From: Octopus sinensis
Lineage: Eukaryota
DNA: 64,000 bases
Assembly: GCF_006345805.1 (NCBI RefSeq)
Contig: NC_043001.1
Coordinates: 75,702,001-75,766,000 of the forward strand
Direction of reading: 5' to 3'
Shown here one piece after another: positions 1-64,000 of this stretch. The notes beneath the pieces are model-generated. The model saw nothing but the letters and a program-made list of their open reading frames with translations, was not told the DNA's origin and searched no databases. The first letter of the stretch is position 1, and each line of letters starts with the position of its first letter. A program made the translations under genes and the position numbers.

Positions 1-317
1 GGGAAAGATTCGGTCAGAAAATGTTTTTTGCTTTTTTCTTTCCACAAACTACATGACACAATTGAAGTTGGAAGAAAGTTAAAAGAAAAACGTTTTCTTT
101 AAATGTTCAAGCCTGTTCTGAAAGGAAATGACAACAATAATAGAACAACCAGTTAATGATGTGGATTAAAACATAACTTTAACATAAATTAAAGAAAGTT
201 CCCAACGATTGATATAAAGCGATCGAAACCAACCAAGTTTGCTCATTCATAAAACCATTACATGTAAACTGCAGGCTAATCGATTGAAATAAAGGACGTT
301 TGCACTCTCGGAGTGCT

Positions 318-463
318 CTTCTTCTTCTTCTTCTTCTTCTTCTTCTTCTTCTTCTTCTTCTTCTTCTTCTTCTTCTTCTTCTTCTTCTTCTTCTTCTTCT
401 TCTTCTTCTTCTTCTTCTTCTTCTTCTTCTTCTTCTTTTTCCACTTCTTTTCTTCTTCTTCTT

Positions 464-526
<63 letters not shown>

Positions 527-570
527 GTTGTTGTTGTTGTTGTTGTTATTATTGTTATTATTATTATTAT
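318..570. repeat. Compound trinucleotide microsatellite (CTT)n-(ATT)n-(GTT)n
   Basis: Directly visible; explains the poly-R/E/L/F/N ORFs at 179-711. Confidence 0.98.
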
Positions 571-784
571 TTTGTACTTTATGCATACAGACAGTTTCTA
601 GGCTTTTCTTTTTCCAGTGATTTCGGTGCCACCGGCAAATCGTCACGTTTAAGCTGCATGCTGATAGGTCAAAACTGTATTCGAAAAATTCAGCTTGTCA
701 GAGCATTGTAAAAGGTATAAATGTTAGAGTCATTTTACTACAGTTGTCAAGTACTAAACTCAACTATCACTTAATGCGTATTGA

Positions 785-822
785 AATCTGATGATTACTA
801 CGAACGTATGAAATCGCTAATT
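785..822 (+). ncRNA. Minimal type-I hammerhead-like motif (weak)
   Basis: AAT-CTGATGA-tTACtacgaacGTAt-GAAA-TCGC-TA-ATT: intact core, but only 3-bp stems I and II. Confidence 0.35.
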
Positions 823-924
823 GAACTCAATGAATACAGCTAAATATTTTTTAATCTTTTACACACTTCAACAGTGTAAACAAAGTTTCGAAATATACAA
901 AAATATAAACGTGAAAACCATATA

Positions 925-1125
925 TATACAAAAGTGTGTATAAAGATATATACACACAGCGAAGACCCATGACAGGACTTCTTACATGCTAAAAGGGGCA
1001 GTTAAACCCAAACCACGAAAAAATAATTCGCTGGTAATGGCACTGGAATGAAAGGAATTTGGCATGTAAGAATTCCCGTCATGGGTCTTCTCTTTATGTA
1101 TATATCTTTATACACTCTTATATAT
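925..1125. repeat. Imperfect ~60-bp inverted repeat with ~70-bp spacer
   Basis: gtataaagatatatac..gaagacccatgacaggacttcttacatgc versus gcatgtaagaattcccgtcatgggtcttc..gtatatatctttatac. Confidence 0.85.
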
Positions 1126-1240
1126 GAAAATATGTTCGCTTGTGACTTTCATCACGCATGCGAACCACTGGTAATAAATTATCTTAATACTTTACCCTTA
1201 TGATTTATATATGTATATATACATATATAATACATATTGG

Positions 1241-1299
1241 AAAAAAGTCAAGATAGAAAATGCTAAAATAATTTTAGCATTTTCTATCTTGACTTTTTT
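1241..1299. repeat. Perfect 29-bp-arm palindrome with 1-nt loop
   Basis: aaaaaagtcaagatagaaaatgctaaaat-a-attttagcattttctatcttgactttttt. Confidence 0.95.
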
Positions 1300-1385
1300 T
1301 CCATATATATCAACTCGTGTGTTCCTTGTCATCCTTCTATATACATACATATACATACATATACATATACATTTATATATGTGAG

Positions 1386-1421
<36 letters not shown>

Positions 1422-1427
1422 ATATAT

Positions 1428-1478
<51 letters not shown>

Positions 1479-1493
1479 TAGATAGATAGATAG

Positions 1494-1533
<40 letters not shown>

Positions 1534-1652
1534 TGTATAGATACATATGTATATGCATATATATATACATATACATTTATATATGTGTGTATATATAGAT
1601 ATGTATAGATATAGATATATATGTATATGCGCACATATGTATGTATATGCCC

Positions 1653-1684
<32 letters not shown>

Positions 1685-1690
<6 letters not shown>

Positions 1691-2418
1691 AAAGGGCTTA
1701 GTAAAATAAATTACTTTGCCGCATACTGAACTCATTAGAAATAGCAGCTAAAAAACTTTTTTAAAGCTATTTCTAATACTTAAAGAAAATCTCTCTCATA
1801 TATAGTGTTTGCTTAATTCAACTCACAAAAGTTTGGGGGTAAGGACATCGAAAAATCAATTGTTGAAATTATAATTAATCTCCCTCTGATTAATGCTTCG
1901 GATTTTACCGAAATAAGCATAGTGTTTGATGATTTTAACCCACGCTGGTGGAAAGGGGAGAACAGAGATTCTTCGCTTGCTTATTTGAATTTGTTGGCAC
2001 TGTTAGTTACGAGCAGATCTTCGAAAGGGTATGTTCTTATTTTCAGTGTTTCCAAATCCAAACCAAGGAATTTCTGAGCTGATGATGGAAGTGTTGTTTT
2101 GACTAATCTTGAAACGTACGTTCTCAAATAACCTTAGCATTTGATTTTTCGATGTCCTTACCCCCAAACTTTTGTGAGTTGAATTAAGCAAACACTATAT
2201 ATGAGAGAGATTTTCTTTAAGTATTAGAAATAGCTTTAAAAAAGTTTTTTAGCTGCTATTTCTAATGAGTTCAGTATGCGGCAAAGTAATTTATTTTACT
2301 AAGCCCTTTTATATAATGTAATAATTTGAATTCGCCTTGAATGGTCCCTTTGCATACTGAACACTTGGTGAAATTGATTAATAATTAATTAATTTTGCCC
2401 TCAATTGTTGAAATTATA
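1685..2418 (+). mobile_element. Non-coding PLE pseudo-LTR / retrozyme-like insertion with inverted 5' duplicate
   Basis: 175-bp inverted repeat 1685-1859 / 2141-2315; 18-bp direct repeat tcaattgttgaaattata at 1856-1873 and 2401-2418; internal hammerhead; (TA)n on both flanks. Confidence 0.75.
2075..2126 (+). ncRNA. Type-I hammerhead ribozyme
   Basis: TGAG-CTGATGA-tggaagtgttgttttgactaatctt-GAAAC-GTAC-GTT-CTCA: stem I TGAG/CTCA, full CUGAUGA/GAAA core, palindromic stem III (ACGTACGT), predicted GUU cleavage after 2122. Confidence 0.7.
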
Positions 2419-2431
2419 TATATATATATAG

Positions 2432-2640
2432 TTAATCCAAACAAGAAAACACAGAAAAAAAGGGAAAAAAAAGAAAAAAAAGAAAAAAACACAGCAACGC
2501 AGGACGTGGAACAATTAAAGTATTATTGACGCTCAGGAAAGAAGGGAAGGAGGGTTTAACGTTTCGAGCGGAGCTCTTCGTCGGAAACAAGGAGTAGGAA
2601 AGATCCCAAGGAGGGAAGACAGAGGAGACAATATTTGAGC
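2432..2640 (-). mobile_element. PLE terminal (pseudo-LTR-like) segment with hammerhead variant at 2554-2588
   Basis: Minus strand GTTT-CCGACGA-aGAGCtccGCTC-GAAAC-GTT-AAAC; related copies at 17045-17210 and 17357-17390; co-oriented with and downstream of the Neptune PLE. Confidence 0.6.
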
Positions 2641-2739
2641 TGGTGGTGCTTAAGAGATCACATGTTGAAAAGAACAGAATTTGGAGGTAGTTGAAAAATG
2701 GTTTTATAATGCAAGAGAGTTCCAAAAAAAGGGAATGCC

Positions 2740-5205
2740 TGTGTGTGTGTGTGTGTGTGTGTGTGTGCAAGATGACAAGTGTGTTTGTGCGTGCGTGTGT
2801 GTGTGTGTGTATTTTTGGTGAATAGATAATGACAAAGCCAGCTGTGGTGATGACTACTAGCTGTTTGTGTCAAGGTAGGTCAAAGACAGGTCAAAAAACA
2901 ACATACGTGTGTGTGGTTTGTAGTGTGTGTGTGCGTGTGAGTGTTCGTGTGTGTATGCGTAGAGTGTGGGTGTGTGGCGTAACCCTAGTACGTGTGTGCT
3001 TGTACGTGCGTGTGTGTGTGTAGGGGGATGTATATGTGGGTTCATTTGTGTGAGAGTGTATGTATGTGCGTGTATGTGTGCGTTTGTATGTGTTTGTGTG
3101 TATGTGTGCGTGCGCGGGTGGGTGTATATTGTGTATGTATATCTGTCGGTGTGTATGTGAGTTTGTGTGTGTTTGTACGCGTGTATGTGTGTGTGAGTGT
3201 ATAGTATATATATATATGTAAATGTGTGTGTGCGTGTGTGTGTACGTGCGTGCGAGTGAATGTATGTATATATATGTGTGCGTGTGTGTACAATGTAGGG
3301 GCTTATATGTGTGTTTATATGTGTGTATGTATGTGTGTGTATGTATGTATGTATATATATGCGTGTGTGTATGTATGTACGTGTGTGTGTATGTGTGTAT
3401 GCATGCGTGTGTGTATGTATGTATGTGTGTGTGTATGTATGTATGTATGTGTGTGTATGTGTGTATGTATGTATGTATGTACGTATGTATGTATGTGTGT
3501 GTATGTATGTATGTACGTATGTGTGTATGTATGTATTTTTTCATGCGTGTATGTGTGTATGTGCGTGTGTGTACATATGTATGTTTATGTATGTGTGTGT
3601 ATGTATGTATTTTTGTATGTAGTGTATGTATGTGTGTGTATGTATGTATGTGTGCATGCGTGTATGTGTGCATGTGTGTGTGTTTGTATGTATGTATATA
3701 TATGTGTGTGTATGTGTGTGTGTATGTATGTATATGTGTGTGTGTGTGTATGTGCGTATGTATGTATGTGTGTGTATGTATGTATGTGTATGTGTGTAAG
3801 TTTGTGTGTATGTATGTATGTATGTACGTGTGTGTGTATGTATATGTGTGTATGTATGTGTGCATGTGTGTATGTGTGTGTGTATATATGTATGTATATG
3901 TATGTTTGTGTATGTATGTATCTATGTATGTATGTGTGTTTGTATGTGTGTATATATGTATGTATGTGTGTATGCGTGTGTGTATGTGTGTAAGTATGTA
4001 TGTATGTGTGTGTATGTATGTATGGATGGGTGTATGTGTGTAAGTGTGTATGTGTATGTGTATGTATGTATGTACATGTACGCATGTGTGTATGTATGCA
4101 TGTGTGTATAGTATGTGTGTGTGTGTATGTATGTATGTGTGCATGCGTGTATGTGTGCATGTGTGTGTCTGTATGTATGTATATGTATGTGTGTGTGTAT
4201 GTATATATGTGTCTTCTGTATGTATGTGTGTATGTGTGTGTGTATGTATGTGTGTGTATGTATGTAAGTGTGTGTGTATGTATGTGTGTATGTATGTGTG
4301 TGTGTATGTATGTGTATATATGTATGTATGTGTGCATGCGTGTATGTGCGTGTGTGTACGTATGTGTGTATATGTATATGTGTGTATGTATGCATATGTA
4401 TGTATGTGTGTATGCATATATGCATGTGTGTATGTGTGTGTGTATGTATGTGTGTATTTGTGTATGTGTGTGTGTATGTATTTATGTATATGTACGTGTG
4501 TGTATGTGTTTGTGTGTATGTGTGTGTATGTATGTTTGTGTGTATGTGTGTTGTATGTATGTATTATGTATGTGTGTATGTATGCATGTATGTATGTGTG
4601 TGTATGTATGTGTGCGTGCGTGTGTGTGTGGGTATGTGTGTGTGTGTATGTATGTGTGTATGTATATCTATGTGTGTGTATGTATGTATGTGTGTATGTA
4701 TGTGTGTGTGTGAATGTATGTATGTGTGCATATGTGTATGTATGTGTGTGTATGTATTTTCTGTGTGTATGTGTGTGTATGTATGTATGTGTGTGTGTAT
4801 GTATGTATGAATGTATGTATGAATGTATGAATGTATGTATGTATGTGTGCGTGTGTGTGTATGTATGTATGTATGAATGTATCTATGTTTGTATTATGTG
4901 TGTGTACGTATGTATGTGTGTGTGTGAATGTATACGTGTGGGGGGGGTTTGGAGTTGTGTGGGCGTAAGGTACATGTGCGTGTGTGCGCTTACGTGCGTG
5001 TATCTGTGCGTCCCAGCTAGGTGTTTATAGGAGTGTGCGTATCTGCATGAGTATTGTCCCTGGTGTGTGTGCATGGGCATGTGTGTGTGTGCACGTGGGG
5101 ATGTGTGGGTGTGTGTATGTGTGCGTACATGTGCATGTACGTTGTGTGTGTGTGGTGTGTTGGGAGTAGGTGTGTTCGTGGGTACGTGAGTATGTGTGTG
5201 TGACT
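2740..5205. repeat. ~2.5-kb degenerate (TG)/(TATG)n compound microsatellite
   Basis: Directly visible; source of the HTYI/CVYM ORFs. Confidence 0.97.
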
Positions 5206-5209
5206 GCAT

Positions 5210-8200
5210 AAGGACAATTATAAAATTTTTTTTAAATTAAAAATAAATAATAATTAATAAACAAGAAAAAAAAAAGATGCGGGTGGAGAAGTGGAGCGCA
5301 GTCACTAAGAGGAGGGAGCTGTGTTGAGTTCGTGTGGGGTTAGAGTCTGTAGAAGGAATATGAACCGTTGTTCCAAGTGAAGCCTAGATTGGGGAGAGCC
5401 GTTGTGTGACCAAACACCGAGATGTCCTCGGGGGAATGGCTGGCTGAGCGGAAGTGCCGTGCAACGGGAGAATTGGAGAATAGACGAACATCCCGCAGAT
5501 GCTCGGTGAATCGGTCTGACAACCGGCGTCCCGTCTGTCCTATATACAGCATCCTGCAGCGGTTGCATTTAATGCAGTATATGAGTCCAGACGAGGTGCC
5601 CGTAAAGGAATACCCGATACGTACAGTTCGCCGGTTGGAAGCGGTGACAGCAGTGGTGTTGGTGATGAAGGGGCAGGTGTTGCAGCGGGATCTGGAGCAT
5701 GGGAAGGATCCGCGTGGGGCCGAGGGGGAAGAAGGGAGGGTGCTACGGACCAGGAGGTCGCGTAGATTCCGGGCTCGTTTAAAGGAGGACAGGGGTGGGT
5801 TGGGGAAAATGGGGTGGGTCGTGGAATCGAGCTGGAGACGACGGAAGGCACGAAGTATCTTCCGACGAAGGGGTAGAGTAGAGGGGTGGAAAAGGAGGGG
5901 AAAGGGGGTGCGGTTGGGGGTGGGTGATTGGAAGGAGAAAGGGCGGTGGTGCGGTCGGTGCGACGAGCGCGGGCGAGGGCGTTCAAGACCAGGATAGGTG
6001 GGTATCCTCGAAGCCTGAACAGGCGGGCCAGGTATTGAGACTAGGTCTCGAAATCCTGGTCGTGGCTGCACATGCGTCGGAGGCGGAGGAACTGGGAGTA
6101 GGGGATAGCCCGTTTGGTGTGGAAGGGATGGGAGGAGGAGAAGTTGAGATAGATGTGGGAATCCGTGGGTTTGAAGAAGGCGGAGGTGGTGAGAGAGGGG
6201 GAGAGGTGGTCGATGCTGAGTGAGATATCTAGGAAGTTAACGGAAGTATTGGATATGGTGGAAGTGAATTGTAGAGAGGGGTGGAAGTTAGAGAGGAAAG
6301 AGATGAAGTGGCAGAGTTGTTCGCGGGAAAGGGAGGTGGCGCCTATACAGTCGTCTATGTAACGACCGTATAGTTCTGGGGTCGGCCCGGAGAATTGGGA
6401 GAATACTTGGGCCTCAATGTAGCCAACAAAGAGATTGGCGAAATTGGGACCCATTCTCGTTCCCATCGCGACCCCGGACACCTGTTGGTACGTTTCCCCG
6501 GCGAACGTGAAACAGTTGAGGGTTAGGACGAGCTCTGCCAGGCGGAGGAGGGTGGGGGTGCTAGGGGTGGGGTCGGGGCGACGGTCGAGGAAGTGTTGGA
6601 GAGCTAGGAGACCGTCGTTGTGGGGAATCACCGTATACAGTGATTTGATGTCAAGGGTGAAGAGGAGGTGAGAGGGGCTGGAAGGGAAGGAAAAGGAATT
6701 GAAGAGACGGAGGGCGTGGTTGGTATCATGTATGTGGGAAGGGAGGGCTTTGACTAAAGGGGACAGGATGCGGTCGAGGTATAGGGAAATTTGTTCAGTA
6801 GGGCAATTACAGGCGGAAACAATGGGGCGGCCAGGGGTATTGGGCTTATGAATTTTGGGAAGGAAATAGATGGTGGAGGTGCGGGGTGTGCGGACGATGA
6901 GGTTGGTGGCGGTGGGGGGGAAGCAGAAGAAGAGATGAGATCGCGGATAGTGGAGGCCACTCGCTGTTGGTAGGAAGAGGTGGGATCAGAGGGGAGGAGG
7001 CGATAGAAGAGGGGATTTTGAAGCTGGCTGAGCGCTTCCTCCCTGTAGAGATCCGCGCGCCATACCACCACTGCTCCGCCTTTGTCCGCCGGTTTGATGA
7101 CAATGTCATTGCGGCGACGGAGGTGGCGAAGGGCAACCAATTCAGCCTGTGTGAGGTTGTCTCGGAGAGGTCTTTTTTTAAAATCAAACCGGTTTACCAA
7201 CGCGTTGCAGTCGTTCACAAACGAGTCTAGGCTACTGAATTGGCCCGGGGGCGGCGTCCAGTTGGATGGGCGGCGCCCCAGCTCCAAAAAGCAATCCTGA
7301 TTATCGTGACGCTGCGGAGACGCGTGGTAGAAGGCGCAAAGTTTGAGGCTGCGCAGGAACTGGTTGACGTCTGTCACGCGTGAGAGGCGTGAAGCGGAGT
7401 CCCTTACTGAGGAGAGAGCGCTCGGCTGCAGAGAGGGGGAGATTGGGGGGTATAGTGACAACAGTGCGAGGAAGCGGGGTGGTGGGATGAGTGGGGTCGG
7501 GAAGAGGGGGAGCAGAGGTGTGGGGAGGAGAGTGGGGGTGGTTAGGTGAAGTGGGGGTAGGCGTAGAAAGGTCAGGGTGGGGTGTGTGTTGTTCCGTGGA
7601 GGGGTAATGGGGAGGGGTGGAGATAGTCGGGGGACCTGGAGGGGAGGAAGAGGAGGATGTGGAGGAGAGGGGAGGGTAAGGAGATGAAGGGTTGAGGAGG
7701 TGGTGGAGTTTTTTGTTTTTTGTGTGTGTGAAGAAATTATGAAGCTGGTGGTTGAGATTAAGAATGAAGCGGAGAATAGGTTGGGTGAAGAGTGGAGGGC
7801 AGAGGGAGGAGAGAAGAAAGTAAGCTTGGGGAAGTAGGTGGTCAAAGGAGTGGAGGAGAGAGCGGATGGAACGGATGGTAGCACGGATGAGGAGGCGTGA
7901 AGTGCGGGCGAGGGTGGGTTCGATGAAGGGGGAGGAATAGGGGGTGGCGTGGAACTTCAAGAGGAAGCCACGGGGTGTGACGTGATAGCGGAGGCAACGG
8001 CTGAGGAAGGAGAGATGGCTAGAGTGGCGATTTTTTTAAAAAAGTAAGTGAGAGTTTTTTTCCGGGTTCTAAGCATTGGGGGGGGGAAGAAAGCGAGAAA
8101 GCGGCTAAGAAGGGATTGAAGGTGTTGGACGAACGAGTGCAAGTCAGGCATGTTGGGAAGTGGTGAAGGTGTATGTAGGTGTAAGTGGTGGTGATGACAC

Positions 8201-8290
8201 AAGTGGAAGAATGGAGGTGGAAGAAGAAAGGTAAAGAAGGAAAAAGGAAAAATACAGGGAGATAAGTTCAGGAAAAGAGTTCAGGAGAAA
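5210..8290 (-). mobile_element. Penelope-like retroelement, Neptune-type, near full length, frameshifted
   Basis: Consecutive minus-strand ORFs give IVIKPADKGGAVVVW, GVAMGTRMGPNFANLF, YGRYIDD (RT), FKPTDSHIYLNFSSSHP, CSRSRCNTC linker and GLIYCIKCNRCRMLYIGQT..RFTEH (GIY-YIG). Confidence 0.93.
5305..8151 (-). pseudogene. PLE reverse transcriptase-GIY-YIG ORF split by several frameshifts
   Basis: ORFs 7957-8202, 7301-7960, 6754-7884, 6041-6631, 5340-6071 and 5305-5568 tile one PLE protein in the correct domain order. Confidence 0.9.
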
Positions 8291-8334
8291 GTTAATGCAT
8301 GGGCGCGTGCGCTTGCATGTACACCAGTATGTAT

Positions 8335-9035
8335 GACCTGAACGCGGGCAAATACCTCGCCAACAGGAAGCCTAATGAAGAAACGGTATATATCCACAAG
8401 TGCTGGAACCTTCCCGCCCCCGCTGTAATTAGAATTCTGGTTTCAGGAATTAGCAAACGAGTATCTAAACTCTAAATCAATGGGGAGATTTTTAATAGGG
8501 CTGCCCCCACTACAACTATGCTTTGGCTAGGAGCAGATTTTCTGAGAAGCTCTGACGTATGTCGATGATCCTCAAATCCCCTCTCTTCACCCCAAGAGAA
8601 TTAGGAAAAGGAAAATTATCTGCTATATCCTCCCATTTAATCTAGAAGTTTCTACCTCCTGCCATTAGTAAAGAAACATTTCCCTAATGGTCATAAGTAC
8701 TACAAACTCTTCAAACCCCAAAAATGTCAAGGTAAGCTACTCCGGCTTAGATAACATCACATCTAACATCATGCGCATCAACACAATCCCCAACCCCAAC
8801 CTGCTACTTCCGAAATCCTACGTCTAGGTGGATCTTGTCTTTCGTGGGTTGTAGTACACAGAGCCACCTTTACCACATCCTATGGCACTACTAGGCACTA
8901 TACGGGCATGACGTCCAATGACTTCAAGGAAAGATACTTCCGGCACTTGCATTCATTTAGACCCAGGGACAGAGAGAACTATACTTCTCTGTCTCGATTT
9001 CTCTGGAGACTTTGTTTCTATCTTGTATTTGTTTG

Positions 9036-9066
<31 letters not shown>

Positions 9067-9180
9067 ATGACGGACTTCCACACAGTATCCACCTTGTATT
9101 TGTGTGCCTTTGTGTTTGCGTTTTTGTTTCAGCAGAAGAGGCTGATATAATAAGTTGCAGAATTGAAACATATGTACTAG
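8335..9180 (+). mobile_element. Second, different-clade PLE 3' fragment (degenerate) with hammerhead-like 3' motif
   Basis: Translates to DLNAGKYLANRKPNEETVYIH, RIRKRKIICY, KHFPNGHKYYKLF, VKVSYS and YTGMTSNDFKERYFRHLHSF (GIY-YIG); CAGAAGA...GAAAC-ATAT-GTA at 9133-9176. Confidence 0.75.
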
Positions 9181-9535
9181 GGTCGATTTGTTGGGCTAAA
9201 TACTTTTAAACGCTGCTCCAGCATGTCTACACTCGAGTAACTGAAACAAGCAAAAGGTATGTGTGTGAGAGAGAGTGTGTGTGTTTGTGTGTGTGAGTGA
9301 GTGAGTGAGTGAGTGAGTGAGTGAGTGAGTGAATGAATGAGTGAATGAGTGAGTGTATATTCCCCTGTTTCATCTAAGACGTTGGCAGAAGTAATAAAAA
9401 CAGATGTAGAAACAGCGCTAACCAAAACAAACGATCTACGTCTTATCGAAATCATTGACGAATTCTGTGAATTTTACGTATTCATGTATTTAAATATAGA
9501 TAAATTCATTTTGTTAGGACACTTTCTTCCTTTTA

Positions 9536-9602
9536 TTACCGATGAAGAAATCTTGTTTGGCCTGCAGGCTGGAACAAGCCAAATATCTGTAAACAGATAT
9601 AT
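9536..9602 (+). ncRNA. Degenerate hammerhead-like motif with long stem II
   Basis: CCGATGA-agaaat-cttgtt-tggcctgcaggct-gg-aacaag-ccaa-atatct-GTAAAC-AGAT; core mutated. Confidence 0.3.
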
Positions 9603-9824
9603 CTACTACCACTTTTACATATCTGTCATTTTATAATCAGATCTTTACAGAGTGCAATAAGGCTGATGTCACTTTTGGAAGACGAAAATCAAAAATCCTC
9701 AATGGTTTGATCCAGATATACAATGAAAATAAATTGTGACTACGAAGCAAAGCAAAACAAAAAACAATATCAACATTATTCTTTCACTACGTTCCTGTTG
9801 AGAAATAAAAGATCGACCATTTTT

Positions 9825-9826
<2 letters not shown>

Positions 9827-9870
<44 letters not shown>

Positions 9871-10271
9871 TATTGTTGTTGTTGTTGTTGTTCTTGTTCT
9901 TCTTCTTCTTCATCTTCTTCTTCTTTTTCTTCTTCATCTTCTTCATCTTCTTCTTGTAGCTGTTGTTGCCGCTGTTGTTCTTGTTAACGATATACAGTTA
10001 AACAAATAGAAATAGCTTTCAGAGATAAAACTTTATCTTGTTCAAGTGCACACAGCTAGGGTATTCTAACTGCATATCATTATAATGTAGTTTCGTTAAG
10101 TTCAGATCCATTTAACCTTTCAGAGGCTGGTTCTGTATACATGATATATGATAAATCATTTTATGAAAACTTCGGAAGACAGTCAGAAATGATCACGTGA
10201 AGAATGAAATAGTTGCTATTCTAAATGTATATGCGTGTCTGTAATGCGTAGCATTATTATTATTATTATTA

Positions 10272-10318
<47 letters not shown>

Positions 10319-10367
10319 CATTATTATAATTATAATTATTATTATTATTATCATTATTATAATTATA

Positions 10368-10416
<49 letters not shown>

Positions 10417-10520
10417 TATTATTATTCATATTATTATTATTATCATTATCATCATTATTATTACTTATTTTTATTTGTATTATTATATTTATAATCATTA
10501 TTATTATTGTTGTTGTTGTT
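9827..10520. repeat. Trinucleotide microsatellite blocks: (AGT)(GTT)(CTT) at 9827-9990 and (TTA)n at 10253-10520
   Basis: Directly visible. Confidence 0.95.
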
Positions 10521-10524
10521 TTGA

Positions 10525-11385
10525 CGGCGAGCTGACATAAACGTTATCACGCCCGGCGAAATGCTTAGCGGTATTTCGTCTACCGTTACGTTTTGAGTTT
10601 AAATTACGCCGAGGTAGACTTTGCCTTTCATCCTTTTGGGGGTCGATAAATTAAGTACCAGCTACGCACTGGGTCGATGTAATCGACTTAATCTGTTTGT
10701 CTGTCCTTGTTTGTCCCCTCTGTGTTTAGCTCCTTGTGGGTAGTAAAGAAATAGGTATTTCGTCTGTCTTCACGTTCTGAATTCAAATTCTGTCTTGGTC
10801 GATCTTTGCCTTTCATCCTTTCGGGGTGGATAAATTAAGTACCATCGAAACACTGGGGTCGATGTAATCGACTAAACCCTGTACGACCCTCACTAAAATT
10901 CAGGCCTTGTGCCTTCAGTACAAAGGATTAATATTATTTTTACTCTTTTGTAGAACCGTTAGCACACCCTACAGAATGCTACGTGGCATTTCTTCCGGTT
11001 TTACGCTCTAATTTCAGATCCCATTGCATTCGAATGTACCTTCCATCCTTTCGGGATCAATGAAATAAGTACCAGTCGAGCACTGGGGTCAATGTAATCA
11101 ATTATCCCCCTCCCCCCACATTTCAGGCCTTTGCTTTGAGTAGAAATGATTATTCTGCGAACTGCAGAATCGTTAGCACGCCGGTCGAAATGCTTAGCGA
11201 TATTTCGCCTGCCGCCACGTTCTGAGTTCAAATTCCGCCGAGGTCTACTTTGATTTTCTTCCTTTCGGGGTCGATAAAATAAATATCGATAAAATAAATA
11301 CCAGTGAAACACCGGGGTGGATGTAATCGACTGTCCACTCTCCCAAATTTAAGCCCTTGTGCCTATAATAGAAAAGATTATTATT
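10525..11385 (+). mobile_element. Cluster of four tRNA-derived SINE copies (family A), nested and tandem
   Basis: Repeated gagttcaaattccgccgaggtcgactttgcctttcatcctttcggggtcgataaa..agtaccag..ctggggtcgatgtaatcgac with B-box-like GTTCAAATT. Confidence 0.9.
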
Positions 11386-11559
11386 GTATGTTCTAATTTT
11401 CCTTTTATGTACTAATGTCTCAACGTGAGACGACGAGGGACAAGATTTTGCTTCAAAAGATGCTAACAGGTAAGTTGCTTGGCAACTGAAAATATCGATG
11501 TTTCATGGTAGAGAATACAAAGAAAACAAGAAGATTTGGTTGCATATACTAGAAAATGA

Positions 11560-14410
11560 ATTTACGTATATATGTGCGGTAATATAAGTATGACCGTTTA
11601 CAATTCATTTATTTTGGACTACCAAGAATTTGATATTCATGATTGTCCGCTCATTTTGACGTCATTTGAAGTTCCCTATAACAGTAGGAATATTGTTACT
11701 TTAAGATGCCACATTCAACTGATTCTTCAGATTCTTAAATTTGATCAGTTTCTCAAACATTTTCAGAGTTGTTTTTCTCAGCCGGCCTTACAGCATCAAT
11801 CAAATAAAAATTATTTCAACATGACTTTACACAATGATATCAGATCGGTTAGCGCATATTGAAATTCCAGAGTGTAGTAACCCCAACATTCTGGGCAATT
11901 TGGTGGAGCTTGTGTTCCCACTAGTGCGGCATATTGACCCTTATATGTACTGAGCTACCCTCTCATATATTGGCAAATACTCTGATAGTGCCGGTCGGCT
12001 GCTTCCAAATATTATGTGGTTGATTGTCACTGGATAATCCGTACATATGCAGCACAAAGGACTGCTTTCATGATCAGTTCCAGTTAGCAGGGACTGATCT
12101 AGGGTAGCAATGATATACTCCTCAGCATCTCAGCCATTGATGAGTAAGAATTTGATCTATATTAGGCTCCCTAACTTACTTGAATATCTGACATGCAGTG
12201 ACTTTTGCTTCCACTTCGCCTTTTTATTTTGGAGGCTGATTTGCTTCTCTAAGTTTTATTTATTTGTTTTGGGATACATTTTCTCCGGGTACTGATTCGT
12301 CTAGTTGCATTTCTTGTAAGAATATTTTTGCGACTTTCGTCGCTGAGTGCCATTTTTTAGTATTTTCATGTTTCAGAACCAGCTTTAACATCTAATCATT
12401 TACTTGTTACTCCTCAGCAGAAAGTCCGATGATAGCAATTTTCAATGAGGGTTGAGATTATTTTAAACCTCGACCACTTTTTTTTTTCGGGAGGTACAGT
12501 CAGTCTGTGACTGCTTTGGGGTGATGCATACGATACACTGCCACCAACTTACGTATTTTGACATTAAGCTTGTTGATTTCGGATATGGAACAGTTTATTA
12601 CATAGGAACTTTATATGATTACAGACATTGCCAGCGAGCTTTTGGTCGCAATTGTAAGTCTGTCATTCAACTTGGTTTTCAAAATACCTCTTACTCTCCG
12701 AGAGCATTTCTTCCTTATCTTTTTCATCATTAGTGAGAGTTTAATCCCGTCTCATTCACATACTCCTAGATTCTTATAACCGCTCTTAGACTGTAAGTTT
12801 TTTTTCTGTATCTTTATCTAGGTTGATGTTGCATATGTTTGATAGTTTTCCCTTAGCAAATCTAGGTTTGGTGTATCTGTCAAGCCCAAATTCTATTTTG
12901 ATCTCATCACTAAATTATTTTGGGTCAGTGGGTGTGCTTGCAATTGATCATTTCAACAAACCGTTTTAAGTTATCCATATAAAGATGATTAATTACTTTT
13001 CCATACACGCCCTGTGTCCATAATTTGTTTCATTCAGGACTTTACTTAAAGGAAACATTGCTAAACAGAATAGCAAATGAGCTGATGAATCTCCTTGATT
13101 GATTGCAGATTTAATATTGACTTGTCCAGCGTTTATATCTGTGGTCTCCACATTCAAAATTAACGTCGTTTTCTAGAGCTTCATGGCATGAGATACAAAA
13201 TCAAGAGATTACTGGTGAAATTTTGACATTTCTAGGCATTACTCTATCCAGCTATGAGAAAGATTATCGAAGGCCTTCTTGTAACATATCCAAGCCACTG
13301 AGAGACTTTTTTTCTTGTGACAATCTTCAAGAATAATTTTGTTAATTAACAGTTGATCCATGCATCAGTAAAACCCACATTAACAGCCTTTTTGTTCATC
13401 ACAGAAAATGTTAATGAGGAAAGCATACGTGCGTTCCATTAGGACACATGTAAGGATCGCGCGTATTATTGTAAAGCATGTCATGGGCCTGTAGTTTTGT
13501 TTCATTGTTTGGGCTGAGCGATGAGGTGATATCGTTGGTCAATCATTCCGAGATCATTTACGGTTCCTTCATAATTACGTTGTAACGACAAATTAGCCTT
13601 TTGTGCTAGATTGTAAACACAATAAGCCAATAGTTTTGGATTTTATCCATACCAGTTGACCTCCATTTATTAGACTTGTAAGTTAGGTATAAACTCTTGT
13701 ATAAACTCGTCTTCTTTTTCTCTGATCATCGTGAGACATCACACATATGCTCCTTTTCATCTGCTCAAACTTTACTCCAGAACTCAAGTATTCTATGCTC
13801 TTATGGAATTTCTATTTTGATAGTGTTCTGTCCAGTGGTACCTATAGAACTTCTTTGGGTTATTTTTAAACATGTTTTTTCTTTTCTTGAAAAACTTGGA
13901 TCATTTTTCGAAGCATTGTATGTGAGCAGCTTTGGCCTGTGCTTTTTGTCTTATTTTCTCCAAATTAGGTGTTTAATTTATATTTTAATTTAATTTATAC
14001 TTTCTCATTATCCTTCTCTTCTTGGACGGTTTTATATTATGATTATTACTTAAGTTTTACAGTATTTATATATCAGATCGAAGAGAATCAATTTGTTTCT
14101 TGATTTATTTTCTTGCCACATTGTTCTTTTATGAGGATTTGCAACTCTATTTTTCAGTTTTAATGCACACACTTTGGTGCCGACTATAGCAGCAGCGTAG
14201 AGTAACTTATGCAAGGATGTGATACCTAATTCATTTTCGTTTATGATGAATTTAATAGTTGTATTCACCAAGCAGATTATTTTGTCATTTATCTTTTTCT
14301 ATTACAAACTTTAGTGAGGTCACTGCTTTCCTTCATATCCAGTTTGAACATTAATCCATTGAGTATTATTTGTGCTTCAAGTTCTGTCAGATCACTTTCC
14401 TTGTTATCAA
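11560..14410 (-). mobile_element. Highly degenerate R4/Dong-type (RLE) non-LTR retrotransposon
   Basis: Minus-strand remnants: WICYKKAFDNLSHSWI (~13245-13295), INHL.YMDNLK (~12965-12995) and an RLE-like C-terminus near 11650-11760; same motif set as the 41-42 kb copy. Confidence 0.75.
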
Positions 14411-14480
14411 CATTATTTCCAATAGATTGTTGCTAATTTTATAAGTATGTTCACCTGCAATGGTTTGATATCCAGAGAAT

Positions 14481-14491
14481 TTCTTCTTCTT

Positions 14492-14579
<88 letters not shown>

Positions 14580-14623
14580 TATTATTATTATTATTATTAT
14601 TATCATCATCATCATCATCATCA

Positions 14624-14660
<37 letters not shown>
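14481..14660. repeat. (CTT)n-(ATT)n-(ATC)n microsatellite
   Basis: Directly visible. Confidence 0.97.
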
Positions 14661-14733
14661 ACTGGAAAGTTATACAAATTACTCGAGTTCCAAGAGTCTC
14701 ATGTGCTGAATGAGCTAATTATGTGTGTTAATG

Positions 14734-14774
<41 letters not shown>

Positions 14775-15771
14775 GTGTGTGTGCGTGCGTGTGTGTGTAA
14801 ATTTCAAGATAACTCAAAATGCATTAAGATTTTATATGGCTATAAGTTTACTCATAAAACTGCAACGCTTACGTTTCTTACATAGAATGAAAGTGCTGAT
14901 TTATGGACCGAAGAGAAATATGGTCATGTGATGCTCTGTTGGTCTCAAGTAAACGGAAATTACTTGAGATGAGAAATAAAAACAAAGAGGTAGACTTATT
15001 CCAATAAGAAATTAAACGTCAGGGAATAAGAACGCTAATATATTTCGTCTAGAAATAAAAGGTGACTAATTCGACGCATACGTCAAGCTTGTGGGGAAGA
15101 CGTCTGATATAAGCAGAGATCAAAGGTATTGAAACATTGTGTAGATGTACATATTGACAAATCTGTCGTCTTTAAACCTGAGGTTAACAGTTCCAACAAT
15201 TATAATCTTATTAGCAAGTCACCTCTGACATTTAGACATTTTTATATATTTCCATGGCATTGGGGAGAGAAAGGAAACTGAAGTTTCAAGACTGGTATTT
15301 ACTCTGAAAGTAAATTGATGAATAGATTGATAGAGAAAGAGAAAGAAAGAGAAAGAAAGAGAGAGATAAAGTAAGAGTAAAAAAGAGACAGGGTAAAGAG
15401 GAAGAGAGAGTGATAGAGAGATCGAGAGAGACAGATAGATGGATATATAGATAGAGAGGGAAAGAACGTACGGTTGTCTTTTAAACGAGCGTCACATAGT
15501 CTTATTTCATAAGACATAAAGGTACGTAGTCTAGTGGTCAGTACGTTGGGTGAGTCATCATAGAGCTGTGTGTTTGATTCCTGAACCAGGAAATACATTG
15601 CTTCAATTTCCTCAACCACTACATGTATCAGCCAACATCTGGTACAACTCTCTCTCTCAAGTCATCTAGCACTTCAAAAACTGTAAGAGTCAATTTCCCG
15701 CCGTATTAAACCCTGAGATTGATTCTAACGTTTGACCAAATCTGTATTTAAGAATATGACTTTATTACATG

Positions 15772-15874
<103 letters not shown>

Positions 15875-16120
15875 ACTGTTGTGTCTGGGGAGAGTCATTT
15901 TCTTTTTGTGCAATATAATTTAACACACTCACCGGTAAAATTTCCACTTATTTCTTATTTGTATTTTCCTAAAATTTTCGTTACGTCTTGCAACCTTTTC
16001 AATAGTCTTAAGGCACAAAAGAAAATGATTCTCCCCAGACACAAGAGAATATGCATCAACACACGAACTGATATAAAGAATCTTGTAAACCAAATCCAAA
16101 AACTAAAGATGTATATATAT
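15875..16120. mobile_element. Short PLE terminal fragment with inverted end, in (TA)n
   Basis: ttgtgtctggggagagtcattttctttttgtgc versus gcacaaaagaaaatgattctccccagacacaa; same family as 29651-29960, which is linked to GIY-YIG coding sequence. Confidence 0.75.
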
Positions 16121-17044
16121 ATGGAGTGGAGTGTATGTATGTATTAATTAAACTCTTATTCTCAGATAGACAGAACTTGAAAATATGTATTTTATATGCA
16201 CACATATATAAACATGTATACACGCACACGCACACATACATATATACATGCATATACACATACATATGTGTGAATGTCTATATGTTTGTGTATATATGTT
16301 TGTGCGTGTATAAGTATGTGTTGGTATTATGCTTTGTTATATTTGCTTTTGCGGGAAGTGAATACGGGAATGGCGGTATATCCGATGTGCTAGCATCCCT
16401 TAGGCATAGCCTCCTCATTGTGAGCTCTTCGTATCTTTGCAGAATAACTGGTGCCATTGATTTTATTTAAAGAAAGTTCTTCTGCTCAGAGGCGGACCGA
16501 AATAGAGTTGCATATTATTGAATAAACATTTCATTTCTTTCCTTTCGGTTGTTTGTTAGATAACCAAGCAAAAAGTACAACTAAAAATTGTTTGCAGGAA
16601 GCAAACAGATAATACAAACTTAAGAATATGTTTTACAAATATGAAATGCTCGACAATAAGCAGTATGCCAATGTACAATTTTACTTGTAAAATATCGATG
16701 ATAGATACATCCCATGGTGCCACCTAAAAATGGTAAGGCTAAGTTTCATTCATTGTTTTGACATAAAAACTACCAAGATATATTTATCGACATCATTTTC
16801 CCGAAAGTTTACACAGATTCTATACTTAGTTAATACATTGACCACCAAATTCTTTATTTTCTCTGCGAAAAACTCATTGCGATTCGCACTGCGCTAGTTC
16901 TATATAAATACAGAAAGACTGTTATTTAGAGCGCAATTTTTTTACTAAATAAATATTTTATATGTCTCGTTTAAGATATGTACATGCACACATATATACA
17001 TACACTCGTACGCAGATACACATAAATACATATACTTATGTTTA

Positions 17045-17470
17045 TAGGGGAAGAATTCACAAACAAAAAGACGAAGACAGGTGGTGTAGACAACAAACAG
17101 ATGTATTAGATTAACGCTCGGGAAGTGAAAAAGTCTTTAACGTTTCGAGCCTAGGCTCTTCCACAAAAAGGAACACAGAAAGAAACAAGGAGAGAAAATA
17201 AATAAATATATGTATAGAGAGCGGCATTCACACATATATATAGGCAAATGAAAAATTAAAAAAAAAAACAGGAAAATCAACAAAGTCAGCTAGACATACA
17301 CAATGTATATATTAGATTGATGCACTTGAAAATTTTAGATGGAAAATAGTATTGGAAATGACGTTTCGAGCATGGCTCATCGTCGGAATTAGAAAAAAGT
17401 CCAGAGAAGAGGAAATGGGGTAAGAAGCAGATAGTCCGGAGAAATGCACGTGTGTCGTTACACAGCTGAT
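17045..17470 (-). mobile_element. Two PLE terminal segments, each with a minimal hammerhead variant (17136-17168, 17357-17390)
   Basis: Minus strand TTGTGGA-aGAGCctagGCTC-GAAAC-GTT and CCGACGA-tGAGCcatGCTC-GAAAC-GTC; homologous to 2554-2588. Confidence 0.6.
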
Positions 17471-18584
17471 AGAATATGTTTTTTTAAGGCAGGCGAGTTC
17501 AAAAATGGCCATTATGTGTGTGTGAAGAGAGGTGAAGATACTCGTGTGTGTGTGTGGAGTGTATATATGAGCCTTATGTTTGCACAGTCCCCTATTTTCC
17601 AGATTGGAATTGGAGGACCCTAAATTTTAATACATATAAGATAACTCACATGGCTACAAAACATTCTTCGTGACAACAAGGTTGATGTTACAAAAGTCTG
17701 TCTGGCACTCAGAAGATCTGCTCAGGATTACTCTCGAACATCCGATTAAAGGCGGCTTTAGGTCGGTTGGAATACCTCACCAAATGATTACAAACTCAGT
17801 TTCGTTTTCCTTTTGCTTCACTCATTCTCTATTTGTCATTTGATAGCTTTCTTATACCACACTATCTAATTAGCGTGATGGTTAGCACAAAGCGCGTTGT
17901 TAATTATTACTTACGAATTAATACGACTAGAGTATCCTATTTATCGCATAGTTTCCGTCCAGCATAAAGTAAACACAGGTCAAAAATCTTAAACTTCTTA
18001 GGAAATAAACTTGGACTGTTATATCGCAAACAACTTTAGCAAAGTTTGTATTATGATCTTCGTTTGGCTTTTGAACACAATCTGTCCGGTTCGAACTTTA
18101 TTTTAAATATCAAAGCTATTCCAGGAAATTAACTGTTAAAATTTTGTTTCAGTATTTGCCTTATTGCCTCTTGTATCAATAGTATGATTCTGATAATCAA
18201 CCATGCATGTTAAAATTCCACTACCGATATCAAAGTTTTCAAGAACTGTCTTTAAAATCTCTTTTGAAACTACATCGAATTTGACGATTATTGCTATCAC
18301 ATCTTTCAGATCTAGTTGAGGAAGAAAAAGGAAATAAACAACTAAAATGCACCTAACAACATTAACATCCTCACATTATGCATAGCAACACATAATCCAA
18401 CTAAACTGAGTTTATGATTATTGCAGTTTAGAAAAACAAAAATAACTTTGAATTTCGATCATCGTGAATCCGCTATTCAACACCAATTCTAAAACACGCC
18501 CTCATCATAGCCTTCTCACATTGCTGTGCGATATGTCTTCTATTATTAACTGTGGCCGGCTAAGGTTTTGTAAGTAAATTTGGT

Positions 18585-18930
18585 AGAAACTGTGCAAAAA
18601 GTCGTCGGGCATGTGACTGTTTGTGTGTACGTGCGTGTTTGTGTATGTATGTGAGGGTGTATGCGTGCGTGCGTGCTTGCGTGTGTGTGCGTGTGTGCGA
18701 GTGTGTTGTGTTGTGTGTTGCGGTTATGTTTATTTTCCTCACCCAGCGCTCGGCAGCCAATATGAGTCTGCTAACATCCTTGTAACATAGCAGTTCGGTA
18801 AAAGTGACCAATAGAATAAGTACCAGACTAAAAATTAGTTCTGGCGTCGATTTTCCTGATTAAAATCCTTCGAGGCGGTGCCTCAGCATGGCTGCAATCA
18901 AATGACTGGAACAAATTAAAGATAAAAGAA
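18585..18930 (+). mobile_element. SINE family B, 3' half
   Basis: gttcggtaaaagtgaccaatagaataagtaccag..cagcatggctgcaatcaaatgactggaaca matches the reverse complement of 20469-20640. Confidence 0.75.
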
Positions 18931-18978
18931 AAATATCAGATTTTCAGCATCATTTCTTAAAAGGTACATTTAAGAAAT

Positions 18979-19222
18979 GTGAAAGCACGTGAACCCTCGG
19001 TGAGACTGTTGTACTCACGATCGTAAGATCCCAGTTTCGATTCCTGGACCTGGTGGTGCGTAGACCTCTTGAGTAAAGCATTTCATTTCACGTTGCTCTA
19101 GTTCGTTCAGCTGTAAATGGGCAACCTGCGACGGATTGACGACCCCTTCATAAGTAAAGTGATTTCGGTCACTTATACGCCATGGAAACCGAGTAATCGG
19201 TTACTGAGTCCTGGGGCTCAAA
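18979..19222 (+). mobile_element. tRNA-derived SINE family C
   Basis: gtgaa..actcacgatcgtaagatc..gtttcgattcctggacc head; related copies at 44317, 58608 and 60732. Confidence 0.7.
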
Positions 19223-19278
19223 CAAAACACACACATATATTAAAGATATACTCCCGTTACAAAATATACTCTTCTCAC

Positions 19279-19360
<82 letters not shown>

Positions 19361-19393
19361 AATCTATCTATATATGTATATATCTATCTATTA

Positions 19394-19427
<34 letters not shown>

Positions 19428-20468
19428 TTATCTATCTATCTGTCTATTTATATGTCTGTTCTCGAGTAAAAAAATTTGCCTTTTGCTCTTAGTGTGTTTG
19501 ATCATAAGTAGATTGGAATAAGAAGCAATGAATGCTATATTGCAAAGTGATGTCAAGAACTGCAGAAATCGCCAACTAAATACTTTCATTTTGCACAATC
19601 TTTAAGAAATACATGATATTGCACAGCGATGTGAGAAGGCTATGGTGTTGAATAGAATTGGTGTTGAATAGCGGATTCACGATGATCGAAATTCAAACTT
19701 TTGAAAACATCAAACTTTATCGATAATTTGACTGACACACGGAACAAAAATCCGAAGTTTCCTCTCTGTCTTCGCATCTATGGTTGCTTTTGACGAACAA
19801 AGTCTGCGTTACTAAATTACTTTATGCAATGAAAAATCTGTGAAGTATAACATTTCAATAGAAATTGAGGTTGAATTTATTTGTCAATGATTGTCCTATT
19901 TTCGAGATAGGACAGTCATTGAGAAATATTTCTATAGTTATTTTACTATTTTGAGAATAATTCAAACCTAATGTAATTTTTCAGCCCGCGGATCATCTAA
20001 TAAAATTATATTTTTGGATCATTTATCGAACTTCATCAAACATATACTGTGACGCAAAATAGAGCTTTGTATAGGCTGTTATGTTTTCCTGTAAATATGT
20101 GTATATGTGTGTGTTGTATGTGTGTATATCTGTGTGTATGCGTGTGTCTGTGTCTGTGTGTATGTATATACCTTTTTTGGAATATTGGATCTCAAAGCAA
20201 ACAAGAGCGTGTAATTATTGGGTTAAAATGCTCTTTGGAAAGATAAGATGGTTGCATTTAGAAGAGGTGTCTAAGTGCAACCATCAACTTTTTCTATCCA
20301 AAGTGATTTTAACCCAATATCCACACGCTAATATCTATTATAACTTTATTTGTTTCAAGATACACTACGTTAAGCATTACTCGTTGCATAAGTATTATAT
20401 CACGAGTTTCAGCTAGCTAAGAAACATATGTAGCGTGCATTTTACCTGTTCCACGTTCTCAATTTGGA

Positions 20469-20882
20469 TACTCTTTTACTTGTTTCAGTCATTTGACTGG
20501 GGCCATGCTGGAGCACCTTCTTTAGTTGAGCAAATCGACCCCATCACTTATTCTTTGTAAGCCTAGTACTTATTCTATCGGTCCCTTTTGCCAAACCGCT
20601 AAGTTACGGGGACGTAAACACACCAGCATCGATTGTCAAGCGATGTTGGGGGGACAAACACAGACACACAAACATATGCACTACATACACACACATACAT
20701 ATATATATACATATATACGACGGGCTTCTTTCAGTTTCCGTCTACCAAATCCACTCACAAGGCTTTCGTCGGTCTGTGGCTATAGTAGAAGATACTTGCC
20801 GAAGGTGCCACGCAGTGGGACTGAACACGGAACCATGTGGTTGGTAAGCAAGCTACTTACCACACAGCCACTCCTACACCTA
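20469..20882 (-). mobile_element. tRNA-derived SINE family B, full length
   Basis: Minus-strand head ggagtggctgtgtggtaagtagcttgcttaccaaccacatggttccgtgttcagtccc (A/B boxes), CORE-like ggcaagtatcttc, internal microsatellite. Confidence 0.92.
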
Positions 20883-20971
20883 TGGCGTATATATATATAT
20901 ATTTATATATATACACACATACATACACACATACATACATACATACATACATACATACATACATACATACA

Positions 20972-21002
<31 letters not shown>

Positions 21003-21009
21003 GTATATA

Positions 21010-22100
21010 AAGTGGACCTAGTTCGGGGAAGCATAGTATGGTACTACTTTAAAGAGATTTGTTGCGTAAGGTCGGAACAATGCGAGAAGGTACAAAGTAA
21101 ACTTCAAAGAGAAAAGTAAACAAAACAAAGTTACCGTCTTACCTTGTATTTATATATTTCATGGCTGTAACCACTTCTTCAGGACATTCTGAAAAGTGAA
21201 GGATGGAAAAGTTATCGCTCATATATGTGGGAGAGTAAGAAGGAAAGAGGAGGAAAGCGGAAGGAGAAGGAAGGAAGAAGGTGACATGCGTTCTTCCTGG
21301 CATGTCCAGAATAAAGTGTGATGTAAACCAGAAGATCCTTCAGCTTACAAATATTTTTGCCGACAATACTGGTCCCCTACAAAGGAAGCTGTTCTATATG
21401 AAGAATAAAACATTGTTTGTTTCCACAACTTTTTCTAAAGCTTTCCTGAAATAGGTAAGCAGTTTTGTCCTTTGTATAAAGCGGTCCAATCACACAAGGT
21501 ACTGTCAAATATCTCTATAGTTTCGCTATAGTCTGAAAAGAAGGAACCAACGACCCAAGCCGCTTAGCTGTAGGTTCCCCCTTTACACACACCCAATAGG
21601 TCAACCCTAGATATTCAACTACTCGCCAGTGCCGCAGAGAACTGTGCCAGCTCTATAATGTGGTTTTTAAGACGTACCTATGAAACTTACTACGTTGAGA
21701 GATGTTTGTACAGAGCTGCATTCACTTTTCATATAGAACAGCTTCCTTTGTGGGGGACTAGTATTTTCGGGAAAATGGCTGCAAGCTGAAGGATCTTCTG
21801 GGTTACTTCACACTAAACTTCTAGATATGTATTCTAACGAACAAGAACTGCAAATCCATCACTGTTAGGTAATTTTGCAGGGCACTCTCTCATCATGGCG
21901 ATTATCCCTATGTTATGATGCCAAATACTAAAACGAAATATTCCAATGTACAGTTATTGATGATACGTCGGGTTCTTTTGTCCTTAGAAACATTTCTCAC
22001 AATGTGAGGGAGTCAATTTCCTCGTCTATAACGCAAATATGCAACATGTATAGCAGTGCATGTTAGAAATAGCACCCGAGAGCGAGCACGCCGGTTTATA
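21010..22100. mobile_element. Rearranged degenerate Neptune-type PLE fragment with ~90-bp inverted repeat and hammerhead core
   Basis: IR 21315-21402 / 21728-21813 encodes KLKDLL (cf. NLRDLLVRSTL in the 5-8 kb PLE); minus strand CTGAAGA-aGTGGTtacaGCCAT-GAAA-TATA-TA at 21150-21182. Confidence 0.5.
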
Positions 22101-22119
22101 CAAGCGTACATACATGCAA

Positions 22120-22172
<53 letters not shown>

Positions 22173-22205
22173 TATATATATGCACGTACATATATATATA
22201 TATAC

Positions 22206-22266
<61 letters not shown>

Positions 22267-23249
22267 GTATGGATATATATATATATGTGTATATATATAC
22301 ATATATACATATATACACACATATATATACATATATACATACATACACACACAGAGATATACAGACACACACGCGTGCACACACACACACACACACATGT
22401 ATGTATATATATAAGCAAGGTTAAATATAGTTATTAAATGTATGCATAAACATTTGGCTATAATCTTACATGTTTGCATGGCTCGGTGTGTCATTGTGTA
22501 TGTGTGCGTTTGTGTGTGTGCGCGCACGTGCATGTATATGCGTTTATGTGTGTGATTTTGCGCATGTGTGCGTATGTGTATGTATGTCTGTGTATGCGCG
22601 CGTGTGTTACATATTTCTGTACACGTATATACATATATATCTTAATGTTGAGCTAATGTAACACTACATGGCTTAATTCAGCAGAATCTGTCTGGCAGAC
22701 GGTTACAACACCCCTGTGTACAATTTTTAGTAGATTCTTGAAAAACATCAATCGAAAATGGTTTCCTTTTATTTTTTTTATTTTTACTAGTTATTTTCAA
22801 GTTGAAAGAACAATGACGTATGAAATCGATATTATTAAATGTCGAGTGAAGGGCGGTATTTTGAAGCAAATTTAGTAACTGTGTTAAGTGCCATGCATTA
22901 TTTAGTCCTGCGTTCTAACCTCCAATGGGACTGGTTTTGTCTTTCATCCCCTAAAGTTCGTTAAAATAAATAACTGAAGCCGACTCTGTTTGGACGCGAT
23001 TTAATCGTCTCTGTACATTTTCTATAAACCTGTTGTGCTAATTGCTGATACCAGTGTTGTAAGGTTATGAGAGATGAGAGGTGAGCGAGAAGAACATGGA
23101 GCAGGATACCAGCTAATTTCTTCTGATACATGGTTTCAATTTACTCTAAGTTGTATCATCAACTAGGATCGGCTGCTTGATTGGCTCGAAGGCTCTCAAC
23201 ATTACTCTCCAACCCCTGATCCTATCTGCGGTCTATCCTCATTCGCGTA

Positions 23250-23349
23250 TTGTATTACTACTACAGTAACCTCTTTTACTACTGTAACTTCGTTTTCTAC
23301 TGTAACCACTGTTAGTACTGTAACCTCTGTCACAGTAGTAGTAATACAA
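23250..23349. repeat. Four 18-bp tandem repeats inside a 15-bp inverted repeat
   Basis: (tactgtaac..)x4 flanked by ttgtattactactac / gtagtagtaatacaa. Confidence 0.8.
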
Positions 23350-23959
23350 CAGCAGTAGTACTATAGTAGCTCCTGGAACTAACTGAACTCGTGCTCCATC
23401 CACTCAGGGCCATGCAATTCACACGCCTCTCTTCCTCTACTCACCCGTATTTTATCTTCACACATACACCTTGGTCCATACTAAAAATTTCCCAAGCCTC
23501 TCTTCTCTGAAATTCAGTTATTTTCAAGTCCCTATCATGACCATGTATTTATCTTGAAGTTGTTACATTGCAATCGTTCAAGAAAAACTTTAACGCTATC
23601 GATCACGCTGGTTTAGGGCGACCTGAGAACCTGGATACACAATCTATTCTTGTGATGGTTATCTGCGAAAATATGGACACCCGTGGAGATGTCTTTGACA
23701 AATTGTGATATAACCTATTCTTATGGACTCTTACCAAACTGTTAGACAGAAAACAGCAGACATACGAGCATTTAAACTGCCCCTGAAATTTTTCTATACA
23801 TTACAAAATATATGTGGCCTTATATTACAAAATATATGTGAAGAAAATATAAGTGATTTTCTGGGAATAAAAATTTACTCGAAGTATTTGTTCTGGGTCT
23901 TCGTGCTTTAAATTCAAATCCTGCAGGAGTTAACTTTGTCTTTCATTCTTTCGGGATCC

Positions 23960-24690
23960 ATTGCCTTAGCTCTTCAATATAAATTGAGCAGGCCTTATGA
24001 GGAGCCCACTTCTTATCCGAATCTCCTAATTTCAGACCAAAGTAGACATAAGATATTTTGACAAATTTGGTAAAGTCTCGCTGACGTTTCTTAGTCATAA
24101 ACTCGCCATAAATGTAATAATAGTTATCCGCGTTTGCTGCACATCTTCTAGAAGACCTTATTGCTTCAAATGGTTCGGAGGTCAGTAAAGAAAGAGGAAG
24201 GGGGCAATTTTTTAACAGCATATATGATATCATTAAAGTATACATAATATCATTAAAGAAGCATCGAGATGTGACTTGTCATACATGTACCTTCAAAAAA
24301 AGGCATGAGAAAATACCTGAAATAAAAAAGCGATACTTTTTAACCTAAGCAATGTAAGCTTGTAAAGTGCCTCTTTTTCTCCTCACTGTTTGTGGATGGC
24401 TGAAGCGACAGTGATGAAGGCACTTCTCTGTATAGCTGAAGCTATTCAAATGCTGCCAGATGCTTATTTTTCAAAATTACACATTTAGTTATGCTGTTAA
24501 AGTCTATTTAAGTATGGCAATTAATTGTAATAATAAAGCACAGTAGTCAAATTCGGGTATAGTATCGATCTTGCGAAGAAATTGTACGTGATAGGATATC
24601 ATAGTAATTTTTGAAATGAGTTGGTAAAAATTGATCAAATACACCCAATGAATGTGGAACACTTTTTGGTCGGTCGCAAAACTGTGTAGT
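23960..24690 (-). mobile_element. DNA transposon 5' remnant, probably Chapaev3/CMC-like
   Basis: CAANADNYYYIYGEF..FVKISYVYFGLKLGDSDKKWAPHKACSI resembles the CYICG..YFG.KLGDQDK.WAPH..C transposase N-terminus; superfamily assigned from memory. Confidence 0.55.
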
Positions 24691-24701
24691 CAAGAAAGAT
24701 T

Positions 24702-24763
<62 letters not shown>

Positions 24764-25203
24764 CAGAGAGAGCAGAGACACCAGATATCAACTCGTTTTG
24801 TCTGTAAATTTCCAAACGGTAAGTTCAAACAATAAGTGCGTGAATCTGAGAGGGGAATGTGTTGAATAAAATTATAATTAACTGATCCTCCTGTATTTTC
24901 TGTAATCCAAGGTCAGAAACATTTCAGTACTCCTTCATGTGTAGTATATTTATCATTAACCGGTATGCTTGTCATGAATACAGATTTGTCATAATACCGG
25001 TACTTTACAAATAGACTTGGTATATTTAATATAAATCGATTTCTGTATAAATAACTGTTATATCTTTTCTGTTTGTCATGAGCTAATGTCCCTATGTATT
25101 AAGGAATATTTACCAAATTTGAGAGTAAGATCCAGATGCAATCCAAACTAATCGATGGATAAAACAGCACAGCTCCGATATACAAGCACTGGTATTAAGC
25201 GTT

Positions 25204-25438
25204 ATAAGGCGGCAAGCTGGCAGAAACGTTAGCACGCTGGGCGAAATGCTTAGCGGTATTTCGTCTGTCGCTACGTTCCGAGTTCAAATTCCGCCGAGGT
25301 CGACTTTACCTTTCATCACTTCGGGGTCGATAAATTAAGTACCAGTTACGCACTGGAGTCGATGTAATCGACTTAATACCTATGTCTGTCCTTGTTTGTC
25401 CCCTCTGTGTCTAGCCCCTTGTGGGTAATAAAGAAATA
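25204..25438 (+). mobile_element. Young full-length SINE family A with 13-bp TSD
   Basis: TSD ggtattaagcgtt at 25191-25203 and 25439-25451; tail gtctgtccttgtttgtcccctctgtgtctagccccttgtgggtaataaagaaata. Confidence 0.93.
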
Positions 25439-25956
25439 GGTATTAAGCGTTGATTAATGAAGAAGGTAAACGTAGTGAAACAGAAGAGAATTGTATATAA
25501 ATAGTAGTAGCACATCCTCAGGAGAACAAAATCACAGAACGTGAACCCACATTTCTTGCACTGCTATTAAAACTGATTAAATATTATTCTTTTATGTAAT
25601 TTCTTTCCGCGTATGTATCAATATGTATGTAGATTCCTGTGTGTGCCTATGTGTGTGTGTGTTTGTGTGTGTATATTTGTCATCGTACGTATGCATATCT
25701 GTGAAATTCCGTATCACCTCACACTCGTATGAATAGAATCGATTTTATTCCATCGTTTTCAAGAAAAAGCACACAGAGGAAAATTGTAACTTCATGTTTA
25801 CAATAGCTATACTTCTATACAACCGCGCTTTCTGTTTTTCCCTCTCCTCTTTGTGTGTGTGTATATATATATATTGTAGGTGTATGTATATATATATGTA
25901 TATATATATATGTATGTACGTATGCATGCATGTATGCATGTATGTATGTATGTATG

Positions 25957-25987
<31 letters not shown>

Positions 25988-26171
25988 GTATGTATGTACA
26001 ATATTGTGTGAGAGAGACAAGGATATGAAGAGAGAGAGTTAGACAAGGCTGTATGTACATCTGAGTGAATGGGTGTACACTTTAACATATTTTTGTTGCG
26101 CTAAGATGAATGAAGCTGTTTGTACGTTTACATATTCAATGTAATGAATCATATGTGCATTATGTGTTTGT

Positions 26172-26251
<80 letters not shown>

Positions 26252-26521
26252 GTGCGTGCGTGCGTTCATTTGTGATCATATTGATGCGATAGCTAGAGAG
26301 TATGAAACTGCAATATATGTTAGAAAAAGAATATGCGCTTGGGCGTGTGGGTATTCATAAACGTTGTCAATAGAGTGCGTATGCATATCTAACGGTTGTA
26401 GTTCTGTCTTCATCAATATTCACGACGTCATGGTTATCGTTATTAGGAATATCACTTTTAAAAAAACCTAATATTATGCATACCCGCATAAATACATACA
26501 TATATACATATATATGTATTT

Positions 26522-26556
<35 letters not shown>

Positions 26557-26680
26557 GATTCATACACATATTATGTATGTATATATACACACGCACATAT
26601 ATATGATACACTATGTATATATTTATACGTATCTATGTTTGTATCTCTCTTATATATATATGTGTGTATGTATATATATA

Positions 26681-26748
<68 letters not shown>

Positions 26749-27147
26749 TATGTATGTATGTATCTATGTATGTATGCATGTAAATTTATACTTACATATA
26801 TATACATTTATGAACATATATCTGCACGTACATAAGTGCATGTGTTATAATGTGTGTGTGCACGTGCGTGCGTGTGTGCGTGTGTGTGTGTACGTATGTA
26901 TATATGTAAGTATGTATATATGTAAGTATGTATGTATGTATGTATGTATGTATGTATGTACGTATGTATGTATGTATGCATGCATGTACGTATGCCAATT
27001 AATGTTACCATAGAGTTGGCGTTAGCTGAAACGATTGAACAAGAAAAACGAAAAATACTTCCTGGAAAATATTGATAGCTAATCTGATATTCAATGAGGT
27101 TACCAAAGTTAGAAATACTAGGAATAATGACAGCCGATAAGAAACTT

Positions 27148-27402
27148 TCAATGTAACTCAGGTGTGTACTGCCGACGATCGGATTCTGTATGTATAATAT
27201 ATAGAAGTATTGTTGTCGAGATTTTCGTACATATATATATGTATTGGATGTGAAACATTGGAGTTCCAAACTCTGCTTTATTGTGTCTTTCATGTTTATG
27301 GCTTATTATTCTTTTGTTTGTATATTATCTGAATTGATTTACCATTTGTAGGAAATAATGGTGTCGTTGCAGCCATTTCGACTCTGTGCCAATTCCCAGA
27401 TT
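27148..27402 (-). other. Candidate pair of small coding exons (27343-27402; 27148-27185)
   Basis: Pyrimidine tract + CAG, 60-nt exon, GTAAAT donor, 157-nt intron, CAG, 38-nt terminal exon; spliced peptide ESGNWHRVEMAATTPLFPTNESDRRQYTPELH*. No homology recognised. Confidence 0.2.
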
Positions 27403-29249
27403 CTGAAGTTGCCCAGGAAACGATGAATAGATGAATGATTGAAAGAATATAAGAAATGTAAAGTGTTACAACAACGTTACTAGCTAGTAATATCAGAGAA
27501 TTAATCTGCCTTAAATCATCTATTTCTTCCTTTAAAAAAAAGGACACAATGAGTGATGTAGTCCGAGATACAATATGTCGATGAAAGTAAAACAGACGGG
27601 ATGGTTACTGTTTCAAGTCCTTTGATTAAATATTTACTCAATCAGAGCCACCTTGGAGCTAAACAACAACGTAACTACAATAATAGCTAAATAATAGTTT
27701 TATCTTTTCAGGTTGATCTGTCAAACACATACTCTCTCCCTCCCTCCCTCTCTTTCACTCTCTTTCTTTTTTCTTTCTTTCTTCCTGTCTCTTGCATGAG
27801 TGATACAATAGTCAGCACTCCTCCAAATAATAACTTATTTTTACAAACATAAAACTAAATAGAAAAGGAATACAAACGTAACATCCTTTTTACGTAAAGT
27901 TTCCATATACTTCAATCCGTTTATCTATAGGGAAGCATCTACATATTGTTTATATTGGTTTTCGATACCATTTTTGCATTCATCTTGTATTTGCTGTTAT
28001 TGGTGCTGTTGCTTATATTTTTTGCTGTCAGTTCTAAGCCCATGTTTCAGCCTTTATCCAGTAATACTATAATCAAAGGAAATTCAAATATGACCATCCC
28101 ATCTGTCATAAATACATTCAAACATTGTATATGTTATGCTATGTATTTTTTCTTTCTGTTTCACATGGTGAGTTACGAGGAAGACCAGTAACTTAGATTA
28201 CTTTAATGTTCTTTTGAATGTACTTCTGGTCAATACCGACAGGAATAAGGAACAGGAAGATGATTCCAGAAGACGGATTGTTTCAGAGGATAACGGACAA
28301 CTTAATTAGAGTAAGAATTGGTTAGCATAGTGGTCATTGTGGGGCTGGGTATGTTCGCATCTAGGATGATAGCAAGTGGAGAGACAAATGGCCTGGCGCA
28401 TCTAAGTAATGGACATATGATACCAGCCAGATCGGAGGAACAGCAACCATTATAGTAGCAACAGAAGAAACAGAGAGATGGAAAAACGCCTTTGGGCCAA
28501 ATATTGGAATACGTGTCATCGTAAAGATGATAAGTTGAGATTTGAGTAGAATATGGTTGCGATTTTTGCTGGTCGAGTAACCACTTAGAGATACTCACAT
28601 CGGCTTGTTTGATCATGATGTTTTATTAGTAGAAGTAGTTTTATTTATCTTGTATATCTGTATTCTGTGTATCTTTACTCATTAATTTACATCTATTTTG
28701 TGGTTTTGTTAATGGAATTGTATAGTTTGTATGAAGCTTTTAACTACTTGAAATATCAATTGCAATGTTTCGTTATCCGATGCCCTTCCAGTGTAGATCG
28801 TCTAGACGGAATTTTCTAGCATCATCGATTCTTACAGAATTGCATGTTTAACGCCGTGGTTTACTGACTGAACCTCTCAACCTTCTTGCAAACAATAGAT
28901 GAAATTTGACGTCATTCCTGTTGAAAAGTAATGGGACACTCATTAAATTTATAGTGCAACTACAGCAAACATCAATGAAGTCTACGTCTACTCTCTTCAG
29001 TGGTATTGCATACTTACAATAGTAATCATGTAATGAATGGTTGCTGTCAAGATATGAACATTTCGGGTTAAGATACCAATTATTGATTCATAGTTTATAG
29101 ACCAGTATCCCTCTGAGTCAGTCACATGCACTCTGTAGTATATATATTATAAAAATATATTAGCAAGATGTGAAAATGTGTTTTCTTCGTTCCTTGTTTC
29201 TACCATTTTGAGTGGATATTGACGCGCGCACATATCTATTCGTACAAGC

Positions 29250-29307
<58 letters not shown>

Positions 29308-29308
<1 letters not shown>

Positions 29309-29603
29309 CTCTAAGTAATGTTGGCAAATGGAATTGGTATAAAAAATGAGTATTGTCAATTTAATTTTAAAATTCCATATGTGGCTGAAGATTGCTCTTC
29401 ATTTTAAAACTGGTGTAATACTTACATTGTTTAATTAGATGAAGTAGCATGAAACGATTGTACTACACTATCTTTGGATATCATTGTTGCTTATTTTGAT
29501 TATAATCACTCCATTTGATTTATATGGATAATACCATATCAAATCCTAATGCCTTTAACTTAAGTACCATATTCATCTGAATCTAAATTTTCCTGAACTT
29601 ATA
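29308..29603 (+). mobile_element. Hammerhead-bearing non-coding element inserted in (TA)n (copy 1 of 3)
   Basis: Shares ttgttgcttattttgattataatcac and taagtaccatattcatctgaatctaaatttt with 40902-41130 and 50885-51282. Confidence 0.8.
29380..29467 (+). ncRNA. Type-I hammerhead ribozyme with extended stem II
   Basis: TGTGG-CTGAAGA-[tgct/agca, cttcat/atgaag, tgtaa/ttaca hairpin]-GAAAC-GATT-GTA-CTACA: 5-bp stem I, intact core, GUA triplet. Confidence 0.75.
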
Positions 29604-29650
<47 letters not shown>

Positions 29651-29656
<6 letters not shown>

Positions 29657-30715
29657 GTCTGGGGAGAGTCTTTCTCTTTTAGTGCCTTATTATTTAACAC
29701 ACTCACCGATAAAGTTTCCACTTGTTTATTTATTTTTCCTAAAATTTTCGTTGCGTCTTGTTTTCAATCATTGTTGCAAGACGCAACGAACATTTTAGGG
29801 AAAATAAGTAACTGAGTGGAAACTAAACCGGTGAGTGTATTAAATAACAAGGCACTAAAAGAGAATGAGTCTCCACAGACACAACAGAATATGCTTCAAC
29901 ACACGAACCCACATAAAGAATCTTGCAAACTATATCCCAAAACGAAGTATATGTATATATATAAAAGAAGGAAGATGCACACATTTTTCATATACTTTTT
30001 AATATAATTTATAACTGAGAGAGTATTGTTTGTCGAAATTATGACATTGAAATTATTGGAATTTCGCATTTTCTTAAGAAAATTCTAGTCCATGTTGTGT
30101 ATGGAAGCTTGTAAATGAAATGAATCAACAGGCAGAAAAATCTAACGAGAGATAATTAGTGATTGATATTGTTTGGGATAAGGGCGGTCATTACTCATTG
30201 GGGGGGGATAAATATACAAAAACTCATAATGCTAAAGTAGTGAGATGAAATATTTACAGTCATGTGTATGTGAATATGAATGAAAATATATACTGAGATC
30301 AAAGATGGTTTTGCGTTCATATTTAGGTGTGCTCTGTATTTTTCGATAAATAAATTTTCTTTATTTAAACGTTCTTCTACAGAAATTCTTTCTTTGCATT
30401 ATTAGATGGGGAAAACTGAAGTTTAGTTCGATATTACCGGCACATCTCTATGTGTTCACTCAAAGTAATCTCTCTATACTGTGGTTAACGGATCTGTTCC
30501 TTATCTAGTGTGCTTCTCCATCTAAGTGCCATATTTGCCTGTCCTATACAGTTATGTCCACATCCTGAACAAGTTATCACAAATGTGGACGTCATAACTG
30601 TGGAGCATGCCCTAACCTGCAGGAAGGCTCAGAATTCCTATTCAAACAAGGAGATAGGTTCACAATTAAGACCAGTTTCACTTGTAACTCTGAGAATATT
30701 ATTTATGCGATAAAA
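29651..30715 (-). mobile_element. Neptune-type PLE 3' portion with terminal hairpin and 5' inversion
   Basis: Minus 30580-30310: VITCSGCGHNCIGQ..LSEHIE..KENLFIEKYRAHLN. Plus 30581-30715: KCGRHNCGACPNLQEG..FTCNSENIIYAI. ~110-bp IR 29651-29760 / 29777-29886. Confidence 0.85.
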
Positions 30716-31052
30716 AATATATTTAAAAATATCTTAAAACTGTGTGCATTTTTATTTTATTTTACATATATTTATTTCCACTACAACACACCACATGGGG
30801 TTAGCCGAAATTCTCCTCCTCCCTTTTTCTTACTATATATTTTTAATTTCCAAAAATAGTTAAGAGGGATATATAATCCTAGCGGTGCCGTGCTAGCACT
30901 AATCGGCTAAGATTGCTGACTAACCTCAGTAAATGTAGATGAAATCCAGTTATTTAAATTTACTATACCCGGTTGGGCCTCACTGTTATCGGTTATATAT
31001 ATATATATAATATATATATATATATAATATATATATTATATATATATATATA

Positions 31053-31330
31053 GCGAAGGTCTGGCTATGTAGTAAGTAGCTTGCTTACCAACCACATGGT
31101 TCCAGGTTCAGTCCCACTGCCTGGCACCTTGGGTAAGTGTCTTCTACTCTAGCCTCGGGCCGACCAATAGCTTGTGAGTGGATTTCGTAGATGGAAACGG
31201 AAAGAAGCCTGTTGTATGTGTGTATGTATGTGTGTGTGAATATGTTTCTGTGTCTGTATTTGTTCCCCCACCATCGCTTGACAACTGATGTTGGTGTGCT
31301 TACTCGACGTCCCTAACGGTTCGGCAAAGT
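31053..31330 (+). mobile_element. SINE family B
   Basis: Matches the family B head and core. Confidence 0.9.
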
Positions 31331-31419
31331 AGACCACTCGGCATTTTGTAAATCATTATCATCTTGTTTACGTCTGCTGGACATCGAATCATTTTAAGGC
31401 TGATTATCTCCTTTGCGAT

Positions 31420-31466
31420 CTTCTTCTTCTTCTTCTTCTTCTTCTTCTTCTTCTTCTTCTTCTTTT

Positions 31467-31498
<32 letters not shown>

Positions 31499-31505
31499 TT
31501 CTTCT

Positions 31506-31538
<33 letters not shown>

Positions 31539-31561
31539 CTTCTTCTTCTTCCTCTTCTTCT

Positions 31562-31593
<32 letters not shown>

Positions 31594-31636
31594 TTCTTCT
31601 TCTCCTTCTTCTTCTTCTTCTTCTTCTTCTTTTCTT

Positions 31637-31713
<77 letters not shown>

Positions 31714-31730
31714 CATTATTATTATTATCA
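31420..31730. repeat. (CTT)n-(ATT)n microsatellite
   Basis: Directly visible. Confidence 0.97.
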
Positions 31731-31789
31731 AGTTGAATCAAATTGTTTTCGTATTTCAAGCTTTAATTAACTGTCCAAACAAATTACAT

Positions 31790-32700
31790 ACGTAAAATGT
31801 TGTATCATCAGAATATATCCCACCATATTCCATTGGCTGTTACCATCGTTGTGTCAGAAGCTCAATTCCACGCTTATACAATTTGGCTGATTCAGATGCA
31901 AAACCTCCCTGGACCCGTTTTCAGCTTCATCCACTTTGTTGAACTTCCGTCCATACAGGAAATGAGCCATGACTCGGAAGCTCTGATGATGCAAAGTCTA
32001 GACGGTAAGTTGGGTGAGGCAGCATTTCCTCCCCATCAAGTTCCTCATCCCTGCCCTTGACCACTTTGGTAGTGTATATTGGGGCATTGTTATGTTGTAG
32101 GAGTCCACATCATCGGTTATCAGATACCGAGTAGTGGGCTTTTAAAGCATCATGTACTCGCTGCACTTGTTGAGCATAAAGGTTAGAGTTCACAGCATGA
32201 CCATCAGAGTCAAACTCAAATTCCACCAAATACAAAACATAACTGTCTGTTCAAACCGACCTCGTTTGACAATAGGTTTTGAAGCCTAGTTGGAACGAAG
32301 TCATTGATTTCTCTTATGAAGATTGCAAAATTCAATTTTCATCTCCAGTTACATTTCGATGCCAAAATCCAACATCTTGTGGCGTTTTCAGCAGCCGTTG
32401 CAACTGTTCATACGCCGTTGCGTTTGATCATTGGTTATTTCATGAGGAACTTCTCGAGAGCATCTGTTCACACGACCGAGCTTATGGACGTGTCAGTTGA
32501 TAGTGCTTCGTGAAAGACCAATTCTGCTGACAGTGTAAGCGTGCTTGTGTTTCGCTGTTGTTCATCCGTTTCAAGCAAAGCCTCATCTTTCACAACAAAA
32601 GGTCTCCTAGACCTTCATTTGTGCTTAATCCTTTTTACCACAGGTAGCATAAAATGGGTTTAATTGCATTTTTTTTACCACTCGTTTTCAAAAGTTTGAA
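31790..32700 (-). mobile_element. Degenerate mariner-type transposase remnant
   Basis: Minus strand LLQHNNAP (cf. LLHDNA) near 32080-32105 and an SPNL.PS.F-like motif near 31995-32025; many stops and indels. Confidence 0.6.
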
Positions 32701-32829
32701 GCAATAAATAACAACACCCCAGCCTCCCACAGAAGACTATCTAACAAAAATTTATTCCCATCAGTTCACTTCGAGGATAACCACTGGACGACCTTTGATG
32801 AAGCTGCACCGACAATATTGGAGGGTTGA

Positions 32830-34580
32830 ATTTACAAATGGGGTTATGGGGAGTGAGCTCGGAAAATACACACGATCAACCGTACAGAATCCGAGCAGTA
32901 AACCTCAACGCCCGGTCACAGAAGTGAAACAGAAATCGTCCAATACTTCCAGAGCAATGTATATTCAACAAATATTGAGAAAACAATGCGCGCTGACAAA
33001 CAGGGGCTCGGAATATACACACGACCAACCGTACAGAACCCGAGCTGTAAACCACAACACCCGGGCACAGAAGTGAAACCGAAATCGTCCAATACTTCTA
33101 ATGCAATGTATATTCAACAAATATTGAGAAAGAAATGCGCGCTAATAAACGGGAGTGTGAGGAGGGGTGTCAGAATATACACACTAACAACCGTACAGAA
33201 TTCGAGCAGTGAACCTTAACACCCGGTCACAGGAGTGAAACAGAAATCATCCAATACTTCTAAAGCAATGTATATTCAACAAATATTGAGCAGAAAATGC
33301 GCGCTTAGAAACGGGTGGGTGGGGAGAGGGCTCGGAAAATTCCCACGATCAACCGTACAGAATCGGAGCAGTAAACCTCAACACCCGTTCAATGGAGTGA
33401 AACAGAAATCGTTTAATACTTCTAATGCAATGTATATTCAACAAATATTGAGAAAGAAAAGCACGCTGACAATCGGGGGTGTGGAGTGGGGACTTGGAAT
33501 GTTCTCACAATCAACCGTACAGGATCCGAGCAGTAAAATTCAACACCCTTTCACAATAGTGAAAGACAAATCGACTAGTAATTCTATTACAATGTATATT
33601 CAACAAACTTTGAGTAAAAAATGCGCGCTAATAAACGGGGGTGTGAGAAGGGGGCTCGCAAAATACACGAGCAACCGAACAGAATCCGAGAAGTAAACCT
33701 CAGCACCCGGTCACAGAAGTGAAACAGAAATCGTCTAATTCTTCTAATGCAATGCATATTCAACAAATATTGAGAAAAATAGGCGCGCTGACAAGCGGGG
33801 GTTTGGGGAAGGGGCTTGGAAAATTCTCATGATCAACCGTACAGAATCCAAGAAGTAAACCTGAACACCCGGTCACAGGATTGAAACAGAAATCGTCTAA
33901 TACTTCTAATGCAATTTACATCAATAAATATATAGAAAGAAATGCGCGCTGACAAACGGGGATTTGGGGAAGGGGCTTGGAAATTTCCCACTATCAACCG
34001 TACAGAATCCGAGCAGTAAGCCTCAACACCCGGTCAGAGGAGTGAAACAGAAATCGTCCAATACTTCTAAAGCAATGTATATTCAACAAATATTGAGAAG
34101 AAAATGCGCGCTGATTAAACGGGGGTGTGAGTTGGGGCTGCGAAAAATCCGACGATCAACCTTACAGAATCCGAGCAGTAAACCTCAACACCCGGTCAGA
34201 GGAGTGAAACAGAAATCGTCTAATACTTATAATGCAATGTATATTCAACAAATATGTAGAAACAAATGCTCGCTGTGAAACGGGGGTGTGGGGAGGGGGC
34301 TCGGAAAATACCCACGATCAACCTTACAGAATCCGAGCAGTAAACCCCAACACCTGGTCACAGGAGTGAAACAGAAATCGTCTAATACTTCTAATGCAAT
34401 GTATCTTCAACAAATATTTAGAAAAATTGCGCGCTGACAAATGGGGTGGGTGGGGAGGGGTCTCGGATAACACACACGAACAACCGTACAGAGTCGGAGC
34501 AGTGAGCCTCAACACCCGGTCACAGGAGTGAAACAGGAATCGTCTTAAACTTCTAATGCAATGTATATTCAACAAATATT
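32830..34580. repeat. Tandem array of 11 ~161-bp units
   Basis: Anchor ccgtacagaatccgagcagtaaacctcaacacccggtcacag recurs at about 32880, 33029, 33191, 33353, 33515, 33675, 33837, 33997, 34160, 34322 and 34484. Confidence 0.97.
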
Positions 34581-34634
34581 TTTGGGTGACCAAACCACAC
34601 AACACACACACACACCCCACACACACACACACAC

Positions 34635-34688
<54 letters not shown>

Positions 34689-35343
34689 TACGACGGGCTT
34701 CTTAATGTTTGCGTCTACCAAACCCGCTCACAAGGCTTTTGGTGGCGCGATGCTATAGTAGAAGACACTTGACCAAGATACCACGCAGTGTGACTGAACC
34801 CGGAACCATGTGGTTGGTAAGGAAGCTCTTTACCACACAGTCACTCCACTCCTTTAATTTCTATACATTTCTCGAACACGTCCCCTCAAAACTCTCCCAC
34901 GCTGTTACCCCGAACACACTTCTCCTCAAAACTTATATTTTTTGTAACTTTCAAATAAAATGGAAAAAAAATCCTTAATTTCATATTGCTGTGGGAAAAA
35001 TACTCCGAAAGAAATCTTTCCAGAAATATGAGTAGATTGATTACACATTTCATTTCATTATGTTACCGCAGTTTTGTGAGATTTGGCTGTTATTTCTAGC
35101 ATGAAAATAGCTGGCTTGAGGCGTGGATATATATATGTATATATATATTTGAGAAATTGATGAGACAGTTTTGGTTCGGAGAAAATACAACCGATGGTAA
35201 GTACAGATTATTTTCATAATATTATTGATTGTAACAGAATACTTATTAATCGCAACTTCAAAATTTCAAATCCCCCCCCCCCCATTGCTTCAGTTTTCAC
35301 TTTTTGTTTGTAAAATTTCAATTTCTCAATATATATATGTATG

Positions 35344-35380
<37 letters not shown>

Positions 35381-37267
35381 CCCGCCTCAAGCCGGCTATT
35401 TTCATGCTAGAAATAACAGCCAAATCTCACAAATCTGCGGTAACATAATGAAATGAATTGTATAATCAATCTACTCACCTTTCTGCAAAGATTTCTTTCG
35501 GAGTATTTTTCCCACAGCAATATGAAATTAAGGGGTTTTTTTAAATTTTATTTGAAAGTTACAAAAAGATATATGAGTTTTGTCGAGAAGTGTGTTCGGG
35601 GAAACAGCCCTGGCGTGTTTTGAGGGGACGTGTTCGAGAAATGTTTAGAAATTAAAGGAGTGGAGTGGCTGGGTGGTAAGTAGCTTGCTTACAGATGGAC
35701 GTCTTTTGTTCGACTGCTTGATGTCACGTCTTTCGTCGTGAAATATTGAACTTTGAGGCTCAACTACAGGTAAGTGTTTGTTGTATTTTTTGAGGGCTTA
35801 GTGGAGTTTGTTGCCCTGTATTGAATATTTTTTGGTGAGCAACAATCTCCACTCTGCTCCAGACATTTGCCTGCCTGTGGTCGTGCATAAAGACTCACTT
35901 TGCAGTGAGAATTGTATTTTTTGAGGAGGCGTAGCCCCTACGCAAAACTTATCCGTCGGGGTCTGGGTGGCAGCGGAGCCAGGCTCTTGAATGTTAGAAT
36001 GCTTCCTGTGGCTAATTGGGTGGGGTAGAAAGCAATTTTGACCCTATGGACCCAATCAGCCAAAGATCTGGCCTTCCCAGATTTTCTAAAGATGGCCGGT
36101 TCTAGGTATCCGGTGACTCTTGAGGGACGCCCCCCCCCCACCAAGTGTCACCTGTGCCTGGAATCGGGTCAATTAGAGGAAGTGCCCCAACACCATGCAA
36201 AGGCACTGGAAAAACTAATAGAGGAGGATGTTGTTCCTCTAACGGATCCTCCTGGAGGTGTAGAAAAAGTCGAGGAGGAGGTAACCCCCTCGAAAGGAAA
36301 AAAAAGAAAGAAGGTGGACAACAATGGTTGCCCACCGATGGATCCCGTGGCGGCGGGAGGGAAGGAGGCATACGGACAAACCGGAGGAACCTCACTCTCC
36401 CGACGCGAAAAAGGGGAAAAAAGAAAAGAAAGAAAAACGGGGCATCGGCGGCATGTTCCGAAACCCCTTCGGTGGAACGTGAGCCACCGGAACGAGAGGC
36501 TCAGTCAGTGGGAATTGTGCCACTGACAGAGCCGGCTGAAGCCCCTCCCCGTGAAAAGAACGTGAAACCCGTCGTTTTCTACCTAAGCGAAGGGCCTGTC
36601 GAGAAGTGCTTCGACGGTCTTCTAGGCCGAGAACGATTGGACTCGGTTAGTATAGACTGCTCAGACTGGCCTCCGCAGGTGACTGCGGACGTCGTGAGTC
36701 AGAAGGAACTGTTCGAGGTCATGGTGACCTGTAATAAGGAAGATTTTGGTTTCCTCTTTCCGGGCCCCTACCTGCCGATGCAGGTTTTCCCGCAGGCGGC
36801 TTGGGATTTGCTTGGGGGCTCCGATGAGGAGGATTGATCTTATAGATTGTGTGTGTATTGAATATTTATTATATATAGTTGTAATGGACTATTAAGTCCA
36901 ATAATTGCTGTTTTTGATGGAAAAAAAAGAACAATGTTTTAGAGAAGCAGAAAATCGGCGGGCGTTTTCTGCTTTCTCTCATCAATATCATTCTTGTTTC
37001 ATCATTCACCTCATCAATGTATATGTCCTGCCCGCAAGCTACTCTTTGTAATGCCTTTATGGCAAATCTTAATGCAATAAAGTAGCTTCCTTACCAACCA
37101 CATGGTTCCCGGTTCAGTCCCACTGCGTGGTACCTTGGTCAAGTGTCTTCTACTATAGCCTCGGGCCAACAAAAGCCTTGTGAGTGGGTTTGGTAGACGG
37201 AAGCTTTAAGAAGCCCATCGTATATATGTATATAGGTATATATATATGTGTGTGTGTGTGTGTATGT

Positions 37268-37318
<51 letters not shown>

Positions 37319-37475
37319 TCCACCCAACAATATTTGTTGAATATACATTGCATTAGAAGTATTAGACGATTTCTGTTTCACTCCTGTGACCGGGTGTTGA
37401 GGTTTACTGCGCGGATTCTGTACGGTTGATCGTGGGAATTTTCCGAGTCCCCACCCTTGTCAGCGCGCATTTTTT
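34420..37475. repeat. Large inverted duplication (left arm ~34420-35160; right arm ~35318-35692 plus 37095-37475)
   Basis: Each arm holds a satellite unit, a SINE B 5' half and ~280 bp of unique sequence (34851-35135 versus 35374-35660) in mirror order. Confidence 0.92.
35693..37079 (+). mobile_element. ORF1/gag-only L1/Tx1-like retroelement inserted in a SINE head
   Basis: TSD aagtagcttgcttac (35678-35692) / aagtagcttccttac (37080-37094); FPDFLKMAGSRYPVTLEGRPPPTKCHLCLESG resembles an ORF1 zinc knuckle; frame ends GGSDEED* at 36837; 3' AATAA; no RT. Confidence 0.75.
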
Positions 37476-37631
37476 GGGGTCATATTCCTATAATATACGA
37501 TGCATTACACCTGTTACACATTTTCGTTTCCATTTTCCTCACCGGGTGCGGATCTGGATATTAACCCAAAAAAGTTATATGTATATGTATTTATGTACGT
37601 GTATGTGAAAGATGATATGTGTGTGTGTGTA

Positions 37632-37668
<37 letters not shown>

Positions 37669-39133
37669 GAGAGGGAGGGAGAGAGAGGGAGAGAGAGAGA
37701 GGAGAGAGGAGATGAGTGAGTGTCACTGGCACTTACATGCAAAAAAGTACATGCATGACAACACACCTTCTCTCTCACACACTCACACACTCACACACAC
37801 GCACGTCCATTTCATAGACATGTACATACACCTTTCACTTTCTCCTCTCTTTCAATTTCTGCTCTCTTCAGAGCATAAAGAAATAATTTTTTTACGGAAA
37901 TTAACGAACAGTCATAAGGTCGACCAAAGATCGAGTTGACAACTTTACTGCTTCAAACGAAAGAATGCAATAAAATAACTTCTTTTCGCTCACACATATT
38001 CACGCACACACACACACTCTCTCTCCCTCTCTCTTTAGGTGAAACTTCTGTACAAATTATGTTATTTCTTGCTGTGTGCACGCGAAAATTACGGCTCAAA
38101 TCCAAATGAAATCACTATTTTCTATTCTGTGGTTCATGTTTGTAAGGACCGTGTTTAAAATCCTGGTCTTCAACATAAACTTAAAAAGTTCTCCCAGAAA
38201 TCCTGTCCTTTAACTTTTGTTTCCAGCATGTTCAAGGTAACATTTGTGCCCCTCCCCCTGATTTTGTTCCTAAATTTCTTCCGATTCCTACGTTTTCAGT
38301 ACAGGGAATTAGGATTTCGCCCAAAAGGAGAGACTGATTATTAAATTTAGCTCATGTATGTGCATATACGCGACGCGCTTCCATACATTTTCCGTCAAGT
38401 AATTCACTCCTGAACCATTAGTCGTTCTGAAACACAAACCCGACGAATGTGCCATGCAGTGGGATCTAACCCGAAAGCTCATGACTGCAAATCTATTTGT
38501 TAACCATGCAACCACAACCGCCCCTTGGGGAGTTAAAATATTCAAGATACAGCAGAGGATACTCTCAGGAAATATTTTTTCGTATACATCTGTATTGTTT
38601 AACTGAATGAGCATATAGATTCTCGCCAATAGTTATCCATGTAGAAGTTAGAGAAAAGTTATACAATTAAGCTATATTTACGGAATATACGTAATTGGGA
38701 AACATAAAAAACTTACTAAAAGATATATACGTAAGACATTTAGTATGCACCATGTTATTAAAATACAATCTTACATGTATCTGAGACAGGAACGACGTGA
38801 CGCTATATTACTTGATCGTAATTTACGTGATGAAGTAGATAAGCAGAACAATCCGATAAAATTCATTGGAGAATTATATTGTGCTTTAAGGAAGCGGTAC
38901 AAGCAGAAAATACTCGCACACACTTGTACATACACACACACACACACGTACGCACACACACATAGAAAGAAATAGTCATAGATACATATACGTATATATG
39001 AAGATAAACATATTGCCATATATATATATATTATATATATATATATATATCACATATGTGCATATGTATATGTGTATGTATATCTATATCCATGTATATA
39101 TATATATATTTATATATATACACATACACAACC

Positions 39134-39190
<57 letters not shown>

Positions 39191-39734
39191 TCAGGGAGAG
39201 AGGAAAAAAGAGAGAGAAAACAGAATGACACACGCAGAGAGAGTAAGGGGGAATCAGACTAGAAACTAAAGTCTAGCAATGAATAAAGTTACATACAAGA
39301 GTTAAATACAAGAGAGATGAGGCAGGATATCAAGGTAGATTATTATCGAAAAACCTAGACAAGAAGGAATCAATTGCGTAATGGTACCTAGATGCATCTC
39401 AACAAACACAAACTCACTGAATGCAACAACAGAGAATGAAAGAAATTATTATGAAAACCTAGAGGGTGAATGTTTGTGTTAATATTAAAAAACGGAAGAA
39501 TGAAAATTGAGAATTAAACTATTTTACTGCAAAAAATTTATATTATGATTGTGTAAAGTAGAAAGAAAAAGTAGACAAGGAATAGTTAAAGAATATAATT
39601 GATTTTTTATCCATATAAGTTATGTAATATCCATACTGGAACGGAAATATAGCGGTAGATAAAAGTAGACATAAGCATAAATATATGTTCATACTTATGT
39701 GTGAGCGTGTCAATATATGTATGTATATATATGT

Positions 39735-39791
<57 letters not shown>

Positions 39792-39980
39792 GCATACACA
39801 CATGCGCACACACAGACACAATAACACACAGACAAGTATATACATACACAATTATATGTTGATATAGAAAGAGACGGATGAGAGAGAAAAAGATGCATAT
39901 GCATATATACTTATGATACATCATATATTTATATATATATTATATATCTGCCTATCTATCTATCTATCTATCTATCTATG

Positions 39981-40020
<40 letters not shown>

Positions 40021-40079
40021 AATCTATCTATCTATCTAATCATATACATACATATGATGTGTTTTATTCGCCATTGAGG

Positions 40080-40516
40080 CACTATGAAACTAATATAGCA
40101 TCTACATATCATACTCAATAGACCGGGCATAACAATTATAGATGAGGAAAAGCGAAGTTGCTTACTAATCAACACATCATGCCCGTTTGATTACAGGATC
40201 GTAAAAAAGGAGGGCGAAAAACAAAAAATAAAAATACAATCCCTCAAAATTTGAAATATGTAGAATTTGGAGCCCGTTGGGAACAGTAAGCAAAGATATT
40301 GACACATTGCTGAAGAAGATAGAAATAGAATGCCCAGTAGATCTCCTATGGAAAGTTTGTCTTTTAGGGGAGGTAACGATTATCAGGAATGTTCTAAGCA
40401 CATGAAAAACAGCTGAACACTTATGGATACCTAAGGTTACAGCTAGTAACCCACTACCCAAATGAATCTTTCAAGGAATAAGACCGAACCTGAGCTAAAC
40501 CAAAATAATAATAATA

Positions 40517-40559
<43 letters not shown>

Positions 40560-40560
40560 T
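40080..40560 (+). mobile_element. 3' end of R4/Dong-type LINE running into (TAA)n
   Basis: NRPGITIIDEEKRSCLLINTSCPFDYRIVKKE..LKFEICRIW (RLE PD-D region), then 3' UTR and (TAA)n, the known Dong target. Confidence 0.75.
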
Positions 40561-40820
40561 CCTTTATCCCTGAGTATTCGAAAATGTAAACATCCTTTTC
40601 ATTGCAAAAGTCCTAGTGCATTCTCCAAATCGACAGACAAACGAACATCTCAAGAAAACTTAAAACTTTAGTATAATACCCAAATACGTAAACACGCCTT
40701 TTATTACAACAACACAATAGAATTCAGAAATTCAACGACGTGATTATCAGTATAGATGTATATATATATATAGTATATATATATTATGTGTGTGTGTGTA
40801 TATATATATATATATAATAT

Positions 40821-40880
<60 letters not shown>

Positions 40881-40901
40881 TTATATATATATATATATAT
40901 A

Positions 40902-41130
40902 CAGATGAATATGGTACTTAAGTTGAGACACAGAATTTAGTACGTTACTATCCATACAATTTCAATGTAAGGTGATTGAAATCAAAATAAGCAACAAGGA
41001 TATCCAAAGGTAATGCAGTAGGATCGTTTCATGCAACTCCATTTAATTGAACAATGCAATCATTACATCAATTTAAAGTGCAGAGCAATCTTCGGCTGCA
41101 CAAAGACATAGAATTTAATTAAAGTAAAAG
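40902..41130 (-). mobile_element. Hammerhead-bearing element (copy 2), motif at 41014-41100
   Basis: Minus strand TGCAG-CCGAAGA-long hairpin-GAAAC-GATC-CTA-CTGCA. Confidence 0.75.
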
Positions 41131-41229
41131 AGATCGACACATTAGTATAATTATACCTAAAATCTCCAAGACGTTAAGGAGATAGACAAAAAACATGCTG
41201 CCTTCACTCCGGCATAGAAGCTACGAGTA

Positions 41230-42818
41230 GTTTAGTCGCTCTGTTAAGACCCTCCGTTTCCGGTTTTAAATCACTTTTAGTCATCCACAGCCATCTTTTA
41301 TCTCTGTCTATCTTATCTTCAAAATCCCTACGAAATTTTCCGTGCATTCTTTTCTTTACCAACCTATTTTAAGTTTCATTCGTTTTCAAGTGATTGTATA
41401 GTGCTTAATTTTTGCACTCTTTCATCCTTCATAAGCCTGACCTTCTTACTTCTAATAATGACGGTTCTGAGGCGTTTTTTTACTACCAAGCTATGTTGTT
41501 TTCTTCGACTCTAATGCTGTTTTCGCATCCTATCAGTCCTCTTCCTCCTTTGTTTACTTGGTACATACAGTCTGTCTGCGACACTTTTTGGGTGGAGCAT
41601 CCCATATCTAGTTAGCAACTTCCTTGTCTTTCTGTCTAAGCTGTTTAATTCGTCTACTGTCCATGAGATTATCCCTGCTCTATATATAAGTAGTGAAACC
41701 ACCCAGGTGTTAATAGCCTCGATCTTATTCCGTCCGTGTAATTTCGACTTAAACATCAGGTTCACTCTGCGCAAGTACTCCACTTAAATTTTTGTCATAT
41801 CTTTCTCCATCAATTTGTCCATTTCCAATATCCCCAAGTAATTATAGCCCGCCTCTTCTATCTGCTAGCCCGTCCATACATTTGATTTTGCCTCTCTTCA
41901 ATACTAACAGACTACACTTTTTCAGTCCGAACTCCATTCTGATATCAGCACTGAAAGTATATACCGTATCAACGATGGAACTGTCTTGGGCTTCAACTTT
42001 ACCATAAAATTTGAGGTCATCCATGAATAATAAGTGGTTGCCGTTTTGTTGGCGACTCTTTAAGACATACCCAGCATTTTCTTTCCTCAGAATCAGTGCT
42101 AGTGGTATCATGCACAGTACAAAGATCAGTGGCGACAGGCAGTCCCCTTGGAAGATGCCTCTCCTGATTTCTATTGTCCATAACCTTCTTCCGTATGCTG
42201 TCCACTTCGCCATACTTTTTCCAAGCAATCGCTCAACATTCGATGCAACACCAAATAGGTTCCTACATTCCATAATCCAAGAATGTGGGATCATATCGTA
42301 CGCCTTACGATGATCGATCCATGACATGGCTGAGTTAGTTTTCCTCCTCTTGCACTCTCTAAGTACAGTTTTGTCTATCAGAAGTTGACGCTCGGTGCCT
42401 CTGCACTTACGCTTTGCAACCCTTCTGCTCATGTTGCAGGACTCCATTTTTCTCCAGATGTCCGTACATTGATTCTGTGGCTATTCCAGTCAATAATTTC
42501 CACATAATTGACAGGCAGGATATCGGCCTGTAATTGTCTAACCGTATTGCCTTTATCGATGCTTTTCAAGCACAGTACTTTCCTACCCATTGTTAACCAC
42601 CCTGGTGTTACTTGGTCAGCATTGAACAAGGAAGATTTGGTGAATGTCATGCAGGAGTAGCTGCACGATAATTACCAAATCTTTTGATCCAGTAACCTTG
42701 AACTCCATCGGGTCCCGGAGCCTTCCAGTTGCTCATTTTTTGCTGATTTCCTTCACTTCTCTAACTGAAATGAATAGTTCTCCCTGTTGTTTGTTTCAGA
42801 TCTTGCAACCATTCAGCA
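41230..42818 (-). mobile_element. R4/Dong-type non-LTR retrotransposon RT fragment
   Basis: NWKAPGPDGVQGYWIK, WIDHRKAYDMIPHSWI, RGIFQGDCLSPLIF, HLLFMDDLK, GMLHPKSVADRLY; frameshifted. Confidence 0.9.
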
Positions 42819-42985
42819 TGTGAGAGTACCAGTTGAGCATTGGGGACGATATGATCGATATAATCTCTCCCTCGAAAATTTCGGGTCTTTTATCAAACTT
42901 TGAAGCCATTATTACTACTGGGGTCGATGTAATCGACTGATCACATCCTCTCCCGAAATTGCTGGCCTTGTGCCCAAATTTAAAC

Positions 42986-42986
<1 letters not shown>

Positions 42987-43016
<30 letters not shown>

Positions 43017-43075
43017 TATCATTATTATTATTGTTGTTGTTGTTATCATCATCATCATCATCATCATTATTATTA

Positions 43076-43131
<56 letters not shown>

Positions 43132-43180
43132 CATCATCATCATATCACCATCCTCATCCTCTTCATCATCAAAATAATCG

Positions 43181-43251
<71 letters not shown>

Positions 43252-43270
43252 TTCATCACCATCATTATAA
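42987..43270. repeat. (TTA)/(GTT)/(ATC)n compound microsatellite
   Basis: Directly visible. Confidence 0.96.
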
Positions 43271-44059
43271 TATACATAGCTACCAAGAATTCAGTCACTG
43301 CATTTTATTTTCCTACTTCCATAATTTCTTTCCAGAATTTGTTTTCTTTCAAATCAGAAATATTATTTCTATATTATTCTTTAATAAATCTACTTGTTCC
43401 ATTTAACAATCATTTCTTGTGGTTTTCATTCCTCTTTTAAAAACATTTCGATTGATATGTAAACTTTCACTCTGATGGAGAAGCCATGTTTTGCATTGCG
43501 AAAATTATGATTCTGTAATTCTTTTTATAGGTATGTACACACACACACACACACAAGCACACAAACACACCCACACCGACAAACACACACTCAGATACAT
43601 ATATATATACATATATTATATACAAATATATATATATACATATCATATGTATATGTCTATATATATATGTACACGCATACATACATGATATATACACATA
43701 CATATATATATTAATATATAAGTATATATATATATATATTGATGTATGTATATATATATATATATTAATATTCAAATATTTTATATGTATATGTGTATGT
43801 GTGCTTGTGCAAATGTTTGTGTGTGTATGTATGTATGTATGTATGCATATATACATATATATATATATATATTCATTCGTTCAAAGCAGTGTAAAATTTG
43901 TTGTGTTAAATCAACCATTCTTTGCCTAAATTGAATTCCTGTAAGAGTTTCTATCATAAATGAAAAATAACATTTCATATTTTTATTTTTATTTATTCAC
44001 ACACAGACACACACAGACACACACACCACACACACACACACACACCACACACATACATA

Positions 44060-44116
<57 letters not shown>

Positions 44117-44316
44117 TATATATGTTTATATATGTTTATATATTTATTTATCTGTTTATTTGACTATTGAAACAACATTCAGCCTTTGCCAACGTGAAAT
44201 AAAATTCACAGGGATTGATCGCTTGATTCCAGATGAACGGTTCTAAGTCCTCTGTAGAAGAAAAGAGAAACACCCGGGGGGTAAGGAAAAATACCTTGAG
44301 GTGTATAGTAACGTTA

Positions 44317-44560
44317 GTGAAGGCGTGTGATATACTGGTAAGGATAAAAAGTTCGTGATTTCTCTATACTTGGACCCGGGACTGCGTTTTGCTCTTGAGT
44401 GAGACCTTTCCTTCGACGTTCCTCCAATTCATTCTGCTCGCAATACATAATCCTGCGAAGGGCTGGAGTCCGGTTTAAGGGAAAAGTTGTAATCTTAGTC
44501 CCTTATACGCCATAGAAACTGGGTCACATATGGCCCTAGGAGTCCTAAGATTCAAGACAA
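44317..44560 (+). mobile_element. SINE family C (degenerate)
   Basis: Similar to the copies at 18979 and 58608. Confidence 0.55.
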
Positions 44561-45506
44561 TAATGTCTGGGGCTCGATGATAATGAAGACGATGGTGATG
44601 ATGATGAAGATAATGATGACGATGACAATGACAGCGACGGCGGCGACGACGACGACGACGACAACGGCGACGATGATTATGGTGCTGATTATGGTGATCA
44701 TGTCTTTGTTACTGCTGAGTCGACAGATAATCGTTTGGTATACAATGACATCACATTCTAATCTAATTGTATTCGTTTACTGGGTTCAGATCACGTTGGA
44801 AATAGTTTTGATTTTTATTTTCCTCTCCCTGTTTCATAACATGAATGGAAAACTATTTTCCGTTCAGATTAAAACCATAGGGAAAAAATTATCTCCTTTT
44901 TTTTTATATAACTTTTTAGTTTTTTTAATCATGATAAACAATAATTATGAGAGTAAGAGAAGTTAGTGAAGGAAATGGCAGAATCCAGAATTGGCGGAGA
45001 CCTTTGTCGAGGGTCTGCTTCCTCACCAAATAATCCAAGAGTAAATACAGCATTTAAAAAAAGGATAGTTACTGAGAGGGAACGAAACGATATATATTTC
45101 AACAACAGCACAGAAGATCCTCGCATGTATACTATTTGATTAAGTGTCAGGCAGGACTACGTTATGGGTTCAAATCCGATAGAGGTATGGTCTAGTGTTT
45201 ATCTTTTTCGGATTGCAGAACTAATTATCAGTACGGCAGGAGTCTATTCAATAACCGAATAACACAAACGGGTGTCTTTAAACCCAGTTCAGACATCTTT
45301 ATCAGCGAAATGTGTATACATACATAGATTTAATCTGTCTTTATTTGTTACAATCATTGGACTGCGGCCAATGCTAGGTCGCCACCTTGAAGGGTTTTAG
45401 TTAAACAAATCGACTCTAGTACCTATGTTATTTTTTCAACTGGTATTATTATAGCGCTAAGAAGGGAAAAGCTGTAATTTCTGGATGTCTGGTTTTCAAT
45501 TTGACT

Positions 45507-45590
45507 GCATGGCCGCAGTCAAATAACTTAAACATTTAAAAGAATAAAAGAATATATAACTATGTGCATATATTTACTTATGTCTGTATC

Positions 45591-45621
<31 letters not shown>

Positions 45622-45643
45622 CATGTATTTACCTATCTATCTA

Positions 45644-45698
<55 letters not shown>

Positions 45699-45706
45699 TA
45701 TATAGC

Positions 45707-45770
<64 letters not shown>

Positions 45771-45870
45771 TATACATACAAACATGCATACATACATAAG
45801 TAAATATATACACATATTTAGACATTCTTTTATTCTTTTAAATGTTATATTCATTTGACTGCGGCCATGC
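45507..45870. repeat. ~95-bp inverted duplication around a (TA)/(TAGA) microsatellite
   Basis: gcatggccgcagtcaaat..acatttaaaagaataaaagaat..tatatttacttatgt mirrored at 45775-45870. Confidence 0.85.
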
Positions 45871-46696
45871 TGGATCACCGCCTTTCAATATATATATAAA
45901 TTTAAATTGAAAACCAACTAATTGAACTACCGAGAAGATTTATGAATAGTACGCCAATCTATGTTCCCGATTAACCCAGGAAAATCAAACTGAATGCTGA
46001 TTATTGTGGAGTCGTTGCATTTTAATGATCATAGAACATATAAATTTGCAAGCCATGTAAAGTAGAGGTGCTGAAGTGTTTTGGGAGTAGATTACGGATA
46101 ATGACTACAAAATATAGTTGTTTTACAGGAAAGCGAAATTTCTTGTCAGAAACAGCCACAAAAATAGTGTAATGAAATTGAAGGAAGTCCTTGAAACTTC
46201 CCCACTGCTTGTTTATTTTTTTCAACAGCAAAGGAATCTATTTTTCGGAGACATAAGCTAACAAAAGCCCCCTTTATTCTGTCTTCCTACATAACCGCAC
46301 ATAAATTAACAGCGAATGCTGCATAAAATTAAATTGACATGAAGCTTTCTGAAAGATACGTATAGCTTTCGTAAGTGGAAACAAAGCTCTTATGTAAAGG
46401 TTGATTCTTTAGGACGAGTCATATACGATTGTTTAAAAAAAAGGCTAGTACGACAATACTAAAACGTATTTGAAACAATGGACAACAGTCGGACTATCAT
46501 AATGGAAGGGTAAATAAGCACCTTTACAGTGAAACAACGCATTGGTAGGTAAAGAAATGTATCGAGAAATATAAGATAGAAGGAAGGAAACATCACCTTT
46601 CAAGTAACTCAGAATACGCAAACGTAAGCTTGCCAAAGTTTAATGCAGTTTAAATATGGAGATTAAGATTGTTTGGTATTAGATATTCATCGCATA

Positions 46697-46992
46697 CAGT
46701 GTTCCTAGCCAATTTAACCACTGTGGCAGGTGGTCAGTCGAAAAAAATAGACAAAAGCCTTTCACTTTTATAAAAAGATTAAAAAATTAATGAAGACCCT
46801 ACATACAAAAGTAATATGTCCATTTAGGTCCATTTACGCGGGAGCTCTGGGCAAAATGTTTAGTGTATGACCATCCTTGGGACATAAGTAATGTGAGTGT
46901 AAATTTTGATAAAAATAGGTTGGGAATTGTGGAAATGTATGCGTTCAGTGTTCCTAGTCAATTTAATCACCGATGCAGGTGGACAGTGGAAA

Positions 46993-47027
<35 letters not shown>

Positions 47028-47068
47028 ATAGACAAAATCCTTTCACTTTTATAAAAAAGATTAAAAAA
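46697..47068. repeat. ~90-bp direct repeat, ~250 bp apart
   Basis: cagtgttcctag.caatttaa.cac..gcaggtgg.cagt..aaatagacaaaa.cctttcacttttataaaa at 46697 and 46946; the second copy has an (AAAT)n expansion. Confidence 0.85.
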
Positions 47069-47357
47069 CATAAATGCACATACACTTACAAACCGACATA
47101 CACATACACGCAAACACACTCATGCATACACAGACACTAACGCACACAGACAGACATACACACACATATGTATGAAAAAATACGAATGGCTTTTCTGATA
47201 ATTTTACCACGTTAGTAATTAGATGCTTAAATACCTTATGATTTATAGACATCTATTTACTGATGTGGAAAATTATCAGAAAAGCCATTTCTCTACCTCC
47301 TTCCTATGTGTATGTATGTACATATGTATGCATGTATGTATGTATGTATATATTGCT

Positions 47358-47424
<67 letters not shown>

Positions 47425-47549
47425 CTATATACATATGTGTGTAATGATACATATGTATGTATATATATATAGGGAGAGAGAGAGTGTGGAAGAAAGGGAT
47501 AGTGAGAGACAGATTGACAGAGATAGAGAGATAGATAAATGTAAATATA

Positions 47550-47580
<31 letters not shown>

Positions 47581-47810
47581 CATATATACATATGTGTGTA
47601 TGTATACATATGTATATATATAGAGACAGAGACAGAGTGAGAGACAGATAGACAGAGATAGAGAGATAGAGAGATGTGTATGTATGTATGTATGTATGTA
47701 TGTATGTATGTATGTATGTATGTATGTATGTGATGTATGTATGTATGTATGTATGCTGTGTATGTAGGATGTAGTATGTATGTATGTATGTATGTAGATA
47801 GATATGGGAG

Positions 47811-50800
47811 CAAGTGCTACAACTTAGCAAACACTAACATAACAAGTGCAACATAAGCAAGTTCCTAATTTCGGCAAGTGCCATCTCACTAAGTCCTGCA
47901 CAAAAATGAAAGTATTGATCAGCAGAAATTGACCTCTTAACCTTTGAATTATCAACTATAATAACCTTAAAAACCGGCTAAACTAACTGCTACAATTTGT
48001 AATCCGGTTATAAACAACTTTCAAAAAATTAAATTTTTTAAAAATAATTTCACACTTTGAAAAATGGAAATTGAAATGAAAATTGTAGAAACGCAAAGAG
48101 TTAAAGACGAAATTCTCTATTGAGGGCATTCATACAGGGGCTGGAACGAAAACGGAAAGTACTGTTTGCTCTAGATGCTGCGATGGCAATTGTTCTTGAT
48201 CGATTTCAACGCCTCTGAACGAAAAGTTAAAGAATGTCACCTTCATAACCACGTACCAGCCCTTGCTATACAAAAAGTCGAGAAAGGCTTAAACAATATG
48301 GCATCCGAAGCCGTTACCACGCAGGTACCTCATCCCCGAACAATAAGTGATACACTACTAGGTACGACAAAAGAAGGATTGGTTCGAGTTCCGAAACGAA
48401 AGGCGTTGACAAGCAGAATCCAGAGGGAACTCAAGGCAAGTTGAAGTAGAGCTTCCACCAGAACAGCAACGGCCGCTGACTTGATGATCCACGCACAGTA
48501 CTAAACTGCAACTCACGGAGCTGATGAAGTCAGATTCTTGTAAGAAGATGCGTCTAGTGTACCAGATCAAATTTTTATTTTTCCTACTGACAGCATGCTT
48601 AGACAGGACAAGCCACAACCATCATGTGCGACGGTACATTCACAATCGCGCCAAGGCAATTTTAGCAGATTTATACGGTGCACTTCATAAAGCTCGTCGT
48701 CGTGTTAGCCATTATTTATGCTGTTTTTCTGTCCTAAGCTCAAGCTATTTATGACCGTTTGTGTGACGTTATACTGTGTCAGCTTCCTAACTTTTCACTT
48801 CAATATGCAGACTTTGAAATAGCAGCACTGAAGGCTCTCAGACAGGTCTTCTACAACTGTCAATTACAAATTTGTTTCTTTTTTCCCCTTTTCGGGAGCT
48901 ATATGGCGGAAAATCCAGGCACTTGGACTACATCGAAAATGAGCAGGTGAGGCACAATAGTTTGTGCGCTATGGCGCTTCTACCGGAAGCGCTTGTTGTA
49001 AATGTGTATGAAAACAAGATATATCTCAAGCAAATATTGCCACTATGAATTTACAGCCCTTAGTTTCATACTTTGAAGAGACTTCAGGCCCACTTTTTTC
49101 CCTTAATTTATGGAAAGGCAGAGAATGAACACCAAAAGGAATCCCAAGACAAATAAATCAACTAGAAGGATGGCACAGGAGAACACGGACATAATCTGAT
49201 TGTTCTCAACCTACTACTTGGAGGTTCATTAATGGTTTTAAGGAAGAAGCCCTGCAACATGCAGCTTTGCTACATATTCTTATAAGCGAAAATGCCCCAG
49301 CTTCAAGAAAAGAACAAAGAGATATCAACTCAAGGATTTCAAGCCTTATTGAACTCCACACCAACCGTGCAGTGAGGACAAAAGACTTCTATTGCTGTAT
49401 TGCTTACAACATCATCATGAATGTCTGAGTGATAAACTAAAAATTATTAAAGTATCTCTCTCTATATAAAATGCACTTTGTCTGTCTGTGTGTCTGTCAG
49501 GTTGTACCCTCACCCTGACCACGGATTTCAACCGATTCTGATGAAACTTGACACACACATAGCCCAATGCCATAATTCAAAACTAACGCAGCGAAAATTT
49601 TGAAACGTTTCCCCAGTTCTGAAAAAATTGATAAATTCGACATGGGGTCGAGAATTTAAGCTTTTCATATGCAACACATTTTCTGTTATAGTTTTCGCAA
49701 CTTGCAATCGATTTTCACCAAACTGCAATCGATTTTCACCAAACTAACATGGTGAAGCTTAATGTTACCCTAAGAAACTTAATTCTGACGTTACTTTTCC
49801 ATGCAATACCTTACCATCAGAAAAATTCGATAAAATCATGCCATTTTGGAAAATCGCGTTCAAATTCAAGATGACATATTTTCAACATTATCTTTAACAA
49901 ATTGGCAGGAATTTTTTTTTAAATTCACTGCGAGCATCATGTCTGCTCCAAGGAGCTATATGGCCCTTTTTATCCCAATATGATACTGTATTACTGGAAA
50001 AAATCGGTAATTAAATCATATGTGGCACACATAGCAAACAGATTTGTGTATTAAACACAAACCACAGACTGTCTAGGAGACGCAACTCGACCTTCTTTAA
50101 CTCTCTTACTCCCCCAAATAACTATCAAACAGCTATCGATAATTCAACCCACAGGGGGAAATCTAGACTTAATCTTCAAGGTATCCCACATACAAACCAA
50201 AGATTACATCGAAATCTCCAGACTAAACTAAGTTTTGGTGAACCAATTCCTACCAGGAAGAAATTACATTCGAGACTTTACCCCCAACACCGCCAGTCCA
50301 TCAATAAATCCCAAGGCCAAACGCTACAAGTCGCTGGGTTACATTTGGGCGAACAGTGCTTCGCCCACGGTCAACTCTACGTGGGCTGTTCACGCGTTGG
50401 GAGGCGCAATGATGTTTTCATGTTTTCGCCCAAAGGGACAGCTAGTAACGTCGTATACACAGAAGTATTCGAGTGAAGAGAAGACATTGCAACCTATACA
50501 TACGCCTTCGTTCCCTAGCGGGAAATGACTAGATCGGGATTAGTCGTTGCCAACTAGGGGCTCTTACATACCCGGGCAACGCCGGGCTATGCTGCTAGTA
50601 TAGTAATATTTTTGCCTTTATATCCTGTGTTTAAACACAGCTTGCTGAAATGGTGCTTGCTGATTTCAGGCATTTGCCATATCGAAGGGACTTGTTGAGC
50701 TGGGCAATGCGAAATTGGTAACTTTCTTGGTTTGTACTTGCTATGTTAAAGCTTGCTAACAGGTGGCACTTGGTGAAATGTTAAAATGTTATCTGCTAAA

Positions 50801-50843
50801 ATTCTACTTGTTGAGATTTTATTTGTTCAGTTAGGGTGCAATC
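47811..50843 (+). mobile_element. Degenerate MULE (Mutator-like) transposon with TIRs, interrupted by a Helitron
   Basis: HNHVP, CDGTFTIAP, ADFEIAALKALRQVF..QICFF and QLEGWHRR motifs at 48230-49200; 47811-47897 is inversely similar to 50688-50772. Confidence 0.75.
49455..50598 (+). mobile_element. Non-autonomous Helitron
   Basis: Inserted between A and T; 5' TC plus (GTCT)n; 3' hairpin cccgggcaacgccggg then CTAG at 50595-50598; no TSD. Confidence 0.88.
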
Positions 50844-50849
50844 GATAGA

Positions 50850-50884
<35 letters not shown>

Positions 50885-50886
<2 letters not shown>

Positions 50887-51275
50887 AATTATAAGTTCAG
50901 CAAAAATTTAGATTCAAATGAATATGGTACTTAATTTAGATGCGCCAGAATTTTGTATGGTGTTATCCATAAAAATCCGTGGGGTGATTATAATCAAAAT
51001 AAGCAACAAGAATGACTCCGGTAATTTGGTACGATCGTTTCGTACTACATCATTTTATTAAATGTTGTAAGTATTACAAATGATTTAAGATGGTGACTAT
51101 CTTTATAGAGGTTTCCCATTAATACAAAATTTTTTGTATTAATGGAAAACCTCTATAATTGGCTAATGAGTACTCAGCATCTTAAATCTGTTGTAATACT
51201 TACAACATTTAATAAAATGATGTAGTACGAAACGATCGTACCAAATTACCGGAGTAATTCTTGTTGCTTATTTTG

Positions 51276-51282
<7 letters not shown>
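50885..51282. mobile_element. Hammerhead-bearing element (copy 3) as a ~295-bp foldback; motif at 51156-51248 (+)
   Basis: Arms 50988-51128 / 51133-51281; TTGG-CTAATGA-GTACT..AGTAC-GAAAC-GATC-GTA-CCAA; (TA)n on both flanks. Confidence 0.8.
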
Positions 51283-51310
<28 letters not shown>

Positions 51311-51635
51311 TCATGCATACATACATATACATACATAGATACATATGTGTATTATGTGTGTGTATACGCGCGCGCGTGTGTGTGTGTGTCTATATAAATA
51401 ATTAGTACGTAGCTTCAAAAACATGTTATAATATTTAGAATATCTCATTTGTAGAGTTCTATTGGATCTACGAGATTTTCTCATTCATATAATAAATAAC
51501 CTTACCAAGTTCTACATACATCTTCAATTTAATCATAGCGTAAGCCATATCCATATTTTATATATACTTTATCTACAAATATTATTATAAACTGGTGTGA
51601 GTCATTCATTACTGAAGTACCCAACAGGTATGGAC

Positions 51636-51678
<43 letters not shown>

Positions 51679-51727
51679 TATATACATGCATATATGTATG
51701 TGTATATATATAAGTATGTATATTTTG

Positions 51728-51774
<47 letters not shown>

Positions 51775-51799
51775 ATATATATATGTATATATATACATT

Positions 51800-51871
<72 letters not shown>

Positions 51872-52198
51872 TGTGTGTGTGTGTGAATTCTTTCTTAAAA
51901 TATTACAGTGAAATGTTGTTATATTGAACCTTGAAAACTATTGTATATTAATTACTTTAGTCTTTTGCGCTATACTTTTCCGCATTAATCTGATTTATTG
52001 CTTTCGTACGATTTTCTTTGCTGTAGTTTCCATTCTATGGGTTCTGCATCAACGAAATGTGATTAATTTACATTGAATAACTTCCTTTCATCCTTTGCAT
52101 GTTCGCAGATCTGTGTATACTAGTTAACAGTTGCAAGCTTTGTTGTAATACAGTGTTGTATCAAATAGTATATATATGTATATATATATAATATATAT

Positions 52199-52277
<79 letters not shown>

Positions 52278-52570
52278 ATACCCCTGATAGCGAATGTAGC
52301 GTAGATGGTGAAGGTGATCTGATTGGGTGAAGTCGCTCAATATTGGTTTACAATCATTTATATATGGCATGAGTCATTGACAGACGGAATGTGAGAATAT
52401 GTGTTCTGAAGATCCATTAAACGGCCCAGTCAACTTTGATGCAAATAGGTGCCTCAGAGTATTGTATGTCATCTTTTAGAATACCAGTCGTGCTCTCTGA
52501 TTTATAAACGCGTATTTCAGTGGATTGCTGAGCGGTGACAACGCAGGGGTTTCTATACATATACATATGC

Positions 52571-52631
<61 letters not shown>

Positions 52632-52659
52632 ATATATATATATGCACACACGACACACA

Positions 52660-53580
52660 CAGGGTGCGATGAGTAAATTGGCGCCATTTTATATATTTTA
52701 ATTACGCGCATGCGCATTGTTTGTTTTAGATTTTGTTGACTTGAGTATAGTAGGGTAAGTTGGACACCGTCTGTGAGAAAACAGTACCATGACGCAATTC
52801 ACTTTGCCAGAAATTTGGAAACGACATGCTGTACTGCTTGGCATTCGTGTCGAAAGCTCCAATACGAACATTTCGAGTGTTTGGGTGTCAATCTGAGAAG
52901 AGTGCAGAGGATTCGGAAAGAGTTGGATGAGTCTAATGGCGATTACGAAGGTACAGCAGCTCGGAAAACTCACTCCGATTGTTCTGATAAGAAACGAACT
53001 CCTGAATTTGTTGGTGAGATCCAGGCCATGATTGACAACGATCTCTCCAAGTCAACCAGGTCCATTGCCAGAGACATGGGAGTCTCAGAGATACTTATCA
53101 GGCAGGTAGTGGATGAAGACATTCGGTATTCCTCATACAAAATTAGAAAGGGCCAATTTTTTTATCCCAAACCATCAAGGAAAACTGTGCTACGAAACCT
53201 TTGAACAAACCCAAGCATCCCCTCCAACCAAACATGCTTTGGTTTTTCCCAAACGAGAAAAGTTTCAGCCAGTATCAGATGGTGAACACAGAACAACCGT
53301 TGGCTGTCCCCAAAACATGTACCGAGAGTGATAAAAGTCAAGCCCCTGGTCAACATCATGGTGTTTGGAGTGATCCCTAGTAATGGCGACGTTATGCCTA
53401 CATTCATCTTCCAACACGGTCTCAAACTCAACACAGAGAGTGTTGCCCTGAGTCAAGATGGTGGCTGCTGGAAGAACCTATGTCTTGCAACAGGACTCTG
53501 CACCATGCCACACAAGCAAGAGAACCCAGTCGGGGGTTGTCAGACAATTTCTATGACCACATCACCCCTAACATCTAGCT
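52660..53580 (+). mobile_element. Tc1/mariner (maT/DD37D-like) transposon, 3'-truncated and frameshifted
   Basis: Starts CAGGGTG; KKRTPEFVGEIQAMIDND..RSIARDMGVSE (HTH), IMVFGVIPSNGDVMPTFIF, QQDSAPCH. Confidence 0.85.
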
Positions 53581-53640
53581 AGACTATATAATATACATTT
53601 AAACGGTCGTCTCTTATGTGTTTAAATGTATATATATATC

Positions 53641-53671
<31 letters not shown>

Positions 53672-54267
53672 ACTAGAAAATTTAGACAAATACGTATAAT
53701 TTGATTAGCGTATTTAAATACTGAGAAGAACACTGGCACAGTTTAGGCTAACAAAGATTAAATGATGTTTCAGTACCAGACTCGAACTTTCAGTCCTCAA
53801 TCCTCTCATTTATCAACACCAAATTATGCAGTATTCTTCGATCTCTTCTATTTGTACAACTGATTGGGTGGAGTCATTTCTCACCCACGTGTCTAAACTT
53901 AATAATGAATTCTGTCGTTACACATCACTGCGAGTTTGATCGCCACCGATACTTTGTATTTATAATAAGTCATCTGTTTGAGACCTGCTTTCTTAGAGAA
54001 TTTCTCAAGACTGGAAGTGTCTACAAAAAAAAAAACTCTAGTTTTCAACTCCTTGCTTTCACACTATGGTGGTCATTCGTAAAAGGAGTTTTCGAAGAAT
54101 ATATTTCTATATCTAACGACGTGTGTGTGTGTGTTTGCGTGCGTATATATGTAAAAGGTGTTAAGATTTAAGTATTGGGTTGTCAAAAATTCATTCGTTT
54201 ACTTTCTACTTGGCAATCAATATATTGTTAAATACCAAAAAGCAGGTAATATTAACCTTTCGCATTT

Positions 54268-54665
54268 AACTTGTTTTAGTCATTAGACCGCAGCGATGCT
54301 ACGGCACAGCCTTGAAGAAAGTTTAGTCGACTGAATCGCTCCCAGTACTTATTCTTTTTCTAAGCTTGCTACTTATTCTATCTGTCTTTCGCCGAACCGT
54401 TAAGTTACGGGGACATAAACTCACCAACATTACTTATTAAGCGGCGTTGGTAGGGGACGAACACAGACACAAAGACACACACACTCACACACATATATAT
54501 ATACAACGAGCATCTTTCAATTTCCGGCTGCCAAATCCACTCACAAAGTTTTGATCGGCCCGAGGTTATAGTACAAGACACTTGCTGGAGGTGTCATGCA
54601 GTGGGACCGAACCTGGAACCATGTGATTGGGAAGCAGGCTTTTTACCACACAGCCACGCTAGCGC
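54268..54665 (-). mobile_element. SINE family B, full length
   Basis: Colinear with 20469-20882. Confidence 0.88.
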
Positions 54666-54964
54666 TTTCCAAATTTCATAAACGATAAGCAAAAGTTGCA
54701 GAGAAAGAACAGAGGTAGAAAAGAAATATATTCAAGCGATGTTAGAAAGTATTAAAATAAATAATGGGTTGGGAGACGATTGAATTTATCTACGAACCCA
54801 ATATATTCGTAAACGCAGCAGATGTTCAAAAGTGGGCAAAAATCGCACACAGGATTCAAATCATACTATGTTGAATACTGTTCCACAGTTGAAACTATGA
54901 AACGAAAGAGACGTAACCGCCACCTGCTACAAATGAATTTAGCACAAGTACACAAATCACTAAA

Positions 54965-55105
54965 CTAGTGATTCCCAACCGGGGTTCATGTGGCCCTCTG
55001 GGATCCATAAAGGCCCTTGAGGTTCCATATGACCCTCGGGGTCCATATAAGATTTTGTTCTCAAAGTTTATGTACAATAAGTTGGTTTTACTTCTACAAT
55101 GCACA
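54965..55105. mobile_element. hAT-like MITE terminus
   Basis: ctagtgattcccaaccgggg resembles hAT CAGTGGTTCCCAAC ends; short ggtccata subrepeats. Confidence 0.45.
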
Positions 55106-55107
55106 AT

Positions 55108-55286
55108 AGGCGCAAGCGTGAATGAGTGGTAAGAAGCTTGCTTTCCAACCACATGGTTCAGGGTTCAGTCCCACAACGTGGAATCTTGCACGAGTGACTT
55201 CTACTATAGCCTGTGGCCGGTCATACCTTGGAAATAGATTTGGTACACGCAAACTGAAAGAAGCCCGTCGTATGTATATGTGTGTA

Positions 55287-55337
<51 letters not shown>

Positions 55338-55390
55338 GTGTGTGTGTGTTTGTCCCATCACCACCGCTTGACAATTGCTGGTAGTGTGAC
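55108..55390 (+). mobile_element. SINE family B, 5' half
   Basis: Family B head and core. Confidence 0.85.
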
Positions 55391-57489
55391 ACATACATAT
55401 GAGAACTCGAAATCAAACAGCAAAAAAAAAAAAAGAAATAGAAATTGAGGGGGGCCAGGTGTGGAATGAACCCATATCTCCATATCTACAAAATATTTCG
55501 ATTATTGTTCTTTAGCGATTTGTCAGGTTTTGTTGGTTTTTCCCAGTGAGGAATTCGATCGTAATATTTATTACGAAAATATTGTAGTTTTACAAAATTT
55601 ATAGCTTCTAGAACAGAGAATCAGTAAGAACCGATATTATATTGTGCTGTTTGAAGAAGTAATAGGTCAAGTGACACAAATGAACTCCAAAACATATTGA
55701 TCTGCCGCATGAAATATAATCTACATTAGGCATAAAATCTCTTTTTCGTTGTGAATAGTAGAAAAGGCAAGCGATATTAAGAGAATTTTTGATAGCATAT
55801 TTGATATATAGTTGTCAGTAATATCATAAATTTCCCTTGATATAAAAATCTATCCCAACAATGCCTATCGGCAGTTACGTAATGTTGGACGATTGAATGG
55901 GATTCCTGATTTCCATTTGAAATTGTTGCACAACAGAGACTTTCATTTAAGCAATCGTAGCAGACAGAGAAAGCCGACAAAATGTTGTTCGAGAGTTGCA
56001 TAAAACACGCAAATATACACGCACACACGAACACACACACACACACACACACACACCACACACACACACACACTAACACACACATACATACATACGTTCT
56101 CTCCGCCCCCGCTCTCTCTCCCCCTTCTTCCATCACAGTCACTCAATACAGACATTACAGGTGAAATAAAACAAATGTGAAATAAATATTTAATACGCCT
56201 TGCCTCAGTTGTAAGTTACAAGAGCTACTTAGATATATTGCATGCTCTTCTCCAGATGCTAATTAAAGTTATCACATTGTCAGAAACACTTCTGCAACTT
56301 CAACAGATGTCACAAACGCTTCACCCACTAATCTATGCCCTTCACCTAAGTGGAGCAAGAAAGAAAGAACTGAAATAGCCTTCGCCTAGAGAAGGGTTCC
56401 AACTACAGACTATTGTCCCACAGCCACCTTGAGCTGGTCTCAGAAAACATGTGTGTTTCACTAGTGGCTTTCATCGATTCTTTGAGTTTCAAACCAGTCT
56501 TCCACAAGAAATACCTTACCGATCTTGCTTAGAAACCTCAGCACCAGACTTCTGCAGAGTATAAGCTTGCATTTCATTTTTTGACAAGAGCCTCATCGAC
56601 TAAATCTCGGTATTAGGCTTAACTATGGAACGAAATCAAAGACCAACTCCGTGCTTCTAACATAATAAAACAATGATTTGAAGATTTATAAATTTATGCA
56701 ACAAAATATAAAGCTACAACATTTATAAACATAGAATTTCCACGGACCTTGCTAGTATTTATAATTATACATCATATCTGATTTATAATTCTCAGCATAA
56801 TGTTTTTGCAACAATATTTAAAGATTCTAATCTATGTATTACTGCATCATGATGATCAATTAATTCATCTAGATTCTGTTACTTGACCTATATTAATGCT
56901 TCTTCTACATTTGTTCAGGCTTGCTCAATCTGACCTGTGATCAAAGGACTACATTATTTATTTGTATTATTTCTTCAGCGACTCTAGAAACATAATCCAC
57001 AGATACACGAATCACCTAGATTGACCAAAGACATATCTGTATCTTTTACATATAATTGCACTGCGGACATGAATTTGTTTTTGATGAATACAAAACAGTA
57101 GTAAGTATATCAGTTGGCGAAGCAAAAAAAATACTCAACAATATTACATATTTATATAACAAAAAGCTCATAATAAAAGTGGTAACAGAAAAAAATTGTA
57201 CTCTTTGAAAAATGAATAAAGCTCAAATACTAAGATGAAAACCTAACACAAATACTTTCTCGTTCAAACCTACATTCGATATGAAACTGCAGATCTTAGC
57301 ATAAATCAGGAATCATTTTTCGCTTGAGCGAACGAGAAGAATATTATAAATCATTTCAGAAATATATAAGAAATATTTGGTTTTGTTAGGTTTCTGATGT
57401 AAGAATCGTTACCTAAAATAACAAAGCATAATTAGTAATATTAAAATCGAGTTTACTGTGTTCCACTGACATAGTCTTTACAGCTTGTT

Positions 57490-57790
57490 AAGAATTTCTT
57501 GGCAAGACCCCCATCACTGAGGAAAGGTCATGTAAAGGGCTTGACTGAATAACCTGCAAGATACCATCAACGTGAGACAGTAAAAATTACTCAGTTATGT
57601 GCTACGCATATCTAAGAAGAGACTTATGAACTACTATCCAAAGAGGAATCTGTTAAGAGGCGAGACAAAATTATCAAGGTCTGGTTGAAGAGTGTGGAAG
57701 AGGACTTGGTGGATATAAGCTTGATCTGGGAGCAGTCATACAGCAGGGCTTACAACCGTGCTGAGTGAATATCTCTCGTTACCTGATTTA
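57490..57790 (+). mobile_element. RTE-type LINE 3' coding remnant
   Basis: LLSYVLRISKKRL..WLKSVEEDLVDISLIWEQSYSRAYNRAE*ISLV resembles the RTE C-terminus. Confidence 0.6.
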
Positions 57791-58607
57791 GCGGGAGTAA
57801 ATAAGAGACAATCTGAATAATTGGCCACCCCAACGATAAATATCTAAATAATGACATTGCATTTTTAGCCATTGTAACAACAAACTGGCCAGTTAAAGTT
57901 TTTGGAGAAAAGAAAAGAAACCTTATTTTCCACGAGCTTGTAAATTCTGAAAACCCGAAGCTCCAAAACGAGAATTACAGGTTTCATGTAAAACTATTTA
58001 TTAATTGCTGACAGAAACATGAAGATCAAATGATGTTAAATAATTCTAAAATGCCATCAGTGTGATAAGAATATTAAAAAAATATAAATATATTTCATGT
58101 TTAGAACAGTAAATAACCAAAGCAAAAAAATTAATAATAAGGTAATGGAAGAAAAACTATTAGTTAAAGTGTTTGATTGGCAAATACGGGTGACAACTCT
58201 GAGAAAGTTTCACTCATGTTAGAAATTTTCAATAAATATCTAGCCATGTTCTGACTAGCAAAGAAACATTAATGGTCATACTGTTAAATAAATATACACA
58301 AATATCTGTATGTTGGTGTAGATAAAAGAAATGTTCGAAGATTCTTATTGGCGTCTGCATGATAAATAATAGATTAAATTTACTTTAGATATTTAGCGTT
58401 CCAAACATGAAATATGTTTGTATCCATTAAATACAAAATAATCTGTTGTTGAAATCTCCCAATAATTACATTGCATGATCATATACGTATATCAGACGAT
58501 ATCAGATCATTTTAACATAACCCTATTAAACTTGCATTAAAAGATGACAGCTACTTTCAAAATATATTCGCAGATTTATATATGTGAAATGCAACAGGCA
58601 GCATCTA

Positions 58608-58860
58608 GTGAAGACGCATGGCCTCGTGGTTAGGGTGTTATGCTCACAATCGCATGATAGTGGTGTCTACTCCCAGACCAGGCAGTATTGTGCTCTAGAA
58701 TAATACACTTTATATCACATTTCTTCAGCTGCAAATGAGTACTACCAATAGCTGTGAGGGACCGGTGTCCCATTTAGGACTAGGCTGTAATGTTATTTAC
58801 TTATATGCCAAAGAAACCGGGGTTAAATTCCGGCCTTATGAGTCCTAGATGTCATAAAAA
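58608..58860 (+). mobile_element. SINE family C
   Basis: gtgaagacgcatggcctcgtggttagggtgtt tRNA-like A-box head. Confidence 0.7.
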
Positions 58861-58999
58861 AACCCTAAGGGCTAAATAAGTAATGCCCAACGTCTAGACT
58901 AGAGTAAATCAATGTCTATCTTGTATGTATTTCCCAGCAGGCATTTTTATATTCAATTTCGCAAACATAAGTTGGGGTATAAAGCGATTTATATCATTT

Positions 59000-59275
59000 T
59001 GTCTTTGTTCAGTCATTAAACTGCGACCATGCTGGGGCACCGCCTTGACGAACTTGAAGAACTGATTGATCCCAGAACATTTATTTCTAACCTTGCTGCT
59101 TATTCTATCTTTCTCTTTTAAGTCATCTCTTCTAAGTTATGGGGACGTAAATGCAATAGCAATAAGTGTCAAGCTGTGGTAGGGAAAAAACAGCTACAAA
59201 AACAAACAAATCTAAAGACAAGGCTTTGGCCGGTCGAAGCTATAGTAGAAGACACTTGCGCTTAGATGCCACGCT
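59000..59275 (-). mobile_element. SINE family B (degenerate)
   Basis: ttcagtcattaaactgcgaccatgctggggcaccgcctt..gctatagtagaagacacttgc. Confidence 0.75.
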
Positions 59276-59907
59276 TGTATACAAGCCATAATATTTTTGC
59301 ATCATTTTAAGGTAGGTTACTTTCGTTTTCTTTTTAGTTCTCGAGTAGAAGAAACTTGATGGATGTGCTTATGAATAATTACTTTCAGAAATATATAGAT
59401 ACTTCTGAGCAGATTCATTTAAAGAGAGAAATGTTAAGAAACCTGCAAATCGTTCATTAATATACCAAAAGACTAAAAGAAAAGTATCGTCAAATCTCAT
59501 TAAATTTCGTTTCCATTATTGCCGGCCTCTTTTAACAGAAAGTAAAGAAATCAGATAGAAATTATATCCAATTTAGATATCCAGTGAAAACAACAAATTC
59601 AAAATTGTCTTGTTCTGTTCTTTACTCCAAGGAAAATAAAATTGATTTATTTCCATTTTAATGTATTTCTTTAGCAAAATAGAATGGAACGAGATGTGAA
59701 GTTCAAGAGATGAAATTAAACAGAGTAAATCATTTTCCATTATTTAAAGTAGAGAGTTGACCATAGCTGTCAACTCACCACTCCACAGTTACCCAATAAT
59801 AATTAATGGAAAAACTGTGTTAAGGTTCTAAAAAAATAAATACCAAATATTAAAACCTAGTTAAATATTTGTTCTACTTCAGGTCAGTGTTAATCTCTAT
59901 CATGTAT

Positions 59908-59950
<43 letters not shown>

Positions 59951-59951
59951 C

Positions 59952-60016
<65 letters not shown>

Positions 60017-60121
60017 ATCTGTATGTATGGATATATATATATATATAATATATATATATATATAATATATATATATATACATATACATACATATAGGTAT
60101 ATGTATGTATATATATATATA

Positions 60122-60170
<49 letters not shown>

Positions 60171-60731
60171 TGTATACATACAGATGTTTATGCATTCATA
60201 CATATGTGTGTGGGTGCGTGTGTTTGTGTGGGGGGGTGTATTGATTTAAAATGAGGAGGGACTAAATTTAGCTCGAATGCAAATTAGCAGCTGTCATGTT
60301 TGTTAATGTTTCGTTTGTGATTGGAAGCCGGTTGTACAGAAATAATCTTTCGGAAAAGAATCTCAAAGAAAGAAAAGAGAAGAAAAAGAACGAAAAATGA
60401 AGCACTTTTCACTATAGAAATAAAGAAGATAAAGCTATATGGAAGTGAACTACTAATAAAACACATCCAAAAATAGACAATACTTTCAATAGTAGGCTAA
60501 TTTTAATTATCAGAATTTAATTTTGACCTGTTGACGTCCTCTGAATTTTAAAAGAGGCATTTTTATGGATCTGGTTGTATCAATATACGGATTAAGATTC
60601 AGGTTTTGTATCTTGTTTTCAATGTTATTAGAAAAGCAATGTTCAAAACCTGAGGAGAAAAGCTGAACGGTGGCTTCTAGCAGTTCCATTTACATGCAAT
60701 GCAAAATATCACTGACCTCCTCTCAAATACA

Positions 60732-60970
60732 GTGAAGGTGTATGGCCTAGTGGTTAGGGTGTTGTACTCATCATCGATCATATAACCGTGGGTGGAGAGG
60801 TGCGTTGAGTTCTTGAGAAAACACTCCATTTCATGTTACACCAGTCCACCCAGCTGTAAATGAATAACCATCTACGAACTGATATCCTATTCAAAGGGAG
60901 ATTTGCGGTGTTAGTCACTTATGGGTCACAGAAACAGAATAACTATCCCTATGACTCCTAGAACTAAAAA
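60732..60970 (+). mobile_element. SINE family C
   Basis: gtgaaggtgtatggcctagtggttagggtgttgtactca head. Confidence 0.7.
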
Positions 60971-61036
60971 ACATTACATATTTTGACCTCAAATCGATAA
61001 ACGTAAAAGCTTTATAACAATGTATGTATGTGTATA

Positions 61037-61083
<47 letters not shown>

Positions 61084-61178
61084 CGTAAATGTACTCGTTC
61101 AGAGATTTATTAATGCTATATATATATATATATATATATCTTTCTATCTATCTGTCTGTCTGTCTGTCTGTCAGTCTG

Positions 61179-61217
<39 letters not shown>

Positions 61218-61612
61218 ATCTATCTATCTGGCATTTCGTCTCTATCCAACCACCGTGCAGAACGTTTGCCATTGTTGAAAAGAATCCATTTTTCATCACA
61301 CGTAACAATACGATGCAAAAATGGCTCGCTTTTATCCGAGGCATTTTGTCTGATGTGCCACAATTCTTAAAGTAATGTCACGGAATTTTTCCGACTTGTA
61401 ATATTCTGATCTAAGACATAGTAATACTTATTTTGAAAACAAGTACTAGGTAATAAATACTTTGGGAGAGGGTTTAATCAAAGCAACCGCCAAAACTAAA
61501 ACTTGATTTCAGTGGAATTTGAGAGCAGAGCATAAAGGATTGCGACTCATTGTCGACACTTAACTGAATGTACCAATCCTTTGTCTTCGAATCTAAAAAT
61601 GTTCATAACTAT

Positions 61613-62030
61613 GGTGCAGGCGTAGCTGTGTGTTTAAGAAAATCACTTTGAAACCACATAGTTTCGGATTCGGTTCCATTTCCTGGCAACTTGAGCAAGT
61701 GTCTTCTACTCTAGTCCCGGATCAACCGATGTCTTCTGAGTGAGTTTCGTAGACAGAAATTGTATGGAAAAAATGTCATCTGTGTGTAGAGGAGGAGTTA
61801 TCTTTGTGTTGTTGTTGCTCCTGATTATATATGCATTTTTTTTATTTGTGGGTTAACCAGGCTACCATTGGTTTCATGTTAAGTGAGGGATGTCTCTTAA
61901 CAACCCCGATAGAATAAGCACCAGACACTGAAAATAAGTATTTGTATCAATTTCTTCGACTAAACACCTCAAAGCAGTGTTCCATCATGGCCGAACTCCA
62001 ATGACAGATGCTAATAAAAGATTAAAGATA
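61613..62030 (+). mobile_element. SINE family B (degenerate, full length)
   Basis: ggtgcaggcgtagctgtgtg..gagcaagtgtcttctact..ccgatagaataagcaccag. Confidence 0.8.
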
Positions 62031-62913
62031 AATGTTATAATGATGGCACAAAATCAAAAGACTGATGGTAGAAAATAGTCGATTAAATCAATACTAGTAT
62101 CTTAAAAGATAAAAATTGACCTCAGCGGAACTTGAACTCAAAACATAAAGGACTGTAGCTAAATAGTACTGCATGACTGCATGAGAATTTATCCTATACA
62201 AGAGATTCTGAAAGTCCCCACGTTCACGACTGTGATAATACTCAGAGAAATATCATAAAATGAGAACTGAAAAAAATTCTAAAGTAAGAAAGCGAAGACG
62301 AAAAAATGGCGTCTTTGTTTGAGTGAGAAAATAAGATTGTAATGGCAAATGAAGATATCAGAAATTGTTCAAAAACAGCAAAGCTATTTTAGTAGACAAA
62401 TTAGAAGGCAGAGTTGAAACTCTTCAAATGACTTTCATTGATCGTAGATAATTATCAGTTGTAGAAGTCTTTTATTTTTACTGCTGCGAAGAAAAACTTT
62501 CGACATTGCAGAAAAACGCTTAGGTTTGTTGTACATCAAGATCAGTCATCCAGTCTATTCACGAATAACGTTGTGAACCAAATATAACTGCTGCAATTCC
62601 GATGTCATTCAACAGAAAATATTAATGATAGGTTTTGTGTTTCCTGAGGAAATTTGCGAAATATTTAAATCGTTTTCTTGGGTATAATTTTCGAAGAAAA
62701 GAACCAAGCTGAGTTCAGGAAATTGTATGAAATTCATCGTTGTATTACATAAAGTAAATGACTTCATTATATCAAAGACATTGCTGTATACTTATAGCTA
62801 TATGATGTCTAGCTGTCAATCTATTTGTCGATGAAAAACGCTATTTCTATCAAAATGTTTTTAGGTATTGTGTCATAAATATTTCAAAACCACTTATATA
62901 TGTGTATGTGCTG

Positions 62914-62956
<43 letters not shown>

Positions 62957-63066
62957 AAAGCGTAAACGTCGATATTTTTCTTCTCATCGCTATATTTCAA
63001 TGTATTACATGCGTGTGGGCATATATGTATACACACACACACACACCACACACACACACACATATA

Positions 63067-63122
<56 letters not shown>

Positions 63123-63399
63123 TAAACCGCTAGTCACATGGCATGTATGAGTTTTATGTGAACCCGTCTGCTTTTTCGTTTTTGTTTCTTATATATGTTA
63201 AGATTAAAATAAACAGCGATACACAATTGATTCCATCGCTTTTTGGTTCGGTCTCATCATTATTTGACCCTTGTTCGACGTGAGTCAAATTATTAATTAT
63301 TTATTGAAGGTGTCCCGTAAGAGTGAACCTATAGTTGAACGTCATTGTTAAATTCTTCAATATTTAGCTGCTGTTTGTTTTTAATATATTTTGTTTGAT

Positions 63400-63710
63400 T
63401 CCCCATTTATGGGTGAAGGAGGGCAAAAGGGAAGTATGGAGAGTAAAGCAGTTCCAGCCGGTAGCTATACTTCAGCCACTGGAAGAAGTTTGACGGCTGG
63501 CGTGTTACAGGTTCGAGAGATAAAGATGGACCAGAGAAAGTTGAAGGAGTTCAACCGACTCATAGAAAAAGATGGAACCTGTCTAAAGTTCTCATTGTTA
63601 TAATCCATCCTTCATTCGTTCGTTCTGTGTTTTATGTCTCCACTGTGGTGTGCTGTCTGTCCTTGTACTGTCCCTTCTATGTATGAGCCTGAGTACTTAA
63701 TAAAAGAAAT
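63400..63710 (+). mobile_element. 3' end of an L1/Tx1-like LINE sharing its tail with SINE family A
   Basis: Ends gtctgtccttgtactgtcccttctatgtatgagcc..taataaaagaaat, like the SINE tails at 10700-10752 and 25384-25438; the upstream part is purine-rich and coding-like. Confidence 0.5.
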
Positions 63711-64000
63711 CACGCAATTGATTCTATAGCTACAGGATCACGGTTGATGTTATTGCCTCTTCTCATACGTCCTGCTGATAGAAATTCGCAGTTTTCAGCT
63801 ATTTGATCCTTGTTCTTATACCTGTGCTTATGAAATAAACAAATTACAAAACTTGATATATATAATCATTAGCAAATATTACTGTATGCATATGCGTCAC
63901 CTAGATAGCTTTCCCAAGATGCTAGCCCACGGTAAATGGGCGTATAAACAAAATACATACACACACACACACACACACACATACACACACATATATATAT

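Follow-up and report, generated by a model that had tools for sequence, protein, structure and literature searches.

The window analysed here is a stretch of 64,000 nucleotides from Octopus sinensis (NC_043001.1 of assembly GCF_006345805.1, positions 75,702,001 to 75,766,000), and three sites in it are by sequence type I hammerhead motifs, each with a stem II hairpin of 58–60 nt. The features of the region are as follows.

29307..29603, plus strand: family A non-coding element of 297 bp, with (TA)n on both sides (about 29250–29306 and 29600–29650)
29380..29467, plus strand: hammerhead copy 1 (from the sequence, alignment row win_c1_A and structure counts)
40897..41224, minus strand: family B non-coding element of about 328 bp (from homology ends against 29 family B loci)
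41014..41100, minus strand: hammerhead copy 2, apparently decayed (from the sequence and comparison with family B)
about 50902..51135, minus strand: fourth copy, in a family C arm with a long 3' tail (locus L165, reference positions 707–950)
51100..51281, plus strand: family C arm with the short 3' end (locus L165, which is the window; reference positions 683–863)
51158..51245, plus strand: hammerhead copy 3 (from the sequence and comparison with family C)

The family A element matches a reference family copy over positions 1–297 at 91.6%, and in an alignment of 29 loci its shared ends adjoin (TA)n. In copy 1, stem I pairs 29380–29384 with 29463–29467 and is followed by the CTGAAGA (CUGAAGA) box at 29385–29391, the stem II hairpin at 29392–29450, GAAA at 29451–29454 and stem III, ACGAUUGU, at 29454–29461; the predicted cut lies after GUA, between 29462 and 29463. 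The family B element has 41224 as its most frequent 5' end (10 matches) and a (TA)n terminus at about 40800–40900. Within it, stem I of copy 2 pairs 41100–41096 with 41018–41014, with a predicted cut between 41019 and 41018. Its box, CCGAAGA at 41095–41089, has U4 changed to C, and its stem III, GAUCCUA, has C at 41021 where the family has G, so that a C-C mismatch breaks the stem. Copy 3, whose stem I pairs 51158–51162 with 51241–51245 and whose predicted cut is between 51240 and 51241, carries a G5 to A change in its box (CUAAUGA, 51163–51169) and otherwise follows the family consensus; the same change is found at loci L032, L033 and L035. Against these altered copies the majority reads CUGAAGA/GAUCGUA in family B and CUGAUGA in family C, and of the copies spanning the core, 32 of 35 in family B and 31 of 37 in family C have CUGANGA. 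Copy 1 alone among the window copies keeps every core residue, as in the intact family core, while copies 2 and 3 are likely dead, decayed insertions.

The fourth copy lies head-to-head with copy 3, and 50989–51281 of the window is an 88.7% palindrome. It is without the 5' strand of stem I and the CUGANGA box, and retains the distal part of stem II, GAAAC GAUC GUA and a would-be cut site between 51030 and 51029. The plus-strand arm ends in ...TTTTGATTA followed by (TA)n and is, judged by its alignment to family C, the 5'-truncated 3' UTR end of a coding Hydra-clade element. The preliminary description of this DNA had placed stem I and stem II helices at three sites, and these are present in the sequence at the coordinates it gave; its hairpin of ~60 nt with a TGTAA-nnn-TTRCA apex was found in copies 1, 2 and 3 alike.

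In all copies the strand order (stem I 5' strand, CUGANGA, stem II hairpin, GAAA, stem III, H17, stem I 3' strand) is that of the type I topology, in which helix I is open and helices II and III are closed. Genomic copies were collected and aligned, as the preliminary description had proposed, and covariation was scored over 22 pairs in 40 sequences from diverged lineages, with slid-partner and shuffle controls. The claim that the sites form a hammerhead family is borne out by this alignment: at none of the 12 core columns do more than two of the 40 sequences deviate. The conserved core C3 U4 G5 A6 N7 G8 A9 and G12 A13 A14 is retained in 38–40 sequences at every column, compared with a mean column identity of 79%, and the A15.1-U16.1 and H17 columns (81, A; 88, U; 89, A) are invariant in all 40, giving GUA as the site. 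Pairing is likewise kept while the sequence changes, as had been claimed. Helix cells pair in 93.5% of cases, compared with 29.7–52.5% in the slid controls, and the covariation score is 0.44 against 0.055–0.111 in controls; none of 500 shuffles scores as high, a count that overstates significance since the 40 sequences share descent. Both sides are altered in 11 of the 22 pairs, namely 3 of 5 in stem I, 5 of 7 at the stem II base, 2 of 7 at the stem II apex and 1 of 3 in stem III, where the G-C to A-U covariation falls on two CpG sites and could be mimicked by independent CpG decay. Pair 23/70 occurs as GC, AU, UA and GU, pair 38/52 as CG, UA, AU and GU, and pair 83/86 as AU (26), GC (9) and GU (4), with one sequence broken. 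RNAalifold, unaided, found 13 pairs, among them the stem II base and apex, and 7 of the 13 show compensatory changes.

Stem II is a bulged hairpin of roughly 20 pairs, and folds as a single long hairpin in all 12 lineage representatives (z from -1.15 to -5.10, and -2.1 or lower in 10 of them). Its apex, UGYAAUAYUURCA, and the A-rich loop of its 3' strand (AAUAAA/AUUAAA) are conserved in sequence as well as in pairing. In family C, and in some other lineages, the whole motif reaches its minimum energy in a different pairing that is not a hammerhead.

An AT-rich repeat containing CUGANGA and GAAA might resemble a hammerhead by chance or by inheritance, with no selection on structure, and several results could be read in that way. 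Rfam hammerhead models gave no match at the gathering score in the window, and even at E values up to 10 no hammerhead family was among the 3 matches obtained, nor among the 139 of a second search; this miss is probably due to the long stem II. Folding of the whole motifs in the window gives a mere modest advantage over shuffles (z of -1.43, -2.39 and -2.10), and family members are young and alike, so that copy number alone proves nothing. However, a strict motif pattern gave 7,863 intact matches (3843 + 4020) in the 2.7-Gb genome, and its reversed control gave 1 (0 + 1). Pairing falls to 30–52% when partners are slid, several pairs show three or four pair types, and the motif sits where, in excerpts of PMC8557442, Hydra-clade elements are reported to carry their hammerhead. 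A chance resemblance is disfavoured, and we regard it as extremely improbable.

Searches of the octopus's own genomic DNA with the three copies returned 2133, 1621 and 1254 first-look candidates, 40 of which were scored for each. Among copies covering the core, the strict motif is intact in 25 of 36 in family A, 20 of 35 in family B and 31 of 37 in family C; with its long stem II it also occurs in 29 of 40 sampled regions downstream of endonuclease ORFs, whose products are 59–94% identical in amino acids to the query. The sites thus belong to a very abundant mobile-element family in which the motif is kept across thousands of copies. The preliminary description had spoken of a family of three, a figure far too small, and had missed the fourth copy in the window; it had also overlooked the core mutations in two of its three copies and the thousands of members within a named retrotransposon clade.

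The elements that carry the motifs have (TA)n flanks, and the motif is close to their 3' end. Copies 1 and 2 belong to the ~300-bp non-coding elements, and copies 3 and 4 each represent the end of a coding element that has lost its 5' part; alongside the (TA)n flanks there are 5' truncations and inverted 5'-truncated partner arms. Such flanks and inverted partners are hallmarks of Penelope-like elements. From the end of the hammerhead it is 41 nt or about 128 nt to two alternative 3' ends of the element, which lie about 87–100 nt apart, and the tail after the hammerhead is common to coding and non-coding elements, the non-coding families keeping the exact hammerhead-plus-tail block. Coding elements are about 4.6 kb long, with a 922-aa ORF and a 1.2-kb 3' UTR. 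The ORF at locus L106 has RWK at 30, DKT (in place of DKG) at 117, CNCRIKSKC (CxCx5C) at 794, CQLC (CxxC) at 885 and CIH (CxH) at 915, together with YRDD and a GIY-YIG-like motif. A Pfam search of this ORF gave no reverse transcriptase match; Pfam's GIY-YIG model scores 21.8 bits (E 2.3e-4) for the carrier, just below the cut-off of 22.6. Excerpts of PMC8557442 give as marks of the Hydra clade RWK, DKT for DKG, a CxCx5C linker, and CxxC and CxH around the conserved E and N of the endonuclease, as well as (TA)n as insertion target and a hammerhead near the 3' end; the YRDD, FIQFD, FLDIT and SNHPP stretches of the ORF align with the Hydra alignment in a supplementary figure of that paper. By its protein marks, (TA)n flanks and 3' hammerhead, the family C carrier is probably a Hydra-clade Penelope-like element.

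Hammerheads of Hydra-clade Penelope-like elements are already known, and what is new here is a hammerhead with a stem II of 58–60 nt. In the portions of Craig, Yushenova, Rodriguez and Arkhipova (2021, PMC8557442) compared, families A and B mirror the cnidarian 'ctgatgat tgcc ... ggca tgaa' at the base of stem II (U-UGCU...AGCA-U, with an extra U on both sides), and the clade's proteins have RWK, DKT, CxCx5C and CxxC/CxH in common with the carrier. In those portions, however, stem II is 3–7 bp with a 3–10 nt loop (7 bp and 8 nt in the octopus entry Hydra-1_oBim), stem III is 3–4 bp with a 1–3 nt loop instead of the palindrome ACRAUYGU, and elements are 'generally <3 kb'. Canonical animal type I hammerheads and min-HHRs, as covered in excerpts of Cervera and de la Pena (2014, PMC4209133), likewise have a short helix III with a small palindromic loop, read there as dimer action, and likewise occur in thousands of genomic copies, in consensus families with compensatory changes. 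Canonical forms there have a helix II of 4 bp and min-HHRs one of 7–8 bp ('larger than usual'), whereas here it is several times longer with conserved internal loops. The suggestion in the preliminary description that stem II is atypically long is therefore upheld against the 3–8 bp given for helix II in the parts of PMC4209133 and PMC8557442 consulted. The apical loop is far from the core, so a loop I-loop II contact, if made, needs an internal bulge or loop.

The reading that we favour, and consider probable, is that the three sites and the truncated fourth are type I hammerhead motifs that two kinds of element, Hydra-clade Penelope-like retrotransposons and the ~300-bp non-coding elements sharing their 3' end, carry close to that end, and that they would likely cut element RNA after GUA, probably as dimers or helped by protein. 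Self-cleavage of the motif is predicted from its sequence. The stem III palindrome ACRAUYGU would pair between two molecules, and as an alternative to such dimer action the element's own protein may help cleavage. The 8-nt palindrome would need its third pair to close a 2-nt loop within one molecule; when two family A or B copies are cofolded, the double hammerhead is the minimum-energy structure, 7.6–9.8 kcal/mol below two monomers. The Hydra-clade reverse transcriptase would also copy the non-coding elements, since these carry its 3' end. The long stem II with its apex and A-rich loop would lie outside the catalytic centre and may be a platform for protein binding or folding. A more specific form of this idea, which we hold tentatively and think rather unlikely, makes stem II a protein-docking arm, contacted at the apex and the AAUAAA/AUUAAA loop, that replaces the lost loop-loop contact and would give a protein-gated hammerhead as well as a tag for ~300-bp parasites hijacking the Hydra-clade reverse transcriptase.

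Genomic copies show a weak footprint of cutting. Of 64 5'-truncated copies found via their tails, 9 (4 of 18 in family A, 4 of 29 in family C and 1 of 17 in family B) have their 5' end between -7 and +3 nt of the predicted cut site, where about 4 would be roughly expected, and a reverse transcriptase that stalled at the structure would leave 5' ends piled up in the same way.

In Poseidon PAc of the green anole (Frangieh et al. 2024, PMC11167929) the hammerhead likewise lies beside a stem-loop region, which the PAc protein uses, and two alternative reverse-transcription starts give an optional 'tail' of 30–40 bp, as two alternative 3' ends are found here. Cutting and extension on both DNA strands, as in PAc, would explain the inverted arms. 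PAc is of a different clade, and its hammerhead overlaps the ORF start and not the 3' UTR; protein-assisted cleavage, which in the octopus elements we infer, is demonstrated for it, the Poseidon-clade hammerhead having been cleaved only in the presence of its protein. PAc is also the one Penelope-like element studied in vitro; mutating its ribozyme left insertion normal, and RNA-seq gave no reads with an end at the site (PMC11167929).

The functional part might instead be the long hairpin, which the reverse transcriptase would recognize much as 3' stem-loops are recognized in stringent LINE/SINE pairs, with the hammerhead core a non-cutting passenger. The sequence conservation of the apex and A-rich loop beyond pairing speaks for this, as do the exact block retained by non-coding families and the in vitro finding that protein-binding and initiation sites of a Penelope-like element lie in the stem-loop region beside the hammerhead, with cutting dispensable (PMC11167929). 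If the core were a passenger, however, it would not have stayed invariant at 12 columns when the adjoining stems change and endonuclease identity between lineages is as low as 59%, and stems I and III, which serve the ribozyme fold only, covary too; we judge this explanation unlikely. Another possibility is that the short elements spread as retrozymes, that is as small circular RNAs, a tandem transcript being cut at two hammerheads, ligated, and reverse-transcribed by a Penelope-like enzyme with priming at (TA)n. The outcome would be a single unit with a (TA)n tract at either end, and (TA)n is seen on both sides of units. Tandem copies on one strand do occur (L032/L033 show a 192-bp period in family C, and strict-motif neighbours lie 311 and 398 bp apart), the weak stem III suits dimer-only cutting in multimeric transcripts (excerpts of PMC4209133), and a 2026 preprint, in the part consulted, derives animal retrozymes from Penelope-like end-repeats, or pLTRs (10.64898/2026.07.22.740005). 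Most sampled copies, however, are single or in inverted pairs, and both the gradients of 5' truncation and the nearly symmetric inverted arms agree with linear, target-primed copying into (TA)n already present, so that we find spread as circular RNAs distinctly unlikely.

The animal non-LTR retrozymes, as presented in portions of Cervera and de la Pena (2020, PMC7229834) and of Li, Clavereau and Pollet (2026, 10.64898/2026.07.22.740005), are also short non-coding units with a type I hammerhead, thought to derive from the end regions of Penelope-like elements and to be mobilised by the enzymes of those elements. They are defined there by tandem arrays and abundant circular RNAs, whereas the octopus elements are known here from genomic DNA, and the copies sampled are mostly dispersed singles or inverted 5'-truncated pairs, with tandems a minority. 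The junction of a ligated retrozyme would be colinear with the genome.

All three hammerhead sites in the window share one strand order, in which a short 5' strand, CUGANGA, a hairpin of about 59 nt, GAAA, the octamer ACGAUYGU, an A and a pairing 3' strand follow one another, and this arrangement is that of a type I hammerhead whose cleavage site reads GUA. The features in the window are as follows.

29307-29603: family A element, the repeat carrying copy 1
Between 29462 and 29463, plus strand: predicted cut in copy 1
About 41224-40897, minus strand: family B element, similar to A, carrying copy 2
Between 41019 and 41018, minus strand: predicted cut in copy 2
Between 51240 and 51241, plus strand: predicted cut in copy 3
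About 51135 to 50902, minus strand: fourth copy, head-to-head with copy 3

The preliminary description had listed stem I strands TGTGG/CTACA, TGCAG/CTGCA and TTGG/CCAA, a stem II base of TGCT/AGCA versus GTACT/AGTAC, and a TGTAA-nnn-TTRCA apex, and all of these are present in the window sequence. It did not include the first core box of copy 2 (CCGAAGA) or the C-C mismatch in that copy's stem III, nor the first core box of copy 3 (CUAAUGA). When the window is compared with itself, 50989-51281 proves to be a palindrome (88.7%); the fourth copy is without the stem I 5' strand and the first core box, and retains GAAAC GAUC GUA and a longer tail. Rfam gave no hammerhead match in the window at the gathering score and none for copy 1 or for three consensus-like loci at E up to 10, and a window pattern with a 20-50 nt gap matched none of the copies, only two unrelated sites.

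DNA searches of the 2.7-Gb genome (13,516 contigs) with copies 1, 2 and 3, whose repeat families we call A, B and C, gave 2133, 1254 and 1621 first-look candidates, respectively, of which 40 were scored per family; the best matches had 92-94%, 93-95% and 98-99% identity. The majority core is canonical in each family (A, CUGAAGA...GAAAC GAUU GUA; B, CUGAAGA...GAAAC GAUC GUA; C, CUGAUGA G...C GAAAC GAUC GUA), and of the copies that span the core, 25 of 36 in family A, 20 of 35 in B and 31 of 37 in C have the strict motif unbroken. Copies 2 and 3 are thus decayed members of their families, whereas copy 1 matches its family core and departs from a consensus-like family A unit by a few changes in stem II. 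Across the whole genome the strict pattern (CTGANGA, 56-60 nt, GAAACRATYGTA) has 3843 + 4020 matches, and the same pattern reversed has 0 + 1. The hammerhead motif of what had been described as a three-copy family is confirmed at its three sites, and the copy number is not, since there are 7,863 strict genomic motifs. Contigs of runs whose kind is guessed or unknown, under four organism codes, contain the end of family C, most of the word depth falling on the tail that is shared, so this family appears from sequence to be common to several related labelled organisms. The contigs concerned, from X1, X7, X16 and X17, match the family C end at sampled locus L037 (1392-1775) at 85-100% likeness.

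The idea that pairing has been kept while sequence changed was examined in a MAFFT alignment of 40 sequences, A1, which comprises hammerheads downstream of endonuclease ORFs, consensus-like copies of all three families and the window's own three copies. A strict long-stem-II hammerhead was present in 29 of the 40 sampled regions downstream of endonuclease ORFs, whose endonucleases have 59-94% amino-acid identity to the query. RNAalifold, given no hint, returned the base of stem II and its apical hairpin (13 pairs, 7 with compensatory changes). With the full hammerhead structure of 22 pairs, 93.5% of cells pair, versus 29.7-52.5% when the partners are slid by 1-3 columns, and 11 of the 22 pairs change on both sides; for example, columns 23/70 hold GC, AU, UA and GU, columns 22/71 CG, GU, UA and GC, columns 38/52 CG, UA, AU and GU, and columns 8/91 AU, GC and GU. 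The covariation score of 0.440 compares with 0.055-0.111 in the slid controls and was reached by 0 of 500 shuffles, in sequences that are related by descent; the count excludes the AU-rich, poorly aligned middle of stem II because the MAFFT gaps there are unreliable. Twelve core columns are retained in 38-40 of the 40 sequences, mean column identity being 79%, and stem II alone folds as one long bulged hairpin in each of 12 lineage representatives (z -1.15 to -5.10). Pairing is thus retained despite sequence change, as had been claimed: the observation made in the window is confirmed and its first interpretation supported, on a scale far larger than was first noticed.

The stem II hairpin is 58-60 nt in every lineage here. 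In the published sources compared, helix II of canonical animal type I hammerheads is 4 bp and that of the min-HHRs of Penelope-like elements, "larger than usual", is 7-8 bp (PMC4209133), and every Hydra-clade row in File S2 of Craig et al., the single octopus entry Hydra-1_oBim included, has a stem II of 3-7 bp with a loop of 3-10 nt (PMC8557442). All of these are far shorter than the hairpin described here, which bears out the earlier remark that this stem II is atypically long for Penelope-like-element hammerheads. In the same rows, cnidarian Hydra-clade entries have in common with families A and B the stem II base U UGCY...RGCA U (PMC8557442), and the A/B stem II looks as if the small loop had been swapped for an extension of roughly 50 nt. 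A literature search found no published description of a long-stem-II hammerhead in Penelope-like elements, and we regard this form as a variant, not found in print, on a known association.

The carriers themselves are of two sorts. The family A unit is 297 bp long and has sharp shared ends; (TA)n flanks it on either side, and its hammerhead occupies positions 79-156. Family C copies are 5'-truncated at many positions, and upstream they extend into a 740-nt 3' UTR and then an ORF end, which matches Pfam GIY-YIG at E 2.3e-4 (21.8 bits; cut-off 22.6) and gave 19,350 first-look candidates in the genome, of which 150 were scored. Longer relatives have open frames of 709-922 aa. Since Pfam found no reverse transcriptase in the 922-aa ORF, clade assignment rests on its motifs: RWK, DKT, FIQFD, YRDD, FLDIT, SNHPP and IIWLNIPF, together with CNCRIKSKC (CxCx5C), a GIY-YIG-like motif, CQLC and CIH. 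Craig et al. 2021 give RWK, DKG changed to DKT, the CxCX5C linker and the endonuclease CxxC and CxH as marks of the Hydra clade, and this frame has all of them; for that clade they also report (TA)n insertion and a canonical hammerhead, with alignment rows in the supplement (PMC8557442). The association of hammerheads with Penelope-like elements of the Hydra clade is of an already known kind (PMC8557442 and PMC11167929). The elements here are much longer than the published entries compared, owing to an Asn-rich insert and a 1.2-kb 3' UTR. The insert, of low complexity and more than 150 aa, lies between the IIWLNIPF region and the endonuclease in the ORFs of L100, L102 and L105-L107. The 3' UTRs of coding elements end in the hammerhead and tail of families A and B (...ATTCTTGTTGCTT..., ...TATAATCACCCCA..., ...TTCTGGTGCC...AAGTACC...), and one region downstream of an endonuclease, L123, has a family A-type hammerhead; we therefore read families A and B as derivatives of the coding elements that have no ORF of their own but retain the 3' end, and the enzymes of the coding elements would mobilise them.

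In many loci an inverted, 5'-truncated partner arm adjoins the main copy, an arrangement that Craig et al. describe for Penelope-like elements (PMC8557442). In family C (L148-L177) both arms are often truncated at nearly equal positions, such as 746/746, 799/797, 744/746 and 622/627 (L148, L170, L173 and L169 among them). The 3' end of the partner arm is always the earlier of the two (...TTTTGATTA, followed by (TA)n) and falls some 87-100 nt short of the long one. These twin arms form a very regular record of element insertion. A start of the partner arms at the cleavage site was ruled out, as their 5' ends spread over reference positions 43-839. The Poseidon-clade protein of Frangieh et al. 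2024 cuts and extends both DNA strands and has two internal reverse-transcription starts (PMC11167929); by analogy, both-strand cutting and extension with two start sites would account here for the twin arms and for the existence of two 3' ends. Same-strand tandem copies with periods of 192, 311 and 398 bp occur at L032/L033 (G000:C10:87502001-87502323) and in the motif list of contig C1, and one same-strand pair, 4,627 bp apart, has the spacing that tandem full-length coding elements would give (a pseudo-LTR arrangement).

How the ribozyme might work is suggested by stem III, whose sequence, ACRAUYGU, is an 8-nt palindrome. The third pair of this stem (columns 83/86) is AU in 26, GC in 9, GU in 4 and broken in 1 of the 40 sequences, the G-C to A-U change falling on two CpGs; within one molecule this pair would close a 2-nt loop, yet it is retained. 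When two family A or B copies are cofolded, the minimum-energy structure is a double hammerhead in which stem III forms between the two molecules. It lies 7.6-9.8 kcal/mol below two monomers and agrees with the proposal that animal type I hammerheads act as dimers (PMC4209133). In this model stem III would likely pair between two molecules, and the hammerhead would likely act as a dimer. In family C and certain other lineages a competing pairing has the lowest energy, which makes help from an element protein in cleavage plausible, by analogy with that shown for the PAc hammerhead (PMC11167929). Sequence conservation is seen in the apex (UGYAAUAYUURCA), in a U bulged from the 3' strand (39/40) and in an A-rich loop of that strand, AAUAAA or AUUAAA (33/40), and it suggests that the stem II arm may serve for binding or docking. 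AAUAAA and AUUAAA are also the two common poly(A) signals. On the 3' strand of stem II they fall in A1 columns 54-66 (window 29433-29438 region in copy 1, 51212-51217 in copy 3), some 26-30 nt upstream of the predicted cut, and copy 1 has lost the hexamer (AAUUAGA); they may be merely an A-rich internal loop.

We looked for a footprint of cutting by searching the genome with tails only, the family A query starting 2 nt after the site, and mapping the 5' ends of truncated copies. Nine of 64 such copies begin within -7 to +3 nt of the predicted site, where about 4 would roughly be expected: in family A, 4 of 18 begin 0-3 nt after it; in family C, 4 of 29 begin at it or within 6 nt before it (L161 and L168 exactly at C1.1); and in family B, 1 of 17 begins 7 nt before it. 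This footprint is too weak to show cutting in vivo, and it is confounded, since reverse transcriptase stalling at the structure would give the same pile-up. The contigs of four runs, of guessed or unknown kind, showed neither ends nor informative joints.

The variant is old and conserved: in a whole lineage, stem II exceeds severalfold every one in the published tables compared, and it is retained in thousands of non-coding derivatives and among elements whose endonucleases have diverged to 59% identity. Its retention points to a function of the arm in folding or in protein binding, and the lineages offer a natural series of covarying variants for the study of hammerhead function without the usual loop-loop contact. 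Since Rfam models, and probably short-stem-II descriptors too, miss these motifs, counts of animal hammerheads and retrozymes may be too low. Octopus genomes are reported to have many "unclassified SINE" families, and elements of the present type may be among them.

Directly after the (AT)n of copy 1 lies a 248-bp stretch (29645-29892) with an 83.5% match to its own reverse complement; the repeat recurs at 15825-16121 (86.6% over 179 bp). Probably this is one more insertion with twin arms, from a different family. Microsatellites of (TA)n, the insertion target of these elements, are very common throughout the window (for example 22100-22300, 26650-26745, 39730-39790, 44050-44140, 47360-47460, 52170-52280, 52560-52645 and 63050-63125).
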